Assembly (NCBI GenBank): GCA_002269645.1
Contig: NIVC01000297.1
Span: forward strand, 372,001-436,000
Source of the DNA: Macrostomum lignano
Taxonomy: Eukaryota
DNA: 64,000 nucleotides
Direction of reading: 5' to 3'
Numbering within the stretch: the first letter of the stretch is position 1; every line of letters starts with the position of its first letter. Under the pieces are notes generated by a model, which had not been told where the DNA came from, did not search any database, and was given only the letters and a program-made list of their open reading frames with translations. Positions 1 through 64,000 of the stretch are shown one piece after another. Both the position numbers and the translations under genes were made by a program.

Positions 1-26
1 ACCAGCCGTCCCAACAGAGTGAAGCC
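1..26 (-). CDS. MFSD4: MFSD4-like MFS transporter, exon 6 (runs off the window edge)
   Basis: Acceptor tttccag, then GFTLLGRLV in phase 0; continues exon 5 (SATFW) as the typical ...FWGxxxLGRL motif. Confidence 0.7.
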
Positions 27-157
27 CTGGAAATTCCAGGAAATGTCAGGTAGCCAATCTTCCTAATTAGGAACTAGTGAATGAAGACGCTGTCGTCTTC
101 AAAGGTGGGACGATGGTTTATATATTGTGTTTTTATCCTTTTATGGCTATGACATAT

Positions 158-2440
158 GCCCCTGGCATTAGTTAGTCTAGTGGTCTAGTGGGGGCTGGCC
201 GCCCCCACGCCCCTGGCATTAGTTAGTCTAGTGGTATAGTGGGGGCTGGCCGCCCCCCACGCCCCTGGCATTAGTTAGTCTAGTGGTATAGTGGGGGGCT
301 CGCCGCCCCCACGCCCCTGGCATTAGTTAGTCTAGTGGTATAGTGGGGGCTGGCCGCCCCCACGCCCCTGGCATTAGTTAGTCTAGTGGTATAGTGGGGG
401 GCTGGCCGCCCCCACGCCCCTGGCATTAGTTAGTCTAGTGGTATAGTGGGGGGCTCGCCGCCCCCACGCCCCTGGCATTAGTTAGTCTAGTGGTATAGTG
501 GGGGGCTGGCCGCCCCCCACGCCCCTGGCATTAGTTAGTCTAGTGGTATAGTGGGGGGCTGGCCGCCCCCACGCTCCTGGCATTAGTTAGTCTAGTGGTA
601 TAGTGGGGGGCTGGCCGCCCCCCACGCCCCTGGCATTAGTTAGTCTAGTGGTATAGTGGGGGGCTGGCCGCCCCCCACGCCCCTGGCATTAGTTAGTCTA
701 GTGGTATAGTGGGGGCTGGCCGCCCCCACGCCCCTGGCATTAGTTAGTCTAGTGGTATAGTGGGGGGCTAGCCGCCCCCCACGCCCCTGGCATTAGTTCT
801 TCTAGTGGTACGCTCGTATAGTGGGGGGGGGGCTTGCCGCCCCCCACGCCCCTGGCATTAGTTAGTCTAGTGGTATAGTGGGGGGCTGGCCGCCCCCCAC
901 GCCCCTGGCATTAGTTAGTCTAGTGGTGTAGTGGGGGGCTGGCCGCCCCCACGCCCCTGGCATTAGTTAGTCTAGTGGTATAGTGGGGGGCTGGCCGCCC
1001 CCCACGCCCCTGGCATTAGTTAGTCTAGTGGTATAGTGGGGGGCTGGCCGCCCCCCACGCCCCTGGCATTAGTTAGTCTAGTGGTATAGTGGGGGCTGGC
1101 CGCCCCCCACGCCCCTGGCATTAGTTAGTCTAGTGGTATAGTGGGGGCTGGCCGCCCCCCACGCCCCTGGCATTAGTTAGTCTAGTGGTATAGTGGGGGG
1201 CTGGCCGCCCCCACGCCCCTGGCATTAGTTAGTCTAGTGGTATAGTGGGGGGCTGGCCGCCCCCCACGCTCCTGGCATTAGTTAGTCTAGTGGTATAGTG
1301 GGGGGCTGGCCGCCCCCCACGCCCCTGGCATTAGTTAGTCTAGTGGTATAGTGGGGGGCTGGCCGCCCCCCACGCCCCTGGCATTAGTTAGTCTAGTGGT
1401 ATAGTGGGGGGCTGGCCGCCCCCACGCCCCTGGCATTAGTTAGTCTAGTGGTATAGTGGGGGCTAGCCGCCCCCACGCCCCTGGCATTAGTTCTTCTAGT
1501 GGTACGCTCGTATAGTGGGGGGGGGGCTTGCCGCCCCCACGCCCCTGGCATTAGTTAGTCTAGTGGTGTAGTGGGGGGCTGGCCGCCCCCACGCCCCTGG
1601 CATTAGTTAGTCTAGTGGTATAGTGGGGGGCTGGCCGCCCCCCACGCCCCTGGCATTAGTTAGTCTAGTGGTATAGTGGGGGCTGGCCGCCCCCCACGCC
1701 CCTGGCATCAGTTAGTCTAGTGGTACGCTCGTATAGTGGGGGCTTGCCGCCCCCCACGCCCCTGGCATTAGTTAGTCTAGTGGTATAGTGGGGGGCTGGC
1801 CGCCCCCACGCCCCTGGCATTAGTTAGTCTAGTGGTATAGTGGGGGCTGGCCGCCCCCACACCCCTGGCATTAGTTAGTCTAGTGGTATAGTGGGGGCTA
1901 GCCGCCCCCACGCCCCTGGCATTAGTTCTTCTAGTGGTACGCTCGTATAGTGGGGGGGGCTTGCCGCCCCCACGCCCCTGGCATTAGTTAGTCTAGTGGT
2001 ATAGTGGGGGCTGGCCGCCCCCCACGCCCCTGGCATTAGTTAGTCTAGTGGTATAGTGGGGGCTGGCCGCCCCCCACGCCCCTGGCATTAGTTAGTCTAG
2101 TGGTATAGTGGGGGCTGGCCGCCCCCCACGCCCCTGGCATTAGTTAGTCTAGTGGTATAGTGGGGGCTGGCCGCCCCCACGCCCCTGGCATTAGTTAGTC
2201 TTGTGGTATAGTAGGGGGCTAGCCGCCCCCCACGCCCCTGGCATTAGTTTTTCTAGTGGTATAGTGGGGGGCTGGCCGCCCCCCACGCCCCTGGCATTAG
2301 TTAGTCTAGTGGTATAGTGGTATAGTGGGGGCTAGCCGCCCCCACGCCCCTGGCATTAGTTAGTCTAGTGGTATAGTGGGGGCTGGCCGCCCCCCACGCC
2401 CCTGGCATTAGTTTTTCTAGTGGTATAGTGGGGGGCTGGC
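158..2440. repeat. Minisatellite of about 51-53 bp
   Basis: Unit gcccctggcattagttagtctagtggtatagtgggggctggccgcccccac with variable G/C runs. Confidence 0.97.
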
Positions 2441-4739
2441 CGCCCCCACACCCCCGCTCCCCCACCCCTCCCGCGCGTTGTTGTTGGGGAGGGTGGTTGT
2501 TGTTGTGGGGTTTGCGTAACGTGGGGGCTGCCGCCCCCACACCCCCGCTCCCCCACCCCACCCCTCCGCAACTCTTCTCACCTCTAACACATCTTTTTAG
2601 CATGCTAAAACTGCTTGTAAGCCTTTGGCGACCGCGCAACACATGATACTTGCCGATATGTATCGTAATATTTTTTCTGCACTAACAAATCATCTGTGCC
2701 GCACTTTCAGCTTCACTCTTACTCTTTAATAAGGTATAGAAGGAAATGAAAATTAAACAATCAATATTAAATTATATTCAAGTGAAAGAGAATTGAAAAT
2801 ACTAATAAATCCGTTCCTGCTAAAAAAATTAAATTTAAAAAAAAAACTTGGCCCACTTGGGATTCGAACCCGTGTTTAGGCCATTTACAAAGCAACTGCC
2901 TTCGGCCCCGATCCATCTCTTGCTTAAGCGAAGCTCTACAGTGCACGCCCTTTATATCGAATATTCCCTATGGTAGCCACTTTTACGATTTTTGCTGCTT
3001 TTTCATACATTTCTGCTCGCTGCATCGCAGCGCCTTCATCTAAAAATGCGAGTTGCATGTCGTTACAGAGATAACATCAAGGCGCATTCATCTAATGCAT
3101 TTTTAAAGTATGTCAACAAATTTTACGCCTCCTAGGCGCCAAATTGTGCATTTTCACCTGTTCTGACAGGTATTCAAACAGGTATTAAGACCTATTAACT
3201 TAAGAATCAGTTTTCAAAACTAATTTAGTTGCACAGTGCATCCATAGTGCTGTTTTTAGACACCAAAATTGAGTCTCTAGGCCTTGCCAATGCAGAGTTA
3301 TTAGCAAAAGTATGCTCAAAATTTGCCCAAAAATAGCCTTCTAAAAATTCGGAGCCAATTTTCTCAAAAATACGAATTTTCCAGCCATATTGGCGTATGA
3401 CCGGTGTAACTTTAGCTATTCGACTAAACAATATTGAAAATGCAGAAAAATCGGTGCGCAAAAATTCTTATTTTTCGACTTCAAAGTTTGTACCCCGAAT
3501 GGGCCGTTTTTCACTTAACAGGTAAAAAGTACCTGTTAACAGAGGTTTTTTCAGGAGTGTTTTATGTCATTCAAAAGGGCATCCGATAGGCTACAATTTG
3601 ACGCCATACTCGAAAAACTTTGCCCCATTTTAAAAAAATTTCCTTAACAACGTCTGATTTTCTGCAGTGCCCCCGGCCTCTTTTTTCCCTGGTTTCCGGG
3701 TCACTGCTCAGCACAGGTAGGTCCAAATGCTTAGAAAATTTAGGAAAACAAATTTCCATATGTTTGACACGTCGTGTTAAAGTCTCAACACTGTAGCATA
3801 AAACACTTTTTCAAGTTTGAGGACTACTTTTTTAAAACGTGACCCAATTTTTCGAAAATGTCGTTTTTAGGCACTCTTTGGCACCTGGGCAGGTTATTGA
3901 TGGCCCAATCGGCCAAATCTCGATGTTTCCGATTAAAAGACATCCATTTGAGTTATTTGGTATACAAAACAGCAAAAATAAAGTTTTCCATCTCGACGCC
4001 ATAGGCCTCACAAAAGTGCACTAAAAATTTGTACTTTTAAACAGCAGATAGGCAGCCATGTGAAAAGTACATTTTAGCCCTAAAAACTATAGCGCATCAA
4101 ACAGCCCCAGGTGTTATTGACGCTATGAGGCAGCTCAAAGGCCGCGCTATCGCGCGTCCTTTTCGCTGCGGTGAGGCAAAGTTGAAAAAAATGCCGATTT
4201 TTCGACCTCAGAAAACACGTTTTTTGCACTTTTACCCTAAAAGTTAAAGTACAATCAAAAAATCCATTTCTGATCATTGTAGCGTTTGAATGCCCGCGTT
4301 TACTGAGCCCACTCGCTAAGCGCTGCCATATTCTCAATCCTTATTTTTTGAGATCAAAGTTTTTGACAAAGTCGAAAAAACGCAGTTTTTGGTTGCCATG
4401 GCAACCAAAACGCGTTGCCATAGCAACCAACTATTGTGCATCCGATAGCGCTAGGTCTTTGACACATTTTGGCAAAAACTGTTTGTAAATCGGTTGTACC
4501 GTTTTTTATTGGCAGCGTTTAAAAGTTGAAAAACGTCATTTTTAGTGTGTGCAACCACGTTACATCTTATCAGGGACGATTTCGCAAAAGTAAGCAGTAT
4601 AGAAAAAAATTCTCGCTTCGCTCGCATTTTTTCCTATACTACTTACTGGCTCATCGTCCCACAACTAGAAATTTAAGGCTTCAAGTCGCCTCACGATAAA
4701 ATGGTTTTATTATTTAAAAAAATACTTTCGCCTAACATG

Positions 4740-5160
4740 ATCCAAAAGACAATACAAACTATGCCAATAAAGTTGATTACGCTACATATCGGCTAGCTGA
4801 TTCAAAAGTCAAGAAAACTATAATCCAGTAAAGTGATTACGCTACATATCGGCTAGATGATCCAAAGGCTAATACAGACTATGCCAGTAAAGTTGATTAC
4901 GCTACATATCGGCTAGCTGATTCAAAAGTCAAGAAAACTATAAGCCAGTAAAGTTGATTACGCTACATATCGGCTAGATGATCCAAGGGCTAATACAGAC
5001 TATGCCAGTAAAGTTGATTACGCTACATATCGGCTAGCTGATTCAAAAGTCAAGAAAACTATAAGCCAGTAAAGTTGATTACGCTACATATCCGTTAGAT
5101 GATCCAAAGGCTAATACAGACTATGCCAGTAAAGTTGATTACGCTACATATCGGCTAGCC
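4740..5160. repeat. 60-bp tandem repeat arranged as alternating A/B dimers of about 120 bp
   Basis: gattacgctacatatcggctag recurs about every 60 bp. Confidence 0.92.
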
Positions 5161-5235
5161 ATCCGAATTCCAAAGACAAAGTATCGCTCTCCCCCTTCTC
5201 TCTTTTTATCTCTGAGCTTTCTAAGAAACACTCAC

Positions 5236-5331
5236 CCAGAAAGTGGCGGACAGGTAGGCAGTTTGGGATTTCTCACTAGGCAAGCTGACAGACTCGAGCG
5301 AAAACGCATAGATCAGGCTGCCGAAGCTGCC
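5236..5331 (-). CDS. MFSD4: MFSD4-like transporter, exon 5
   Basis: ttgcag|GSFGSLIYAFSLESVSLPSEKSQTAYLSATFW|gtgagt; phase 0/0. Confidence 0.8.
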
Positions 5332-5384
5332 CTGCAACAATGAGGAGCACTTTTATATTCTTGAGATTAAGCAGGATTGTGACG

Positions 5385-6118
5385 CCAAATGATTCTAAAA
5401 GTGGCGCCGGATGATTCTGAAAGTGGCGCCGGATGATTCTAAAAGTGGCGCCAGATCATTCTAGAAGTGGCGCCAGATGATTCTAAAAGTGGCACCAGAT
5501 GATTCTAAAAGTGGCGCCAGATGATTCTAAAAGTGGCGCCAGATGATTCTAAAAGTGGCGCCAGATGATTCTAAAAGTGGCGCCAGATGATTCTAAAAGT
5601 GGCGCCAGAAGATTCTAAAAGTGGCGCCAGATGATTCTAAAAGTGGCGCCAGAAGATTCTAAAAGTGGCGCCAGAAGATTCTAAAAGTGGCGCCAGATGA
5701 TTCTAAAAGTGGCGCCAGATGATTCTGAAAGTGGCGCCAGATGATTCTACGAATGGAAGTGCGCCGGACGATTAAAAAAGTGGCGCCAGATCATTCTACA
5801 AGTGGCGCCAAATGATTCGGACAGTGGCGCCAATTGATTCTGAAAGTGGCGCCAGATGATTCTACGACTAGAAGTGGCGCCAGATGATTCTAAAAGTGGC
5901 GCCAGATGATTCTGAAAGTGGCGCCAGATGATTCTAAAAGTGGCGCCAGATGATTCTGAAAGTGGCGCCAGATGATTCTGAAAGTGGCGCCAGATGATTC
6001 TACGAGTAGAAGTGGCACCAAATGATTCTAGAAGTGGCGCCAGATGATTCTAGAAGTGGCGCCAGATAATTCTAGAAGTGGCGCCAAATGATTCTAGAAG
6101 TGGCGCCAAATGATTCTA
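5385..6118. repeat. 22-bp minisatellite
   Basis: (gattctaaaagtggcgccagat)n. Confidence 0.95.
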
Positions 6119-6172
6119 CGCTCTTAAAATCGTGACTAGATGTTTCAACAGAGAGCTCCAATCCTCTCTCAC

Positions 6173-6300
6173 AAGAATGCCGTCCAGGACAAAGGCGCTA
6201 AACGAAGCGCAGACGAGAACCAAGAAGATCAGGGTGCCTTCGGCCTTGTCGAAGCCCTGCTGCCGCTGCCGATGCCGATGCTCAGTCTGATTGGCGTCAG
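6173..6300 (-). CDS. MFSD4: MFSD4-like transporter, exon 4
   Basis: catag|..DANQTEHRHRQRQQGFDKAEGTLIFLVLVCASFSAFVLDGIL|gtgaga; phase 1/0; hydrophobic TM segment. Confidence 0.8.
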
Positions 6301-6383
6301 CTATGATAGGAAAAATGGTAGAAAATCAAAATTAGGGTTGACAAAAAACAACGGAAATAAGTGTCAATAGATTCAAGCCACAC

Positions 6384-6468
6384 CTGAGACGGCTCTGTCG
6401 TCAGTCTCGACAATGTCGTTCCAGCCTTCCCTGTAGGCCAGCCAGAGTGCCGACATTGCTATGGGGAT
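6384..6468 (-). CDS. MFSD4: MFSD4-like transporter, exon 3
   Basis: ttcag|IPIAMSALWLAYREGWNDIVETDDRAVS G|gtgtgg; phases match both neighbours. Confidence 0.8.
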
Positions 6469-6699
6469 CTGAATTTGGCAGAGCAGATATTTATAAAGTA
6501 GCTTAGCCATTGGTGAATTCGGGGGTCAGGTGACTCCCTTAATGACTTCTTTTTATGACTAGAAAAAAGCCAGCATACTACTAACTTAATTATTAAGCAT
6601 ATGAATTGGTCAGATGACTTCTCTGATGAAGTTGAAACACCGGAAAGGGGTCAACTGACTCCCGCACCCAAATTTTTTTGATGAGAGCATTCACATTGG

Positions 6700-7312
6700 A
6701 GGGGGGTCAACTGACTCACCCACCCTATTGACCCCTAAAGCATCCAAAAAGGGGGGTCAACTGACTCCCCACCCTACTGACCCTTAAAGCATCCAAAAAG
6801 GGGGGTCAACTGACTCCCCCACCCTACTGACCCCTAAGGCATCCAAAAGGGGGGGTCAACTGACTCCCCCCACCCTACTGACCCCCAAGGCATCCAAAAG
6901 GGGGGTCAACTGACTCACCCACCCTACTGACCCCTAAAGCATCCAAAAAGGGGGGTCAACTGACTCCCCACCCTACTGACCCTTAAAGCATCCAAAAAGG
7001 GGGGTCAACTGACTCCCCACCCTACTGACCCTTAAAGCATCCAAAAAGGGGGGTCAACTGACTCCCCCACCCTACTGACCCCCAAGGTATCCAAAAGGAG
7101 GGTCAACTGACTCCCCCACCCTACTGACCCCTAAAGCATCCAAAAGGGGGGTCAACTGACTCACCCACCCTACTGACCCTTAAAGCATCCAAAAAGGGGG
7201 GTCAACTGACTCCCCCACCCTACTGACCCCCAAGGTATCCAAAAGGAGGGTCAACTGACTCCCCCACCCTACTGACCCCTAAAGCATCCAAAAGGGGGGT
7301 CAACTGACTCCC
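6700..7312. repeat. Minisatellite of about 49 bp
   Basis: gggggtcaactgactcccccaccctactgacccctaaagcatccaaaa. Confidence 0.95.
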
Positions 7313-7326
7313 ATCCCGGAACTCGC

Positions 7327-7702
7327 CTGCAGCACAGCGATCAGATAGAACGGCATTCGAACCCCCTCAGCCAGGCTATCAGCGTCCTCAGCCGTGCAGT
7401 TGCCCCCACCAGCCGAGTCAACCCCAGCCGCCGTCCTGTCCGACATGAAGGCGCCAACAATTAGCGGCGCTAAAAAGGCACCAAAACTTTGACAGCAGAA
7501 CATGGCCTGCAGGAACGGGCCGGCCTGGTCCCGATAGATAGCCAGCAGCCGGGCGTTGCACAGGAGCTCCAGACAGCCCTCGGCCAGCCCCATCAGGCTG
7601 AGCACAGCGGCCAGAGCTGGCAGGGTTCGACTTTGACCAGCCAATGCGAAACAGATTGGCAGCGCCGTGGCAACAATGGCCAGGATCAGGCTGGCTGGCA
7701 AC
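7327..7702 (-). CDS. MFSD4: MFSD4-like transporter, exon 2
   Basis: caacag acceptor; LPASLILAIVA...LMGLAEGCLELLCNARLLAIYRDQAGPFLQAMFCCQSFGAFLAPLIVG resembles the MFSD4/NaGLT1 N-half; donor CAG|gcgagt. Confidence 0.85.
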
Positions 7703-7914
7703 CTGTTGAGTTTGAGTAAATTATTACACTAATTGAATAGTTCATATTTTCTATTGAAACTGCAGGTTAGTTAAGAAAGTACTTTATTATTAACTTTATA
7801 CTTGTAATACGCTATTATCTCTACTGTCAGTAAAGTATCAAGAATATAGTAAGCATTTGTAATTTCATTTAATATCTCTTAAATTATCAATCGTACATCG
7901 TAGACTAGAGAAGG

Positions 7915-8057
7915 CCTGACTGTAGGATGAATATCCCCCTGTGACTGACCAGAAGTTACTGTAGGATAAATATCCCCTTGTGACTGACCGGAAGGTACTG
8001 TAGGATAAATATCCCCTTGTGACTGACCAGAAGTTACTGTAGGATAAATATCCCATT
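7915..8057. repeat. 39-bp tandem repeat, about 3.5 copies
   Basis: gtaggataaatatccccttgtgactgaccagaagttact. Confidence 0.9.
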
Positions 8058-8469
8058 TTTTGAAGGCCTGCCCGGAAGCACATGAACATTGTACGCGTTC
8101 GTTAAGCAAATGCACAGCGCACTAACCTACACAACAGGAAATCAGATTTAGTTGAAACCAACATTGAAAGCGCATAAATTTGATGGTAAATAGTCAATTA
8201 TGGCCATTATATAGAACACAATTAAAGTGTTCATATTTTATATTCCATTACGGGGCTATTAAACTGCTACTCTCGTATTTCAGCTAATTACTGCTAATTG
8301 CCTCATAAGAGTTTTACAGCTAGGCTTAATGCCTTAATAGCGCTTGGCAAATTCTAGAAGTAAACAGAAAAATATAATAACTGTAAAATATACTGTCAGG
8401 TCAAATTGGGGACAAAGTAGGGACTTCTTGTACTTTTAAACATTTCAATTGAAGAATCTTTTCGATTAA

Positions 8470-9810
8470 ATAAAATGGCATTCCCTCAACTGAAATGGCA
8501 TCCCCTCAAATGAAATGACATCCCCTCAAATGAAATGGCATTCCCTCAACTGAAATGGCATCCCCTCAAATGAAATGGCATTCCTTCAACTGAAATGGCA
8601 TCCCCTCAAATGAAATGACATCCCCTCAACTGAAATGGCATCTGCTTAAATGAAATGGCATCCCCTCAACTGAAATGGCATCTGCTAAAATGAAATGGCA
8701 TCCCCTCAACTGAAATGGCATCTGCTCAAATGAAATGGCATCCCCTCAACTGAAATGGCATCTGCTGAAATGAAATGGCATCCCCTCAACTGAAATGGCA
8801 TCTGCTTAAATGAAATGGCATCCCCTCAACTGAAATGGCATCTCCTCAAATGAAATGGCATCCCCTCAACTGAAATGGCATCCCCTCAACTGAAATGGCA
8901 TCTCCTCAAATGAAATGGCATCCCCTCAACTGAAATGGCATCCCCTCAACTGAAATGGCATCCCCTCAACTGAAATGGCATCCCCTCAACTGAAATGGCA
9001 TCTGCTGAAATGAAATGGCATCCCCTCAACTGAAATGGCATCTGCTTAAATGAAATGGCATCCCCTCAACTGAAATGGCATCCCCTCAACTGAAATGGCA
9101 TCCCCTCAACTGAAATGGCATCCTCTCAACTGAAATGGCATCCCCTCAAATGAAATGGCATCCCCTCAACTGAAATGGCATCCCCTCAACTGAAATGGCA
9201 TCCCCTCAACTGAAATGGCATCCTCTCAACTGAAATGGCATCCCCTCAAATGAAATGGCATCCCCTTAACTGAAATGGCATCCTCTCAACTGAAATGGCA
9301 TCCCCTCAACTGAAATGGCATCCCTTCAACTGAAATGGCATCCCCTCAACTGAAATGGCATCCCCTCAACTGAAATGGCATCCCCTCAACTGAAATGGCA
9401 TCCCCTCAACTGAAATGACATCCCCTTAACTGAAATGGCATCCCTTCAACTGAAATGGCATCCCCTCAACTGAAATGGCATCCCTTCAACTGAAATGGCA
9501 TCCCCTCAACTGAAATGGCATCCCCTCAACTGAAATGACATCCCCTCAACTGAAATGGCATCCCCTTAACTGAAATGGCATCCCCTCAAATGAAATGGCA
9601 GTCCCTAAAACGAAATAGCATCCCCTCAAATGAAATGGCAGTCCCTAAAACGAAATAGCATCCCCTCAAATGAAATAGCATCCCCTCAAATGAAATAGCA
9701 TCCCCTCAAACGAAATAGCATCCCCTCAAACGAAATAGCATCCCCTCAAATGAAATAGCATCCCCTCAAATGAAATGGCAGTCCCTAAAATGAAATGGCA
9801 GTCTCTGAAA
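8470..9810. repeat. 20-bp minisatellite
   Basis: (tcccctcaactgaaatggca)n. Confidence 0.97.
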
Positions 9811-10196
9811 GGAAATTATACTAACCAGTCTACATGGGTCTGAGCAAAAACGTACTAATGTGTTTTAGGCAGGTAACTTCAATAAATGCTTTCAAAAAAA
9901 TTGAAATTAGTAATTCTTTCTCGGGCATCCCGACTGGACGAGAAGCTTTCAGAAAATCGAATTTACAAAGCCATAATAAAGCAGGGGGATTTCAAGCTTA
10001 AGAAAAAATCTGATCGAACGAGTGCGTGATGCTCGTGATTTACTGCCCATCAACTCTTCTGTTGCTAGACCTAATGCTAATATTTTAAGCCGTTTCTGTC
10101 CTGATTTTATCTGCCCAGACGCTCAGTTCTGAGTCCCATGCATGTCAATTTATTAGTCTCTCAGTTTATTATCTGCTTCTCAAACTAGGTCTACTC

Positions 10197-10612
10197 TTGC
10201 TACCTCTCCTCTCATCTCCTTTCATCTCCTCTCATCTCCTCTCTTCTCCTCTCATCTCCTCTCATCTAATCTCCTCTCATCTCCTTTCATCTAATCTCCT
10301 CCTTTCCTCTCCTATCCTCTCCTCTCATCTTATCTCCCCTCCTCTTTTTTGTTGTCATCTCATCTCGTGTGTTCACATCTCCTCTCATCTTTCTCCTTTT
10401 CTCCTTTCCTCTCCTCTCCTCTCACTCCTTTCATCGCATCTCCTCTCCTCTCTTTTCCTCTCCTCTCATTTTATCTCGTTGTTACATCTTCTCTTCCTTC
10501 TTTTTTCTTTTTTCGTCTTGTCTCATCTTTTCTTATCTCTCATCTCCTCTCATTTCATCTTTTCTTATCTCCTCTCTGCTCAAACTCCATCTCCACTTCT
10601 CTCCACTCCGTT
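10197..10612. repeat. Degenerate CT-rich simple repeat
   Basis: (tctcc/tctca)n polypyrimidine tract. Confidence 0.9.
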
Positions 10613-11174
10613 CCTCAGTCGTACGCATTAACTGCAGCGGAGCTATATCAAGATATAACCTAGGTTAGGTTGGCAAAGATCTAAGCGGTCAATTCAGGAT
10701 AGATAAAAAAATCAGAAAGAAACTGCCGCTGAACTCTCATCATATTCTTCGAATTTGCAAACATTTCAGCAATCCATTCCAGTTGACAATTCTGTTTGCC
10801 AAGGACCGCCAAAATTAGACTTTGAAATTGCACACCTCCTATCCCCCCCGAGGCAATTCCTCACTGCACAGCATTGCAGTGCAAGTCATTTAATGGAGTC
10901 TGGATGCCAGAAACTAAGTGCTGCAAAGTCAACATCAACTGCCCCAATCCCACTGGATCAAAATGGAGTTCTTTTTTAAAAATAAACATTCGACGTTTCT
11001 CATATCGAGTTTTCCGGTGTTAGAGAGAGAGAAAAATATGTGAACTTTTATGAGACTAAACTCAACTCCAACATACAGCAGTATGGAAGTAAGTCCTGCA
11101 TGCAGATGCAAAGCTGTGTTTTACAGTCCAAAAATAAAGGATTTGTGATATGCTGACTTAATCAGAAGTATTCA

Positions 11175-11855
11175 CTGCCGGCAAAGATCAAAGGGGGCAG
11201 CCTCCCTAAAATTAATATGAAGCATTGATTGGCGGCAAATATCAAAGGCGGTAACCCCAGAATCAATAATCAGAGACATTGCTTGGCGGCAAAGATAAAA
11301 GGCGGCAACCCTCCATTATTGATAATCAGAAGCATTCGTTTGGCGGCAAAGATCAAAGACGGCAACCCCATAATCATAATCAGGGACACTCATTTACGGC
11401 AAAGATCAAAGGTGGAAGCCCCAGAATCAATAATCAGAGACATTCATTGGCGGCAAATATCAAAGGCGGAAGCCCACCATTATTGATAATCAAAGACATT
11501 CATTGGCGGCAAATATCAAAGGCGGAAGCCCACCATTATTGATAATCAAAGACATTCATTGGCGGCAAATATCAAAGGCGGAAGCCCACCATTATTGATA
11601 ATCAAAGATATTCATTGGCGGCAAATATCAAAGGCGGAAGCCCACCATTATTGATAATCAAAGACATTCATTGGTGACAAATACCAAAGGCGACAGCTCC
11701 CTAATCAATAATCAGAAGCATTCGTTGGCGGCAAAGATCAAAGGCGGCAACCCCCATGATCAATAATCATAGACATTCAGTGGCGGCAAAGATCAAAGAC
11801 GGCAACCCTAAAAGCATTTATCAAGCACGCATCGATTAGCGGCAAAGATCAAAGG
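11175..11855. repeat. Minisatellite of about 56 bp
   Basis: ggcggcaaatatcaaaggcggaagcccaccattattgataatcaaagacattcatt. Confidence 0.92.
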
Positions 11856-11902
11856 CCTGATACATATAACAGGTCATAAATAACCATCATAAGATTGCCC
11901 AC

Positions 11903-12213
11903 CTGCGATTCAGCAAACCGGCAGATAGTGCTGTAGCCAACACAGCAGCCTCGTGACAGAACAGCACCAAAGGCGCCGCTTCCAGCATCCGTGACTCCTC
12001 GGCTTCATCATCTCGCACCAGACAAGCCAGCCCGGGCAGAGCCGCCCCAATGCTGGAGTCAGACATGCCGACCAGAACGAACATTAGACAGCAATTGACA
12101 GTCTTCATTGAATTCTCTCGAAACAATGGCCACCAGAGCACTCCACGCTTTGGTAAGGCATTGGAGACTGCGACATTGAGAAGTCCTGCAGACTCGGGCA
12201 GTGGCTGCTGCAT
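11903..12213 (-). CDS. MFSD4: MFSD4-like transporter, exon 1 (5' boundary uncertain)
   Basis: KTVNCCLMFVLVGMSDSSIGAALPGLA resembles MFS TM1; ends AATCGCAG|gtgggc in phase 2, matching exon 2. The ATG at 12213 is tentative because the frame stays open upstream. Confidence 0.7.
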
Positions 12214-12334
12214 CAGCGGCTTCTGCTGCTCCTCCTGCTTCTGCTGCCGGGCACTTTGCTCCGCTGATCTGAACGGCTGTTCAAATAAGCAAAGTTGAGC
12301 AATACACGCGCGAACACGTGTTATTACACGCGCG

Positions 12335-12480
12335 AAATTTGGCGCCACGGCCAGTTGACATGAAATTTGGCGCCCTGGATGACATGAAATTTGGTGCCAT
12401 GGCCAGTTGACATGAAATTAGGCGCCATGGGCAGTTGACATGAAATTTGGCGCCATGGCCAGTTGACATGAAATTCGGAG
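12335..12480. repeat. Short tandem repeat of about 27 bp
   Basis: tttggcgccatggccagttgacatgaaa. Confidence 0.85.
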
Positions 12481-12849
12481 TTTCCATGTAAACAAGCCCC
12501 TTTCTACTCACATCAGAAGCCATTCTCTGCAGTCAAATATTTGATGAAAAAATGAAGTTTATCCCTGCGAGTTTCCAAGAAACGATTGTCTTGCACGCGA
12601 TCGCCGATCAATCGATTCTAATAAACTTCGAAGCTCTCGAGATGACAACGCGTTTTGAAAGTCAATTCGTAGCCTTATGGTTGCAAATGCGAATTGGCTA
12701 ATCTAGATGTGGTCGAGTTGGTCGATTTCTACGAATACTGCTATATGAAACACACTTTCTTGTCTTCTTCTTTTCTTCTTTCTTCTTTTCGATTGGCTGA
12801 TAACGGTGGGAAAGAAATGCTTTCTCTGGAGAGAGTTCTTCTGTAGTCT

Positions 12850-13577
12850 CAGAGACAGGCATCAGCTATGCTCAGAGACAGACACCAGCTATGCTCAGAG
12901 ACATCAGCTATGCTCAGAGACAGGCATCAGCTATGCTCAGAGACAGACATCAGCTATGCTCAGAGACATCAGCTATGCTCAGAGACAGGCATCAGCTATG
13001 CTCAGAGACAGGCATAAAGCTATGCTCAGAGACAGGCATCAGCTATGCTCAGAGACATCAGCTATGCTCAGAGACAGGCATCAGCAATGCTCAGAGACAG
13101 ACACCAGCTATGCTCAGAGACAGACACCAGCTATGCTCAGAGACAGACACCAGCTATGCTCAGAGACAGGCATCAGCTATGCTCAGAGACAGACACCAGC
13201 TATGCTCAGAGACATCAGCTATGCTCAGAGACAGGCATCAGCTATGCTCAGAGACAGACACCAGCTATGCTCAGAGACATCAGCTATGCTCAGACAGGCA
13301 TCAGCTATGCTCAGACAGGCATCAGCTATGCTCAGACAGACACCAGCTATGCTCAGAGACATCAGCTATGCTCAGACAGGCATCAGCTATGCTCAGAGAC
13401 AGACACCAGCTATGCTCAGAGACATCAGCTATGCTCAGACAGGCATCAGCTATGCTCAGAGACAGACACCAGCTATGCTCAGAGACATCAGCTATGCTCA
13501 GAGACATCAGCTATGCTCAGACAGGCATCAGCTATGCTCAGAGACAGACACCAGCTATGCTCAGAGACATCAGCTAC
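12850..13577. repeat. 19-23-bp compound minisatellite
   Basis: cagctatgctcagagacag(gcat/acac) variants. Confidence 0.95.
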
Positions 13578-14059
13578 ATTTTTCTTGTCTGCCAACGCAG
13601 CTCCTCATAGTTTCTTGAGCGAGTAGGTTTTCCGTCTTAGTTTAAGTCCTGCGTTTTTCAAATGCTTGTTCATCAAAATCACTACGGATCAGAAAGACAG
13701 GAATGACGGCCTTTCAACCAGGACTGCTTTTATTCCTCGCGTGTGGAACTATACCGACTAAAAATATCAATCTTTGATCCCTTCGGGAAATATTACTTCG
13801 CGCTAATCTCTTCGGTCTCTCAATTCGAAAGCATTGCAATAGCTTCATAATAATCCTTTTATATCCTTGAGCCATTCTGAAATCACGCGCTCGAAGGACA
13901 AAGGAAAATATTGAATAAAGATGAAAAAATAAAACGACTGATGCTGCAGGAAGAATTCAATTATTTCACTCGAGATGACTGTATGTACTTTTGCCATGAC
14001 TGAGTTGATTAATTTCAATTCCTTAACTAGCTTTCGAGCGTAAACAGATATTGTACAGA

Positions 14060-15866
14060 CTCCATAGTGACTGAGTGCTCAGCTGAGTGCTCAACCCTAT
14101 AGTGAATGAGTGTTCAGCTGAGTGCTCAACCCTATAGTGAATGAGTGCTCAACCCTATAGTGACTGAGTGCTCAGCTGAGTGCTCAACCCTATAGTGAAT
14201 GAGTGCTCAGCTGAGTGCTCAACCCTATAGTGAATGAGTGCTCAACCCTATAGTGACTGAGTGCTCAGCTGAGTGCTCAACCCTATAGTGACTGAGTGCT
14301 CAGCTGAGTGCTCAACCCTATAGTGACTGAGTGCTCAGCTGTGTGCTCAACCCTATAGTGAATGAGTGCTCAGCTGAGTGCTCAACCCTATAGTGAATGA
14401 GTGCTGAGCTGTGTGCTCACTCCATAGTGACTGAGTGCTCAGTTGTGTGCTCAACCCTATAGTGACTGAGTGCTCAGCTGTGTGCTCAACCCTATAGTGA
14501 CTGAGTGCTCAGCTGAGTGCTCAACCCTATAGTGACTGAGTGCTCAGCTGAGTGCTCAACCCTATAGTGAATGAGTGCTCAACCCTATAGTGACTGAGTG
14601 CTCAGCTGAGTGCTCAACCCTATAGTGACTGAGTGCTCAGCTGAGTGCTCAACCCTATAGTGACTGAGTGCTCAGCTGTGTGCTCAACCCTATAGTGAAT
14701 GAGTGCTCAGCTGAGTGCTCAACCCTATAGTGAATGAGTGCTGAGCTGTGTGCTCACTCCATAGTGACTGAGTGCTCAGTTGTGTGCTCAACCCTATAGT
14801 GACTGAGTGCTCAGCTGTGTGCTCAACCCTATAGTGACTGAGTGCTCAGCTGAGTGCTCAACCCTATAGTGACTGAGTGCTCAGCTGAGTGCTCAACCCT
14901 ATAGTGACTGAGTGCTCAGCTGTGTGCTCACTCCATAGTGACTGAGTGCTCAGCTGTGTGCTCACTCCATAGTGACTGAGTGCTCAGTTGTGTGCTCAAC
15001 CCTATAGTGACTGAGTGCTCAGCTGTGTGCTCACTCCATAGTGACTGAGTGCTCAGTTGTGTGCTCAACCCTATAGTGACTGAGTGCTCAGCTGTGTGCT
15101 CACTCCATAGTGACTGAGTGCTCAGCTGTGTGCTCACTCCATAGTGACTGAGTGCTCAGTTGTGTGCTCAACCCTATAGTGACTGAGTGCTCAGCTGTGT
15201 GCTCAACCCTATAGTGACTGAGTGCTCAGCTGTGTGCTCACTCCATAGTGACTGAGTGCTCAACTGTGTGCTCACTCCATAGTGACTGAGTGCTCCGCTG
15301 TGTGCTCAACCCTATAGTGACTGAGTGCTCAGCTGTGTGCTCAACACTATAGTGACCGAGTGCTCAACTGTGTGCTCAACCCTATAGTGACCGAGCGCTC
15401 AACTGTGTGCTCAACCCTATAGTGACCGAGTGCTCAACTGTGTGCTCAACCCTATAGTGACCGAGTGCTCAACTGTGTGCTCAACCCTATAGTGACCGAG
15501 TGCTCAACTGTGTGCTCAACCCTATAGTGACCGAGTGCTCAACTGTGTTCTCAACCCTATAGTGACCGAGTGCTCAACTGTGTGCTCAACCCTATAGTGA
15601 CCGAGTGCTCAGCTGTGTGCTCAACCCTATAGTGACCGAGTGCTCAACTGTGTTCTCAACCCTATAGTGACCGAGTGCTCAGCTGTGTGCTCAACCCTAT
15701 AGTGACCGAGTGCTCAGCTGTGTGCTCAACCCTATAGTGACCGAGTGCTCAACTGTGTGCTCAACCCTATAGTGACCGAGCGCTCAACTGTGTGCTCAAC
15801 CTTATAGTGACCGAGCGCTCAACTGTGTGCTCAACCCTATAATGACCGAGTGCTCAACTGTGTGCT
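14060..15866. repeat. 35-bp minisatellite
   Basis: (agtgactgagtgctcagctgtgtgctcaaccctat)n. Confidence 0.97.
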
Positions 15867-16608
15867 CATACATTTACTAAAGCAGTTTATGATGCATGTA
15901 TGTAAGTCATTATAGGACGCAAAGAAAGTCGTGAAACCAGCGGTACATGCATTTATTGACGCTAGTCCTTGAACCCGGTCGGACGATTCAACCAATAGAA
16001 ACACAATGAGCGTGTATATTTCAAAATAGTCGAAAAAATAATTACAATATTTAGCAATTTTAAGTAAGCGAGATCCAGAGAGCGGGCAAGCGGCTCTAGG
16101 CTTCATTATAAATAAGCCACACATGCAAAGCGGGAGGAAGAGGCAGGCTCAGAGCCACCTCCAGCGGCACCAACCCCCCCCCAGCAGCCAATCACAGTGC
16201 AGAGCCCGAGAATCAGATGGCAAGACAATTAATCGAACGCATGGGCGAGTAAGGAGAGTCAGGCAAGTAGGAGACGAGACGCATGGGCGCAACTTTCAGC
16301 AAGCGGTAAAATTGAATGTAAAATTGAATATTCTGGTTTGTGTTTTTTTAAAAACATGGAATGATTTTGTTTAATCGCATTGCGAATAAGCACAGAAAAA
16401 AAGGAAGGATAGAAAGACAGACGGACAGACACTAAGGCACGAGACAGACTGAGACAGACATACAGACAGACAGACAGACAGACAGAAAGACAGACAGACA
16501 GACAGACAGACAAATAGACAGACAGACACTAAGGCACTAAGACAGACAGACAGAGATAGGAGACAGATGCATGTTCATCAATTATCAGCCTAAAAAAGGC
16601 TATCCCCA

Positions 16609-17115
16609 TCAAACAGTAGTAGTTTTCCAACGCCTCTTGCAAGCCTGACAACTCGCATAGCGCCGTCTTCTCGAAAAGGCGGGGCTAGTAAGTACAATGT
16701 AGAAAACCGCAAGGCCAGTGAAGCAGCCTAAAACGCATGTAGCAATTTTATATGGTCGAATGGCCTCGCTACAGTCATTCTGGACAGCGCCTGCGCTAGG
16801 GTTGGCTGTAGACGCAGCCACACTACTAGCAGGGGCAGTAGTAGCTGCGGACTCGACAGCCGCTTTAGATTGTTCCCAGAAATCTGCGCAAGAGGACTTA
16901 ATCAGCGGCCTGTCGCACCTGGCTGCCCAGGCTTTGCCAAAGTCGCCGCGGCAGTGGGATAAACTTGGACAGTCCTTGCAATTGCTGGCTCCCTCGCTGT
17001 CGCGATACTGGCCAAGGGGACAGGCAGGCAGGGGAACCGCCAGCATGGGCGGCACCAGCGCCAATGTTATTAAAAGTGCCAACTGCAGCTGCATGAAGGT
17101 TGGTGTGACATGCAT
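16609..17115 (-). CDS. R1: TNFR-like single-CRD type-I membrane protein
   Basis: Signal-like LALLITLALVPPMLA; CPLGQY-x8-CKDCPSLSHC-x11-C-x8-C; S/T/A stalk; TM; RRRR stop-transfer. Confidence 0.75.
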   Translation of the reverse strand: MHVTPTFMQLQLALLITLALVPPMLAVPLPACPLGQYRDSEGASNCKDCPSLSHCRGDFGKAWAARCDRPLIKSSCADFWEQSKAAVESAATTAPASSVAASTANPSAGAVQNDCSEAIRPYKIATCVLGCFTGLAVFYIVLTSPAFSRRRRYASCQACKRRWKTTTV

Positions 17116-17139
17116 TTGATGCAGACTGTCTATGAATGC

Positions 17140-17232
17140 TTTTTTCCTGTGTCTGTTTGTCATAGTTTCCGCATTAGTATCTGCCAGTCTGTCTGCCCAC
17201 CTGCCTTGTGTGTGCCTGTCTGTCTGTCTTTG

Positions 17233-17281
<49 letters not shown>

Positions 17282-17306
17282 TTGTGTCTGTCTGTCTGTC
17301 TGTCTT

Positions 17307-17372
<66 letters not shown>

Positions 17373-17412
17373 GGTCTGTCTGTTTGTTTGTGTGTCCGTC
17401 TGTCTGTCTTTG

Positions 17413-17465
<53 letters not shown>

Positions 17466-17640
17466 TTGTGTCTGTTTGTCTGTCTGTCTTTGTGTCCGTC
17501 TGTCTGTCTGCCTGCCTGCCTGCCTGTCTGTCTGCCTGCCTGCCTGCCTGCCTGCCTGTCTGTCTGTCTGTCTGTCTGTCTTTGTGTCTGTTTGTCTGTC
17601 TGTCTGTCTTTGTGTCTGTCTGTCTGTCTGTCTGTCTTTG

Positions 17641-17699
<59 letters not shown>

Positions 17700-17816
17700 G
17701 AATGCTTGTTTCCAGTGTCTCTGTCAGTCAGTCAGTCAGTCAGTCAGTCAGGCAGTCAGTCAGTCAGTCAGTCAGTCAGTCAGTCAGTCAGTCAGTCAGT
17801 CAGTCAGTCAGTCAGG

Positions 17817-17855
<39 letters not shown>

Positions 17856-18135
17856 GCAGTCAGTCAGTCAGTCAGTCAGTCAGTCAGTCAGTCAGTCAGT
17901 CAGTCAGTCAGTCAGTCAGTCAGTCAGTCAGTCAGTCAGTCAGTCAGGCAGTCAGTCAGTCAGTCAGTCAGTCAGTCAGTCAGTCAGTCAGTCAGTCAGT
18001 CAGTCAGTCAGTCAGTCAGTCAGTCAGTCAGTCAGTCAGTCAGTCAGTCAGTGTCTACCTGTCTGTATGTCTGCCTGTCTGTCTGTTTGTCGGTGACTGT
18101 CTGTCTGTCTCTGTCTGACTGTGTGTCCGTCTGTC
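17140..18135. repeat. Compound microsatellite: (TCTG)n then (TCAG)n
   Basis: Direct reading; upstream of R1. Confidence 0.97.
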
Positions 18136-18982
18136 TACTTGGTTGGCCATCTCCTATCACATAATATTTCAAAGAATACTTAGAATTTACCTTCTATAAG
18201 CATAGAAAAATAAATAACAAAAAAATATTAATTTGTCATCAGAGAAGTTTTATTTCAACGATTACGACTTGTCACAGACATCTTGTTCGAGAATATAAAT
18301 AATCAAATAAAGTAAAAATGTCAGGAAGAATTTTGACATTCAGGTTTTTCTGCAATTATCAGTTGAAATTACGGAATCACATGCTGCGTGTAAGTCGCAG
18401 ATAAACTTTGTGAAATTTGACAACGGTAAAATTCCAAATGGCAAGGAATTACATGTAAAATTAAATTAATTAATAAATTTAGCTATACTACTGCATTGAA
18501 TAACTATATCACCAAAAATGGTAGAGAGGCACTTGCTTTAGAAAGACCGAAAGGAGAATCCTAAAAATATAGGAGCCAGCCACTCATTTTGGCGCCGCAG
18601 CCAGGCTCTCATTTTGGCGCCGCAGCCAGGCGCTCATTTTGGCGCCGCAGGCACTCTATTTTGGTGCCCTGAAGTAAAATTATTGATTTCGATAACAGTT
18701 CAAAAAGTGGGACTGCCCATTCCGCTGACTCCTAAGCACACACAACCGCGCCAATATAGCTATGCCCCTAAGCGAGAACGTTACATAATCAAAAAATAAA
18801 TTATAATACAATTATCATTATCAAATTGTCAGTAGCTGTTTAAGTCGAGCAGAATCGGTGATCAGAAGCAATCCACGATAAACTGACCAGGCCAATCCGA
18901 TCCATATATTGATTTTCAATTCGTTTTATGGCGCTGAAATTTTATTCAGGGTGGGTGGGCAACGCTGTTCTGCAGTGAGACT

Positions 18983-19828
18983 CACACCCTATGGTTAACC
19001 ATAATAAGAGATGCCACACCCTGTGATTAACCACAATAGGAGATGCCACACCCTATGATTAACCACAATAGGAGATGCCACACCCTATGATTAACCATAA
19101 TAGGAGATCCCACACCCTGTGATTAACCACAATAGGAGATGCCACACCCTATGATTAACCACAATAAGAGATGCCACACCCTATGATTAACCATAATAGG
19201 AGATCCCACACCCTATGATTAACCACAATAGGAGATGCCACACCCTATGATTAACCATAATAGGAGATGCCACACCCTATGATTAACCATAATAGGAGAT
19301 GCCACACCCTATGATTAACCACAATAGGAGATGCCACACCCTATGATTAACCACAATAGGAGATGCCACACCCTATGATATTAACCACAATAGGAGATGC
19401 CACACCCTATGATTAACCACAATAGGAGATGCCACACCCTATGATTAACCACAATAGGAGATGCCACACCCTATGATTAACCACAATAGGAGATGCCACA
19501 CCCTATGATATTAACCACAATAGGAGATGCCACACCCTATGATTAACCACAATAGGAGATGCCACACCCTATGATTAACCACAATAGGAGATGCCACACC
19601 CTATGATATTAACCACAATAGGAGATGCCACACCCTATGATTAACCACAATAGGAGATGCCACACCCTATGATTAACCACAATAGGAGATGCCACACCCT
19701 ATGATTAACCACAATAGGAGATGCCACACCCTATGATTAACCACAATAGGAGATGCCACACCCTATGATTAACCACAATAGGAGATGCCACACCCTATGA
19801 TGAACCATAAAAGGAGATCCCACACCTG
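18983..19828. repeat. 32-bp minisatellite
   Basis: (gattaaccacaataggagatgccacaccctat)n. Confidence 0.97.
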
Positions 19829-19920
19829 GAGGCATACCTAAAAATCTGAGAATTTCACTGAAGAAACGTTTTCAACCACATGTATAAGACTTTCAAGGCA
19901 GTTTTAACCCAATACAAATA

Positions 19921-20496
19921 TCAACCGACCTTGCCTCGCTTACGATGACGAGCGCCACCATTTTTACCAGAATTTGGTGTCTGCCGCATAAGCAGCCCAT
20001 TCTTGTCGTCATGTCTGCCATTTTCAAAATTTCTCGTAGTTTTCGGTCTGTTCTTCATTCTATTGCAACCAAATTTATAAATTTTATGCACTGAAACCAG
20101 TAACCCAATGAGGGCAAACGGCGCAAGAATGGCTATGCCAATCTGACATTGCAGAACATGTTCGCAGTTACAATCATATGTAGCACTTGTGTTCATATCA
20201 GAGACACTGTTGAAATTATAAGACGATGAAGTTGTCTCAGCATCTCGAGTTTTCTCCCAGTATTCCTGACAGCCAGATTTAATAATCTCTTGCTCACAAT
20301 GAGCTCGCCAAAATTTATCTGTGCCGATGCACTGCTGCCAAGTTGGGCACTTATCGCATTTACCAGTCGCCTCTTTGTTATGATAGGTGCCCATTGGGCA
20401 GTTGATTGACGGCAGCGCGGCCGTGAGACATACCACTCCTGTCAACACTATAAATGACTGGATAATTTTAATCGACGACATCAGAAATTTTAGCAT
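19921..20496 (-). CDS. R2: TNFR-like single-CRD type-I membrane protein
   Basis: Signal-like N-terminus; CPMGTY..CDKCPTWQQC..FWRAHC-x8-C; TM IGIAILAPFALIGLLVSV; basic tail. Confidence 0.75.
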   Translation of the reverse strand: MLKFLMSSIKIIQSFIVLTGVVCLTAALPSINCPMGTYHNKEATGKCDKCPTWQQCIGTDKFWRAHCEQEIIKSGCQEYWEKTRDAETTSSSYNFNSVSDMNTSATYDCNCEHVLQCQIGIAILAPFALIGLLVSVHKIYKFGCNRMKNRPKTTRNFENGRHDDKNGLLMRQTPNSGKNGGARHRKRGKVG

Positions 20497-20527
20497 GATT
20501 AGTAAAAGTAACTGAAAATTATGAGGG

Positions 20528-22388
20528 TATAGATTAGCAATTCATTATATTCTGTTTTGTAACTAAAGGAATAGATTAGCAATTCATTATATTCTGTTTT
20601 GTAACTAAAGGAATAGATTAGCAATTCATTATATTCTGTTTTGTAACTAAAGGAATAGATTAGCAATTTATTCTATTCTGTTTTGTAACTAAAGGAATAG
20701 ATTAGCAATTTATTCTATTCTGTTTTGTAACTAAAGGAATAGATTAGCAATTCATTATATTCTGTTTTGTAACTAAAGGAATAGATTAGCAATTTATTCT
20801 ATTCTGTTTTGTAACTAAAGGAATAGATTAGCAATTCATTATATTCTGTTTTGTAACTAAAGGAATAGATTAGCAATTCATTATATTCTGTTTTGTAACT
20901 AAAGGAATAGATTAGCAATTCATTATATTCTGTTTTGTAACTAAAGGAATAGATTAGCAATTTATTCTATTCTGTTTTGTAACTAAAGGAATAGATTAGC
21001 AATTTATTCTATTCTGTTTTGTAACTAAAGGAATAGATTAGCAATTCATTATATTCTGTTTTGTAACTAAAGGAATAGATTAGCAATTTATTCTATTCTG
21101 TTTTGTAACTAAAGGAATAGATTAGCAATTCATTATATTCTGTTTTGTAACTAAAGGAATAGATTAGCAATTTATTCTATTCTGTTTTGTAACTAAAGGA
21201 ATAGATTAGCAATTCATTATATTCTGTTTTGTAACTAAAGGAATAGATTAGCAATTTATTCTATTCTGTTTTGTAACTAAAGGAATAGATTAGCAATTTA
21301 TTCTATTCTGTTTTGTAACTAAAGGAATAGATTAGCAATTCATTATATTCTGTTTTGTAACTAAAGGAATAGATTAGCAATTCATTATATTCTGTTTTGT
21401 AACTAAAGGAATAGATTAGCAATTCATTATATTCTGTTTTGTAACTAAAGGAATAGATTAGCAATTTATTCTATTCTGTTTTGTAACTAAAGGAATAGAT
21501 TAGCAATTCATTATATTCTGTTTTGTAACTAAAGGAATAGATTAGCAATTCATTATATTCTGTTTTGTAACTAAAGGAATAGATTAGCAATTTATTCTAT
21601 TCTGTTTTGTAACTAAAGGAATAGATTAGCAATTTATTCTATTCTGTTTTGTAACTAAAGGAATAGATTAGCAATTCATTCTATTCTGTTTTGTAACTAA
21701 AGGAATAGATTAGCAATTCATTCTATTCTGTTTTGTGTCGAAGGGAATAGATTAGCAATTCATTCTATTCTGTTTTGTATCTAAGGGAATAGATTAGCAA
21801 TTTATTCTATTCTGTTTTGTAACTAAAGGAATAGATTAGCAATTTATTCTATTCTGTTTTGTAACTAAAGGAATAGATTAGCAATTTATTCTATTCTGTT
21901 TTGTAACTAAAGGAATAGATTAGCAATTTATTCTATTCTGTTTTGTAACTAAAGGAATAGATTAGCAATTCATTCTATTCTGTTTTGTAACTAAAGGAAT
22001 AGATTAGCAATTTATTCTATTCTGTTTTGTAACTAAAGGAATAGATTAGCAATTCATTCTATTCTGTTTTGTAACTAAAGGAATAGATTAGCAATTCATT
22101 CTATTCTGTTTTGTAACTAAAGGAATAGATTAGCAATTTATTCTATTCTGTTTTGTGTCGAAGGGAATAGATTAGCAATTCATTCTATTCTGTTTTGTAT
22201 CTAAGGGAATAGATTAGCAATTCATTCTATTCTGTTTTGTAACTAAAGGAATAGATTAGCAATTCATTCTATTCTGTTTTGTGTCGAAGGGAATAGATTA
22301 GCAATTCATTCTATTCTGTTTTGTATCTAAGGGAATAGATTAGCAATTCATTCTATTCTGTTTTGTGTTTAAGGGAATAGACTAGCAA
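20528..22388. repeat. 42-bp minisatellite directly upstream of R2
   Basis: (taactaaaggaatagattagcaattcattatattctgttttg)n. Confidence 0.97.
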
Positions 22389-23185
22389 TCCACTTTATGA
22401 AAACGTTTTTTTATTATTGCTAAATGTGATAAAAGCGCTATCTTTCTAATCGTAATATCAAAAACAAGTCGGAATTTATCAAGAGTTGTAAAGCTTAGTT
22501 ATTTAAAACAAACACACAATTGCAAAAAAGGCTAAAATGAGTAATTATGTGTAGAACACAGTTTTGTAAGAAAGACAGCTGTCTACCTTTAGCTGGATAA
22601 CACAAATTGTTGATGTGCAAGCAATATAGAAACAAGGACTAGCTACTCAAGTAACATGTATATATATATATAAGGTTGTCCTTGGTATTGAAAGCTACTA
22701 AAAAATACTAAAAAATAAATATAAGATTAAATGAACGCAAAAATGCCTCATGGAATGCATTGTGTATACGAATATGTTGGTTCCAATGAGTCAAAAACAA
22801 TCAGAGAAACAACAATGCTATATAGTAGTCACGCATAAAAACATCCGTGAAAAATAATGACAGAAATTCTACAATTAAAAAATTTTTCCTTTACTAGCAG
22901 TGACAAAAATATCAGAAAAATTCAAGCAATAATAATAACTAAAATAGCCATAGTACTAGTAGTGAAACTAGCGGAAAATTGCAAGCACGGAATCTATAAT
23001 TGCAAAAAACAATTATAAATATATACTAGGATACACAAGTTAAATAATGAGTATTAAGTTGCGTTAATATTAAGCAATTGATAAACTGTTTGGCAGTCGC
23101 AATCAAAGTCAGTTAGATGGAGATTAATCCCCATCATTATAGACAGCATCTTCGGCATCTGTGGGTCCAGTCGGGTTGTCATCCG

Positions 23186-23647
23186 TCAGCAGCTGGATAC
23201 AGAGTTTTCACCTCTAATAACACAGGCTACCACGACAATAACGATCAAGCAGACCAATAAAATGACGAATAAAATCCAGACAATTGGCCAAGGATCTACT
23301 TTGCCAGCCGCACCTTCATTTGATCGTTTAGTGGTAGCATTGAATGCGTTAGAACAATTGCTCACAGCAACGCCACTGGTGTCAGAGCCGTTACCTGGCA
23401 CATTCTCAGCGGGATTAGGCGGCTGATTATTATTTTCCCAAAATTGCGAGCAAGCCAATTTAATCGACTGCCACTCGCACCTGGCTGCCCAGGCTTCGTC
23501 AGAGCGGCACTGTGAAAGGCTCGGACAGAGCCGGCAATCGTTGGCTCCAGGGTGGCGATATTTGCCAGGCGGACAGGCAGGCAGGGGATCTGCCGGCATG
23601 GGCAGCACCAGAATAAATATAGCGAGCAACCGAATTGCCTTTAGCAT
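23186..23647 (-). CDS. R3: TNFR-like membrane protein; tail cut short by an apparent 1-nt deletion
   Basis: MLKAIRLLAIFILVLP signal; CPPGKY..CRLCPSLSQC..WAARC-x8-C; TM DPWPIVWILFVILLVCLIVIVVVAC. Confidence 0.7.
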   Translation of the reverse strand: MLKAIRLLAIFILVLPMPADPLPACPPGKYRHPGANDCRLCPSLSQCRSDEAWAARCEWQSIKLACSQFWENNNQPPNPAENVPGNGSDTSGVAVSNCSNAFNATTKRSNEGAAGKVDPWPIVWILFVILLVCLIVIVVVACVIRGENSVSSC

Positions 23648-23687
23648 CTGAAATTTGATGGAGTATGTCTATGAATGCTTGTTTCAT

Positions 23688-24318
23688 GTGTCTGTCTGTC
23701 TGTCTGTGTTTCTGTCTGTCTGTCTGTCTGTGTGTCTGTCTGTGTTTCTGTTTGTCTGTCTGTGTTTCTGTTTGTCTGTCTGTGTTTCTGTTTGTCTGTA
23801 TGTCTGTCTGTGTTTCTGTTTGTCTGTCTGTCTGTCTGTGTTTCTGTTTGTCTGTATGTCTGTCTGTGTTTCTGTTTGTCTGTATGTCTGTCTGTGTTTC
23901 TGTTTGTCTGTATGTCTGTCTGTGTTTCTGTTTGTCTGTCTCTGTTTCTGTTTGTCTGTATGTCTGTCTGTGTTTCTGTTTGTCTGTCTGTGTTTCTGTT
24001 TGTCTGTATGTCTGTCTGTGTTTCTGTTTGTCTGTCTGTGTTTCTGTTTGTCTGTCTGTGTTTCTGTTTGTCTGTATGTCTGTCTGTGTTTCTGTTTGTC
24101 TGTCTGTGTTTCTGTTTGTCTGTCTGTCTGTGTGTCTGTTTGTCTGTCTGTCTGTCTGACTGTCTGTCTGTCTGTCTGCCTACCTGTCTCTCTGTCTGTC
24201 TGTCTGTCTGTCTGTCTGTGCGTCTGTGTGTGTGTGTGTGTGTCTGTCTGTCTGTCTGTCTGTGCGTCTGTGTGTGTGTGTCTGTCTGTCTGTCTGTCTG
24301 TGCGTCTGTGTGTGTGTG

Positions 24319-24353
<35 letters not shown>

Positions 24354-24368
24354 GCGTCTGTGTGTGTG

Positions 24369-24421
<53 letters not shown>

Positions 24422-24458
24422 GCCTGTCTGTCTGTCTGACTGTCTGTCTGTCTATCTA

Positions 24459-24489
<31 letters not shown>

Positions 24490-24496
24490 GTCTGCC

Positions 24497-24545
<49 letters not shown>

Positions 24546-24590
24546 GCCTGTCTGTCTGTCTGTCTGTCTGTCTGTGTCTGTCTGTCGGTC
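23688..24590. repeat. (TCTG)n/(TG)n microsatellite upstream of R3
   Basis: Direct reading. Confidence 0.97.
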
Positions 24591-25293
24591 TGCCCTTCTT
24601 CGCGCACCCTGATAGATATACTTGTTCATTATCACAGAAAACGTACCTATCTAGGAAGTTTATTTAATATTTAAAGTGCTTAACTTAATAATAACACTAT
24701 ATAAAATAGGAACACAATTCGATTAAAACTCATTACCCGATTTCTAAATTTTAAAACTGAATTGTTGCAATAACTAGTCGAATAACTAATCGACTAAGCT
24801 ATTTTATAAGCTTTTTTGTATAGAAAAAAAATTAAAGACACAATAAAACGTGATTCCAAAAAATAAAATGACAAGTACGTGTACTTTAGAATTTTGGAAT
24901 AAATATGATTAACAGCCTTCGATTTTGGTACAAGTGGAGATTTTGAAGTAAAATATTTAGACAATATTTCTTAAAATAAAAACTACTAAAAATTTTTTGT
25001 TAAAAAGATTGTTTTAGCAAGCGTGGCGAATTGTAATGCAAAAATTCTATTTTATTAAACCGGTAAAAACAGATTAGAACAAAAAATATCTATCTACCAA
25101 ATCTATAAGTGTATAAAAGTTGTTATTTCAAAAAGATTGTTAAAAAAATTGTATTGGGACGCCAGAAAATAATTCTGATTTAAGGTCCAAGCCATGCTGT
25201 TGGTACCACAATAGGTTTCTCATGGTTGCAAAGTTATTGAACCAGTCAACAAGTTCTAGCCCTCGACGGGGGTCTTATTCAATAAATTTACAG

Positions 25294-26181
25294 TTACAAC
25301 GCAGTTGTCAGGATGTCTTCCTTAGAATACGGTTGTTCTTTAATCTTAGATGACTCATAGCCGACATTCGTTTGATTATCATCAGACGGCATCAAATTTT
25401 CTAGCTCATGGCTTGGCAACTCACTATTTGAGGATGGAGTTCTCTTACGGTTTCCAGCGGAACGCTGTAGTCTGTTGGTAGACAGATTTGAAGCCTGTTT
25501 CAGTTGCTGTTGAAACTTCTGCTTTTGTTTATTGTTCTTTGACCATTTGTAGAAGAAGGCGAGGAAAGAAATTAGGATGAGCATCAGAAGGATCATTATT
25601 AGTACGCCCAAACCAATTTTTATCTTTTCGTAGACCGGAAAGGAAAAACCAGCAGGCTTATCAGTACAACCAACCGGTCTACCAGCAGAACCAACCGGTC
25701 TACCAGCAGAACCAACCGGTCTACCAGCAGAACCAACCGGTCTACCAGCAGAACCAACCGGTCTACCAGCAGAACCAACCGGTCTACCAGCAGAACCAGC
25801 CGGTCTATTAGTAGAACTAGCCGGTCTATCAGTAGAACCAGCCGGTCTATCAGTAGAACCAGGCATTTCTGTCGTGGATTGGATAGCAGCCTCTTTAGTT
25901 GGTTCAACAGAGGCGTCGCTGGTGCCAGCCATCCGCGGCTGCAGCTCATCCAAGGTGAACTTGCAGTATTCACGAACATGGCTCCGTCTGCACTCATGTC
26001 CTACAGTGGGATTGCTGCGACACCGGTCAAGGCTAGGACAGCGCTTGCAGTCATGGGTGCTCATGTCAGGGTATTCGCCTGGCTGACACTTTGGAGGCCA
26101 ATTACCCATGGTTCTGGCTTCTGGGTTGACGGACAACCATAACAGTACAATCATAGCTAGAGAAAGCAAAATTGCCTTCAT
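25294..26181 (-). CDS. R4: TNFR-like membrane protein with a 7-aa repeat stalk
   Basis: MKAILLSLAMIVLLWLS signal; CQPGEY..CKRCPSLDRC-x9-C-x8-C; (GSAGRPV)n stalk; TM; about 80-aa tail. Confidence 0.8.
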   Translation of the reverse strand: MKAILLSLAMIVLLWLSVNPEARTMGNWPPKCQPGEYPDMSTHDCKRCPSLDRCRSNPTVGHECRRSHVREYCKFTLDELQPRMAGTSDASVEPTKEAAIQSTTEMPGSTDRPAGSTDRPASSTNRPAGSAGRPVGSAGRPVGSAGRPVGSAGRPVGSAGRPVGSAGRPVGCTDKPAGFSFPVYEKIKIGLGVLIMILLMLILISFLAFFYKWSKNNKQKQKFQQQLKQASNLSTNRLQRSAGNRKRTPSSNSELPSHELENLMPSDDNQTNVGYESSKIKEQPYSKEDILTTAL

Positions 26182-26429
26182 GTTTGTTTGTTTGCATGCA
26201 AATAAAAGAAGAAATGCTTTCATTAGTTTGAAGTGATGTTTCTTGGAAAAAATTCCTAAAAGCTTTGCGCAAAATACACTGGCTATAGAAATTCCTTTTC
26301 TTTCAGCAAAAATAGCACCACTTTCTATTTTCACTTTCAGGTATGACTTGCCTGTCTTATTGTCACTAAAACCTATTTTGCTAACCAATTACTAGCAATA
26401 GTAAAAATCGTGTGCATTTTTACCTGCAC

Positions 26430-26945
26430 AATGAGAATCATCCTCCGATGAGATCTCACACCATAAGAATCATTCTCCGGTGAGATCCCACACCATAAGA
26501 ATCATTCTCCGGTGAGATCCCACACCATAAGAATCATTCTCCGGTGAGATCTCACACCATGAGAATCAGCATCCAACGAGATTTCACACCATGAAAATCA
26601 ACATCCAATGAGACCTCGCACCACGAGAATCAGCATCCAATGAGATCTCACACCATGAGAATCAGCATCCAATGAGATCTCACACCATGAAAATCAACAT
26701 CCAATGAGACCTCGCACCACGAGAATCAGCATCCAATGAGATCTCACACCATGAGAATCATCTACCGAAGAGATCTTACACCATGAGAATCAGCATTCAA
26801 TGAGATCTCACACCATGAGAATCAGCATCCAATGAAATCTCACACAATGAGAATCAGCATCCAATGAGATCTCACACCATGAGAATCAGCATCCAATGAG
26901 ATCTCACACCATGAGAATCATCCACCGATGAGATCTCACACCAAA
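26430..26945. repeat. 32-bp minisatellite upstream of R4
   Basis: tgagatctcacaccatgagaatcagcatccaa. Confidence 0.92.
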
Positions 26946-27782
26946 ACTCCAATGTTCTTCAAATTAATAATTAATAAACACGATAAACACATCACGAATG
27001 ATAGTAATTTGGTTGCTGCTCATGCACGACTGGATAGATATATTTATTTATTATTTGATAAGTATAAAATAATAATTTGCGATAATACTTTCCAGATTAT
27101 GAGTTGTTTAAAACACTGGAAGTAATAAAACAGTAAAAAGAGGAAAGTGTTGCTTGTGTCAGTTTTGTTAAAATAGGGAATGACATCTTAAGGCAGTTTC
27201 ATACGGATAACGTGGTCTACATAATTTAGGTAACTTGATCTTTAAAGTGCTTAACTTTAATAATATCGTAGGTAATTCATAGAAGAATTTTGATTAACAT
27301 TTATTACTTTATTCACTTATTTTGAGACTCTATATATAAGCTATTTTATGCAGAAAAAACAATAAAGGCAGAAAAAGAAAGAAACGTGATAAAATAAAAT
27401 CAAAAAATATAACTAAATGTACTTGCGTAATGAGTGCACAACCAACTCAGCTTTGTGATTGTAGAAAAAATCAACTCAAAATATTTTCATGTTAAAGTAA
27501 TTACACTATTAAAGTTTTAAAGTTAAAAAATATTTTTATAGGAAGCGGCGCAAACTGCATTGTAAAAAATCGAGTACATTATACGCTCGTACCGGTAAAA
27601 GACAGATCGGAACAAAAATATTTACTACTAGTAAATCTGTAAGCGTAAGTGTACAATTTTTTATCTAAAAGAAAATATTGTTTTTGCACATCGAAAACAA
27701 TTTTTAAGGTACAAGCCATGTTGGGTTTCTCATGGTCGTAAAGTTATGGAATGTGAAAGAAGTCAACGTTATTTTAATAAAT

Positions 27783-28847
27783 CTACACTTCGGTACTTAA
27801 CATGATTTCATCAGAATCCAGTTGTAACTTTATGTTAGATGACTCATCGCCGCCATTCCTTTGAAGATCATTAGATGACAGCATGTTAGATGACTCATCA
27901 CCGCCATTCCTTTGATTATCATCAGACGGCATCAAGTTGTCTAGCTCATTCTTCGGCAACTCACTAGTGGAAGATGGAGTTCTCTTACGGTTGCCAGAGG
28001 AGCGCTGCAGGCTGTTGGTAGACAGACTTGAAGCCTGTTTCAGCTTCTGTTGAAATTTCTGCTTCTGTTTATTGTTCTTCCACCATTGATAGTAGAAGAC
28101 TAGGATAGCAATCAGGATGGCAGTGAGAAGGATCACTATTGGTACCATCAAACCAATCAGTATCTTTGCGTAGAGCGGAATGGCAGATTTATCGGCAGTG
28201 CCAGCAGATTTATCGGCAGTACCAGCAGATTTATCGGCAGTACCAGCAGATTTATCGGCAGTACCAGCAGATTTATCGGCAGTACCAGCAGATTTATCGG
28301 CAGTGCCAGCAGATTTATCGGCAGTTCCAGCAGATTTATCGGCAGTACCAGCAGATTTATCGGCAGTACCAGCAGATTTATCGGCAGTGCCAGCAGATTT
28401 ATCGGCAGTTCCAGCAGATTTATCGGCAGTACCAGCAGATTTATCGGCAGTTCCAGCAAATTTATCGGCAGTCTCAGCAGATTTATCGGCAGTACTAGCA
28501 GATTTATCAATACTACCAGATGGTTTCGCAGTACTACCAATAGGTTTATTAGCAGCGGCTTCAGCTGGTTCAACAGAGGCCTCGATGTTTCCAGCCATCC
28601 GCGGCTGCAGCTCATCCAAGGTGAACTTGCAGTATTTGCGGACAAAGGTCCGCCTGCACTCGTGCCTCACTGTGGGATTGCTGCGGCACCGGTCAAGAGT
28701 AGGACACAGTTTGCAGTCATGGGTGCTCATGTCAGGGTATCTGCCTGGCTCACATTTTGGAGGCCAATCGCCCATGGTTCTGGCCTCTGGGTTGATGGAA
28801 AACCACAACGGTACAATCACAGCCAGAGAAAGCAAACCTGCTTTCAT
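27783..28847 (-). CDS. R5: TNFR-like membrane protein, close paralog of R4
   Basis: MKAGLLSLAVIVPLWFS; CEPGRY..CKLCPTLDRC..; (GTADKSA)n stalk; TM; tail closely matches R4. Confidence 0.8.
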   Translation of the reverse strand: MKAGLLSLAVIVPLWFSINPEARTMGDWPPKCEPGRYPDMSTHDCKLCPTLDRCRSNPTVRHECRRTFVRKYCKFTLDELQPRMAGNIEASVEPAEAAANKPIGSTAKPSGSIDKSASTADKSAETADKFAGTADKSAGTADKSAGTADKSAGTADKSAGTADKSAGTADKSAGTADKSAGTADKSAGTADKSAGTADKSAGTADKSAGTADKSAGTADKSAIPLYAKILIGLMVPIVILLTAILIAILVFYYQWWKNNKQKQKFQQKLKQASSLSTNSLQRSSGNRKRTPSSTSELPKNELDNLMPSDDNQRNGGDESSNMLSSNDLQRNGGDESSNIKLQLDSDEIMLSTEV

Positions 28848-28984
28848 ATTTGCTTGCTGGCATGCAAATCAAAGAAGAAATGCTTGCATTATAGTGTGAA
28901 CTGATGTTTCTTGGAACATCTCTAAAAGCTTGACGCAAAATGCACTAGCTACACAAATTATTTTTCTTTTAGCAAAAAAGAACA

Positions 28985-29555
28985 TCATGAGAATCATCCT
29001 CCGATGAGATCTCACACCATGAGAATCATCCTCCGTTGAGATCCCACACCATGAGAATCCTCCTCCATTGAGATCCCACACCATGAGAAATGAGAATCCT
29101 CCTCCATTGAGATCCCACACCATGAGAAATGAGAATCCTCCTCCATTGAGATCCCACACCATGAGAAATGAGAATCCTCCTCCATTGAGATCCCACACCA
29201 TGAGAATCCTCCTCAATTGAGATCCCACACCATGAGAAATGAGAATCCTCTTCCATTGAGATCCAACACCATGAGAATCACCCTCCGATGAGATCCCACA
29301 CCATGAGAATCCTCCTCCATTGAGATCCCACACCATGAGAATTCTTCTCCATTGAGATCCCACACCATGAGAATCCTCCATTGAGATCCCACACCATGAT
29401 AATCCTCTTCCATTGAGATCCCACACCATGAGAATCCTCCATTGAGATCCTACACCATGAGAATCCTCCATTGAGATCCCACACCATGAGACTCATCCTC
29501 CGATGAGATCCTACATCCTGAGATTAAATCCTACAAGGAGATCTCACACCCTATC
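28985..29555. repeat. Minisatellite of about 32 bp upstream of R5
   Basis: tgagatcccacaccatgagaatcctcctccat. Confidence 0.92.
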
Positions 29556-30716
29556 GCTTATCCTTAATAAGAGGACATTTTACCGTGGGTCTTACAGATT
29601 CCTGCACTAAAGATTTCATAAAAAATTCGAATTCTAAAGTTTTAAATAGGCTAATTTAAAACTCCCAAGGTCAATCACGTTGAATAATAAACGCATAAAT
29701 ATTCAGATTACGAATGATGAAAAGATTATATATGCATTTGCTGGACTTAACAGATATATTTGTACATTTGTACTGCTACTGGTATATTAGTAAACAACAA
29801 CAACAAAATACGTTGTCAGTCAGTTGTCTACCGCCGCCAAAGAACAATAAAGACACAAAAAGACATTATTTATCGGACTAATAAAAAATAATAACTACAT
29901 GCACTTGTGAATTGTGTACGACAACCTCTGTAGTTTTAAGAATAAATATAGAATTGATTGAAAGTATCTATGGAATAGATTAGCAATCCACCCTATCAAG
30001 CAATTTATTTTATTGCTAAAATCATGTGATATATGTTTCTAATCAATAAAACAAAAACAAGTCGGTTTTCATCAAGAGTTGGAAAGCTTAGTTAATTAAA
30101 ACAAAGGCACCGAAACACCCGCACGCAAATTCGCAGATTGCAAAACAAGTAAAAAAATTGTAATAAAATTTCAGCTGGATAAAATAATTTGTTGATCTTG
30201 ATAGGATTGAAAGCTACACTAATACAAGATTGAATGAGCTAAAAAATAGCGCCAGAAAGAGCTATATGTTAAAATGCCAGTTATGAGAATGCAGTAAATA
30301 ATACAAAAAAATATAGTGTACGTATGCGCGTAAGTGTGTCAAAGTCCAATAAAATAATAGTGCACATAGATAAAAAACTCTAGGCAGATTATGACAGAAA
30401 TTCCACTATTTAATTACTGTTGTATTCTTTAAAAATAGTAGCAAATATTAGAAAAGTAAAAACAGGGGAAATTCGTAACAGAGAATGACTAACTGCACTA
30501 CTTATAGTAAAAATGTAAGGAATTCAGCTTATTGTAATTCGGGGCAAGCAAACAATAATAAATATTGCCATATTACTAACAGTAATAATATATCGGAAAC
30601 TTGTAAGCACGAAATCCATACTTGCTAAAAACAATTATAAAATGTATTAACAAGCACAAGCTACGATATCGAATATTAGGTCAAGTTATTAAGTAGTTTG
30701 GCTGTCACAATCAAAG

Positions 30717-31486
30717 TTATTTGGATAGAGATTCTTTGTCAACACCATCGGTATCTGTGGGGCCAGCTGTCTGCTCGTCCTTCGTCAGTAACTGGCTGAA
30801 AGAATTTTCGCCTTTAATAAACTTGCATTGCTTGTCTGCACTGGATTCAACTGCAGGTCGAGCATTTTTGCACAGTTTGTAAATAACACACGATAGGACG
30901 GCAATAGCGATTAAGGAAATGAATAAAAGGACAGCTAAAACGATTGTCCAAGGATCTACTCTGCTATCCTGGCAGGCTGCACCATTCTTTGATCCTTCGG
31001 TGGTATTGGGTTGCAGAGATTCTGCAGAGCTAGAATTATTGCTCACAGCAACACCACCAATGTCCGAGCTGCTACCTGGCGCATTCTCAGCGAGATTTGG
31101 CGCTTCAGTCACTGATTTACCAATTAGTGATGAGGCGTTTCTTCTTCGCCAGGAATCTGATGGACAGTTGCACTTGCAATCACATGCGGCACCTGTATTC
31201 ACATCAGAGGCATTGCCTGGCAGCTTGGCGCTACTGTTGAAATTATGAGCTGATGAAGCCGTCTCAGCATCTCGAGACTGGTTCCAAAATTCCTGACAGC
31301 CAGCTCTAATAATCTCCTGCTCGCACTGAGCTCGCCAAAATTTATGTTCTCCGATGCACTGCTGCCATGTTGGGCATTTATCACAGTTGTCAGTAGCGCC
31401 CTTATTGTGATAGGTGCCCAGTGGGCAGTTTTTTGACGGCAGCCCGGCAGTGAGACATGGCATGCCTGAATTATTTTTAACGACAT
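30717..31486 (-). CDS. R6: TNFR-like membrane protein with a frameshifted signal peptide (possible pseudogene)
   Basis: CRD closely matches R2; stalk/TM/tail closely match R9. The ATG homologous to R2 (31486) is out of frame; an in-frame ATG lies at 31463. Confidence 0.6.
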
Positions 31487-31894
31487 CTTGATCTGTAGCA
31501 AGATTGGTGAAGTCACTGAAATTATATGTAGAATTGAATAGATTAGCAATCCATTCTATTCTGCTTTGTATCAAAGGGAATAGATTAGCAATCCACTCCA
31601 TCAAACGTTTTTATTATTGCTAAATCATGTGCTATATTTCTAAGCAATAAAACAAAAACAAATCGGACTTTATCGAGTTGGAAAGCTTAGTTATTTAAAA
31701 CAAAGGCACACAAACGCACGGATTGAAAAACAGGTTAAAATGAGTAATTATGTGTATCAAACTGTTGGTAAGAAGGACAACTGTCTAACTTCAGCTGGAT
31801 ATAGCAAGTAGTTAATCGATAGACTTTAAAAGTACTAAAGTAAGACAAAAATATGAATAAACGATTGAATGAGCTTTGGTGAAGGTCAGTAAGA

Positions 31895-31895
31895 A

Positions 31896-31969
<74 letters not shown>

Positions 31970-31970
31970 G

Positions 31971-32041
<71 letters not shown>

Positions 32042-32042
32042 G

Positions 32043-32077
<35 letters not shown>

Positions 32078-32260
32078 GTGTGTGTGTGTGTCTGTCTGTC
32101 TGTCTGTCTGTGTGTCTGTCTGTCTGTCTGTGTGTGTGTGTCTGTCTGTGTGTCTGTCTGTCTGTCTGTCTATCTGTCTGTCTGTCTGTTTGTGTGTGTG
32201 TGTGTGTCTGTCTGTCTGTCTGTCTGTCTGTGTGTCTGTCTGTCTGTCTGTCTGTGTGTG

Positions 32261-32299
<39 letters not shown>

Positions 32300-32350
32300 G
32301 TGTGTGTGTGTGTGTGTCTGTCTGTCTGTCTGTGTGTGTGTGTGTGTGTG

Positions 32351-32389
<39 letters not shown>

Positions 32390-32406
32390 GTGTGTGTGTG
32401 TGTGTG

Positions 32407-32441
<35 letters not shown>

Positions 32442-32450
32442 GTGTGTGTG

Positions 32451-32493
<43 letters not shown>

Positions 32494-32536
32494 GTGTCTG
32501 TGTGTCTGTCTGTCTGTCTGTCTGTCTGTGTGTGTG

Positions 32537-32567
<31 letters not shown>

Positions 32568-32592
32568 GTGTCTGTGTGTCTGTGTGTGTGTG

Positions 32593-32689
<97 letters not shown>

Positions 32690-32690
32690 T
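31895..32690. repeat. (TCTG)n/(TG)n microsatellite
   Basis: Direct reading. Confidence 0.97.
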
Positions 32691-33826
32691 GTTGCCTGTA
32701 TTAACCACAGCATGCCCCAAATGAGACGCGGTATTTTTCTTCTAAAGAAAATCAATAACTAATAAAAACGATCAGAGAGAAGTTTTGTTTTAACGATTAC
32801 GACTTGTCAAAGACATATTTGCTTTGAGAATGTAAAGAATAAAATAAATAAAAGGCGTAGGTAGAATTTTGGCATTATAGTTTTTCTGCCATTATTAGTT
32901 AAAAATTCTGAAACAGCATGCTGTGTGTGCATCGCAGATAACTCTGCAAAATTTGAGAAAGATAAAATTCCAGATACGCAGAGTTATACTACTGAAGAAA
33001 CCAATCTATAGTACTGTATTGAATATTATATCACAAAAATGGCAGAGCTCTTAAGCTTCAGAAAGACAGGAAGGAGAATCTAAAAAATATTGAATTCGCA
33101 AACTAATAAAATATGAGTTGGCTACCAATATATACGTAACAACTCAGCACGGATGGATAAATTGTTATGCAATTATCAAGCAATGCGAAATTCTACCCAT
33201 TCCGCTGACTCTGCTGATACAAGCGCTAATGCGCCTAAGCCAGAACGTTACATAACTAAAAAAAAGTTATAGCACAATTAAAAATAGTCACTGTCAGAGT
33301 CAAGTAGAATCGGTGATCAACCAGCTGGCCGATCCAATCCAAACTTCAACGGTTTTTTTATTTTAATTCGTTTTACGAGTTCCGACGCTGAAAAAAGGTT
33401 TTTTATTTTAATTCGTTTTACGAGTTCCGACGCTGAAAAAAAATTTTTTTGTGCGCAATGCTGTGCTGGAGAAAGACTTTCACAACTTGAAAAAGGGAGA
33501 TACCACACCCTAAGAATCACACTCTACAGAGACCCCACATGCAGAGATTAATCATACAAGGAGATCCCACACTTGGATAAATGATTCGCTAGCATACCTT
33601 AAAACTTGAGAATTTTAGCGAAGAAACGTTTTCAACTACATGTATAGAAGACATTCAGGGCAGCTTTAATCAAGAATTTTTTTTCACTTACTTTGTTTCG
33701 TTTACCACTTCGAGTGCCACCACTTTTAGCAGAATTTGGTGACTGCCGCTCCTGCATAAGCAGTCCATTCTCGTCGTCATAATTGCCATTTTCATTATTC
33801 GCCGTAGATTTCTGTCTGTTCTTTAT

Positions 33827-34324
33827 TCAATTGCGAACATATTTATAAAGTTTGTGCAATAAAAACCCTGGCCCGATGATGGCAAGGATGGCGATGGCAA
33901 TCTGATATGGCAGAACATTTTCACAGTTGCAATCACATGCGACACCCGTAGTCATATCAGAGGCATCGCCAGCTAGTTTGGCGCTACTGTTGGAAGCCGT
34001 CCCAGCAGCTCGAGTGATGGCATTCATGCTTTGCAGAGACTCGCCCGCTTCTGCAGAGCCAGAATTACTGCTCACAGCAACATCACTGATGTCGGAGCTG
34101 CTACCTGACGACCAATAATCTGAGCAAGCGGACTTAATCAACGGCCTGTCGCACCTGGCTGCCCAGGCTCTGCCAAAGTCGCCGCGGCACTTCGATAAAC
34201 TTGGGCAGTCCTTGCAATTGCTGGCTCCCTCGCTGTCCCGATACTGGCCAGGGGGGCAGGCAGGCAGGGGAGCCGCCAGCATGGGCGACACCAGCGCCAA
34301 TGTTGTTGAAAGCGCCAGATGCAT
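33827..34324 (-). CDS. R7: TNFR-like membrane protein with a premature stop after the TM
   Basis: CRD nearly identical to R1; TM like R2; TGA at 33827-33829 where R2 has AGA, and an R2-like tail continues in frame past it. Confidence 0.7.
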   Translation of the reverse strand: MHLALSTTLALVSPMLAAPLPACPPGQYRDSEGASNCKDCPSLSKCRGDFGRAWAARCDRPLIKSACSDYWSSGSSSDISDVAVSSNSGSAEAGESLQSMNAITRAAGTASNSSAKLAGDASDMTTGVACDCNCENVLPYQIAIAILAIIGPGFLLHKLYKYVRN

Positions 34325-34374
34325 TGCGGTGGGTGGCTAAAATTTGATGGAGACTGTCTATGAATGCTTGTTTC

Positions 34375-34398
34375 CTGTGTCTGTCTGTCTGTCTTTCC

Positions 34399-34490
<92 letters not shown>

Positions 34491-34496
34491 TCTTAG

Positions 34497-34533
<37 letters not shown>

Positions 34534-34562
34534 TCTTATTGTCTGTCTGTCTGTCTTCTTAG

Positions 34563-34595
<33 letters not shown>

Positions 34596-34624
34596 TCTTA
34601 TTGTCTGTCTGTCTGTCTTCTTAG

Positions 34625-34665
<41 letters not shown>

Positions 34666-34671
34666 TCTTAG

Positions 34672-34752
<81 letters not shown>

Positions 34753-34781
34753 TCTTAGTGTCTGTCTGTCTGTCTTCTTAG

Positions 34782-34814
<33 letters not shown>

Positions 34815-34843
34815 TCTTATTGTCTGTCTGTCTGTCTTCTTAG

Positions 34844-34884
<41 letters not shown>

Positions 34885-34913
34885 TCTTAGTGTCTGTCTG
34901 TCTGTCTTCTTAG

Positions 34914-34970
<57 letters not shown>

Positions 34971-35062
34971 TCTTAGTGTCTGTCTGTCTGTCTTCTTAGT
35001 GTCTGTCTGTCTGTCTGTCTGTCTGTCTTCTTAGTGTCTGTCTGTCTGTCTGTCTGTCTGTC
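34375..35062. repeat. (TCTG)n with tcttagtg interruptions, upstream of R7
   Basis: Direct reading. Confidence 0.97.
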
Positions 35063-36107
35063 AGCAATCCATTCTGTTCTGATTTGTATCTAAGGGAATG
35101 AATTTGGTTATCTGTGATTTTGTTTGTCATTTCCTACAATCAGCAGATGAAACTTCTATCTTTGAAAGCAATAAATCAGAATTAAAAAATAAATAAAAGT
35201 TTCAAATAGCATTTATCTAATAGAATAAAACCTGTTTTACTTACAAATTACGAAGGAGTAAAAGTACGATGTTAATAATAGCTATAACTAAAAGAAGAGG
35301 CAATTTACGCTCGCACATATTTACATAGGGGTTTACTTGGAATCTAAAAATAGCTAGTAAAAATACGAGTACTAAAGCACATAAATAAGTAGGAAAATAT
35401 ACGATAAAAATGTATCAAAACAAAATATCCAAAATGTCTACTCTACGTATTGCAGTTAGTAATGAGGATCTTAGGGATTTTGTATATTGTGATTATCAAA
35501 TATATTAAATACTACTGTTGGCAAGGGGACAATATAAACTATGGGAAAAAGGCCAAATTGAATTATAATAATTAATTAATTACTTAAAATAACTGTTAAC
35601 AGCTAATAATAATAAAAATAATAACTGTTAGGAGAATGCTTAATTGTTGTTGTAAATTGTTAATTACTTATATAGAAAATCATTCAGTTCATTGCTGTAT
35701 ATTGGTCTCAGAGCCATTTCAAAGGTTCGTGCAATCGAATTTATGCGCAAACAAGTGAATGAAAAGTTACAGTGTTTTAAAAGTATTCACTGGATGCAAT
35801 GACACTTTGCCATTGGTCTGGAAGCTTCTAAATTCCGTTAATAGCCCCTAAAGTCACCAAGTTGTTTCAATAGACGGACTATCTCTGCAATCAGCTTGTC
35901 TAAGCAGTCAAAACGAGGACGATTCTATACTCAGCAACATTGAAAAGTCGCCACTCTATGTGCTCCAGTGAGCAGTTTCTCTTGGACTATTCTGAAATAA
36001 AAGATACGAGAAAACTGATCGGGGTAGCTTAAATCCATCCAACCCTCGCACACCGCTCCTCCACTCATTCCTCAACTCAAGTCTGCCGTGGCGTAGCTGG
36101 AGTTGCG

Positions 36108-36470
36108 TCACTCGCAAAGATTGAGAGACTTTACACCTGCACTCTCAAAAGTGGCGACCACAGACGGAATCTTCTGTGATGGCGACTTTTCGATGTTGCT
36201 GAGTATACATCTTCGGAAAAAGGTCGTAGTCACAGGGACGATCATGTCAGGTGAGTACGGTGGGTGGGGCAGCTTTTGCCTGCCTCCTTGGGTAGGACCT
36301 AATTGCAACTCCTGCACAATCTTGCTGGTGAGGGGGCTGGCATTGTCGTGCAGAAGGAGAATGCCATCGTCAAGGATCTTTTGGCGCTTTTGAGCAGTGC
36401 AGGGCGAAGATGCTGGATGATGAAGCACCTGTAGTAGTGTTAGTTGACAGTCAGGCCATCAGGCACATAG
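36108..36470 (-). mobile_element. Degenerate Tc1/mariner transposase fragment
   Basis: ILLLHDNASP and LPHPPYSPD match the mariner HDNARPH and PHPPYSPDL motifs; degenerate and partial. Confidence 0.8.
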
Positions 36471-36662
36471 TGAACTAGTAGCAGACAACTAACCTCATCT
36501 CACCCCTGTTCCACCTCAGCACCACAGGTCTGGTGCAGGGCTCAGCGGAGCTACGGGACAGCCAATCTGCATTTTGCAATTTCAAGTTGGGCTCGCACGA
36601 GCACTTCAATTATTTTACATTATTTAGTCTGTCTGGGCGATTTTACTGAAATTTGTTAAAAC

Positions 36663-38002
36663 TTAATTGCACGAACTTTTAGAATGACCATTAGCGGTTT
36701 TTGATGCTGAAATGTTTTTAAACATAACAAACAGGAATAAAACGCCAGCGATCGTCCAAGAAATAGATCTTTTTATCAATGCAGCTCCATCATTTTTTTG
36801 AGTCGTAACTTCATTTTTCCAAAAATCTGCGCAAGCAGACTTAATGGAAGCCCTGTCACACCTGGCTTCCCAGGCTTTGCAAGAGTCGCCGCGGCGGGTC
36901 GCCATCATAAGCGCGCACCGGCACAAGCGCGCCTGTGTATTTTATGTCAAAGTCTGGCACAGGCGCGCAGAGACATAAGCGCGCACGTTTTGACTTGCAC
37001 AAGAGCGCGGTAGAAAGTGCTCAGCATTGGCATAAGCGCGCACCATCACAAGACCGCACTGACATAAGCGCGCTGTCAGAGTTTGGCACAAGCGCGCACT
37101 TCTGGCTTTGTGTTGCAAAAGCGCGCAGTCAAGTTGCTCCATCGTCTGTCACAAAGTAGTCGATTGTATTTGTACGAATGAAATCGAATTGAAATCCTTT
37201 CGACCAGAAGATATTAGGCACGGTTCTGAATGTAGCCTGACTCAGACGACTCAGCATGTCAGGGTGAGCAAAGATGAGTCCATGGCCGTCATCAGCAGAT
37301 GATACACCACCCTGAATAATGATGACACTGTTGACACACCTGAAGCGGTCTGGAGCATCGCATATTGCTGCATACGCGTCGACAGCTGCTTTTGGAAGAG
37401 GTGGCAGCAGGCGTCTTCTTTGTCGATACATCGACGACTCCACTTCAGCAAATCCAATCCGATTGCCGACGGAGCTTGCCTGTGTCTCTCGGTCGAACAG
37501 ATCACGAAGGAATGAACTGCTCTCACCGGCCTTCCGCTTCAAATTGGCTCATAGCCGAAGTATTTCCTTCTCCTTTGAATCACCGTCGTGGTTGTGCGCG
37601 ATGAGTCTCAGCACACCATCCTTCTCGACGGCGCGTCCCGGACAGTTCTTGTTAGTGCAGCGATAGCTGACTGTCCCATTTCTAACTCTATCTTTCCGAT
37701 AAATGCAGACGCCGTGCGTATAGACTACTGAGCCGATTCTTTCCCCTTCGATTGGCTCCATTGTGTTTCAAACACTCCAACTGCGACTGAGACAGAGGTT
37801 GTCTTATTTATCTAAGTCGCAGTATCTATCGACAGTGTACATGCTTACAATTGTGCTGGCATTGGCACTGCGCTGGACTGGGGCAATTCTTGCAATCCAT
37901 AGCGCCCTCTTTGTCGCGGTAGTGGCCAGGCGGACAGGCAGGCAGTGGACCTGCCAGCCTCGGCAGCACCAGCGCCAGTGTGACTAATATTGCCAACCGC
38001 AT
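36663..38002 (-). pseudogene. R8: TNFR-like paralog split by a roughly 970-bp insertion
   Basis: 5' part MRLAILVTLALVLPRLAGPLPACPPGHYRDKEGAMDCKNCP (38002 to about 37864); 3' part RGDSCKAWEARCDRASIKSACADFW..TM (36895-36663). Confidence 0.75.
36896..37863 (-). mobile_element. Truncated Mutator-like (MULE) element with a FLYWCH-type transposase N-terminus
   Basis: YRC-x4-C..HNH Zn finger (37761-37549); in-frame TGA; then LPPLP and LIFA..TFRTVP..F motifs; repeated AAGCGCGC subterminal motifs at 36908-37130. Confidence 0.7.
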
Positions 38003-39272
38003 GGCGTTTTACTCGTATATCTGAAATTGTATGGAGAATGTTATCAATGCTTGCTTCCTGTGTCTGCCTGTCCGTCCGTGTCTGTTTGTCTGTCTGTCTG
38101 TCTGTCATTTTTCCACGCCCGCTAAGAATTATCTTCAGCTTCCTGCACTAATGTCAAAATATAATTCTGGTAGAGTAGCTCGCATTAAAGATTTCCCACA
38201 TTTCTATATAGTTGATTTAAAATTTGAAGGTCAGTCGAATTGAATAAATAAACACATCACGAATGATAGTAAATGAAAAATATGGTTGCTGTTCATGCAG
38301 GACTAGATAGATATATTTGTTCATTATTGATAAGTAATAATTTTTTGCAATACTTGTTTTCAGAGTATGAATTATTCAAAACACTATCAATTGTAAAACA
38401 GTAAACAAAAAGTCGTTGGTGTCAGATGTGTCAAAAAATGGGAATGACATCATAAGGCAGTTGCACACAGAAAACGTAGTTATTTAAATCTTTGAAGTGC
38501 TTAACTTTAATAATAATATCGTAGGTAATTGTTAGTAAGAATTTTGATTAAAATGTATTACTTATTCACTAAATATGCTACTTTATATCATTTATTTTAC
38601 GCAGAAAAAAACAATAAAGACACAAAGGAGGTTATATACCGTACTAATTAAAAGATAACTACATAGTGAATTGCACTAGTGAATTGACTAGTGAATTGCA
38701 GGCACGACAACCTCTTTATAGTTTTAGAATAAAAATATAATTGAAAGTATTTGAGGGAATAGATTATATTAGCAATCCATTCTATCAAGCAATTTCTTCT
38801 TGCTAAAATCATGTAATAAAAGTGCTATTAGGATATATTTCTAAGCAATAAAACAAAAATAAGTCGGATTTTATCAAGAGTTGGAAAGCCTAGTTATTTA
38901 AAACAAAGGCACACAAACTTACGGATTGCAAAGCAGGTTAAAATGAGTAATATTGTGTAGTAAACTGTCGGTAAGAAAGACAACTGTCTAACTTCAGCTG
39001 GATATAGCAAATTCAATAAAAGATTCAATGAGTTTTGCAAATAGCGCCAGTAAGAAGCCATAGACTAAAATGCCAGTTATGGGAATGCATTTTATAATAC
39101 GAGCTACAAATTTCAATGTGCAAATTTTCGGTAGCTAGTTCCAGTGTATCAAAAAGCAATCATAAAAATAACAATGCTATATAGTAATCAGACATCAGAA
39201 AATTCGGAGCAAATGATGACAAATTCCACATTTTAAAATTCTCCTTTACTCACAGTAGTAATTATGTAAATA

Positions 39273-39417
39273 ATAAACGCCGTTTAATTCACATTCTGTG
39301 GTTAGAATGTCCGAGGCTGCGTTTAATGGTCTCGAGGCGAGCGTAGCGAGCCGAGGACCATTGATTGTAGCCGAGGATATTCTAACCATAGACTATGATG
39401 AATTAAACGGCGTTTAT
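39273..39417. mobile_element. MITE-like palindromic element
   Basis: 19-bp perfect inverted ends ataaacgccgtttaattca / tgaattaaacggcgtttat, with inner inverted arms. Confidence 0.6.
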
Positions 39418-39825
39418 CATATATTAAATTCGATTGCTCCTGATTTCGAGGAGATTATATGATATAATATCCTAGTTTTTGTTAAAAATTACCACAGACA
39501 ACACATTCCCGGCTCAGAATAGTACAATTTTTTAACGATTAAATAAGCAATCGTATTTTATATTAAAAAACTTCAAGCAGGAAAATTATAACTGAAATGA
39601 CTAACTGCACTACTCATAGTAAAAATGTAAGGAATTACGCTTATGTAAATTCGGGGCAAGCAAAACAATAATCATTAACATTGCCATGTTACTTACTAAC
39701 AGAAATAATATCGGTAAATTGCAAACAAAAAATCCATAATAGCTAAAAAGAATCCTAAATATATATATATATTAGCAAGCAATAGTTAAAATAATTGATA
39801 AAATGTTAGGCTGTCACAATCAAAG

Positions 39826-40632
39826 TTAGCTGGATTGAGATTCTTCGCCATCAATAAAGACAGCGGAATCATCGGCATCTGTATGGGCAGCTGTCTGCTC
39901 GTCCTTGGTCAGCAACTGGCTTACACAACTTTCGCCTTTATTAAACTTGCATTGCCTGTCTGCACTGGATTTAACTGCAGTGCGAGCATTTTTGCACTGT
40001 TTGTAAATAACACAGGATAGGACGATCACGCAGACCAATAAAAGTACAGCTAAAACCCAGACGATTGGCCAAGGATCTACTTTGTCAGCCGCATCATTAT
40101 TTGATCCTTCAGTGGTGGTATTAGGTTGCAGAGATTCTTTACAGCTAGACTTATTGTTCACAGCAACACCACTGATGTCGGAGCCGCTACGTGACGCATT
40201 CTCAGCGAGATTTGGCGCCTCAGTCACTGATTTACCAATTAGTGATGATGTGTTGCTTCTTGGCCAGGAATCTGAGGGACAGTTGCAGTTACACGCGACA
40301 CCAGTGTTCACATGAGATGCATTGCCAGGCTGCTTGGCGCTACTGTTGGAATTATGAGATGATGAAGCCGTCTCAGCATCTCGCGAGCCAGCCAAAGTGG
40401 AACAGTTGGGAAGACGACACACGCCTCGATTCCAGAGTTGTTGGCACTTCCAGCCCCAAAATTTCTCCATCAATCGGTGCGCTTGACTGCAGTCGAAGCA
40501 CACGCGTGGACAGTGACTATTCTGTTTAGCGTTGTTGTTCCAGTACGTAGGAACAGTCGGCACTCGGGCTTGGCAGAAGGCGACCAACTGTGCAGCGACA
40601 ATGCATTCATATGCGTAGCTTATGATACGCAT
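39826..40632 (-). CDS. R9: membrane protein with a divergent Cys domain on an R6-type stalk/TM/tail
   Basis: Signal-like N-terminus; C-x3-C-x2-C-x14-C-x8-C-x4-C; SRDAETASS...DPWPIVWVL... closely matches R6. Confidence 0.75.
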   Translation of the reverse strand: MRIISYAYECIVAAQLVAFCQARVPTVPTYWNNNAKQNSHCPRVCFDCSQAHRLMEKFWGWKCQQLWNRGVCRLPNCSTLAGSRDAETASSSHNSNSSAKQPGNASHVNTGVACNCNCPSDSWPRSNTSSLIGKSVTEAPNLAENASRSGSDISGVAVNNKSSCKESLQPNTTTEGSNNDAADKVDPWPIVWVLAVLLLVCVIVLSCVIYKQCKNARTAVKSSADRQCKFNKGESCVSQLLTKDEQTAAHTDADDSAVFIDGEESQSS

Positions 40633-42020
40633 TTTTTAGCTCAGATTTAGGTTGCGGTTGTTCTGTGGTTTGCTGCGCTGGGCTGAAAGAAGCAGTGGAG
40701 TTTGACATGTAAAACATTACCAAAATATTAATTTCGGCTATTGTCATGCAATGTTACAAAATGGACACGAAAAATTGAAAGTCTACAGAGCTAAGACAGG
40801 TTGGGCCACACTTGGGGTTGCTTCATAAATTGTGTTCTTTAACAATTTATAACTGACTTCTAACTTGGATCCTAGCAAGCTCGAATGTATTTAGATTGTA
40901 GCTCTGTTAGGAAAAAAACTTCATACTTATGATAGCTTGATATCTATAGTTATGGGGCAAAAAATGAAAAGACAAGATCAAATACGTACTTATAAAAATA
41001 ACACACATGTGCTTCATTTATTTCACTAAATTCATTTGTTGAAAACTTAGTAGGTATAAAACAATTGGCAGTTGTTATCACAACTATGAGCAGCAAAGTA
41101 TAAGCCAAAAGCACTGCAAAAGCGGAGCAAAACAAAGTTTTGAAAGAAAATGTGTACAAGGACTGATATATTCCTGCACGGTCACGAGTGCGGGAATGAC
41201 ATCTGCACGAGTGCGCGCTAGCGCACGAGTGCACGATGTCCTTCACGCACGAGTGAACGTGAAGGAATTCCATTGTCGGATGATTCATCGTGCAGGAATG
41301 CACAAAACCGTGCAGGAATGCATTTCTGCGCCTAATGCTTTTTCAGTGAGATTTTACCATAGACATCCATTCCTGCACGCAAAAGAGTGCAAGAATGCCA
41401 TTCTTGCATGGAAAATCAGCCGACAATGCTTAGCAACTCAGGACGTTAGAAATTTGTTTGTGTCTATGGCTTTTCAATAAGCCTCTACTAATACTAAAAC
41501 TGACGCGATGTTTGTCTGTCTTTTCAATAAAGAACCAAGTGCTAACCTATCTCTAGTGACAGATGCTCATAAATATTTTGCGTTATATTTTTTATTTCTA
41601 CGAATATAAAAGTAATAAAAACAATTATAGTACATGAGAATTGAAAAGTACGATATGCAACTGTCGGAAAACATTGCGTATAGCTGTATAAGGCAAACAT
41701 TGATGACTATAACAAAGTTGGAACATATACAGATGTTTCAAAAAGTTGTTAAGTAGTCCTTGATTGTGTACGAGAAAATTGGTAAGACACTGCACTGCAG
41801 GAAAGGGTTCCTGTTTCTTAACTGTGTTTCACAGGGAGCTATGCAAGATGATTATTGTTGTGTTGAGAGAGTCAGACTGATTTTGGGAGTACACACAAAC
41901 TTAGACCAAGTTGGCCTTCCGACTGGTATATTTATACTTTGATATTTACCTAGCTGCGACCGATCAATATCGGCAAAGAGATGTGCCCGTGTTCAGGAGT
42001 CAGCGGAATGGGTGGTAGTT

Positions 42021-42187
42021 TCAATTGTTGATGGTTGAACTGGACGAAAAATCGTGAGTTGACGAAGGAGCCGGCCGGTTTCCGTACAGAGGGTCTGTCG
42101 GCTTTGAGTCTTTATCGTTCTCATCTGCCTGCAAGTCGTCGGGACCAGGAGGTGACGAATCCTGCATCTCTCGCTGCTCTGCGGGAG
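42021..42187 (-). CDS. Candidate terminal exon (possibly PARG exon 6)
   Basis: ttaacag|CT CCC GCA GAG...PAEQREMQDSSPPGPDD...STINN*; GC-rich island in AT-rich DNA; needs a phase-1 donor. Confidence 0.35.
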
Positions 42188-42904
42188 CTGTTAATTTAAC
42201 GGGAGCGTTATTAGTAATAATTTTTTTAAGTCTCTAGGCGCTTTAATCTCTAACAGAAACACTGGATGAAGACAGTAAATTTAGCTTGTAATTGCTACTC
42301 TTACCATCAATTGGCACAACGCCCTTCTCAATTTATAACTTGAATAAATTGGATATCAAATTAATTGAAAAATACCAAATAGGTTCTAACCTGTATTGCA
42401 TCTTCTAAACATGTGACCATGATGCTGAAAAAAATGCTTAACTCCGTACACAAAAGCCGGTAGCATGAAGCAGACACAAACAATTAGCGACATCCACGAT
42501 GTTAAACAATCATAAGCAGACTTATGATTAGTACTATACATTTTCATTAGTTCACGAAGAGAAAGAATCGCTGGAGTCACTTCTGGACAGGAGCTAGTAA
42601 GTATAAGCTACAGATCGAGGGGTGATAAAATTGAGAAATTAACATAAGACAAGTAAAATATTCTATTATTTTTCTACTATCTTTTTGTACTTTTGTTTTT
42701 TGTACTATCAAATTCTAGACTAGGTTATACCAGTTCGTACAAGGTCACAGCGGATCAATGCAAATTTCGCTGTTGCTCGGTGGGTCGCTAATCGGGTCTG
42801 AAATAAAGTGGGAATGCGAGCTTATACGATAAAAATTTTTCTTGACGTACATGTAGTCTGTGTTTTGTTCGGTACACCTTAACTAATGGATGCATACATA
42901 TTAA

Positions 42905-42960
42905 CAGATAGTCAGACAGACAAGTAAAGGAGACAGACAGGCAGACAGACAGGCAGGTAA

Positions 42961-43019
<59 letters not shown>

Positions 43020-43194
43020 GGCAGACAGACAGGCAGAAAGGCAGACAGACAGACAGACAGGCAGACAGACAGACAGACAGACAGACAGGCAGACAGGCAG
43101 ACAGACAGGCAGACAGACAGACAGACAGACAGGCAGACAGGCAGACAGACAGACAGACAGACAGACAGGCAGGCAGGCAGACAGACAGACAGGC

Positions 43195-43231
<37 letters not shown>

Positions 43232-43446
43232 GGCAGGTAAACAGACAGACAGACAGACAGGCAGGCAGACAGACAGACAGACAGACAGACAGGCAGACAG
43301 GCAGACAGGCAGACAGACAGGCAGACAGACAGGCAGAAAGGCAGACAGACAGACAGACAGGCAGACAGACAGACAGACAGACAGGCAGACAGGCAGACAG
43401 ACAGACAGACAGACAGACAGGCAGGCAGGCAGACAGACAGACAGGC

Positions 43447-43483
<37 letters not shown>

Positions 43484-43570
43484 GGCAGGTAAACAGACAG
43501 ACAGACAGACAGGCAGGCAGACAGACAGACAGACAGACAGACAGGCAGGCAGGCAGACAGACAGACAGGC

Positions 43571-43607
<37 letters not shown>

Positions 43608-43806
43608 GGCAGGTAAACAGACAGACAGACAGACAGGCAGACAGACAGACAGAAAGACAAACAGGCAGGCAGGCAGGCAGACAGACAGGCAGGCAGACAG
43701 ACAGACAGACAGGCAGGCAGGCAGGCAGACAGACAGACAGACAGACAGGCAGGCAGACAGACAGACAGACAGACAGACAGGCAGGCAGGCAGACAGACAG
43801 ACAGGC

Positions 43807-43839
<33 letters not shown>

Positions 43840-43938
43840 GGCAGGCAGACAGACAGACAGACAGACAGACAGGCAGGCAGACAGGCAGACAGACAGACAG
43901 ACAGACAGACAGGCAGGCAAGCAGACAGACAGACAGGC

Positions 43939-43975
<37 letters not shown>

Positions 43976-44010
43976 GGCAGGTAAACAGACAGACAGACAG
44001 ACAGGCAGGC

Positions 44011-44051
<41 letters not shown>

Positions 44052-44206
44052 GGCAGGCAGACAGACAGACAGACAGACAGACAGGCAGGCAGGCAGACAG
44101 ACAGACAGGCAGACAGGCAGACAGGCAGACAGACAGACAGACAGACAGGCAGGTAAACAGACAGACAGACAGACAGGCAGACAGACAGACAGAAAGACAG
44201 ACCGGC

Positions 44207-44243
<37 letters not shown>

Positions 44244-44270
44244 GGCAGGCAGGCAGACAGACAGACAGGC

Positions 44271-44307
<37 letters not shown>

Positions 44308-44647
44308 GGCAGGTAAACAGACAGACAGACAGACAGGCAGACAGACAGACAGAAAGACAAACAGGCAGGCAGGCAGGCAGACAGACAGGCAGGCAGACAG
44401 ACAGACAGACAGGCAGGCAGGCAGGCAGACAGACAGACAGGCAGGCAGACAGGCAGGCAGACAGACAGACAAACAGGCAGGCAGGCAGGCAGACAGACAG
44501 GCAGGCAGACAGACAGACAGGCAGACAGACAGACAGACAGACAGGCAGGCAGGCAGACAGACAGACAGGCAGACAGACAGACAGGCAGACAGACAAACAG
44601 GCAGGCAGGCAGACAGACAGGCAGGCAGACAGACAAACAGGCAGGCA

Positions 44648-44720
<73 letters not shown>

Positions 44721-44803
44721 ACAGGCAGGCAGACAGGCAGACAGACAGACAGGCAGACAGACAGACAGACAGACAGACAGGCAGGCAGACAAACAGGCAG
44801 GCA

Positions 44804-44880
<77 letters not shown>

Positions 44881-44922
44881 ACAGGCAGGCAGACAGGCAG
44901 ACAGACAGACAGGCAGACAGAC

Positions 44923-44978
<56 letters not shown>
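42905..44978. repeat. 2.1-kb (GACA/GGCA)n microsatellite
   Basis: Direct reading; opposite orientation to the receptor-linked TCTG tracts. Confidence 0.97.
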
Positions 44979-44979
<1 letters not shown>

Positions 44980-45728
44980 TGCAGCCATCGAACCAGTCTC
45001 ACCAGTCATCTCAGCCTCAGCTCGCACCAGATCCATCAAATCGCCATCCTGATGCAGCAGGGTGCCATCAGAACCCGTAGCGTTGGACGGCAGCTCCACA
45101 GTTGGCTGAGAGCCGCCGGCAGCTGGATCTTCATCATTGGTAGTATCGGTGTCATTCGAGTCGTAATCATAGTCCACTAATCTGACAGCAGACGAGGAGG
45201 AGGAGGTCTCTTTTGGTGTCACCTCGTGAAAGGCTTCGGCGTGATCCAACAGCCAGGTGAACAATTCGCCGCGTTGCTTCGCCGGCAACTTGCAGTAGTT
45301 GATGAGGCGTCGATACAGACTCCCAACAGTGAGTCCCAGTCGTCTGCAGTCAGCTTGAAACTGCTGCAACCTGTGCTGGAAATCTGTGTCGCCAAAAGTG
45401 AAATAGACACAGGAGCGGCCAGTCACAGCGCAGGCCATCAGCTGGATTAGCGACTTCAATTGTAGATCGCCACCGAATGCGCCGCAACCCCAGTTGCCCG
45501 TGGCAACGGGACGACGCTTGGATTTATGTTTAACATTGGCCGGACCGCCAAATCCTACCAGAGCTTTGTGCAGCTCTCTGTCGATAGCGGATTTATTAAA
45601 CTGTTGTTTGTAGCCTGCGGCACCGCGACTGTAGCATCTGGCGTCAATGGCAACCAGCTTGGTTACCAGGCGACGGTTGGTGTCGCGAGGCCGAGTATCG
45701 GTGTGATCTCCGTTCCATTGGAATGTGC
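44979..45728 (-). CDS. PARG: PARG exon 5 (3' boundary uncertain)
   Basis: aacag acceptor; VAIDA..RELHKALVGF..ATGNWGCGAFGGD..KSLIQLMA..YFTFGD; candidate donors at 44994 or 44979. Confidence 0.85.
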
Positions 45729-45749
45729 CTGTTGGTTGGGATGGAGAGA

Positions 45750-45958
45750 AAGGAGACATGAGATGAGAGATGAGATAGGAGAGATGAGATAGGAGAGATG
45801 AGATAGGAGAGATGAGATAGGAGAGATGAGATAGGAGTGATGAGATAGAAGAGATGAGATAGGATAGGAGAGAGAGATAGTGTATAGGAGATGAGATAGG
45901 AAAGACGAGATAGGAGAGATGAGATAGGAGAGTCGATATAGGCGAGACGAGAGAGAAG
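45750..45958. repeat. (GAGAT)n-like simple repeat in PARG intron 4
   Basis: Direct reading. Confidence 0.9.
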
Positions 45959-46011
45959 ATATTCTGAGAAAGGATAATAATAGTAATATATGTACAACCG
46001 ACAGCTCAGCC

Positions 46012-46241
46012 GCAGCTATTAGGCGGCGCATCTGAAGGCGTCAAGGACTGGGGGGGTCGCCACACACAGCCTCAATTACCCCAGCTAATGCTGGCACCCA
46101 TTTTACAGCTGGGTGAACTGAAGCCATGCAGAGTTAAGCGTCTTGCTCAAGGACACAAATTGATTGTTCCGAGTGGCATCGGGAATCGAACCCCAGACCT
46201 TCAAGTCGTAATTTGGACGCTCTAGCCCCTGGGCTACAACC
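46012..46241 (-). mobile_element. tRNA-derived CORE-type SINE, copy A
   Basis: Reverse complement has B-box ggttcgattcc and a MIR/CORE-like gtgtccttgagcaagac..ttaactct..cagttcacccagctgtaaaatggg. Confidence 0.75.
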
Positions 46242-46350
46242 TGAATCTGAGAAATAAATAAATATGATAAGACAATATACGACTACTTTTAGAGATATCA
46301 AATGAGGATCAAGACAATAAAATTAGAGAAAAAACTTAGCAGCCACTCAC

Positions 46351-46477
46351 TGGAGTAGCCAGTGTAGTCGGAGTAGCGTTCGGCTCCGGTGATCCACAGC
46401 GCTTCGCCATCCTCCAAGGACTCGGCCAGCAGGCGGGAGAGCAGCAGCTCCGGACAGATGAGGAAGCGAATCTCTTC
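46351..46477 (-). CDS. PARG: PARG exon 4
   Basis: cag|[35 protein letters not shown]|gtgagt; carries the catalytic EE. Confidence 0.92.
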
Positions 46478-46539
46478 CTGCATGTTGGGATGATTTGAAA
46501 GTGACTTAAATGTATAAAGGGAAATTTATCGTAGCTAGC

Positions 46540-47003
46540 AGGAGGATCTGGGAGACTGGCCCAGCAACTGAGGATCTGGGAGGCTGGCCCAGCAACTGGG
46601 GATCTGGGAGGCTGGCCCAGCAACTAAGGATCTGGGAGGCTGGCCCAGCAACTGTGGATCTAGGAGGCTGGCCCAGCAACTGGGGATCTGAGAGGCTGGC
46701 CCAGCAACTGTGGATCTGGGAGGCTGGCCTAGCAACTGTGGATCTGGGAGGCTGGCCCAGCAACTGGGGATCTGGGAGGCTGGCCCAGCAACTGTGGATC
46801 TGAGAGGCTGGCCCAGCAACTGGGGATCTGAGAGGCTGGCCCAGCAACTGGGGATCTGAGAGGCTGGCCCAGCAACTGGGGATCTGGGAGGCTGGCCCAG
46901 CAACTGGGGATCTAGGAGGCTGGCCCAGCAACTGTGGATCTAGGAGGCTGGCCCAACAACTGGGGATCTAGGAGGCTGGCCCAGCAACTGGGGATCTGAG
47001 AGG
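46540..47003. repeat. 28-bp minisatellite filling PARG intron 3
   Basis: (tggcccagcaactggggatctgggaggc)n. Confidence 0.95.
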
Positions 47004-47037
47004 CCTCACTCTGCATTACCAAAAAACCCGAGCGCAC

Positions 47038-47231
47038 CTGCACCAGGCCGCGCCCCAGCACCCCGCCCCCGATGTAGGCGTTGGCGAAGTCCACCTCCAG
47101 CATGCCGGCGCCGTCATCCTCGATGGTGCCCTCTGCGGCCGCCAGCAGATCAGGCAGCAGTTCAGTTCGAGCTGACCAGTCTATGCGTTCGTTTATCACT
47201 CGACGACTAAACGTGACAACGCCCAGAGGAT
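47038..47231 (-). CDS. PARG: PARG exon 3
   Basis: EGTIED..LEVDFANAYIGGGVLGRGLVQ|gtgcgc; PARG GGG-x6-QEE signature. Confidence 0.92.
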
Positions 47232-47516
47232 CTGCGAGAGTTGTACGCTTTAACAATTATGATTGGAACAAAATTTAATCAGTCAGTCAGTCAGAAAGAC
47301 ACACATCAAAACCAGGCAGAATTTAGCTGACTTCACTTTTGTCCACTGTCTTCTACAGAACTCTCAATAATCTGTTAAACTGTCAACCGCACTCAGCCGA
47401 GTGCGCAGGAGAGGTTATATTATAGCCTGCTTTTGGGAGAGTCTATTAAAACTTTAAGCAATTCCAATTCTTCTATCACGGAACAAAGCAATTTTATTAT
47501 CGGTAACCGAAAAGAG

Positions 47517-47707
47517 ATGGATTTTACTAGCAAAGCTGTTCTGCTACTGGTAGGATTCGTTCTAATTCTAAACAGCCAAATTGAAAGCGTCCAAAGTGTA
47601 CCAGCTGGTCAATTTTTGAGCAAGTCAATCATGTTTCGCAGTCCGGCTGAACTCAAGCAGTACCTGAGAACTTTGAACGCATTCTATGCCACTCTGGGAC
47701 GGCCCAG
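47517..47707 (+). CDS. npf: NPF/NPY-family neuropeptide precursor, exon 1
   Basis: Signal MDFTSKAVLLLVGFVLILNS..; ELKQYLRTLNAFYATLGRP AG|gtaatt; phase-2 intron inside the Arg codon, as is typical of NPY/NPF genes. Confidence 0.88.
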
Positions 47708-47833
47708 GTAATTTAAATTCGTTTATATTCTTGATGAAGTTCACACCCGACCCGCGATTCACCACACATCGAAAGTGAAATGTGGAGCGCTTGTACATAT
47801 TTTTATACAAGAATTATTTATTCAATATTTCAG

Positions 47834-47864
47834 ATACCGCAAGAGATTTCACTTCGAAGCCTGA
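47834..47864 (+). CDS. npf: NPF/NPY-family precursor, exon 2
   Basis: tttcag|A TAC CGC AAG AGA TTT CAC TTC GAA GCC TGA gives GRPRY-RKR-FHFEA*. Confidence 0.8.
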
Positions 47865-48034
47865 GTCAAACTGACCGACTGACTGGGAGCAATCTTGAAC
47901 AGACCAACAGTAAAAACTAATAAAAACTATAGAAGCTGGATATGCAAAGTATAATCGGCAATCAGAAAAAAACAAATAAAAATGGTTTTATTAAGCTGCT
48001 TGCTTTTTTCAATATTTATTAACTTTGTAAGTCA

Positions 48035-48285
48035 GGGGTTGTAACCTTGTGGCTAGAGAGTCGAACTCACGACTTTAAGGTCGGGGGTTCGATTCCTGAT
48101 CTTATTTGGAACAATTTGTGTCCTTGAGCAAGACACTTAACTCTGCATTGCTTCAGTTCACCCAGCTGTAAAATGGGTGCCAGCATTAGCTGGGGTAATT
48201 GAGGGTGTGTGTGGCGACCCCCCCCCCCTTAAGTCTTTGGACTGAACAGCCGTACGCAGCCTTCAGATGCGCCGCGCAATAGCTG
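48035..48285 (+). mobile_element. tRNA-derived CORE-type SINE, copy B (inverted relative to A)
   Basis: B-box ggttcgattcc at about 48084; gtgtccttgagcaagacacttaactc..cagttcacccagctgtaaaatggg. Confidence 0.75.
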
Positions 48286-48379
48286 GCCCATTAGGGCAGG
48301 TGCAATCAATTATGATTATCATTAGCAGTCGAAAAAATTAATCCCTAACCAAACAAAATGTTGATAATGAATTAATTAC

Positions 48380-48477
48380 CTTTAGTAGTAACTCTTTGGA
48401 AATAGTTGAACAAGCATTTCAGCTTTTCAATTCGACGGGGGCAACCTGCACCGGCTTGACCTCCGGATGAGAACAGG
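48380..48477 (-). CDS. PARG: PARG exon 2
   Basis: tttcag|..LFSSGGQAGAGCPRRIEKLKCLFNYFQRVTTK G|gtaatt; phase 2/1. Confidence 0.85.
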
Positions 48478-48649
48478 CTGAAAATTAGTAGTACATCAGA
48501 AGGTGCTAATTTATCGTAAACTGACAGAATGCTTTACATAATCCACTTCCATCTTATAACTCTCGAATGGTAAAATATCTACTCTTAACACTAAACCTTA
48601 AGGTTTGTGAGGGATTTCAAACCCTCAGTCGCTAACCCTAACCCTAATC

Positions 48650-49142
48650 CTTCGCCCCAGTCCCTAATCCTTCACCCTCAGTCTCTAATCCTTCACCCTC
48701 AGTCTCTAATCCTTCACCCTCAGTCTCTAATCATTCACCCTCAGTCTCTAATCCTTCACCCTCAGTCTCTAATCCTTCACCCTCAGTCCCTAATCCTTCA
48801 CCCTCAGTCTCTAATCCTTCACTCTCAGTCCCTAATCCTTAACTCTCAGTCTCTAATCCTTTACTCTCAGTCTCTAATCCTTCACTCTCAGTCTCTAATC
48901 CTTCACCCTCAATCCCTAATCCTTCACCCTCAGTCTCTAATCCTTCACCCTCAATCCCTAATCCTTCACCCTCAGTCTCTAATCCTTCACCCACCCTCAG
49001 TCCCTAATCCTTCACTCTCAGTCCCTAATCCTTCACCCTCAGTCTCTAATCCTTCACCCTCAGTCTCTAATCCTTCACCCTCAGTCTCTAATCATTCACC
49101 CTCAGTCCCTAATCCTTCACCCTCAGTCTCTAATCCTTCACC
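48650..49142. repeat. 21-bp minisatellite in PARG intron 1
   Basis: (aatccttcaccctcagtctct)n. Confidence 0.95.
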
Positions 49143-49179
49143 CAAAAAAGTAAACAAAAGCCAATATACTCCAACTCAC

Positions 49180-50186
49180 GTGCTAAAATGTATGGTAGGG
49201 AAGTTGGCGTATTCCCTGTTAGCAAAGCTTCGCCTAGGAAATGTGCTAAAAAATGCGTTAGCCAATAAGCTGGCCACCTGTAGCTGACTGAGCGTCACCT
49301 TGAGCTGATAGCCGCACCTCAGCAGAGGCGGAGGCGTAGTAACCAGATGCGGCAGAGCCAAGGCCAGCCTCACCATACCAGGCAAGACACGGTTGAGAAA
49401 GTGCCGCATCTCTCCCCTACCCAACTCCTCAGTTAGCAGACAATTGAGACTATCCAAGCACAAGCTAGACTGCCTACGCCCGCTGCACACGTTCAACACA
49501 GTGGCCAAATCGTCTATACCAATGGATCTTGCTGACTTGAGTTGATTCAAACTGTGCTCAATAGCCGACCATCGACTGGCATTACGGGGAGAGCAGGGCA
49601 TTCTAACATGGCCGGAGTCCCATCTGTCAGAGAACTCAGTTGGCCAAGGCTGTGGCGGCTGGCTGGATCTTGCCTGCTCGTAGAAATTGTCGATTCTAAA
49701 TAGTACAGAGTGTCCTGCTCTAGGAGGGCAGCTGAAGGGCAGCCGGGCAAGATTCGGCTCAGGCCTCAAAGCCTCGAGCTGGCGACGCCAGTCGCGACAA
49801 CTGGATGTCGAGGCGACCGTCGATGAGCTGACGGCTCCGCCAGTAAGAAAATGCTGCAACCGCTGCGACTCCTCGTCATTGTCGTCGGTTTCTGTTTCTT
49901 CTGCTTCTTCCTCCGCAATCGGCTCTGTAGCGGAGCTTGTAACACTGTCGTCTGTTGGGACTCTCTTGACCTGGCTCTGCTGCTGTTCTGGATCTGCTGA
50001 AGCAACAGGATCAGTGTCCGATCGATTCAGCGAAGCCGGCGGTGGATTGCTAGACTCGCCAGCTTTTCTCGGGCTCCGACGCGTCGGTGGCGTTTGCTGA
50101 GAAGCCCGATGCTTGCGTTTTGTTGCTGCTTCTAGGGGAGACACGTCGGGTTGCTCCGGCTCTTGCTGAATCTTCCTACGCTTCAT
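49180..50186 (-). CDS. PARG: Poly(ADP-ribose) glycohydrolase, exon 1
   Basis: MKRRKIQ (NLS-like) and a disordered N-terminus; WDSGHVRMPCS, LPHLVTTPPPLL, QVASLLANAFFSTFP; donor AGCAC|gtgagt. Confidence 0.9.
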
Positions 50187-51371
50187 TGGCGCTTTTTAAA
50201 AAGTTGAACTCAATAATCTAGTCGCGTAACTACATCGATGTTTACTTAATACGTAGCTGTGGATAAAGCATGCAATTAAAAGTATACAAAATGACTCTGT
50301 TTCAAGTTATTTACGATACATATCGGCAAAAGCTGGAGTTAAAGTTGGAACTAGTAAACTTTTATGAGTTTATTGTAGATTTAAGATTCGTACCAATTTA
50401 AACTATCAAAAATTTTTTGCGCATTACTGTCTACTTACAACCAGTAGTAAAATAACCCTTCTAACTTACTATGTATAAATATAATTTTAAATAACTTTTC
50501 AAAGTTATTGAAAACATTTGCAGTGCACAACTAAACCTTATCTTACTTGGAAACAAAAATATTTAAAAAATAATTAGAAGTTAAGAAACTTTTGATAAAA
50601 TTTTTATTACTAATACACCCAGACCACTTTGCTTGCAGCCAATTATTCTATTAGATGATTTTTCATTGAAAATACATGATTTTACTACTATAAGTAGCCA
50701 AGAGTAGCTAGTTTTGAAAAAAATTGACAAACAGAAAACTATGTCTATCAGTTTTATATAAAGCGAATAATCATAATCTCTTCTAGATTGCATATTTAAA
50801 GTCTTCGATTTAGACACGAAGCTTAATACTTGACTTGAGCAATGAGAACATATAACAGCGTATTAAAATCGGAACTTTAACTAATCGAATTAAATCGGGC
50901 GCAAAAACAATTCGACAAAATTTTTTATTACAGTATTATGTCAGCGGTAAATAGAATCCATTTACTTGCAAACTAGCTAGCATGCAAATTGAAGCATTAA
51001 AAATACCAGAAATTATCCATGTAAGCACCTGGCACATAAGAGACAGTGGATTACTGCAGGTCGTAAGGCATGTCTGGAGACAATCCCGTTACCTCTTTGT
51101 TTTTTTTTACTTTGTATACATGTAGGGAAACGTGTGAGCCAACCTCGGGTAAAACCACAGATGCTAGAATAACTAGATTTGTCACTTGCGTTTGATGTCG
51201 TGAAAAAGTCGAGTACCTACTCGTTTCTCAATAGTTTGTCTGCGCAGTGTGATATAAATTTAACGTGGCAGCAAAAACTTCCCTTAATCTTCGGGGTTTG
51301 CGGCCTCAGGAGCATATGGGGTTAAAATGAACAACAACCATTAACTCAATGTACACAAGTGAACGCAAGAT

Positions 51372-51510
51372 GGACGAAACTCAGCCTAGGGGGCCGGCCC
51401 AATCTAGCTCAGCCAATGAGAGAGCAGTAAGGGGAGAGATAAAGTCAGACGGACGAAACTCAGCCTAGGGGCAGGCCCAATCTAGCTCAGCCAATGAGAG
51501 AACAGTAAAG
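51372..51510. repeat. Direct duplication of about 79 bp
   Basis: ggacgaaactcagcctaggg..cccaatctagctcagccaatgagag, two copies. Confidence 0.85.
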
Positions 51511-51880
51511 AGAGAGGCCAGTGAGATAGACACGAGCAGGCAAGAGGAAAGCCAAACTGTTTATCGGCCTAGCTGGGGGCTGGGGAGCTACCCCTTTTCT
51601 CTCTTGCTTGCTATGTACACGAACTGAATTTGATTTTTTTAGTTTTCCTGCAATCTTCCATCTTAAATTAGGTTTTTAATTTCATGACTACAAAAGCAAA
51701 AAACGCTAATTTGCTTCTGAAAAAGAGTAGATGAGCGCATTGTTTGCGAGTGACGTGTCCTAATTATTCGTGACCATCTGTGGATAAAAAATTTAAAGCA
51801 CATGTTAGACTGACGGATTTGCAATTGGAAAGTTTATTTATCGTCATTATATTCTGTAGTTAAACAATCCAAGCTCTCAC

Positions 51881-52309
51881 TCAGTGCAGCCACTGCCTAT
51901 AATGTTCTGGCACCGCCGTTAGCAAATTTTTCGATTCCAAAAACTTTCTACTAAATAATTTAGCGTAGTAGCGCTGGCCTAGGTCGCACAGGCAGGTGAC
52001 AATTACGTGACCAGGCCCCATCTGGCGGGCGGCCTGCACGGCGCCGGCTACGTTAATGCCGGACGAGGCGCCAACAAAGAAGCCCTCCTCGTGCAGCAGG
52101 CGAAACGTGTGCTCAACCGCCATTGCGTCGGTTATGTGCAGCGCGTGATCCACAGGTGCGCCAGACAGGTTCTGCGTCACCCGGCCCTGCCCGATGCCCT
52201 CAGTGATGGAGCCGTCGCCTTGGCGTTTCAACTCGCCATTGGTGAAATAGTTGTACAGTACGCTGCCCTCAGGGTCCAGCAGGAAGGTGCGCACGTCCGG
52301 GTTGCGCTC
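51881..52309 (-). CDS. cysK: Cysteine synthase (CysK/OAS-sulfhydrylase family), exon 3
   Basis: cag|ERNPDV..SITEGIGQGRVT..EEGFFVGASSGINVAGA..GPGHVIVTCLCDLGQRY..WLH*. Confidence 0.9.
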   Translation of the reverse strand, partial: ERNPDVRTFLLDPEGSVLYNYFTNGELKRQGDGSITEGIGQGRVTQNLSGAPVDHALHITDAMAVEHTFRLLHEEGFFVGASSGINVAGAVQAARQMGPGHVIVTCLCDLGQRYYAKLFSRKFLESKNLLTAVPEHYRQWLH

Positions 52310-52374
52310 CTGGGGGTTCCGGGGGATGAAGATAACAATTTCAATTATTCTCTGTATCACCCTCTCTCTTGTTC

Positions 52375-53030
52375 TATGTATCTCCCTCTCCCCCAGTCTG
52401 TATCACCTTCTTCCCTGTTCTCTGTATCTCCCTCTTCCCTGTTCTCTGTATCTCCCTCTCCCCCAGTCTATATCTCCCTCTCCCCCGGTCTGTGTCTTCC
52501 TTTCCTCCGGTCTGTATCTCCCTCTCCCCAGTCCGTATCGCCCTCTCCCTCGGTCTGTATCTTCCTCTCCCTCTCTCCGGTCCGGTCTGTATCTCCCTCT
52601 CCTGTCTGTATCTCCCTCTCTCCTGGTCTGTATCTCCCTCTCCTCCAGTCTGTATCTCCCTCTCCTCCAGTCCGTATCGCCCTCTCCCTCGGTCTGTATC
52701 TTCCTCTCCCTTACTCTCTGTATCTCCCTCTCCCCGGTCCGGTCTGTATCTCCCTCTCCAGTCTGTATCTCCCTCTTCCTCGGTCTGTATCTCCCTCTCA
52801 TCTGGTCTGTATCTCCCTCTTCCTCGGTTTGTATCTCCCTCTCTGTCTGTATCTCCCTCTCCACAGTCCGTATCGCCCTCTCCCTCGGTCTGTATCTTCC
52901 TCTCCCTCGGTCTGTATCTTCCTCTCCCTTACTCTCTGTATCTCCCTCTCCCCGGTCCGGTCTGTATCTTCCTCTTCCTCGGTCTGTATCTCCCTCTCCC
53001 CTGTCTGTATCCCCTCTCCTATCTGTATAC
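52375..53030. repeat. CT-rich compound repeat in cysteine synthase intron 2
   Basis: (ctgtatctccctctcc) variants. Confidence 0.92.
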
Positions 53031-53327
53031 ACACCAAGCCTTATTCTATTACTCTCAATCCCGTAATGAACGTGTCATCTGGCACTACCTGTAGTCTTTA
53101 TCTATTTTTTATTCAACTGCTTATAAAAACTGTCTGCAAGCTCCTCTAGACCCAAAAAGGGGACACTATAGCTACTCTTATCTTAACCGCTCGGGCTAAG
53201 CAATTTATTAGAGAAAATTCACACCTGTACCAGCCCTTACCCTGAAACTGAAATAACTAGGTCGGCTTATCTAATAAAGATAGGTTAACAGTTTTAGCTA
53301 GCCAACATGTATAACAATATGCCCTAC

Positions 53328-53448
53328 CTTGAGAAAAGTGCCAACACCGGCCAGTGTACCCCCGGTGCCGGTGGCGAAGGCCACAGCGTCAACCCGGCCC
53401 TCGGTCTCCTCCCAGATCTCCGGGCCAGTGGTTTCGTAGTGGGCCAGC
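53328..53448 (-). CDS. cysK: Cysteine synthase, exon 2
   Basis: cgcag|[41 protein letters not shown]|gtaggg; TTGPEIW and GTGGT motifs. Confidence 0.9.
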
Positions 53449-53699
53449 CTGCGCAGAAATTGAGCATAGCGTACTTAGTTGGGTGTTTGGGTAGCTATAT
53501 AGTGAGTAGTTCAAGTACTCGTATATCCAGATTGTAAACCAATATTATATGATTCCTATATGGATCTCTACCTCTTGAGAGTCTTAACCAGACGTAAGAA
53601 TCTCACTCCTTAGTCTGGAATAAAGATTTCATGATAATCTCACCCTTAATTCTAATTAAGCTTAAACCCTAATGAGAATCTAATCTTTAATTCTAATAA

Positions 53700-53970
53700 C
53701 CCTTAAATCCCCACGAGAATCTCAACGCTTAGAGCCTTATCGTCATGAGAATCTCAACACTTAGAGCCTCGTCTTCATGAGAATCTCACCGCTTAGAGCC
53801 TCCTCGACCTCATGAGAATCTCACCACTTAGAGCCTCCTCACTCTCCTGAGAATCTCCCCGCCTAGAGCCTCCTCGACCTCATGAGAATCTCACCACTTA
53901 GAGCCTCCTCACTCTCCTGAGAATCTCACCGCTTAAAGCCTCCTCACCCTTATGAGAATCTCAGCACTGA
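53700..53970. repeat. Degenerate tandem repeat of about 35 bp
   Basis: catgagaatctcaccgcttagagcctcctc.. Confidence 0.85.
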
Positions 53971-54462
53971 AAGTTTCACCTAAAGTCTCAAATTCAAGAA
54001 CTAAAGATAGGCATGCGCAGCGCCCTTTAAGTCTTATATATATATTTCTAATAATAAATTTTTACTCATGATACGCTCCTATCTCGTAAACCAAGCCAAT
54101 AACCCAAGGGTGCCTGTTGGACTTTAATCACACTTTAACTTAAGTTCAACCGAACAAACGCACAACTAACGTTTCAAGAAAGCAAAAAATTCTGCCTGTG
54201 ATAAGGCACAACTGTAAAAATACACTATACTATATAATTGATAACAGATTCTCAACAGTTGGAAAAATGATTGCATGAGACTAGTCTAAGAGCCCAACAC
54301 GCAGTGGTAGAGTGCTATGATTAAAAAGTAGCGAACAAATATGATGTACACGCTAACATGTACATGTATGCACAATGCACATAACTGCCCCGACTCGTAG
54401 TTACAAGGTGTATCAGACGCTTTGCTCAGACGGAGCAAAACTAACAGCAATTCTAAATTGAT

Positions 54463-55612
54463 CTGTGATCTGGCATCTCATTCCCCGTGTTTTGTAACTT
54501 CCTGATCTCCTCAGTAGCTTCCGAGATCTGCGATCTGGCATCTCATTCCCCGTGTTCTGTAACTTCCGGATCTCCTCAGTAGCTTCCGAGATCTGCGATC
54601 TGGCATCTCATTCCCTATGTTTTGTAACTTCCGGATCTCCTCAGTAGCATCCGGGATCTGTGATCTGGCATCTCATTCCCCGTGTTCTGTAACTTCCGGA
54701 TCTCCTCAGTAGCTTCCGAGATCTGCGATCTGGCATCTCATTCCCTATGTTTTGTAACTTCCGGATCTCCTCAGTAGCTTCCGAGATCTGCGATCTGGTA
54801 TCTCATTCCCTATGTTTTGTAACTTCCGGATCTCCTCAGTAGCTTCCGGGATCTGCGATCTGGCATCTCATTCCCTATGTTTTGTAACTTCCGGATCTCC
54901 TCAGTAGCATCCGGGATCTGTGATCTGGCATCTCATTCCCCGTGTTCTGTAACTTCCGGATCTCCTCAGTAGCTTCCGAGATCTGCGATCTGGTATCTCA
55001 TTCCCTGTGTTGTGTAACTTCCGGATCTCCTCAGTAGCTTCCGAGATCTGCGATCTGGTATCTCATTCCCTATGTTTTGTAACTTCCGGATCTCCTCAGT
55101 AGCTTCCGGGATCTGTGATCTGGCATCTCATTCCCTGTGTTTTGTGACTTCCGGATCTCTTCAGCAGCTTCCCGGATCTGCGATATGGCATCTCATTCCC
55201 TGTGTTGTGTAACTTCCGGATCTCCTCAGTAGCTTCCTGGATCTGTGATCTGGCATCTCATTCCCTGTGTTTTGTAACTTCCGGATCTCCTCAGTAGCAT
55301 CCGGGATCTGTGATCTGGCATCTCATTCCCTGTGTTTTGTAACTTCCGGATCTCCTCAGTAGCATCCGGGATCTGCGATCTGGCATCTCATTCCCTGTCT
55401 TTTGTAACTTCCGGATCTCCTCAGTAGCATCCGGGATCTGTGATCTGGCATCTCATTCCCTGTGTTTTGTTACTTCTGGATCTCTTCAGTAGCTTCCCGG
55501 ATCTGCGATCTGGAATCTATTTCCCTGTGTTTTGTGACTTCCGGATCTCCCCAGTAGCATCCGGGATCTGCGATCTGGCATCTCATTCCCTGTGTTTTGT
55601 AACTTCCAGGTC
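54463..55612. repeat. 65-bp minisatellite in cysteine synthase intron 1
   Basis: gatctgcgatctggcatctcattccctgtgttttgtaacttccggatctcctcagtagcatccgg. Confidence 0.95.
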
Positions 55613-55742
55613 CCAGTATTATCTAAGAATTCCTCCCGTTGACTGTGTCTGGATAAAGAACTGGTTAGCTAGCCCACATATGGCTACACAACGTATGTCC
55701 ACGAGTTGGATCTGCAAATACTTATCACGCATATGGTCTCAC

Positions 55743-56218
55743 CTATTAGCGGTATTATCAAACTGATTAGTCCACACGGAGTTCTCCAATTCTTCGGCAA
55801 ATCGTTTCGCTTGATGATTATAATTGTTAGGATCGGTGTAGGCAACGGCCGGTACGGGATACACTGTGGCGCTTAATACTCTTAACAAGTCGATTTTCTC
55901 TTTAGACTGAGTTTCAGGCATAAATATGACGCATTTATACCCAAGCGCGTTGCACAGGTGAGCCAAACCGATACCGGTATTACCGGCGGTGCCTTCAACC
56001 ACGGTGCCGCCAGGTTTCAATTGGCCGCGCTTCACCGCATCGGCAATCAGGTACAAAGCGGCCCGGTCTTTCACCGAGCCGCCAGCGTTGGCGTACTCGG
56101 CTTTGGCAAGGATTTCGCAGCCGGTAGCTTCGCTAACCCGACCCAATCTGATCATAGGCGTGCGCCCTACAGCGCCGCGAAGGCCCTGACGAATCAGACT
56201 GTTAGCCAGAGTGGACAT
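55743..56218 (-). CDS. cysK: Cysteine synthase, exon 1
   Basis: [22 protein letters not shown] (PLP lysine), [19 protein letters not shown]; donor AATAG|gtgaga. Spliced CDS is 1026 nt = 341 aa. Confidence 0.92.
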
Positions 56219-56818
56219 GCTATTTATATATTGATTACTTCAACTTTTGTTTATCCAGTCGCAGTTCGGTGTAAAGTCGATAGTAGGTTCACTGAAAAAA
56301 TCAGGATGTCATTGATCTGTAGTAGGTTGCATAATGGATGTTTCATTTTGGATAATGATCTTTTATCAAATAGCTAAATGACTTATAAATTAATTTTCAT
56401 CGTTTCACCTGGACAGAAAGCACAAAATAGAGTCAAATGACTTGTTGGCATGCTGCAACAGAAAGAACAACAGGGTTTGTAACCCACGGCAGTGTTACGT
56501 TAGTTTATACTTTGCCACTAAATATTATAGTTCAGTCGATAGGATTTTGCAAACTTGTTTACGTGACTAATGACCCGGCTCAGTTCTGTGGAGGGATAGA
56601 GTTGCAGCATTATAAAGCAACAAATAGCCATTTTTGACAGAATATAATTAAGCGGTCAACAAGACAGACAGGATCGTACGTTTTATATATTGTACAGTTA
56701 ATAAATAAAAACGTTATAAGCGTTCAGTGCTTAAGTGCGTTCAGCGTTTTCTGAATTCAATAGTTAACAGACGATGTTAAATTATAACCACCACGTGGGT
56801 GAAGTGTGAAGACAGCTC

Positions 56819-57817
56819 TTATCGTCCACGCCCGACGCGACCCCGACCCCGAACTGGATGAGTGACCAGACGCGGCCGAGCTACTGGCACGGACGGCACG
56901 CAGCCCAAGGCCTCGGTGCGGCCAGAAAAACCGTCCAGTTCGAGAAGCAGTGGCGGCGACAGAGGGCGACAGCGCTGCAGCTTCTGGCATCGACTGCTGC
57001 CACGCAGCTGACGCAACGACGGCGTCAATGTCTCTGAGCGCGTCGGAACAGCGCTCGGATGCAGACCTTTAATCGGACCAAAATAGTAGTCGCAGGACCG
57101 CTGGGGACCAGGCGAAAGATTGACACGAAAATCGCACTCGTAATTGTAGCACGATTTTGCTTTCTTTTTATTAGCCTTTCTAGCGCTATTGGTATTGGCT
57201 GTTGCACTGAATAGGCTGGATATTGTTGAACTGGTCAGTACAGACGGCGTCTCAACTCGAACTACGCGCTGGCTATGGCTGTCTTGATTCTTTTTTTGAT
57301 TTCCAAACTGCCAATTGTTGCAGTAGTTTTTCTGCTGCAGCTCTTCGATATTTGACTGGCTTTGCTTCGTTTGAGACCGCGAAATCTCGACAGATTCCGG
57401 CAGTTCAAACGCGATGGGATCTCTGACCAAAGATCGGACAGCATCGGCGCTCGGGTACAGCTCAAGATCGTCCTCAAAGTGAGTCAGCAGCTTACCAAAG
57501 CTAGAGAACAGACGGCAAGTGAGGCTAATATTGGCTGTTCCTGTCGGCAATAAAGTAATGAGATCACCGGCCAAGCTCACGGGGCCGGCAAGACAGGCGT
57601 CACCTTGTGGTCCCGGAGACATACCAGGACAATCGCCATTCGCTGCAACGCCGGTGATGACACTCCTCGATTTCACAGACGGCGATGTAGACTCTTCCTG
57701 GCCAAGAGCCGTAGCTAGACGCTCTGCGCTGTCTGTATGCACTGCTGCGCCGGCTTCGGACCTCTCAGCAGCGGTGCCAGTTCGACTGCCGAGCATGCAG
57801 TTCAAGTGACGCAGCAT
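56819..57817 (-). CDS. Hypothetical protein (332 aa), no recognisable domain
   Basis: About 1-kb non-repetitive, GC-rich open frame in AT-rich surroundings. Confidence 0.5.
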   Translation of the reverse strand: MLRHLNCMLGSRTGTAAERSEAGAAVHTDSAERLATALGQEESTSPSVKSRSVITGVAANGDCPGMSPGPQGDACLAGPVSLAGDLITLLPTGTANISLTCRLFSSFGKLLTHFEDDLELYPSADAVRSLVRDPIAFELPESVEISRSQTKQSQSNIEELQQKNYCNNWQFGNQKKNQDSHSQRVVRVETPSVLTSSTISSLFSATANTNSARKANKKKAKSCYNYECDFRVNLSPGPQRSCDYYFGPIKGLHPSAVPTRSETLTPSLRQLRGSSRCQKLQRCRPLSPPLLLELDGFSGRTEALGCVPSVPVARPRLVTHPVRGRGRVGRGR

Positions 57818-58695
57818 GATGCGCTAACGTATTGATGCACTTAAACCAGCGGCTATTTATATAGCTGTTGCCATTTATTTAGACCATTATGCGGTATTAT
57901 TTTGCACGCTCGCAATATTAATTTGTAGTTTATACAATCTAATAGAGACGTTAATACGACAATAGCCTAAGTTAGTGGCTTCTAAAAGGATTGTCTATGG
58001 CAACTCTGTGAGCTCGTCATCTACTAAGAGTAATTAACGTACTCGTACTTATTAGATTTCATGGACTTCTTCAAGTTTATGTTGATAAAATACTTCTGAT
58101 TTTCCGATTTTTCTGAAACTTGCAGTGGACACTTATGGGGCACCAAAAATTTCAAAAATGCAAAAAAACTGTAGAAAGTTACCTGTACGGTTGATGCAAT
58201 CACGATTTACTCGATTCCCTATTCTCTTAATGAGGTTCGGTAAGCAAAAGTTTCTCCGAATACATTTTTGAAAGTGTATCCACTAGACTTTTAATATAAT
58301 AGCACATGTGCTAGAACTTCATTAGGCCAATTAAAGATAAATATTAAAATCTAAAAATTAATATGCAATTGTCTTTTACGTTCGATGATAATAGTTTTTC
58401 AATTTAGTTATAATGCATAGACACTGTTTGCTTTTTTTTAAATTGCCACGTCACGACCCGCTTGATCTGTGCACTTGCACTTTCACTGCACCCAGCCAAA
58501 GCTACGTTTGCAACTTCAAAGCACTTCGCACCTCTCAACCAATTACTGTACAAGGCTATACTACTAATTATATTGTATTATGGCAATAACAGCACCTGAT
58601 TTCGGTAAGCAAATTCATATAGATAAAGTTATAGAATTTAACCAACTTCTGAATCTGAAATATGTTGACTCTTTTCTTGTGTCGTGTGATTCAGA

Positions 58696-58990
58696 CAACC
58701 CCCCCCCCCCTATTAGGATTGGAATTTATCAACAGAATCTTGAATAGGTCTCCATGCCTCTATTCAAGTTTATGTTGATAAAATCAATCCCCATGAAAAA
58801 TCTCCCCACCCTAAACCCTCCCCCATTCCCCATGCCCCAGTCATTGGTTTTAAGCTACAACCCCCCCCCCCTATTAGGATTAGAATTTATAAACACAATC
58901 TTGAATAGGTCTCCATGCCTCTTTTCAAGTTTATGTTGATAAAATCAATCCCCATGAAGAATCTCCCCACCCTAAAACCCCCTATTCCCT
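58696..58990. repeat. Tandem duplication with a period of about 161 bp
   Basis: acaaccccccccccctattaggatt..aatcttgaataggtctccatgcctc.., two copies. Confidence 0.85.
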
Positions 58991-59563
58991 ATGCCCCGGT
59001 GGTTGGTTTTAAGCTACATATAATTGGGTTAAAGCTACCAAAAAATGGAGCTCAAATTTGAAATCAGCACCATCAAAAACCCTTATAGAGACAAAATTAT
59101 GATCTTATCAAAATTGCAACTATTTTATCAACATAAACTTGAAGAAGTCCGATTTCATGCTATTTCATGTTTTGCTTCTTAAATGCTCTAGCTAATTAGT
59201 TTTGCTCTAGCCAATTGAAATTTAAATAATTAGGATCAGATTGAGAAGTAAAGTTGGATATTTTAACATTTATAGTTCCAAAACTTTGCAAAAAATGGCC
59301 ATAGGCAAAATAAAGTTCCACGCTTGTATTTATTCATCGAAAAAACTACCCAACTTTTTTCGTTTGATGACGAAAAAATCAAAATGGCAGAGAGACGAGG
59401 ATCGCTTCTTTGCTTTTTATCTGCCACTCTCTTCTCCCTCTGTTCAGTCTCTGCATCTCCTTTATCAACTTCTCGGTCTCCGTGCGTTTTCTATCTGGTT
59501 TCCGAAAAAATTTCCACCAGTCACTTTGTAACAAAAAATGACAGCAATACGTTCAAAAGTTGG

Positions 59564-60130
59564 TCAAATATTGCTTTCAGAAGCGCCGCCGCTGCTGCTG
59601 CTGCCGGGACAACAGAAGCTGCTGCTGTGACCAAGTTTAAATATATTCGACGACTCGGATTCGTCGCTTAGGATTCCACAGAATCCATTTCTAGGCAACA
59701 TGTCGCCAGAGTGCGACAGGCGACCAGTAGAGGACTGCACGGTGACCTCGGACATTCCTCCTGTAGTAGGCGCTGTAGTAGACGATTGGAACTGCTTTAG
59801 TTTCTCGCCGATGGCCAACTTCAATGGCACTTGAAATTCTTTATCAAGCAGCTGTCTCTTATCGCCGCGACTGGTCTCGAGGCTCATCGACAGGTCCAAG
59901 CTCAGATTGAGATCATTGAGATCATTAATAGATGACACAGCAACAGATGACATATCTCGATATGACAAATTCAAACAAAGATTAGCAATGTTTTCGCTGT
60001 CAGCAGCAGTATCTTTGGTTGATAAACTCTGTTTGGAAGCGGAATCGTTTCTATTAGCAAAGTTGACTTGTTCGCCTGAATCATTGGTCTGATTGAGTAG
60101 ACACACGATACGCTTCAAGTTGTCTGCCAT
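59564..60130 (-). CDS. Hypothetical Ser-rich protein (188 aa)
   Basis: Non-repetitive ORF, good start context (gcaacATGG), GC higher than flanks. Confidence 0.45.
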   Translation of the reverse strand: MADNLKRIVCLLNQTNDSGEQVNFANRNDSASKQSLSTKDTAADSENIANLCLNLSYRDMSSVAVSSINDLNDLNLSLDLSMSLETSRGDKRQLLDKEFQVPLKLAIGEKLKQFQSSTTAPTTGGMSEVTVQSSTGRLSHSGDMLPRNGFCGILSDESESSNIFKLGHSSSFCCPGSSSSGGASESNI

Positions 60131-60666
60131 GTTGCCGCGAGTAAATACTGATTAGCTGTCGATCGGTTTCCACAATTCGCTCTAATTAGTAGTTGTATAT
60201 CTTTTGTGTCTCTTACCATTCATTTACCATAGACTATTTTTGACAAAAGCGATTCTACAAGCAACTAATAAGCATTCCCATGAGATAGCTGCTGCCTTGT
60301 GACGAGTCCATGGTCTTGAAGATGGGCGTTGGCGCCATCAAAGATTACTAGCTGCTCAGTGTCCACAAAATATCCAGTTAACCCCAAAGTTTGACAATTT
60401 TTTTGTGCACATTGACCTGCCTCGATGTGCACCATCCTTGAGTCCTAGCTGTCAAGAGACTCAGTTCGAACTCATCAAGAAAACCCAGGTGTCCACCGTG
60501 TCTTTTCTTTATCAATTAATTGGCTACTTAGATGATAATTCACAGCAAAGAATACAAAAACTGAGATACAAGTTAAGGCAACTGGGGTATATTTTTTAGG
60601 CTCTCATTAAGAAAGTATTTCATACTATATATATACATATACATACTGTTGCTGAGATGATAACTG

Positions 60667-61077
60667 TAGTCATTCATGCCTAACACCCATCTGACCTGTC
60701 TTAACTAGATGGGTGAAATGGCTGCCAGCCAAGGTAAGTTGCAAAATCAAAAATGCAAAAATGAAAGTTTTGGGGAAAAAGAAAGGAGAGGAAGAGAAAG
60801 GGAAAAGAAAGGAGAGAGAAGAGAGAGAGGGAAAAGAGGAGAGAGAAAGAGAAAGAGAAGAAAAGAGTAAAAGACAAGAAAAGTCATATACAAAGTGAAA
60901 ATTAAGTTGCAATTAGGGGAAATAAGTTGCAATTGAGAGGAACTAAGTTGCAATTGAGAGGAACTAAGTTGCAATCAGGAGGAACTAAGTTGCAATTGAG
61001 AGGAACTAAGTCACAAATCTGGACAGAACTAAGTTGTACTGGACAGGTGAAATTTTGAGGTTAGGCATGTATGACTG
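60667..61077. mobile_element. Degenerate MITE with CAGT-type inverted ends
   Basis: tagtcattcatgcctaac vs the reverse complement of gttaggcatgtatgactg (16/18); TA follows the right end. Confidence 0.4.
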
Positions 61078-62000
61078 TAGTCTTCTCTCTTCACAATGCT
61101 TTGTGTTTTAGATTAGACTGTCTTTAATAATAGTTAATGCTTGGCCTTGGCTTATCAAGAAAAGGGTTTTACATTGATTAAAAAGAATTTTGAAGATATA
61201 TCACAAAGCAGTTTGCTTGTTTTTCTAATCTAAAGTTTATTTAAAATGACTTATTAGCTTAAAATTATTTAAACACTCAACTTAGAGAATTCAAGTAGAT
61301 TTTATATCTTGCTATCAAATCATGACCCAATAGAAAATAATAGAAAATAGAAAATAACTGCAATCTCTATGCCAAAATTATATAGTAAAAAAACATAATC
61401 ACAAACAGCAAAATAATTGTGCAAAGTTCTATCATAGACACTTTCTTACATTATTTGAATTCTATAAATGTCAGATATATTATAACCTTGCCATAATATG
61501 CATCATGGCACAACTTGTATAATTGTTGTCTAATGAAGTAAATATGACATATGTGCTAGATACTTATATGTCCTAATGCTAATATATGGCATAGCTATAC
61601 TTTTGAATTTTGACTAGAATGCTTATATTTGGTTAAGAAAGCCTAATTTATTTAAAAATAGAGGCCTTACTAGATTTTGTACTAAAAAAATTGATAAATT
61701 GTCTTTCTAATTATATGTTTTTATTTTTCATACTAAAAGTTTAATATATACATTAAAGAATTCTTACATTTTTTAGAAATAACATTACTATTAAATTTGC
61801 AAAAAAATTATGTCTGTTTAAAATAACAAAATAATTTGAATGTTTAATTTTTCTTCTAAATATACCTAAAAATTTAATACAATTAGGAGCCAAGATTAGG
61901 GAGAGGAGCTCAACTTGTTTTAATATTATTCTCAAACTTGCAAATATTAGAATTGGTTATTTACAAAAGGAGTAAAATGTAACTTGGCAGCGTAGGTCAT

Positions 62001-62158
62001 ACATGTGCAACCTTGGGAATCACCTGGCCATTTCTATTGGCAACACATACATGTAAGTCACTATTGGCTGAGAGCAGTCACATGACTACTATTCTGTCTA
62101 CTAGCGACTTATATGTGTGTGTTGCCAATAGAAATAGCCAAGTGAATCCCAAGGTTAT
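62001..62158. repeat. Palindromic element of about 155 bp, copy 1
   Basis: ccttgggaatcac..atttctattggcaacaca ... tgtgttgccaatagaaat..gtgaatcccaagg inverted arms. Confidence 0.7.
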
Positions 62159-62486
62159 GCCCAAGCATGGCATAGGTGGGGGGGGCAAAGGGGGCTATCT
62201 CCAAATGACCACCCTTCTACCCCCTTGAGAGTGACTACCCTCCTATCCCTCTGTGGGGTGACCTACTATTTTTTACACTGAGCATGTTATATGCATCTTT
62301 GTGAGATTTTAGCAGAATATGCTGTTCTAATTCTAAAAATTAATTGGGAGAGAAGGGTGACCACTCAATCACTGCCCTCTCCCAATTGGAGATACTGCAC
62401 CACCATTGCTTTAATTGTGCCACCTTTTGTGCATCTCCCTATATGATTGTGTGCTTATATATTCAAGACAAACATGCTTGGGCAAA

Positions 62487-62637
62487 ACCTAGGGATTCAC
62501 CCAGCCATTTTTATTGGCAACAGACACATGTAAGTCACTATTGGATAGAATAGTAGTCACGTGACTGCTCTTAGCCAATAGCAACTTACATGTGTGTTGC
62601 CAATAGAAATGGCCAAGTGATTCCCAAGGTTGTGCAT
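62487..62637. repeat. Palindromic element of about 150 bp, copy 2
   Basis: Same arms as copy 1; central part inverted relative to copy 1. Confidence 0.7.
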
Positions 62638-64000
62638 ATATGGATATAAACTAAATAAACTTGTCATTAAAGTAAAAATATTACAAAAATAAATATATCA
62701 AAGTAAGTATACATAAAACTATAAATGAATGAACTAATATTTTGCCTCTTTTCCCAAAAAACCTATTTTTAAATGCTGGTTGGTTCAGTTTAAAAAGGAC
62801 TTAATGTCTTATATTGTTTCTATAAAAAGATTTTATTATTTGTAATTTATTATAAAATATAGAATGCTCTATTCTAAATTAGGCAAAACTAGTTTAAAAA
62901 TTATTTATTTAAATGGTGAAATGGTGAAATGGTATAGGTCTTGGTCCTACACCCCCACTTTAACCCAGCCTCAGTCAGTTCTAGGCCCCTACTAAGTAGA
63001 TGTTTAGACCATATTAGAAAATATTTAATAAAGGGAAATATATTGCTAAAATTTTTCATATAAATATAATTACAAATTACATAGTTATCCAGTAAGCTTA
63101 TGTCTTATGTTTTACTAGCTGCTCTGCTCGCAACTCTTACTTAAAATAGTCGGCAATTTGGGAATCCATGGATAGGCTTATAACTTTATTACCTATGGTC
63201 TAATCTAACCTAGGCATGTATGCAAATATATTCTTCATGATCTTTTGATTTTGAAAGTTAGATGCCTGCATAGTCTGATAATTTAGGCCTACATTATATC
63301 GTAGGCCTACAACAATTTGCCAGACCTGACCTGGTCCTGGTGACCTGATCTGATCTGCTTTAGCTGAATAGTTAACTAGTTGCATATGTCGATCAAGCTA
63401 GAGAATGAAATGCAAAAAACTTAGTGGTAAAATAATATTTAGAAGTCTATTTTGTTTTGTATTACTGTAATGTATTTATAACATAGTTTAATTTATTTTG
63501 CATCTTTATTCTATTACAATTTGTTTAAATCCTTAGGCCCAGCTGTTATTCTAAAGTCGGGTCCTTTGATCAATCGATCCTTAGTAATTCTTCTCTCCTG
63601 CAGGTCACGCTGATCATCATCCTCTAATAAGATTAAATTAAATGGCTTTATCTAGGATGTATCATACGGAATTAAGTAAATATACCTTACGATAAGGACC
63701 ACTGCGGTACAGCAGAACGTAAAACTCAAAGATATCGTAATTTTTTGGCCTATTTCCTGGAAAAAGATAGGAAAGAGCATTGCCCAAAATTTCTCCTCAT
63801 GGCAATGACCCATGGCAATGGCCGGCCATTGCCTAGAATTCCAATTCCAATGCAACCAATTAATTCAAGCCAGTTTTTATCCAGCATCTTGCAAAGCATA
63901 TTTTGCATCAGTCAATTCAAAACGTTTATTTTAAGATGTAAATAATTAAACTGGCACAAGAATTGCAAAATCGACAGCACAAAAAGCACAGCTGGTGTCA

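What the first reader, a model, noticed from the sequence alone, without database searches (positions are those of the whole stretch)
16609..40632. Tandem cluster of nine TNF-receptor-like, single-CRD membrane protein genes (R1-R9)
Seen: nine co-oriented, apparently single-coding-exon ORFs sharing the layout signal peptide, six-Cys domain, S/T-rich stalk, one TM and a short basic tail. The Cys spacing is C-x12/13-C-x2-C-x5-C-x9-11-C-x8-C, with P-G-x-Y after the first Cys (R9 diverges). Knowledge: this spacing resembles the single cysteine-rich domain of small TNFRSF members (BCMA, TACI, Fn14). No death domain is visible. Inference: a rapidly evolving, lineage-specific surface-receptor family, possibly for immune, allorecognition or reproductive recognition. 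I know of no description of it, but could not search.
Basis: partly seen in the sequence, partly recalled or inferred. Interest (0 to 1): 0.92.

Follow-up and report, generated by a model that had tools for sequence, protein, structure and literature searches.

The report
Flatworm-specific six-cysteine membrane protein cluster
A tandem cluster in the flatworm Macrostomum lignano encodes a species-restricted, transcribed family of small single-pass membrane proteins. Their six-cysteine head only half resembles a TNF-receptor module, so they are a real orphan receptor-like family, not proven TNF receptors.

Summary
Nine co-oriented (minus-strand) family loci lie between 16609 and 40632. Seven (R1-R7) carry an invariant C-x12/13-C-x2-C-x5-C-x9-11-C-x8-C domain followed by a stalk, one TM helix and a tail.

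Not all nine are intact. R8 is split by a FLYWCH-bearing transposon. R9 has lost the first Cys and the CPxGxY motif. R6 lacks a signal peptide. R3 and R7 have truncated tails.

The window comes from Macrostomum lignano (764-Mb assembly). RNA-seq-derived GenBank models, all named "hypothetical protein", exist for R1, R5, R6, R7 and R9. They start at spliced-leader-type TTTCAG acceptors.

The Cys domain is under purifying selection (dN/dS 0.06-0.48). The stalk and tail are not (0.33-2.4).

Only the first ~22 residues (CPxGxY...CxxCP hairpin) match known families. Ephrin_rec_like/GCC2_GCC3 sits at threshold (24.3 bits against 23.1). TNFR_c6 is well below it (18.5 against 29.4). A profile search of 1.84 billion representative proteins found full-domain matches only in M. 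lignano. The AlphaFold2 model (pLDDT 79) shows a hairpin plus three helices. Foldseek found nothing significant, though TNFRSF chains dominate the weak hits.

Verdict: a real, lineage-restricted, receptor-like family. TNFR membership is unproven and the ligand is unknown.

The parts
16609..17094 (-). R1. 161-aa type I membrane protein counted from Met24 of the 184-aa ORF that runs to 17163. Type-A Cys domain. Tail ends in -KTTTV.
   Evidence: ORF. The GenBank-derived model P0001 on this contig starts at 17088, directly after a CAG acceptor. Topology.
19921..20496 (-). R2. 191 aa. Type-B Cys domain, CDCNC motif next to the TM helix, 54-aa basic tail.
   Evidence: A TTTTCAG acceptor lies 15 nt upstream of the ATG.
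23186..23647 (-). R3. 153 aa. Type-A Cys domain. Tail truncated by a frameshift relative to the 173-aa copy on contig C298.
   Evidence: A TTTCAG acceptor abuts the ATG.
25294..26223 (-). R4. 309-aa ORF, probably starting at Met14 (26184). Type-C Cys domain, GSAGRPV 7-aa repeat stalk, 86-aa tail ending in -TTAL.
27783..28847 (-). R5. 354 aa. Type-C Cys domain, (GTADKSA)n repeat stalk, 103-aa tail ending in -STEV.
   Evidence: GenBank model PAA86029.1 (BOX15_Mlig028920g1) lies on this contig.
30717..31601 (-). R6. Type-B Cys domain joined to an R3-type stalk, TM helix and tail (chimera). It has no signal peptide. The transcript model begins at 31514, after an ATTTCAG acceptor.
33827..34324 (-). 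R7. 165 aa. Type-A Cys domain with an R2-type TM helix. A premature TGA cuts the tail, and R2-like tail coding continues behind the stop.
   Evidence: P0002 is the model of the 100% identical copy on C298.
36663..38002 (-). R8 pseudogene. N-half 37826-38002 holds the leader and Cys1-Cys4. C-half 36663-36890 holds Cys5-Cys6, the TM helix and the tail. A transposon fragment of about 0.9 kb with a FLYWCH ORF (37549-37761) separates them.
   Evidence: Both R8-like copies on C298 carry the same insert.
39826..40632 (-). R9. 268 aa. Divergent R6-like copy that has lost Cys1 and CPxGxY. The ORF is intact and is annotated in GenBank.
17216..18136 (.). (GTCT)n array immediately upstream of R1. It stands for the arrays upstream of every copy: 20529-22389, 23689-24592, 26427-26943, 28982-29550, 31896-32689 and 34378-35062.
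   Evidence: The association is observed. No function is shown.

Best explanation
This is a Macrostomum-restricted family of transcribed type I membrane glycoproteins. Each protein has four parts after a cleaved leader:
- a ~50-residue domain locked by three disulfides, made of a TNFR/GCC2-type beta-hairpin (CPxGxY...CxxCP) followed by a helical sub-domain that is private to this family;
- a disordered, glycosylated stalk that in R4 and R5 is a mucin-like tandem repeat;
- one TM helix;
- a short cytoplasmic tail.

The head domain is the functional, constrained part and most likely binds an extracellular protein ligand at the cell surface. That step is inferred. The tails of R1, R4 and R5 end in S/T-x-V/L, which looks like a class I PDZ ligand, so they may couple to cortical scaffolds. 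That step is also inferred.

The cluster grows and decays through three processes: tandem duplication; unequal recombination that re-pairs head modules with stalk/TM/tail modules; and pseudogenisation. The mRNAs begin at spliced-leader-type acceptors next to the start codon. TNFR superfamily membership and the identity of the ligand are not established.
For: Family and Cys pattern.

Topology.

Organism: the neighbouring PARG gene is 97% identical to M. lignano BOX15_Mlig023323g1. The assembly is 764 Mb in 5269 contigs, against 5270 scaffolds in the Mlig_3_7 paper.

Transcription:
- GenBank models exist for R1, R5, R6, R7 and R9.
- That annotation derives only from RNA-seq transcripts cut at trans-splice and poly(A) sites (PMC5730564).
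- For R1 and R6 the models start directly after a (T)CAG acceptor, and R7's within a few nt of one. R2, R3 and R8 carry TTTCAG acceptors just upstream of the ATG.
- This matches the SL acceptor motif [T/C]TNCAG, and the SL ends in ATG (PMC8629364).

Selection: dN/dS is 0.06-0.48 in the Cys domain and 0.33-2.4 elsewhere.

Hairpin module:
- Ephrin_rec_like scores 24.3 and 23.6 bits against a cut-off of 23.1, covering profile positions 13-35 of 48. TNFR_c6 scores 18.5 bits.
- 69 of the 74 hits in 1.84e9 representative proteins are multi-repeat GCC2-like proteins that match only positions ~4-25. Full-domain hits are M. lignano only.

Fold: AF2 gives pLDDT 79, with a hairpin at 11-23 and helices at 27-31, 35-41 and 44-63.

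Module shuffling and decay.
Against: There is no expression pattern, no protein-level data and no ligand.

The AF2 alignment is shallow: 14 sequences of three subtypes. The five models range from pLDDT 51 to 79, and the first run gave only 67.6.

Each dN/dS estimate rests on about 50 codons, uses the NG86 method, and could be distorted by gene conversion.

Four or five of the nine copies are damaged, so part of the family may be drifting.

The R5 model's 5' end would put the SL ATG out of frame, so trans-splicing is not proven for every copy.

A PDZ-ligand ending is a three-residue motif and could arise by chance.
Confidence: 0.6

Rival explanations
1. They are true, highly divergent TNF-receptor superfamily members: single-CRD receptors of the Fn14/BCMA/Grindelwald kind. 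On this reading they bind the lineage-specific TNF ligands of Macrostomum as 3:3 complexes.
For: The six-Cys spacing matches an A1-B2 TNFR CRD except for the Cys3-Cys4 gap.

Weak TNFR_c6 alignments extend as far as Cys5.

Most of the 35 weak Foldseek hits are TNFRSF chains (4-1BB, DR5). Xenopus Fn14 aligns over 46 columns with TM-scores of 0.34 and 0.41.

The predicted hairpin-plus-helices topology recalls Fn14 and BCMA. This comparison rests on my own knowledge of those structures.

M. lignano has 4-10 TNF ligands but only one canonical NGFR-like TNFR (PMC7519573). PF00020 is known to miss Grindelwald-type receptors (preprint 10.1101/2024.07.27.603686).
Against: No statistically significant sequence or structure match was found to any TNFR.

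The Cys3-Cys4 gap is 5 residues, not the CxxCxxC or CxxCxxxC signature.

The hairpin has no DxL motif. No death domain was found, and none of the TRAF motifs I looked for by eye was present.

The GCC2/ephrin-like profile scores higher than TNFR_c6.

The preprint already counts 16 Wengen-like and 1 Grindelwald-like receptors in M. lignano, so a receptor shortage is not established.
Confidence: 0.17
2. They are membrane-anchored mucin-like glycocalyx or adhesion proteins. On this reading the Cys domain is a generic GCC2/ephrin-receptor-like cap with no dedicated signalling ligand, and function resides mainly in the glycosylated, length-variable stalk.
For: The best Pfam match is Ephrin_rec_like/GCC2_GCC3.

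The R4 and R5 stalks are 7-aa tandem repeats whose copy number differs between homeologs.

There are many NxS/T sites. The tails are short or dispensable, since R3 and R7 are truncated.
Against: The stalk evolves nearly neutrally while the head is constrained.

The R1, R2 and R7 stalks are short (42-74 aa) and only 21-28% S+T.

GCC2 modules usually occur in arrays, and here there is only a half-module.
Confidence: 0.15
3. It is a young, largely non-functional gene family drifting in a repeat-rich, recently polyploid genome. On this reading transcription is incidental.
For: Copies are damaged: R8 by a transposon, R9 by a degenerate head, R6 by loss of its leader, R3 and R7 by truncation, and R2 on C40 by a frameshift.

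Overall dN/dS is 0.4-0.9.

No homologue was found outside the species.
Against: All six Cys plus G, Y and P are invariant across three subtypes that are only 16-38% identical.

Head-domain dN/dS falls to 0.06-0.3, with dS up to 0.7.

R1-R4 are retained on the homeologous contig C40.
Confidence: 0.08

Closest known systems
Small single-CRD TNF receptors: Fn14/TNFRSF12A, BCMA and TACI CRD2
   Same: They are type I membrane proteins with one ~40-50-aa six-Cys domain, a short stalk, a short tail and no death domain. The N-terminal hairpin carries Cys1...Cys2-x2-Cys3. The predicted topology of a hairpin followed by helices is shared. Fn14 appears among the weak Foldseek hits over 46 columns.
   Different: There is no significant sequence, profile or structure match. 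The Cys3-Cys4 gap is 5 residues, against 2-3. The Cys4-Cys5 and Cys5-Cys6 gaps are longer. There is no DxL ligand-binding turn and no recognisable TRAF site. The helical sub-domain (W-x-A-x-C...IK..C..FW) is unique to this family.
Ephrin_rec_like / GCC2_GCC3 modules (Pfam PF07699)
   Same: The CPxGxY...CxxCP hairpin matches profile positions 13-35 at about the gathering threshold. In the 1.84e9-protein search, the non-Macrostomum hits inspected carry repeats of this kind.
   Different: Only half of the 48-position profile is matched. The module occurs once, not in tandem arrays. The C-terminal half of the domain is unrelated.
Drosophila Grindelwald and Wengen-type invertebrate TNFRs
   Same: They have a single CRD, a type I topology, no death domain, and are poorly detected by PF00020.
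   Different: The Grindelwald signature CXXCXXXC is not present; here it is CxxCxxxxxC. No PDB Grindelwald chain appeared even at E<=10. I could not find out whether the preprint's 16 M. lignano 'Wgn' hits include these genes.
The canonical platyhelminth TNFR (SmTNFR/NGFR-like)
   Same: It is present in the same genome. TNFR_c6 hits above cut-off lie on contigs C131, C1979, C4259 and C4764.
   Different: That receptor has several CRDs and a death domain (PMC7519573). The window family did not appear in the genome-wide PF00020 search at E<=0.01.

Membership tests
TNFRSF (TNFR_c6, PF00020) | Profile match at or above the gathering score of 29.4 bits | tested here: not met
   The best score is 18.5 bits for the isolated R1 domain and 17.3 for whole R7. 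The window is not among the genome-wide PF00020 hits.
TNFRSF (TNFR_c6, PF00020) | A1-B2 six-Cys spacing with C-x2-G-x-Y and a CxxCxxC or CxxCxxxC core | tested here: inconclusive
   C-x2-G-x-Y, Cys1-x12/13-Cys2 and Cys2-x2-Cys3 are present. The Cys3-Cys4 gap is 5 residues rather than 2-3.
TNFRSF (TNFR_c6, PF00020) | Structural superposition on solved TNFR CRDs | tested here: inconclusive
   Foldseek's best E-value is 1.4. Only 20-25 hairpin residues align (rmsd 1-2.4 A), yet TNFRSF chains dominate the list. The model has pLDDT 79.
TNFRSF (TNFR_c6, PF00020) | Binds a trimeric TNF-family ligand | not testable with these tools
   No multimer prediction or binding assay is available. The ligands exist in this species according to PMC7519573. 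My six-frame PF00229 search found only one weak exon, at 18 bits.
BCMA / TACI / Fn14 single-CRD receptors | Match to the dedicated Pfam models, or to the sequences themselves | tested here: not met
   Neither Pfam scan (E<=1 for the whole proteins, E<=10 for three isolated domains) listed any BCMA, TACI or Fn14 family.
BCMA / TACI / Fn14 single-CRD receptors | DxL motif in the hairpin turn (BCMA, TACI, BAFF-R) | tested here: not met
   The turns read RDSEGAS, HNKEATG, RHPGAN and PDMSTH. The motif definition comes from my own knowledge.
Ephrin_rec_like / GCC2_GCC3 (PF07699) | Profile match at or above 23.1 bits across the domain | tested here: inconclusive
   The isolated R1 and R2 domains score 24.3 and 23.6 bits, and the whole proteins 22.6 and 22.4. 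Only profile positions 12/13-35 of 48 are covered. R3, R4 and R5 gave no reported hit.
Grindelwald-like receptors | A single CRD with the CXXCXXXC signature | tested here: not met
   All copies have CxxCxxxxxC. The signature is taken from the preprint 10.1101/2024.07.27.603686. The authors' HMM was not available.
Pacifastin (the UniProt automatic name of the chimeric model A0A1I8JGC1) | Pacifastin light-chain domain profile | tested here: not met
   P0004 gave no Pfam family at E<=10, and none of the eight window proteins hit it.

The most novel reading that the evidence does not exclude
The hairpin-helix domain is a previously unrecognised, flatworm-specific class of single-CRD TNF-family receptor. 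On this reading the tandem cluster supplies cognate receptors for the lineage-specific expansion of TNF ligands in Macrostomum, where only one canonical TNFR has been reported. Head/tail module shuffling would then generate new ligand-to-signal pairings.
Probability: 0.15. Interest if true: 0.75.

Novelty: new variant of a known kind. Interest (0 to 1): 0.45.

Why it matters
M. lignano is the transgenic flatworm model for regeneration, stem-cell and sexual-selection research.

A transcribed, constrained surface-receptor family found only there is a candidate for lineage-specific cell-cell or mating recognition. It is also a candidate for unrecognised TNF-type signalling.

The cluster gives a compact example of receptor genes evolving by re-pairing head modules with stalk/TM/tail modules inside a tandem array of a recent polyploid.

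The family has not been studied: the genes carry only 'hypothetical protein' labels. The finding also rests on sequence analysis alone.

Tried and rejected
Chance ORFs. Rejected. The Cys residues are invariant across divergent copies, the head domain is under purifying selection, and GenBank transcript models exist.

Transposon- or virus-borne family. Rejected. Copies occur only at the homeologous or allelic loci C297, C298, C40, C4025 and C3409. Only the insert in R8 is a dispersed repeat.

R8 insert as an intron. Considered. The GTAAG donor and CAG acceptor that I found leave the two halves out of frame. This is my reading.

Pacifastin, the UniProt automatic name. No support.

Expression data. 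I searched the supplements of four M. lignano papers for Mlig028920, Mlig004480 and Mlig014694 and found nothing. A full-text search also found nothing.

Accession list of the preprint's M. lignano receptors. Not held.

My third homologous-protein search, with the 64-aa alignment, was uninformative. Its length filter excludes full-length proteins.

The search with whole R5 was swamped by low-complexity repeat hits.

The bacterial promoter/terminator scan was irrelevant here.

The six-frame PF00229 search is insensitive in this intron-containing genome, so it does not show that TNF ligands are absent.


Full report
WHAT IS THERE

An ORF scan under the standard code, together with tBLASTn of the ORFs against the window, shows nine related loci between 16609 and 40632. 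All lie on the minus strand.

Seven are intact ORFs:
- R1, 16609-17163
- R2, 19921-20496
- R3, 23186-23647
- R4, 25294-26223
- R5, 27783-28847
- R6, 30717-31601
- R7, 33827-34324

All seven carry the spacing C-x12/13-C-x2-C-x5-C-x9-11-C-x8-C, with C-x2-G-x-Y after the first Cys. I aligned 14 copies from this contig and its homeologs. Their identity falls to 16-20%, yet the six Cys, the G, the Y and the P after Cys3 are invariant.

Hydropathy confirms the layout: an N-terminal hydrophobic leader, the Cys domain, a 42-159-aa stalk, one TM helix and a tail.

Several copies are damaged or divergent:
- R8 is split. Its leader and Cys1-Cys4 lie at 37826-38002. Cys5-Cys6, the TM helix and the tail lie at 36663-36890. 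The ~0.9-kb insert between them has a FLYWCH zinc-finger ORF, and its ends recur on dozens of contigs.
- R9 (39826-40632) has lost Cys1 and CPxGxY.
- R6 lacks a leader.
- R3 carries a frameshift and R7 a premature TGA. Both truncate the tail relative to the closest copies.

ORGANISM AND GENOMIC CONTEXT

The neighbouring gene at 42.9-50.2 kb is poly(ADP-ribose) glycohydrolase. Its exon is 97% identical to Macrostomum lignano BOX15_Mlig023323g1. The assembly has 764 Mb in 5269 contigs, which fits Mlig_3_7 (764 Mb, 5270 scaffolds; PMC5730564).

That line is a recent polyploid with about 180 Mb of >=95%-identical duplicated sequence. This explains the extra versions of the cluster:
- C298 carries R9-R8-R7-R6-R5-R4 at 96-100% identity. 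It then diverges into R3', a new R6-like gene, a second R8-like copy, R3'' and R2'.
- C40 carries R1-R4 plus an R9 fragment.
- C4025 and C3409 each carry one R1-like piece.

No copy lies elsewhere in the genome, so this is a single locus and not a dispersed element.

ARE THEY GENES?

GenBank carries models for several copies:
- R5: PAA86029.1 and PAA85995.1
- R6: PAA85994.1 and its counterpart on this contig
- R1: the contig's own model, and PAA92744.1 on C40
- R7: the model of the identical copy on C298
- R9: the exact 268-aa ORF

All are named 'hypothetical protein'. The annotation was built solely from RNA-seq transcripts cut at mapped trans-splice and poly(A) sites, so these copies are transcribed.

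The R1 and R6 models begin directly after (T)CAG acceptors that lie 0-15 nt upstream of, or just inside, the ORF start. The R7 model begins within a few nt of a TTTTAG. R1, R3, R7 and R8 share a conserved ~45-nt element ending in ...CATCAAATTTCAG. The published spliced-leader acceptor motif is [T/C]TNCAG, and the leader ends in ATG (PMC8629364). For R1 that ATG is in frame.

'Single coding exon' is therefore supported, and SL trans-splicing is likely. I did not see SL reads themselves. The R5 and R6 model starts would put the SL ATG out of frame.

SELECTION

I used Nei-Gojobori estimates on homeolog and paralog pairs. They give dN/dS of 0.06-0.48 for the Cys domain, with dS up to 0.72. The stalk, TM helix and tail give 0.33-2.4. 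The head is constrained, and the rest is relaxed or diversifying. The samples are small (about 50 codons) and gene conversion is possible. For example, R3 differs between C297 and C40 by dS 0.009, against 0.07-0.13 for its neighbours.

EVOLUTIONARY DYNAMICS

Self-comparison of the DNA shows three head types: A (R1, R3, R7, R8), B (R2, R6, R9) and C (R4, R5). They are combined with four stalk/TM/tail types. R7 pairs an A head with the R2 TM helix and tail. R6 and R9 pair a B head and R2-type stalk with the R3 stalk, TM helix and tail.

The R4 and R5 stalks are coding 21-bp tandem repeats, and their copy number differs between homeologs. The family therefore evolves by tandem duplication, unequal recombination and decay.

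WHAT IS THE DOMAIN?

Sequence-profile searches:
- Pfam on whole proteins gives only sub-threshold hits.
- On the isolated domain, Ephrin_rec_like/GCC2_GCC3 just passes (24.3 and 23.6 bits against 23.1) but covers only profile positions 13-35 of 48. TNFR_c6 reaches 18.5 bits against 29.4.
- A family profile against all PDB sequences gives nothing significant. The best hits (DR4, the CaSR Cys-rich domain, EphB2) align only with positions 4-25.
- An exhaustive HMMER search of 1.84 billion representative proteins found 74 hits. The five full-length matches are all M. lignano models of this family. The other 69 match mainly the first ~22 positions, and those I inspected are proteins with many GCC2-type repeats.
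- The word-indexed search with R1 found only its own species.

Structure prediction:
- AlphaFold2 on the 14-sequence alignment gives pLDDT 79 and pTM 0.56. It predicts a beta-hairpin (11-14, 20-23) followed by helices at 27-31, 35-41 and 44-63.
- An earlier 7-sequence run was weaker (pLDDT 67.6) but showed the same hairpin and a C-terminal helix.
- Foldseek against the PDB finds nothing significant (best E = 1.4). Most of the 35 weak hits are TNFRSF chains (4-1BB, DR5) superposed on the 20-25-residue hairpin. Xenopus Fn14 aligns over 46 columns at TM 0.34/0.41.

Conclusion: the first half is a TNFR/GCC2-type hairpin module. The helical second half has no detectable relative. The overall topology recalls Fn14 and BCMA, but homology is not demonstrated.

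FUNCTION

Shown:
- The proteins have a predicted type I membrane topology.
- The N-terminal Cys domain is constrained and sits on a variable stalk.
- The genes are transcribed.
- No death domain or other Pfam domain occurs in the tails.

Inferred:
- The head binds an extracellular partner at the cell surface.
- The tails of R1 (-TTV, kept in three homeologs), R4 (-TAL) and R5 (-TEV) look like class I PDZ ligands and might anchor the proteins to scaffolds.
- I saw no TRAF consensus by eye.

The TNF link remains a hypothesis. M. lignano has 4-10 TNF ligands, and one canonical NGFR-like receptor has been reported (PMC7519573). A preprint counts 6 Eiger, 16 Wengen-like and 1 Grindelwald-like proteins there and notes that PF00020 misses Grindelwald-type receptors. 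I could not learn whether any of its 16 include this family. My own six-frame search for the TNF domain is insensitive here.

NOVELTY AND VERDICT

No paper in the searched library mentions these genes. Databases call them hypothetical. One chimeric model carries an unsupported automatic 'Pacifastin' name.

I rate it a new variant of a known kind: a lineage-restricted single-CRD receptor-like family built on a TNFR-superfamily hairpin. Interest is moderate. It would be high only if the TNF-ligand link were shown.

Noticed in passing
window 17216-18136, 20529-22389, 23689-24592, 26427-26943, 28982-29550, 31896-32689, 34378-35062: Every family gene has a 0.5-1.9-kb tandem array within about 30-400 bp upstream of its start. 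R1, R3, R6 and R7 have (GTCT)n. R2 has a 42-bp minisatellite. R4 and R5 have a 32-bp minisatellite. The arrays were duplicated along with the genes. Any role in the outron or promoter is unknown.
   Followed up: partly
window 23648-23680, 34337-34369, about 17100-17140, about 38020-38060 (minus strand): R1, R3, R7 and R8 share a conserved ~45-nt non-coding element, GACACAGGAAACAAGCATTCATAGACAGTCTCCATCAAATTTCAG. It ends in a spliced-leader-type acceptor just before the ATG. In R1 the acceptor has mutated, and a CAG acceptor inside the ORF is used by the annotated model.
   Followed up: partly
window 42901-45759 (minus strand): The 952-aa ORF is the last PARG exon (PARG_cat_C at residues 12-128) running on into about 2.1 kb of (GTCT)n read as (CLSV)n. 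It is an ORF artefact, not a real long protein.
   Followed up: yes
window 36950-37830: The insert in R8 is a dispersed repeat, and its two ends recur on many contigs. It carries a FLYWCH zinc-finger ORF (37549-37761). The same insert sits in both R8-like copies on contig C298 (98% and 94% identity), so the insertion predates those duplications.
   Followed up: yes
window 23186-23647 compared with G000:C40:357192-357653: R3 differs between the two homeologous contigs by dS of only 0.009. Its neighbours R1, R2 and R4 differ by dS 0.07-0.13. This suggests gene conversion between homeologs.
   Followed up: no
window 28183-28508 and 25668-25861: The R5 and R4 stalks contain coding 21-bp tandem repeats. 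The GenBank model of R5 (PAA86029.1, 273 aa) is 81 aa shorter than the genomic ORF, and the missing residues lie inside the repeat. The cause is probably transcript-assembly collapse or a real length variant.
   Followed up: partly
window 55739-56218 (minus strand): This is an exon of a pyridoxal-phosphate-dependent enzyme (PALP) next to PARG. One UniProt model (A0A1I8FTI8) fuses the PALP and PARG domains, which is probably a merged gene model.
   Followed up: no
L039 = G000:C4737:14937-15221: This was the only candidate from the six-frame TNF-domain search of the genome (18 bits, profile positions 34-125 of 127). It may be an exon of one of the published M. lignano TNF ligands.
   Followed up: no

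What the first reader, a model, noticed from the sequence alone, without database searches (positions are those of the whole stretch)
16609..40632. Combinatorial shuffling of ectodomain, stalk and TM/tail modules among the receptor paralogs
Seen: R7 joins an R1-type CRD (GQYRDSEGASNCKDCPSLS) to R6-type stalk pieces (GSSSDIS.VAVS, SAKL.G.ASD) and an R2-type TM/tail. R6 joins an R2-type CRD (CDKCPTWQQCIG..KFWRA.CEQEII) to an R9-type stalk/TM/tail. R3 joins an R1-like CRD to an R6/R9-type PN.AEN.PG and DPWPIVW TM. Short junction motifs (RDAETxSS, CDCNC, GxxSDxSxVAVS) recur at the switch points. Inference: recombination or gene conversion reassorts binding and signalling modules, as in diversified immune-receptor clusters.
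Basis: partly seen in the sequence, partly recalled or inferred. Interest (0 to 1): 0.85.

Follow-up and report, generated by a model that had tools for sequence, protein, structure and literature searches.

The report
Recombining flatworm membrane-protein gene cluster
A tandem cluster of nine small, flatworm-specific membrane-protein genes in Macrostomum lignano really is a patchwork in which head, stalk and tail segments have been swapped between neighbouring copies by unequal recombination, which is a well-known way for gene families to evolve, here in an uncharacterised family.

Summary
The mosaic is real. All nine ORFs (R1–R9) lie on the minus strand at 16.6–40.6 kb. R7 is R1-like in its signal peptide, cysteine-rich domain (CRD) and 5' flank (89% nt, dS 0.20). 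It is R2-like in its TM, tail and 3' flank (78–81%, dS 0.22–0.24). The reciprocal comparisons are saturated. R3 joins a type-I CRD to the R6/R9-type stalk and TM. R2 and R6 share a CRD and first stalk segment, then diverge after CDCNC. All four CRD-type × TM-type combinations exist, so at least one recombination is required.

The genome is Macrostomum lignano Mlig_3_7. Its other subgenome copies (C298, C40) carry the same mosaics, so these are not assembly chimeras. C298 also holds a fresh recombinant, R3x. It is 98–100% identical to R3y up to the TM codons and R6-like afterwards (AU p = 7e-42). It bounds a 10-kb indel that contains two extra genes.

Two corrections apply. R6 is not itself a hybrid, because R10 has the same architecture at a uniform 82–85%. 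The "junction motifs" are conserved parts of the two stalk modules.

The "binding/signalling, immune-like" reading is untested. The tails have no known domain and dN/dS near 1, and the family has no homologues elsewhere. This is a new member of a known kind.

The parts
16609..17094 (-). R1. Signal peptide, type-I CRD, diverged A-like stalk, TM-b-like TM, and a tail ending in TTV. The ORF is open upstream to 17163.
   Evidence: Copies are on C40 (91% aa), C4025 (85%) and C3409 (degenerate).
19921..20496 (-). R2. Type-II CRD, stalk A (lacking SAKLAGNG) and TM-b/tail-b. The CRD and A part (20206-20586) is R6/R10-like. The TM, tail and 3' flank (19749-20206) are R7-like.
23186..23647 (-). R3. Type-I CRD, stalk B and TM-a, with an internally deleted and prematurely stopped tail-a. 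The CRD and 5' flank (23448-24423) are R7/R1-like. The B stalk and TM (23216-23424) are R9/R10/R6-like.
25294..26223 (-). R4. Type-IV CRD, a coding 21-bp repeat stalk (25668-25861), a TM and a long tail ending in TAL.
   Evidence: 85% nt identical to R5 in the CRD.
27783..28847 (-). R5. Type-IV CRD, a 15.5-copy 21-bp coding repeat stalk (28183-28508), a TM and a long tail ending in TEV.
   Evidence: The annotated protein PAA86029.1 carries far fewer repeat copies.
30717..31601 (-). R6. Type-II CRD, stalk A, a linker, stalk B and TM-a/tail-a. The hydrophobic signal peptide seen in R2 and R10 is replaced by a non-hydrophobic N-terminus.
   Evidence: A 99% identical copy is on C298.
33827..34324 (-). 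R7, the clearest mosaic. CRD 34117-34324 (R1-like), B piece 34049-34110 (R6/R9-like), A piece 33924-33995 (R6-like), and TM-b, tail and 3' flank 33496-33965 (R2-like).
   Evidence: An identical protein is on C298.
36663..38002 (-). R8. A type-I CRD gene split inside the CRD (5' half 37865-38002, 3' half 36663-36896) by a 968-bp insert (36897-37864) that carries a FLYWCH zinc-finger ORF. Probably a pseudogene.
   Evidence: The same insert is in both C298 copies.
39826..40632 (-). R9. Degenerate type-II CRD, then stalk A, linker, stalk B and TM-a/tail-a. Homology to R6 starts at RDAET (40386) and runs 266 nt past the stop, to 39560.
17216..18136 (.). (CTGT)n microsatellite immediately 5' of R1.
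18983..19826 (.). 32-bp tandem array between R2 and R1.
20529..22389 (.). 42-bp tandem array (44 copies) 5' of R2. Single units of it also lie 5' of R6, R10 and R2y.
23689..24592 (.). (TGTC)n microsatellite 5' of R3. Collinearity with C298 switches from the R3x flank to the R3y flank inside it.
26427..26943 (.). 32-bp tandem array 5' of R4. A related array lies at 28982-29550, 5' of R5.
31896..32689 (.). (GTCT)n microsatellite 5' of R6.
34378..35062 (.). (TGTC)n microsatellite 5' of R7.

Best explanation
The region is a lineage-specific tandem cluster in the flatworm Macrostomum lignano. It encodes small single-pass type-I membrane glycoproteins. Each has a signal peptide, one 6-cysteine domain (CRD), a Ser/Asn-rich stalk, a TM and a short tail. 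The cluster evolves by birth-and-death, and misaligned recombination between same-strand neighbours is frequent. That recombination includes unequal crossing-over or NAHR that joins the 5' half and flank of one gene to the 3' half and flank of another, and shorter gene-conversion patches.

Three apparently unmixed lineages can be recognised.
- R1 type: CRD-I, A'-stalk, TM-b'.
- R2 type: CRD-II, stalk A, TM-b.
- R3 type: CRD-I, stalk B, TM-a.

The R6/R9/R10 clade (CRD-II, A, linker, B, TM-a) and R7 (CRD-I, B, A, TM-b) are recombinant architectures. The surviving breakpoints sit at module borders: after the CRD's final Trp, after CDCNC and at VDPW. I infer that this is because only in-frame products that keep the domains intact persist.

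Shown here: the discordant histories, the breakpoints, the replication of the mosaics on other subgenome copies, a recent recombinant, the structural polymorphism, and purifying selection on the CRD.

Inferred: the order and number of the old events, any promoting role of the flanking tandem arrays, and any receptor function.
For: Discordant divergence within single genes.
- Module identities: R7-R1 is 89% in the CRD and 34% in TM-b. R7-R2 is 49% in the CRD and 78% in TM-b (R7-R2y 48% and 81%). R3-R1 is 69-72% in the CRD and R3-R6 is 46%. R3-R6/R9/R10 is 74-77% in stalk B.
- Synonymous divergence: R7-R1 CRD dS is 0.20 and R7-R2 CRD dS is 1.7. R7-R2 TM-b dS is 0.22-0.24 and R7-R1 TM-b is saturated. 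R3-R1 CRD dS is 0.59 and R3-R6/R10 CRD is saturated. R3-R6/R9/R10 stalk B dS is 0.19-0.39.
- ML trees separate CRD types I, II and IV at 100/100. They give (R2,R2y,R7)|(R1s) in TM-b at 100/100 and (R6,R7,R9,R10)|(R3s) in stalk B at 100/100.
- Forcing the R3 CRD to group with R6/R10 costs 80 lnL (p-AU 2e-4).
- All four combinations exist: (I,b) = R1 and R7, (II,b) = R2, (II,a) = R6 and R10, (I,a) = R3.
- Permutation tests gave 0 of 100,000.

Extent of the exchanged units.
- Homology runs into both flanks. R7 is R1/R3-like for 740 nt upstream and R2-like for 330 nt downstream.

Recent event.
- R3x is 98-100% identical to R3y from about 700 nt upstream to CDS nt 360. It is then 80% R6-like for 700 nt. 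An (R3x,R3y) sister relationship is rejected in the 3' part (delta lnL 141, p-AU 7e-42).
- R3x and R3y bound a 10-kb block (R10 and R8y) that is absent from the window and from C40.
- A 5-kb block, from the R9 flank through R8 to the region upstream of R7, is duplicated in C298 at 89-97%.

Not an artefact.
- The same mosaics are on C298 (R6, R7, R9) and C40 (R1, R2, R3).
- The assembly holds about three subgenome copies of most loci (PMC10733133).

Selection.
- CRD dN/dS is 0.2-0.6.
Against: - The old events cannot be ordered or counted. For three-lineage comparisons (R1s, R2s, R7) unrooted topology tests are uninformative, so the case rests on distances and dS, not on topology.
- Alignments across non-homologous modules inflate the permutation statistics.
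- Some differences are plain indels, not exchanges: R2 lacks SAKLAGNG, the R3 tail has an internal deletion, and R10 lacks the linker.
- The link between tandem arrays and breakpoints is only circumstantial. Alignments break at variable arrays anyway, and 15% of this genome is simple or tandem repeat (PMC5730564).
- No reads were available to check the assembly directly.
Confidence: 0.87

Rival explanations
1. The mosaic copies are assembly chimeras. In this view the Canu/PacBio assembly of a polyploid genome spliced reads from different paralogs together.
For: Mlig_3_7 is a draft of a neopolyploid. Only about 64% of its bases are error-free by REAPR, and 93% of read pairs map to multiple loci. 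The window's contig matches C40 on its left part and C298 on its right part.
Against: - R7 and R6 recur on C298 at 100% and 99% protein identity. R1, R2 and R3 recur on C40 at 89-96% with the same architecture. R3 and R2 recur again on C298.
- The junctions lie within genes of 500 bp or less, which is much shorter than a PacBio read.
- The window differs from both C40 (85-94%) and C298 (95-98.6%) where they overlap, so it is not a splice of the two.
- The joined segments are 70-89% diverged from their donors, not identical to them.
Confidence: 0.02
2. There was no recombination. In this view one long ancestral architecture was differently trimmed by deletions in each copy, and very uneven substitution rates produced the apparent module types.
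For: Several differences are indeed simple indels: R2 lacks SAKLAGNG, the R3 and R3y tails have an internal deletion, R10 lacks the linker, and R9's CRD lacks about 12 residues. R1's stalk and TM look like a very diverged A plus TM-b. The R6 pattern needs no exchange of its own.
Against: - Synonymous divergence differs from 0.2 to saturation between adjacent segments of the same small gene, and in opposite directions for different partners.
- All four CRD x TM combinations occur.
- R7 carries B before A, whereas R6, R9 and R10 carry A before B.
- R3x switches from 100% to about 68-80% identity with R3y at one point.
Confidence: 0.05
3. Classical exon shuffling. In this view the modules were once separate exons, were recombined through introns or moved by transposable elements, and the introns were later lost.
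For: Switch points coincide with domain borders. TE fragments lie in the cluster: a FLYWCH-bearing insert in R8 and a mariner-like ORF at 36108-36458.
Against: All intact genes are single uninterrupted ORFs. Exchanged segments carry their flanking intergenic DNA with them, as expected for crossovers between whole tandem units. No TE ends flank any module. The R8 insert has no in-frame GT-AG.
Confidence: 0.04

Closest known systems
Sea-urchin Sp185/333 (SpTransformer) gene clusters
   Same: Both have small genes packed a few kb apart. In both, the sequences are mosaics of shared 'elements' in different combinations. Genes and flanks are bounded by microsatellites, segmental duplications and deletions differ between haplotypes, and pseudogenes are present. 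Recombination or gene conversion is inferred as the diversifier (PMC3091723; PMC5103432, listed).
   Different: There is no sequence relationship. Sp185/333 proteins are secreted, lack a cysteine-rich domain and TM, number about 50 genes, and are induced by immune challenge. Here there are about 10 genes per haplotype, they are membrane-anchored, and their expression and function are unknown.
Vertebrate immune-receptor clusters shaped by unequal crossing-over, such as KIR/LILR and Ly49 (comparison from general knowledge)
   Same: Both are tandem same-orientation paralogs. In both, hybrid genes join the ectodomain of one gene to the stalk, TM and tail of a neighbour, haplotypes differ in gene content, and a birth-and-death process leaves pseudogenes.
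   Different: Those families have Ig or lectin domains, multi-exon genes with breakpoints in introns, and tails with defined ITIM or adaptor-binding motifs. Here the genes are intronless, the breakpoints are inside the ORF, and no signalling motif was found.
TNFR-type, GCC2_GCC3 and ephrin-receptor-like cysteine-rich repeats (PF00020, PF07699)
   Same: The first half of the CRD (C-P-x-G-x-Y-x6-8-C-x2-C-P) matches the generic repeat. Pfam Ephrin_rec_like scores 20.6-22.6 bits in R1, R2 and R7 and 14.7 in R6. A profile search hits multi-repeat proteins, mostly over profile positions about 4-25. Hits to TNFRSF10A and the CaSR cysteine-rich domain are below threshold.
   Different: All scores are below the curated cut-offs. 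The second half of the domain (C-x8-11-C-x8-C-x2-[FY]W in types I and II) is found only in this genome. There is a single domain per protein, not a repeat array. No death domain or TRAF motif is present.

Membership tests
TNF-receptor superfamily | TNFR_c6 cysteine-rich domain at or above the Pfam gathering score | tested here: not met
   PF00020 scores 10.5-17.3 bits against a cut-off of 29.4 in R1, R3 and R7. There is no hit in the others.
TNF-receptor superfamily | Elongated three-disulfide A/B-module fold | tested here: inconclusive
   The AlphaFold2 model of the CRD, built with a 10-sequence alignment, has mean pLDDT 61.8. Foldseek against PDB gave no match with E <= 0.001. A PDB profile search gave a best E of 0.18.
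TNF-receptor superfamily | Cytoplasmic death domain or TRAF-binding motif | tested here: not met
   No Pfam domain was found in any tail. I read the tails by eye and saw no (P/S/A/T)x(Q/E)E motif.
GCC2_GCC3 / Ephrin_rec_like (PF07699) | Full-length match to the 48-position profile above the cut-off of 23.1 bits | tested here: not met
   Scores are 22.6, 22.4, 20.6 and 14.7 bits, and only profile positions about 12-34 are covered. The match is just below threshold and partial.
Pacifastin inhibitor (UniRef label of A0A1I8JGC1, a fused R3y/R2y gene model) | Match to the pacifastin domain profile | tested here: not met
   No Pacifastin_I hit appeared at E <= 1 in any of the eight window proteins. 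The C298 fused gene model itself was not scanned.
Recombining tandem multigene family (birth-and-death with NAHR or gene conversion) | Tandem paralogs in the same orientation | tested here: met
   Nine genes on the minus strand, spaced about 2.5-3.5 kb apart.
Recombining tandem multigene family (birth-and-death with NAHR or gene conversion) | Adjacent segments of one gene have different closest relatives and different synonymous divergence | tested here: met
Recombining tandem multigene family (birth-and-death with NAHR or gene conversion) | A recent exchange tract with an abrupt end | tested here: met
   R3x and R3y are 98-100% identical for about 1 kb. After that point R3x is 68-80% identical to R3y and groups with R6. 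p-AU is 7e-42.
Recombining tandem multigene family (birth-and-death with NAHR or gene conversion) | Gene-content polymorphism between haplotypes or subgenome copies, and pseudogenes | tested here: met
   C298 has 11 genes, including R10, R8y and R3x. The window has 9. C40 has 4 plus a fragment. Damaged copies include R8 (insert), R3x (stop codon), R2z (frame break) and R6 (no signal peptide).
   No expression data were found. The tails have no recognised domain and evolve at dN/dS of about 0.4-1.5.

The most novel reading that the evidence does not exclude
The cluster could be a flatworm-specific, hypervariable cell-surface recognition system. In this reading a constrained 6-cysteine binding head is continually re-paired with different stalks and anchors by array-flanked cassette exchange. 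Gene content would differ between the three subgenomes and probably between individuals. It might serve in pathogen recognition, allorecognition or gamete and partner recognition in this hermaphrodite. It would parallel the sea-urchin Sp185/333 system but be unrelated to it.
Probability: 0.1. Interest if true: 0.7.

Novelty: new member of a known kind. Interest (0 to 1): 0.36.

Why it matters
The cluster is a compact, well-resolved example of how unequal recombination between tandem intronless genes builds new domain combinations. It shows old events (dS about 0.2-0.6), one very recent recombinant and an associated 10-kb presence/absence variant. It lies in a neopolyploid flatworm that can be studied by RNAi and transgenesis.

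The genes are annotated only as hypothetical proteins and have no homologues in about 1.8 billion representative proteins. They are therefore a candidate lineage-specific surface-protein family whose biology is unknown.

The evolutionary mechanism itself is textbook, and nothing yet shows an immune or signalling role.

Tried and rejected
- AU tests that forced R7 with R1 or with R2 in six-taxon sets, and R3x with the R3 group, gave no discrimination. With only three lineages the constrained and free trees have the same unrooted topology. I replaced them with a proper (R3x,R3y) sister constraint and with dS comparisons.
- I tested whether the R6/R9 linker (PSDSW...LIGKSV) is a frameshifted remnant of TM-b. 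Local alignment scores were no better than shuffles, so I rejected the idea.
- I tested whether the R8 interruption is an intron. There is no in-frame GT...AG, and the insert carries a FLYWCH ORF, so it is treated as a TE insertion.
- The AlphaFold2 model of the CRD has low confidence (pLDDT 62). Foldseek and PDB profile searches were uninformative.
- The search for homologous proteins with R7 returned only proteins from the same genome.
- The R5 whole-genome search was swamped by its low-complexity repeat.
- Searching papers and two sets of supplements for the gene IDs Mlig004480, Mlig028920 and Mlig014694 to find expression data returned nothing.
- The look-up of encoding contigs returned no record for P0004.
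- Global-alignment similarity plots failed for R6, R9 and R10 against R7, because the stalk modules are in the opposite order. I used local blastn instead.

Full report
**What is there**

The window is G000:C297:372001-436000 of a 764,410,778-bp, 5269-contig genome. That equals the Macrostomum lignano Mlig_3_7 assembly (764,424,962 bp, 5270 scaffolds; PMC5730564) minus one scaffold of 14,184 bp. The size suggests the mitochondrial genome, but that is my recollection and was not checked. The identification is confirmed by exact look-up. Cluster proteins are NCBI PAA85994.1, PAA86029.1, PAA85995.1 and PAA92744.1, each a 'hypothetical protein BOX15_Mlig... [Macrostomum lignano]'.

Nine ORFs lie between 16.6 and 40.6 kb, all on the minus strand and 2.5-3.5 kb apart. 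Each encodes a signal peptide, one domain with six invariant cysteines plus invariant G, Y and P (alignment A1), a Ser/Asn/Ala-rich stalk with N-x-S/T sites, one TM and a short tail. Tandem arrays lie 5' of most of the genes. R1, R3, R6 and R7 have (GTCT)n arrays of 0.7-0.9 kb. R2 has a 42-bp array. R4 and R5 have 32-bp arrays.

The cluster sits next to a PARG gene (44.9-50.2 kb) and a PLP-dependent enzyme gene (55.7-56.2 kb).

**Modules**

A protein alignment that includes the copies found elsewhere in the genome resolves these modules.

| Module | Members or defining sequence |
|---|---|
| CRD type I | R1, R7, R8, R3 |
| CRD type II | R2, R6, R10 |
| Degenerate type II CRD | R9 |
| CRD type IV | R4, R5 |
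| Stalk A | QSRDAET...NSSAKL.GNASD.NTG.ACDCNC |
| Stalk B | PN.AEN.PG.SSDISGVAVSN...ESLQPNTTEGS.NGAA |
| TM-a / tail-a | KVDPWPIVW...GENS..QLLTKDEQTAGPTD |
| TM-b / tail-b | CE.VL.YQIAIAILA... |

The architectures are as follows.

| Gene | Architecture |
|---|---|
| R1 | I, diverged A-like stalk, diverged TM-b-like TM |
| R2 | II, A, TM-b |
| R3 | I, B, TM-a |
| R6, R10 | II, A, linker (absent in R10), B, TM-a |
| R9 | degenerate II, A, linker, B, TM-a |
| R7 | I, B (part), A, TM-b |

**Checking the observation**

Positions below are relative to each gene's ATG.

- R7 from -739 to +208 matches R1 at 81.1%. The same region matches the R3 copies at 78-81%.
- R7 215-276 matches R6 at 88.7% and R9 at 83.9%.
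- R7 330-401 matches R6 at 84.7%.
- R7 360-829, which runs 330 nt past the stop codon, matches R2 at 72.7%.
- R6 187-1019 matches R9 at 78.4%.
- R6 -131 to +231 matches R2 at 76.2%.
- R3 224-407 matches R9 and R10 at 76-77%.

Codon-aligned module identities:

| Pair | CRD | TM-b |
|---|---|---|
| R7-R1 | 89% | 34% |
| R7-R2 | 49% | 78% |
| R7-R2y | 48% | 81% |

For R3, the CRD is 69-72% identical to R1 and 46% to R6. Its stalk B is 74-77% identical to R6, R9 and R10, and its TM-a is 71-80%.

**Is it recombination?**

Synonymous divergence should be roughly uniform along a 500-bp gene that has a single history. It is not.

| Comparison | dS |
|---|---|
| R7-R1, CRD | 0.20 |
| R7-R2, CRD | 1.7 |
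| R7-R2/R2y, TM-b | 0.22-0.24 |
| R7-R1, TM-b | saturated |
| R3-R1, CRD | 0.59 |
| R3-R6/R10, CRD | saturated |
| R3-R6/R9/R10, stalk B | 0.19-0.39 |

R1 and R2 are saturated against each other in both modules. They therefore look like two unmixed lineages.

Further evidence:

- ML trees separate CRD types I, II and IV at 100/100. They place R7 with R2 and R2y in TM-b at 100/100, and with R6, R9 and R10 in stalk B at 100/100.
- Forcing the R3 CRD to join R6 and R10 costs 80 lnL (p-AU 2e-4).
- All four CRD x TM combinations exist: I/b, II/b, II/a and I/a. This needs at least one exchange.
- 3SEQ-style permutation of informative sites gave 0 of 100,000 for R7, R3 and R2. These numbers are descriptive, because non-homologous modules cannot be aligned meaningfully.
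- The exchanged units include several hundred bases of flank on both sides. This points to crossovers between whole tandem units, not only short conversion tracts.
- Nucleotide alignments put the R7 junctions directly after the CRD's ...DYW codons. There R7 goes straight into the B core and skips the 36 nt that encode NQPPNPAEN.
- R7 carries an almost complete A module. Its 'TRAAGT' is a mutated RDAET, and it has a 15-nt deletion.
- R7 has B before A, whereas R6, R9 and R10 have A before B. The simplest origin is a crossover between the middle of B in a CRD-I/B gene and the start of A in a CRD/A/TM-b gene. The differing affinities of its parts (R1, R6, R2) suggest more than one event.

1. R6 is not itself a hybrid. 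R10 on C298 has the same architecture and is 82-85% identical to R6 in the CRD, A, B and TM-a alike. R6, R9 and R10 are about equidistant from one another in A, B and TM-a. R9's CRD keeps KFW...C...C but has lost about 12 residues. The discordance with R2 (shared CRD-II and A, different 3' end after CDCNC) therefore dates to the base of the R6/R9/R10 clade.
2. RDAET, CDCNC and GxxSDxSxVAVS are the start and end of module A and the core of module B. They are conserved module parts, not recombination signals.
3. The position 20206 in R2, which looked like a common breakpoint in blastn, is only the site of an in-frame deletion (SAKLAGNG) relative to R2y.

**Not an assembly artefact, and still ongoing**

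The family is confined to C297, C298, C40, C4025 and C3409. Mlig_3_7 contains about three subgenome copies of most loci, at about 2.2% SNP divergence and with many indels (PMC10733133).

Collinearity with the window:

| Contig | Window interval matched | Identity | Notes |
|---|---|---|---|
| C298 | 23.9-41.2 kb | 95-98.6% | Carries R9, R8, R7, R6, R5 and R4 with the same mosaics |
| C40 | 5.4-26.9 kb | 85-94% | Carries R1, R2 (frame-broken), R3, R4 and an R9 fragment |

C298 has an extra block. Its gene order is R4 - R3x - R10 - R8y - R3y - R2y, where the window and C40 have R4 - R3 - R2.

- R3x is 98-100% identical to R3y from about 700 nt upstream to CDS nt 360, at the VDPW codons. Identity then drops abruptly.
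- Over the next 700 nt, R3x is 80% identical to R6 and 68% to R3y. An (R3x,R3y) sister relationship is rejected there with delta lnL 141 and p-AU 7e-42.
- R3x also has a stop codon in its TM.
- The two identical tracts of about 1 kb are direct repeats that bound the 10-kb indel. This is the classic substrate or footprint of NAHR.
- C298 also contains a 5-kb block duplication, from the R9 3' flank through R8 to the region upstream of R7. It matches the stretch from the R10 3' flank through R8y to the region upstream of R3y at 89-97%. The adjacent R9 and R10 coding sequences are only 84% identical.
- R2 and R2y are 92-97% identical up to nt 420. Beyond that they are only 55-85% identical. In part of that stretch R2 is closer to R7 than to R2y.

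**What the proteins are**

- Pfam gives only sub-threshold hits. Ephrin_rec_like scores up to 22.6 bits against a cut-off of 23.1, over about 22 of 48 positions. TNFR_c6 scores up to 17.3 against 29.4.
- A profile of the CRD searched against 1.84 billion representative proteins found full-length matches only to proteins of this genome. All other hits cover only the N-terminal part of the profile, mostly positions about 4-25, which is the generic C-x2-G-x-Y...C-x2-C repeat.
- The structure prediction had low confidence, and fold and PDB searches found nothing.
- CRD dN/dS is 0.2-0.6. Stalks, TMs and tails run at 0.3-1.6 on small counts. The head is therefore constrained, and the rest is close to neutral or diversifying.
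- The tails carry no recognised domain. R1, R4 and R5 end in T-x-V or T-x-L, a possible class-I PDZ ligand. I saw this by eye and it is weak evidence.
- Several copies look damaged. R8 is split by a FLYWCH-bearing insert in all three copies. R6 lacks a hydrophobic signal peptide. R3 has a truncated tail. R2z and R3x are broken.

**Comparison and verdict**

Mechanistically this is a birth-and-death tandem family reshaped by unequal crossing-over and gene conversion. The closest described parallel is the sea-urchin Sp185/333 cluster, which also has small clustered genes, mosaic element patterns, and duplications bounded by microsatellites (PMC3091723). There is no sequence relationship to it.

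Membership of the TNFR, GCC2_GCC3 or pacifastin families is not established.

The recombination inference is supported. The 'binding plus signalling, immune-like' reading remains speculation.

Noticed in passing
window 42904-44979: A 2.1-kb (ACAG)n microsatellite (519 copies) lies between two PARG coding blocks: PARG_cat_N at 49176-50186 and PARG_cat_C at 44890-45759. It is open in frame, so naive ORF calling produces 700-950-aa 'CLSVCLSV...' proteins fused to the PARG C-terminal exon.
   Followed up: partly
window 36897-37864 (also C298:160.8-161.7 kb and 179.9-180.9 kb): A 968-bp insert inside the R8 CRD carries a FLYWCH zinc-finger ORF (PF04500, 23.8 bits) followed by a 139-aa ORF with no family match. 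It is present in all three R8 copies, so the insertion predates the block duplication. A mariner-like transposase remnant lies next to it at 36108-36458. That identification is by eye, from the HDNA...PYSPD motif, and Pfam gave no hit.
   Followed up: partly
window 28183-28508 and 25668-25861: The stalks of R5 and R4 are coding 21-bp tandem repeats (15.5 and 9.2 copies). The NCBI protein for R5 on this same contig (PAA86029.1, 273 aa) carries far fewer repeat units than the 354-aa genomic ORF. Either repeat copy number varies, or a collapsed transcript was used for the annotation.
   Followed up: partly
C298:170-192 kb (loci L028-L030): UniRef A0A1I8JGC1 ('Pacifastin domain-containing protein') is a gene model that splices pieces of R3y and R2y together. 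Its family label is not reproduced by Pfam. It is a likely annotation artefact from an older assembly.
   Followed up: partly
window 12848-13569 and 14142-15868: Large 23-bp and 35-bp tandem arrays lie just outside the cluster. They are shared with C40 and C4025. C4025 is 99.3% identical to window 9.8-13.5 kb but only about 88% identical across R1, so divergence between copies rises sharply on entering the cluster.
   Followed up: partly
C298:192.9-205 kb (loci L030-L031): A long higher-order tandem array follows R2y, where R1 would be expected. Its blocks are 97-99% identical, with offsets of about 0.63 kb and 5.8 kb. No R1 copy was found on C298.
   Followed up: no
window 41166-64000: The PARG and PLP-enzyme side of the window has no counterpart in the 32 kb of C298 that adjoin its cluster copy (C298:125001-157573). 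C40 loses collinearity after R4. The cluster therefore sits at a point where the subgenome copies are rearranged relative to one another.
   Followed up: partly
window 1-2000: This 2-kb stretch is 61.6% GC with a strong AT skew (-0.25). It is the highest 2-kb GC value in the window, where the other 2-kb windows range from 29% to 55%.
   Followed up: no

What the first reader, a model, noticed from the sequence alone, without database searches (positions are those of the whole stretch)
47517..47864. NPF/NPY neuropeptide gene nested antisense in PARG intron 2, lacking the amidation glycine
Seen: a two-exon plus-strand gene gives a signal peptide and a roughly 38-aa peptide ending GRPRY, then RKR. 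The intron falls in phase 2 of the penultimate Arg codon. Knowledge: that intron position and the GRPRF/Y end are NPY/NPF hallmarks, and these peptides are normally followed by G-K-R, with Gly as the amide donor. Here the codon is CGC (Arg), not GGC. Inference: either a non-amidated or differently processed NPF, or a single-base variant or error. The ORF track misses the spliced end.
Basis: partly seen in the sequence, partly recalled or inferred. Interest (0 to 1): 0.75.

Follow-up and report, generated by a model that had tools for sequence, protein, structure and literature searches.

The report
Flatworm neuropeptide F gene without amidation glycine
An unannotated neuropeptide F/Y gene of the flatworm Macrostomum lignano sits antisense in an intron of PARG and, in all three genome copies, has arginine where every known relative has the glycine needed for the C-terminal amide, so it probably makes a non-amidated hormone.

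Summary
The plus strand carries a two-exon gene (47517-47707 and 47834-47864) with a 126-nt GT..AG intron in phase 2 of an Arg codon. It encodes a 73-aa prepropeptide: a signal peptide, a 38-aa peptide ending GRPRY, then RKR-FHFEA. It passes Pfam's threshold for the NPY/pancreatic-hormone family. It lies antisense in intron 2 of PARG.

The window is Macrostomum lignano, assembly Mlig_3_7, contig NIVC01000297.1. The gene is not annotated there.

I fetched the two other subgenome copies of the locus. Both also read TAC-CGC-AAG-AGR (Y-R-K-R), although they differ from the window at nearby bases and by intron and UTR indels. The Arg codon is therefore not a sequencing error or a private variant.

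No alternative acceptor restores G-K-R in any copy. The peptide core has 4 synonymous and 0 non-synonymous changes. The coding sequence has no indels, against 16 in the surrounding intron. This suggests constraint.

All 11 planarian NPY-family precursors carry the glycine. So do all nine repeats of M. lignano's second, intronless, three-peptide NPF gene.

The most likely product is a free-acid NPF. Expression and bioactivity are untested.

The parts
47416..47424 (+). TATA-like element (TATATTATA) about 95 nt upstream of the ATG; a candidate core promoter
   Evidence: Read directly from the sequence. The 116 nt before the ATG differ by only 0.9-1.7% between the three copies. One copy has TATATTACA. 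A promoter role is inferred, not shown.
47517..47597 (+). Signal peptide, 27 codons (MDFTSKAVLLLVGFVLILNSQIESVQS)
   Evidence: The hydrophobic core AVLLLVGFVLIL has a mean Kyte-Doolittle value of 3.4. It is modelled as a helix over residues 3-25. Val at -3 and Ser at -1 fit the cleavage rule. The cleavage site is a heuristic; no SignalP run was possible.
47598..47707 (+). Exon 1 part of the mature peptide (VPAGQ...TLGRP plus the first two bases of Arg64)
   Evidence: Pfam Hormone_3 matches residues 40-65.
47708..47833 (+). Intron of 126 nt, GT..AG, phase 2 inside the Arg codon that precedes the terminal Tyr
   Evidence: The splice sites are kept in all three copies while the intron body has 21-nt and 31-36-nt indels. 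Vertebrate and planarian npy genes have an intron at the same position (PMC2953531).
47834..47837 (+). Third base of Arg64 and the Tyr65 codon (TAC), the last residue of the predicted peptide
47838..47840 (+). CGC, Arg66, at the position where relatives have the Gly amide donor
   Evidence: The codon is invariant in all three subgenome copies. It aligns with Gly of the planarian precursors NPY-1, -2, -4, -5, -6, -8, -9 and -11 and of Mlig009822; the NPY-3 alignment is gapped at this position.
47841..47846 (+). Lys67-Arg68 dibasic prohormone-convertase site; together with Arg66 it forms RKR
   Evidence: AGA in the window versus AGG in the other two copies is a synonymous change.
47847..47864 (+). 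C-terminal pentapeptide FHFEA and the TGA stop
   Evidence: Identical in all three copies.
47919..47924 (+). AATAAA polyadenylation signal, 55 nt after the stop codon
   Evidence: Read from the sequence. The other two copies also have AATAAA in the 3' UTR despite indels around it.
47071..47253 (-). PARG exon 3, one flank of the host intron (approximate ends)
   Evidence: tblastn of the annotated PARG model P0261 on the window.
48381..48479 (-). PARG exon 2, the other flank of the host intron (approximate ends)
   Evidence: tblastn of P0261 on the window.

Best explanation

Shown:
- It keeps the ancestral family gene structure: the signal peptide and nearly the whole peptide are in one exon, and a phase-2 intron sits in the Arg codon before the last aromatic residue.
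- It is nested antisense in intron 2 of PARG.
- The codon after the terminal Tyr is Arg (CGC), not Gly, in all three subgenome copies.
- The reading frame, the splice sites and the peptide core are conserved between the copies, while neighbouring non-coding DNA has diverged.

Inferred:
- The prepropeptide enters the secretory pathway and loses a 27-aa signal peptide.
- A prohormone convertase cuts after the tribasic RKR.
- A carboxypeptidase E-type enzyme trims the basic residues.
- Peptidylglycine alpha-amidating monooxygenase needs a C-terminal Gly, so the 38-aa product VPAGQFLSKSIMFRSPAELKQYLRTLNAFYATLGRPRY ends in a free carboxylate (average mass about 4392 Da). A pentapeptide, FHFEA, is released as well.
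- Amidated NPF in this animal is probably supplied by a second, intronless gene, Mlig009822, which encodes three tandem NPFs that each end SRPRF-GKR.
- That would have freed the ancestral-structure gene to lose amidation, either with a changed receptor relationship or with lower potency.
For: - Family: Pfam Hormone_3 at E 2.3e-9, above the cut-off. A library-wide HMMER search finds NPFs of krill, decapods, molluscs and M. lignano as the best relatives.
- Core sequence: FRSPAELKQYLRTLNAFYATLGRPR matches the bilaterian NPF consensus. The predicted helix over residues 43-59 is followed by a flexible tail.
- Species and copies: the window is NIVC01000297.1 of GCA_002269645.1. The homologous loci are on NIVC01000040.1 and NIVC01000298.1.
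- All three copies read Y-R-K-R, with a copy-specific synonymous difference 6 nt away.
- Constraint from substitutions: codons 35-73 have 0 non-synonymous and 4 synonymous changes, P about 0.002 under neutrality. The a-priori Pfam region 40-65 has 0 versus 3, P about 0.01.
- Constraint from indels: 0 events in 222 nt of coding sequence against 16 in 905 nt of surrounding intron, P(0) about 0.02.
- No alternative acceptor gives G-K/R within 8 kb downstream in any copy.
- The glycine is otherwise universal. It is present in all spliced homologues found, in 11 of 11 Schmidtea NPY-family precursors and in 9 of 9 Mlig009822 repeats.
- Mlig009822g1 is a contiguous 414-nt coding sequence without the family intron.
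Against: - There is no evidence of transcription. None of the three loci has a called gene here. Neither the spliced nor the unspliced product is in the 15-billion-protein collection.
- The three copies are young. Paralogue SNP divergence is about 2% genome-wide (PMC10733133), so the selection tests rest on ten substitutions. The split at codon 34/35 was chosen after seeing the data.
- Over the whole coding sequence pN/pS is about 0.4-0.6, which is not significantly below 1.
- Coding-sequence substitution divergence (2.6-4.2%) is no lower than that of the flanking intron.
- From general knowledge of vertebrate NPY, the free acid is essentially inactive at Y receptors. Loss of the Gly could therefore equally mean loss of function.
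- No outgroup species could be examined.
Confidence: 0.6

Rival explanations
1. The gene is a young pseudogene. It lost its function when the amidation Gly mutated to Arg before the subgenomes separated. The three copies look intact only because too little time has passed for disabling mutations to accumulate.
For: - No transcript or gene model exists at any of the three loci.
- Whole-gene pN/pS is not clearly below 1, and the N-terminal 34 codons carry 6 non-synonymous and 0 synonymous changes.
- Substitution divergence in the coding sequence is not lower than in the flanking intron.
- A canonical amidated NPF gene exists elsewhere in the genome and could make this one redundant.
Against: - The core has 0 non-synonymous versus 4 synonymous changes.
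- There are no indels in the coding sequence, where about 3.9 would be expected from the flanking rate.
- The start codon, both splice sites, the stop codon, the TATA-like element and AATAAA are kept in all three copies.
Confidence: 0.25
2. The precursor is not cut at RKR, or the cut peptide is not an NPF-receptor ligand at all. The gene has been re-used for another secreted, strongly basic peptide. Bovine seminalplasmin (PYY2) is a precedent: a duplicated NPY-family gene that became a non-amidated seminal peptide.
For: - The predicted peptide is very basic (pI 10.5) with an amphipathic helix.
- RYRKRFHFEA is identical in all three copies.
- Seminalplasmin is listed as PYY2 in the cattle prohormone survey (PMC2698874). 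Its non-amidated nature is from general knowledge.
Against: - KR preceded by R is a strong convertase site.
- The NPF-like core, including RPRY, is exactly the part that shows only synonymous change, as expected if receptor-type recognition still matters.
- No functional data exist either way.
Confidence: 0.1
3. CGC is a sequencing, polishing or assembly error, or a private variant of one haplotype. The true codon is GGC.
For: One transversion separates CGC from GGC. In this neopolyploid, 93% of read pairs map to several loci (PMC10733133), so polishing could in principle homogenise the copies.
Against: Three separate contigs all have CGC. They keep copy-specific differences 6 nt downstream (AGA/AGG) and elsewhere in the exon, so the copies were not homogenised here.
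Confidence: 0.03
4. A different 3' exon or acceptor is used in vivo and restores Y/F-G-K-R.
For: One search shows a second AG at 47844-47845, so that an alternative exon would start at 47846. It would give ...GRPR-FHFEA, without Gly or a cleavage site.
Against: - No AG followed by N-T[AT]Y-GGN-basic exists within 8 kb downstream in any of the three copies.
- No [YF]G[KR][KR] is found in any plus frame of 47000-49200.
- The used acceptor has the best pyrimidine/AT tract and is followed by a stop codon and AATAAA.
Confidence: 0.02

Closest known systems
Flatworm NPY-superfamily genes (Schmidtea mediterranea npy-1 to npy-11; NPF of Moniezia, Arthurdendyus and Schistosoma)
   Same: - A signal peptide is followed directly by a peptide of about 36-40 aa.
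- The core reads ...P.EL..YL..LN.Y.AI.GRPR[FY].
- An intron sits in the Arg codon before the last residue (PMC2953531).
- The C-terminal flanking peptide is short, as in Smed npy-1 and npy-3.
- The best planarian alignments are to NPY-1 and NPY-5, at 15-17 identities over 35 residues.
- A terminal Tyr also occurs in Smed NPY-5, -7, -9 and -10.
   Different: All 11 planarian precursors have Gly after the terminal residue (GKR, or a C-terminal G). This gene has Arg. Amidated ends were detected by mass spectrometry for planarian family members. None can form here.
Macrostomum lignano Mlig009822 (g1-g3), annotated Neuropeptide F
   Same: Same species and same family (PF00159 hit). It shares the FRSPAE...YL..LN.Y...RPR core, with 14 of 29 residues identical. 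It is likewise present in three subgenome copies.
   Different: It is intronless and encodes three tandem NPFs per precursor, each ending SRPRF-GKR. The window gene has one peptide, the ancestral intron, a terminal Tyr and no Gly.
Arthropod and mollusc long NPF (the krill Meganyctiphanes three-copy NPF is the best hit, E 7e-17)
   Same: The sequence core is shared, with 44% identity to the krill protein. The peptide length class is the same.
   Different: Each of these has G-K-R or G-R after RPRF.
Bovine seminalplasmin / PYY2 (general knowledge; named as PYY2 in PMC2698874)
   Same: It is a duplicated NPY-family gene whose product is secreted without the C-terminal amide and has left classical Y-receptor signalling. 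This is a precedent for re-use of the family scaffold.
   Different: It is a vertebrate gene whose C-terminus arose by a larger change than one codon. No sequence relationship to the flatworm gene is implied, and I did not test it here.

Membership tests
NPY/NPF (pancreatic hormone, Pfam PF00159) | Sequence match to the family profile above the curated threshold | tested here: met
   E 2.3e-9 and 37.6 bits against a cut-off of 28.7, over residues 40-65. The best library hits are NPFs.
NPY/NPF (pancreatic hormone, Pfam PF00159) | Secretory precursor with the peptide directly after the signal peptide; peptide length about 36-40 aa | tested here: met
   There is a hydrophobic N-terminal helix with a plausible VQS|V cleavage site, and the predicted peptide is 38 aa. 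The cleavage site was predicted heuristically only.
NPY/NPF (pancreatic hormone, Pfam PF00159) | C-terminal R-x-R-[FY] motif | tested here: met
   The peptide ends ...GRPRY, identically in all three copies.
NPY/NPF (pancreatic hormone, Pfam PF00159) | Intron inside the Arg codon that precedes the terminal aromatic residue | tested here: met
   AG|gt...ag|A, phase 2. The splice sites are kept in all three copies. The feature is described for vertebrate and planarian npy genes in PMC2953531.
NPY/NPF (pancreatic hormone, Pfam PF00159) | Gly amide donor after the terminal residue, giving the RxR[FY]-amide end that defines the mature peptides | tested here: not met
   CGC (Arg) is present in all three copies. 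No alternative exon supplies Gly. Gly is present in all compared relatives.
NPY/NPF (pancreatic hormone, Pfam PF00159) | Basic convertase cleavage site after the peptide | tested here: met
   R-K-R follows directly after Tyr65.
NPY/NPF (pancreatic hormone, Pfam PF00159) | C-terminal amphipathic alpha-helix followed by a flexible receptor-binding tail | tested here: met
   The single-sequence AlphaFold model has a helix over residues 43-59 at pLDDT of about 72-74, with a coil tail. Model confidence is moderate.
NPY/NPF (pancreatic hormone, Pfam PF00159) | Expression in neurons or endocrine cells and activation of an NPY/NPF-type GPCR | not testable with these tools
   No transcript-derived product is in the collection. 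No receptor data are available.

The most novel reading that the evidence does not exclude
The ancestral-structure NPF gene of Macrostomum lignano makes a bioactive free-acid peptide (…RPRY-OH) that is kept by selection and signals without the C-terminal amide. It would do so through a co-evolved NPF/NPY-type receptor or a different one. This would be a naturally non-amidated neuropeptide of the NPY/NPF family, a family for which the amide is treated as a defining and functionally essential feature.
Probability: 0.3. Interest if true: 0.7.

Novelty: new variant of a known kind. Interest (0 to 1): 0.5.

Why it matters
The C-terminal amide is treated as part of the definition of NPY/NPF peptides (RxRF/Y-amide) and as necessary for receptor activation.

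This gene keeps every other family hallmark, including the ancient intron. It has fixed the loss of the amide donor in all three subgenomes, and its core shows a pattern of purifying selection. That makes it a natural experiment on whether the amide is dispensable and on how ligand and receptor co-evolve after gene duplication. M. lignano is a tractable model with RNAi and transgenesis, so the question can be tested.

There are practical consequences too:
- The gene is missing from the M. lignano annotations.
- Part of its first exon is buried in a chimeric UniProt model.
- Neuropeptide-mining pipelines that require G-[KR]-[KR] would miss genes of this kind.

If the gene proves to be unexpressed, it is instead a clean example of how a single codon change retires a hormone gene after duplication.

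Tried and rejected
- The word-indexed protein search with the 73-aa precursor found nothing. This was uninformative, because it even missed a protein that shares 23 identical residues.
- Full-text search for the peptide strings found no paper.
- My first PARG search missed the M. lignano PARG. A chimeric query made of lineage-specific ORFs retrieved it.
- McVeigh et al. 2009, the flatworm neuropeptide survey that included M. lignano ESTs, is not held. I could not obtain Koziol et al. 2016 either (a mis-formed query). I therefore cannot exclude that this precursor was listed there.
- Literature searches for Macrostomum NPF/NPY or for non-amidated NPF found no report of it.
- The metagenome scan for close relatives found none.
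- Exact look-up of the spliced and unspliced products of all three copies found none, so there is no transcript evidence.
- Rfam and ARAGORN found nothing in the window.
- I considered and rejected a sequencing error and an alternative acceptor. I also looked for a second NPF exon in the window and found none.
- My first translation used a start coordinate one base off. This was corrected.

Full report
**1. What is in the sequence**

- The ATG is at 47517, in a good context (A at -3, G at +4).
- Exon 1 coding sequence ends at 47707, with donor CCCAG|GTAATT.
- The intron is 126 nt and ends at 47833, with acceptor TATTTCAG|A.
- Exon 2 coding sequence is 47834-47864.
- The intron splits an Arg codon as AG|A, which is phase 2.

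The 73-aa product is MDFTSKAVLLLVGFVLILNSQIESVQS-VPAGQFLSKSIMFRSPAELKQYLRTLNAFYATLGRPRY-RKR-FHFEA. Codon 47838-47840 is CGC. A TATA-like element lies at 47416-47424 and an AATAAA at 47919-47924, so they bracket a compact transcription unit. Those two roles are inferred from the sequence.

**2. Is it more than chance, and what family is it**

- Pfam Hormone_3 (the pancreatic hormone/NPY family) matches residues 40-65 at E 2.3e-9 and 37.6 bits, above the curated cut-off of 28.7.
- An exhaustive HMMER search of 1.84 billion representative proteins returned 14 hits at E <= 0.001. Apart from one chimeric gene model and one long protein that matches only the signal-peptide region and was not examined, they are NPFs or NPF-like precursors. 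The named ones are krill NPFs and an M. lignano NPF; by my reading of the sequences the rest look like decapod and mollusc NPFs and unspliced NPF exons from environmental contigs.
- The core FRSPAELKQYLRTLNAFYATLGRPR fits the bilaterian NPF consensus closely.
- A single-sequence AlphaFold model gives a signal-peptide helix over residues 3-25, and a helix over residues 43-59 followed by a coil tail. This is the family's helix-plus-tail layout. Confidence is moderate.
- Only one such exon exists in the window.

**3. Context and species**

The minus strand encodes PARG. One of the HMMER hits, UniProt A0A1I8FTJ1 of Macrostomum lignano, is a chimeric model stitched from plus-strand ORFs of this very window, including part of NPF exon 1. 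That identified the species.

A query made of lineage-specific ORFs from the window retrieved the annotated M. lignano PARG. Cluster look-up and contig look-ups then showed three copies of the whole cysteine-synthase-PARG neighbourhood in assembly GCA_002269645.1 (Mlig_3_7):
- NIVC01000297.1, which is the window itself at 100% identity;
- NIVC01000040.1;
- NIVC01000298.1.

This fits the published finding that about 70% of that assembly is present as three paralogous subgenome copies with about 2% SNP divergence (PMC10733133; PMC5704211).

Mapping the 792-aa PARG model onto the window gives exons at 50186-49179, 48479-48381, 47253-47071, 46483-46343 and 45726-45022, plus 3' pieces. No gene is called at this position in any of the three loci.

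**4. Is the missing glycine real**

The alignment of the three copies shows TAC CGC AAG AG(A/G) in all of them, which reads Y-R-K-R.

The copies are clearly distinct.
- They differ by 21-nt and 31-36-nt indels in the intron and by a 30-nt indel in the 3' UTR.
- They differ by nine variable codons in the coding sequence, one of them only 6 nt from the CGC (AGA versus AGG).

Homogenisation by polishing is therefore unlikely, and a sequencing error or private variant is effectively excluded.

No alternative acceptor in the window or in either other copy gives [YF]-G-basic within 8 kb downstream. The only other in-phase AG, which would start the exon at 47846, would give ...GRPRFHFEA.

**5. Is the gene under constraint**

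Across the three copies:
- Codons 1-34, covering the signal peptide and the peptide's N-terminus, carry 6 non-synonymous nucleotide changes (D2K, S20N, Q32K, F33V, L34S) and no synonymous ones.
- Codons 35-73 (SKSIMFRSPAELKQYLRTLNAFYATLGRPRYRKRFHFEA) carry 4 synonymous changes and no non-synonymous ones.

With 22% synonymous sites, four out of four synonymous has P of about 0.002. Using the a-priori Pfam region 40-65 instead gives three out of three, P of about 0.01.

The coding sequence has no indel. The 905 nt of surrounding PARG-intron sequence has 16 indel events, so 3.9 would be expected in 222 nt, P(0) of about 0.02.

Three caveats apply. The numbers are small. The codon 34/35 split was chosen after seeing the data. 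Overall coding-sequence substitution divergence (2.6-4.2%) is not lower than that of the flanking intron. I read this as suggestive, not conclusive, evidence that the peptide core, including RPRY-RKR, is maintained by selection.

**6. Comparison with relatives**

- Every properly spliced homologue found has Gly after the terminal aromatic residue.
- The supplement of Collins et al. 2010 gives the Schmidtea mediterranea NPY-family precursors. NPY-1 to -6, -8, -10 and -11 have G-K-R. NPY-7 ends in G. NPY-9 has G-K-R after an irregular end.
- In pairwise alignments Arg66 of the window gene falls on that Gly in eight of the nine planarian precursors aligned and in Mlig009822; the NPY-3 alignment is gapped there.
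- M. lignano's other NPF gene, Mlig009822 (three subgenome copies), encodes three tandem NPFs, each ending SRPRF-GKR. It is a contiguous, intronless coding sequence.

The window gene is therefore the one that keeps the ancestral gene structure, and it is the one that lacks the amide donor.

**7. Mechanism**

Shown:
- The gene structure.
- The Arg codon in all three copies.
- The conservation pattern between the copies.

Inferred from established prohormone biochemistry:
- The signal peptide is removed.
- A convertase cleaves after RKR.
- A carboxypeptidase trims the basic residues.
- No amidation occurs, because the amidating enzyme needs a C-terminal Gly.

The predicted products are a 38-aa peptide ending Tyr-OH (average mass about 4392 Da, pI 10.5) and FHFEA.

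Whether this peptide still acts on an NPF/NPY-type receptor, acts elsewhere, or is inert cannot be decided here. From general knowledge, NPY free acid is nearly inactive at vertebrate Y receptors. The rivals are therefore a young pseudogene (about 0.25) and re-use as a different secreted basic peptide (about 0.1), for which bovine seminalplasmin/PYY2 is a precedent (and general knowledge).

**8. Novelty and verdict**

Homology places the gene in the NPY/NPF family, but it fails one defining feature of the mature peptides, the amide. I rate it a new variant of a known kind.

I found no report of it. Two relevant flatworm neuropeptide surveys could not be read, and no expression evidence exists.

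Interest is moderate at 0.5. The genomic fact is now solid and mildly surprising to a neuropeptide specialist. M. lignano allows direct tests. The functional claim is still open.

Noticed in passing
window 16609-17163, 19921-20496, 23186-23647, 25294-26388, 27783-28847, 30717-31604, 33827-34324, 36663-36926, 39826-40632 (all minus strand): A tandem array of at least nine paralogous single-exon ORFs. Each has a signal peptide, a shared Cys-rich motif (CP.G.Y...C..CP....C...W.A.C), a variable Ser/Ala-rich repeat region and one transmembrane helix. Only a weak Ephrin_rec_like hit was found, and there are no homologues outside Macrostomum among the hits seen.
   Followed up: partly
window 42904-44979; also about 17.1-18.2 kb, 23.6-24.7 kb, 31.8-32.8 kb and 34.3-34.7 kb: Very long (ACAG)n microsatellites; the largest has 519 copies over 2.1 kb. 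That one lies inside the PARG gene, between the catalytic exon and the annotated last exons. They create long spurious 'CLSVCLSV' ORFs in several frames.
   Followed up: partly
window 46544-47004 and 48644-49143: A 28-bp minisatellite (16.5 copies) lies in PARG intron 3, and a 21-bp minisatellite (23.7 copies) lies in PARG intron 1. BLAST offsets suggest that copy number differs between the three subgenome copies.
   Followed up: partly
window about 48036-48200: A tRNA-like SINE fragment (GGGGTTCGATTCC box followed by a conserved core) sits just downstream of the NPF poly(A) signal. ARAGORN and Rfam give no hit. Part of this region is a 50-nt indel between copies.
   Followed up: partly
window 45526-45792, 47640-47707, 49687-50100, 52007-52230 (plus strand pieces): UniProt A0A1I8FTJ1 (M. 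lignano, 336 aa) is a chimeric model. It is assembled from plus-strand ORFs antisense to PARG and to the cysteine-synthase gene, plus part of NPF exon 1. A0A1I8FTI8 fuses PALP and PARG domains. The annotated PARG models of the three copies also differ in length (792, 734 and 539 aa), mostly at their ends.
   Followed up: partly
window 51881-56218 (minus strand): This is a cysteine synthase (PALP, CysK-like) gene, annotated as Cysteine synthase 1 in M. lignano. Its best matches outside Macrostomum are fungal and rotifer proteins at 65-73% identity over the first exon. That is an unusual enzyme and an unusual similarity pattern for an animal.
   Followed up: no
L004 5001-5414 (NIVC01001537.1): This is the intronless M. 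lignano NPF gene Mlig009822g1. It encodes three tandem NPF peptides, each ending SRPRF-GKR. The best overall hit, from krill, also has three tandem NPFs. Multi-copy NPF precursors seem to have arisen more than once.
   Followed up: partly
window 37549-37761 and 36108-36428 (minus strand): An ORF with a FLYWCH zinc-finger domain (E 5e-5) lies next to an ORF with a DDE-transposase-like motif (…HDNASP…). They are probably remnants of a mobile element inside the membrane-protein gene array.
   Followed up: partly
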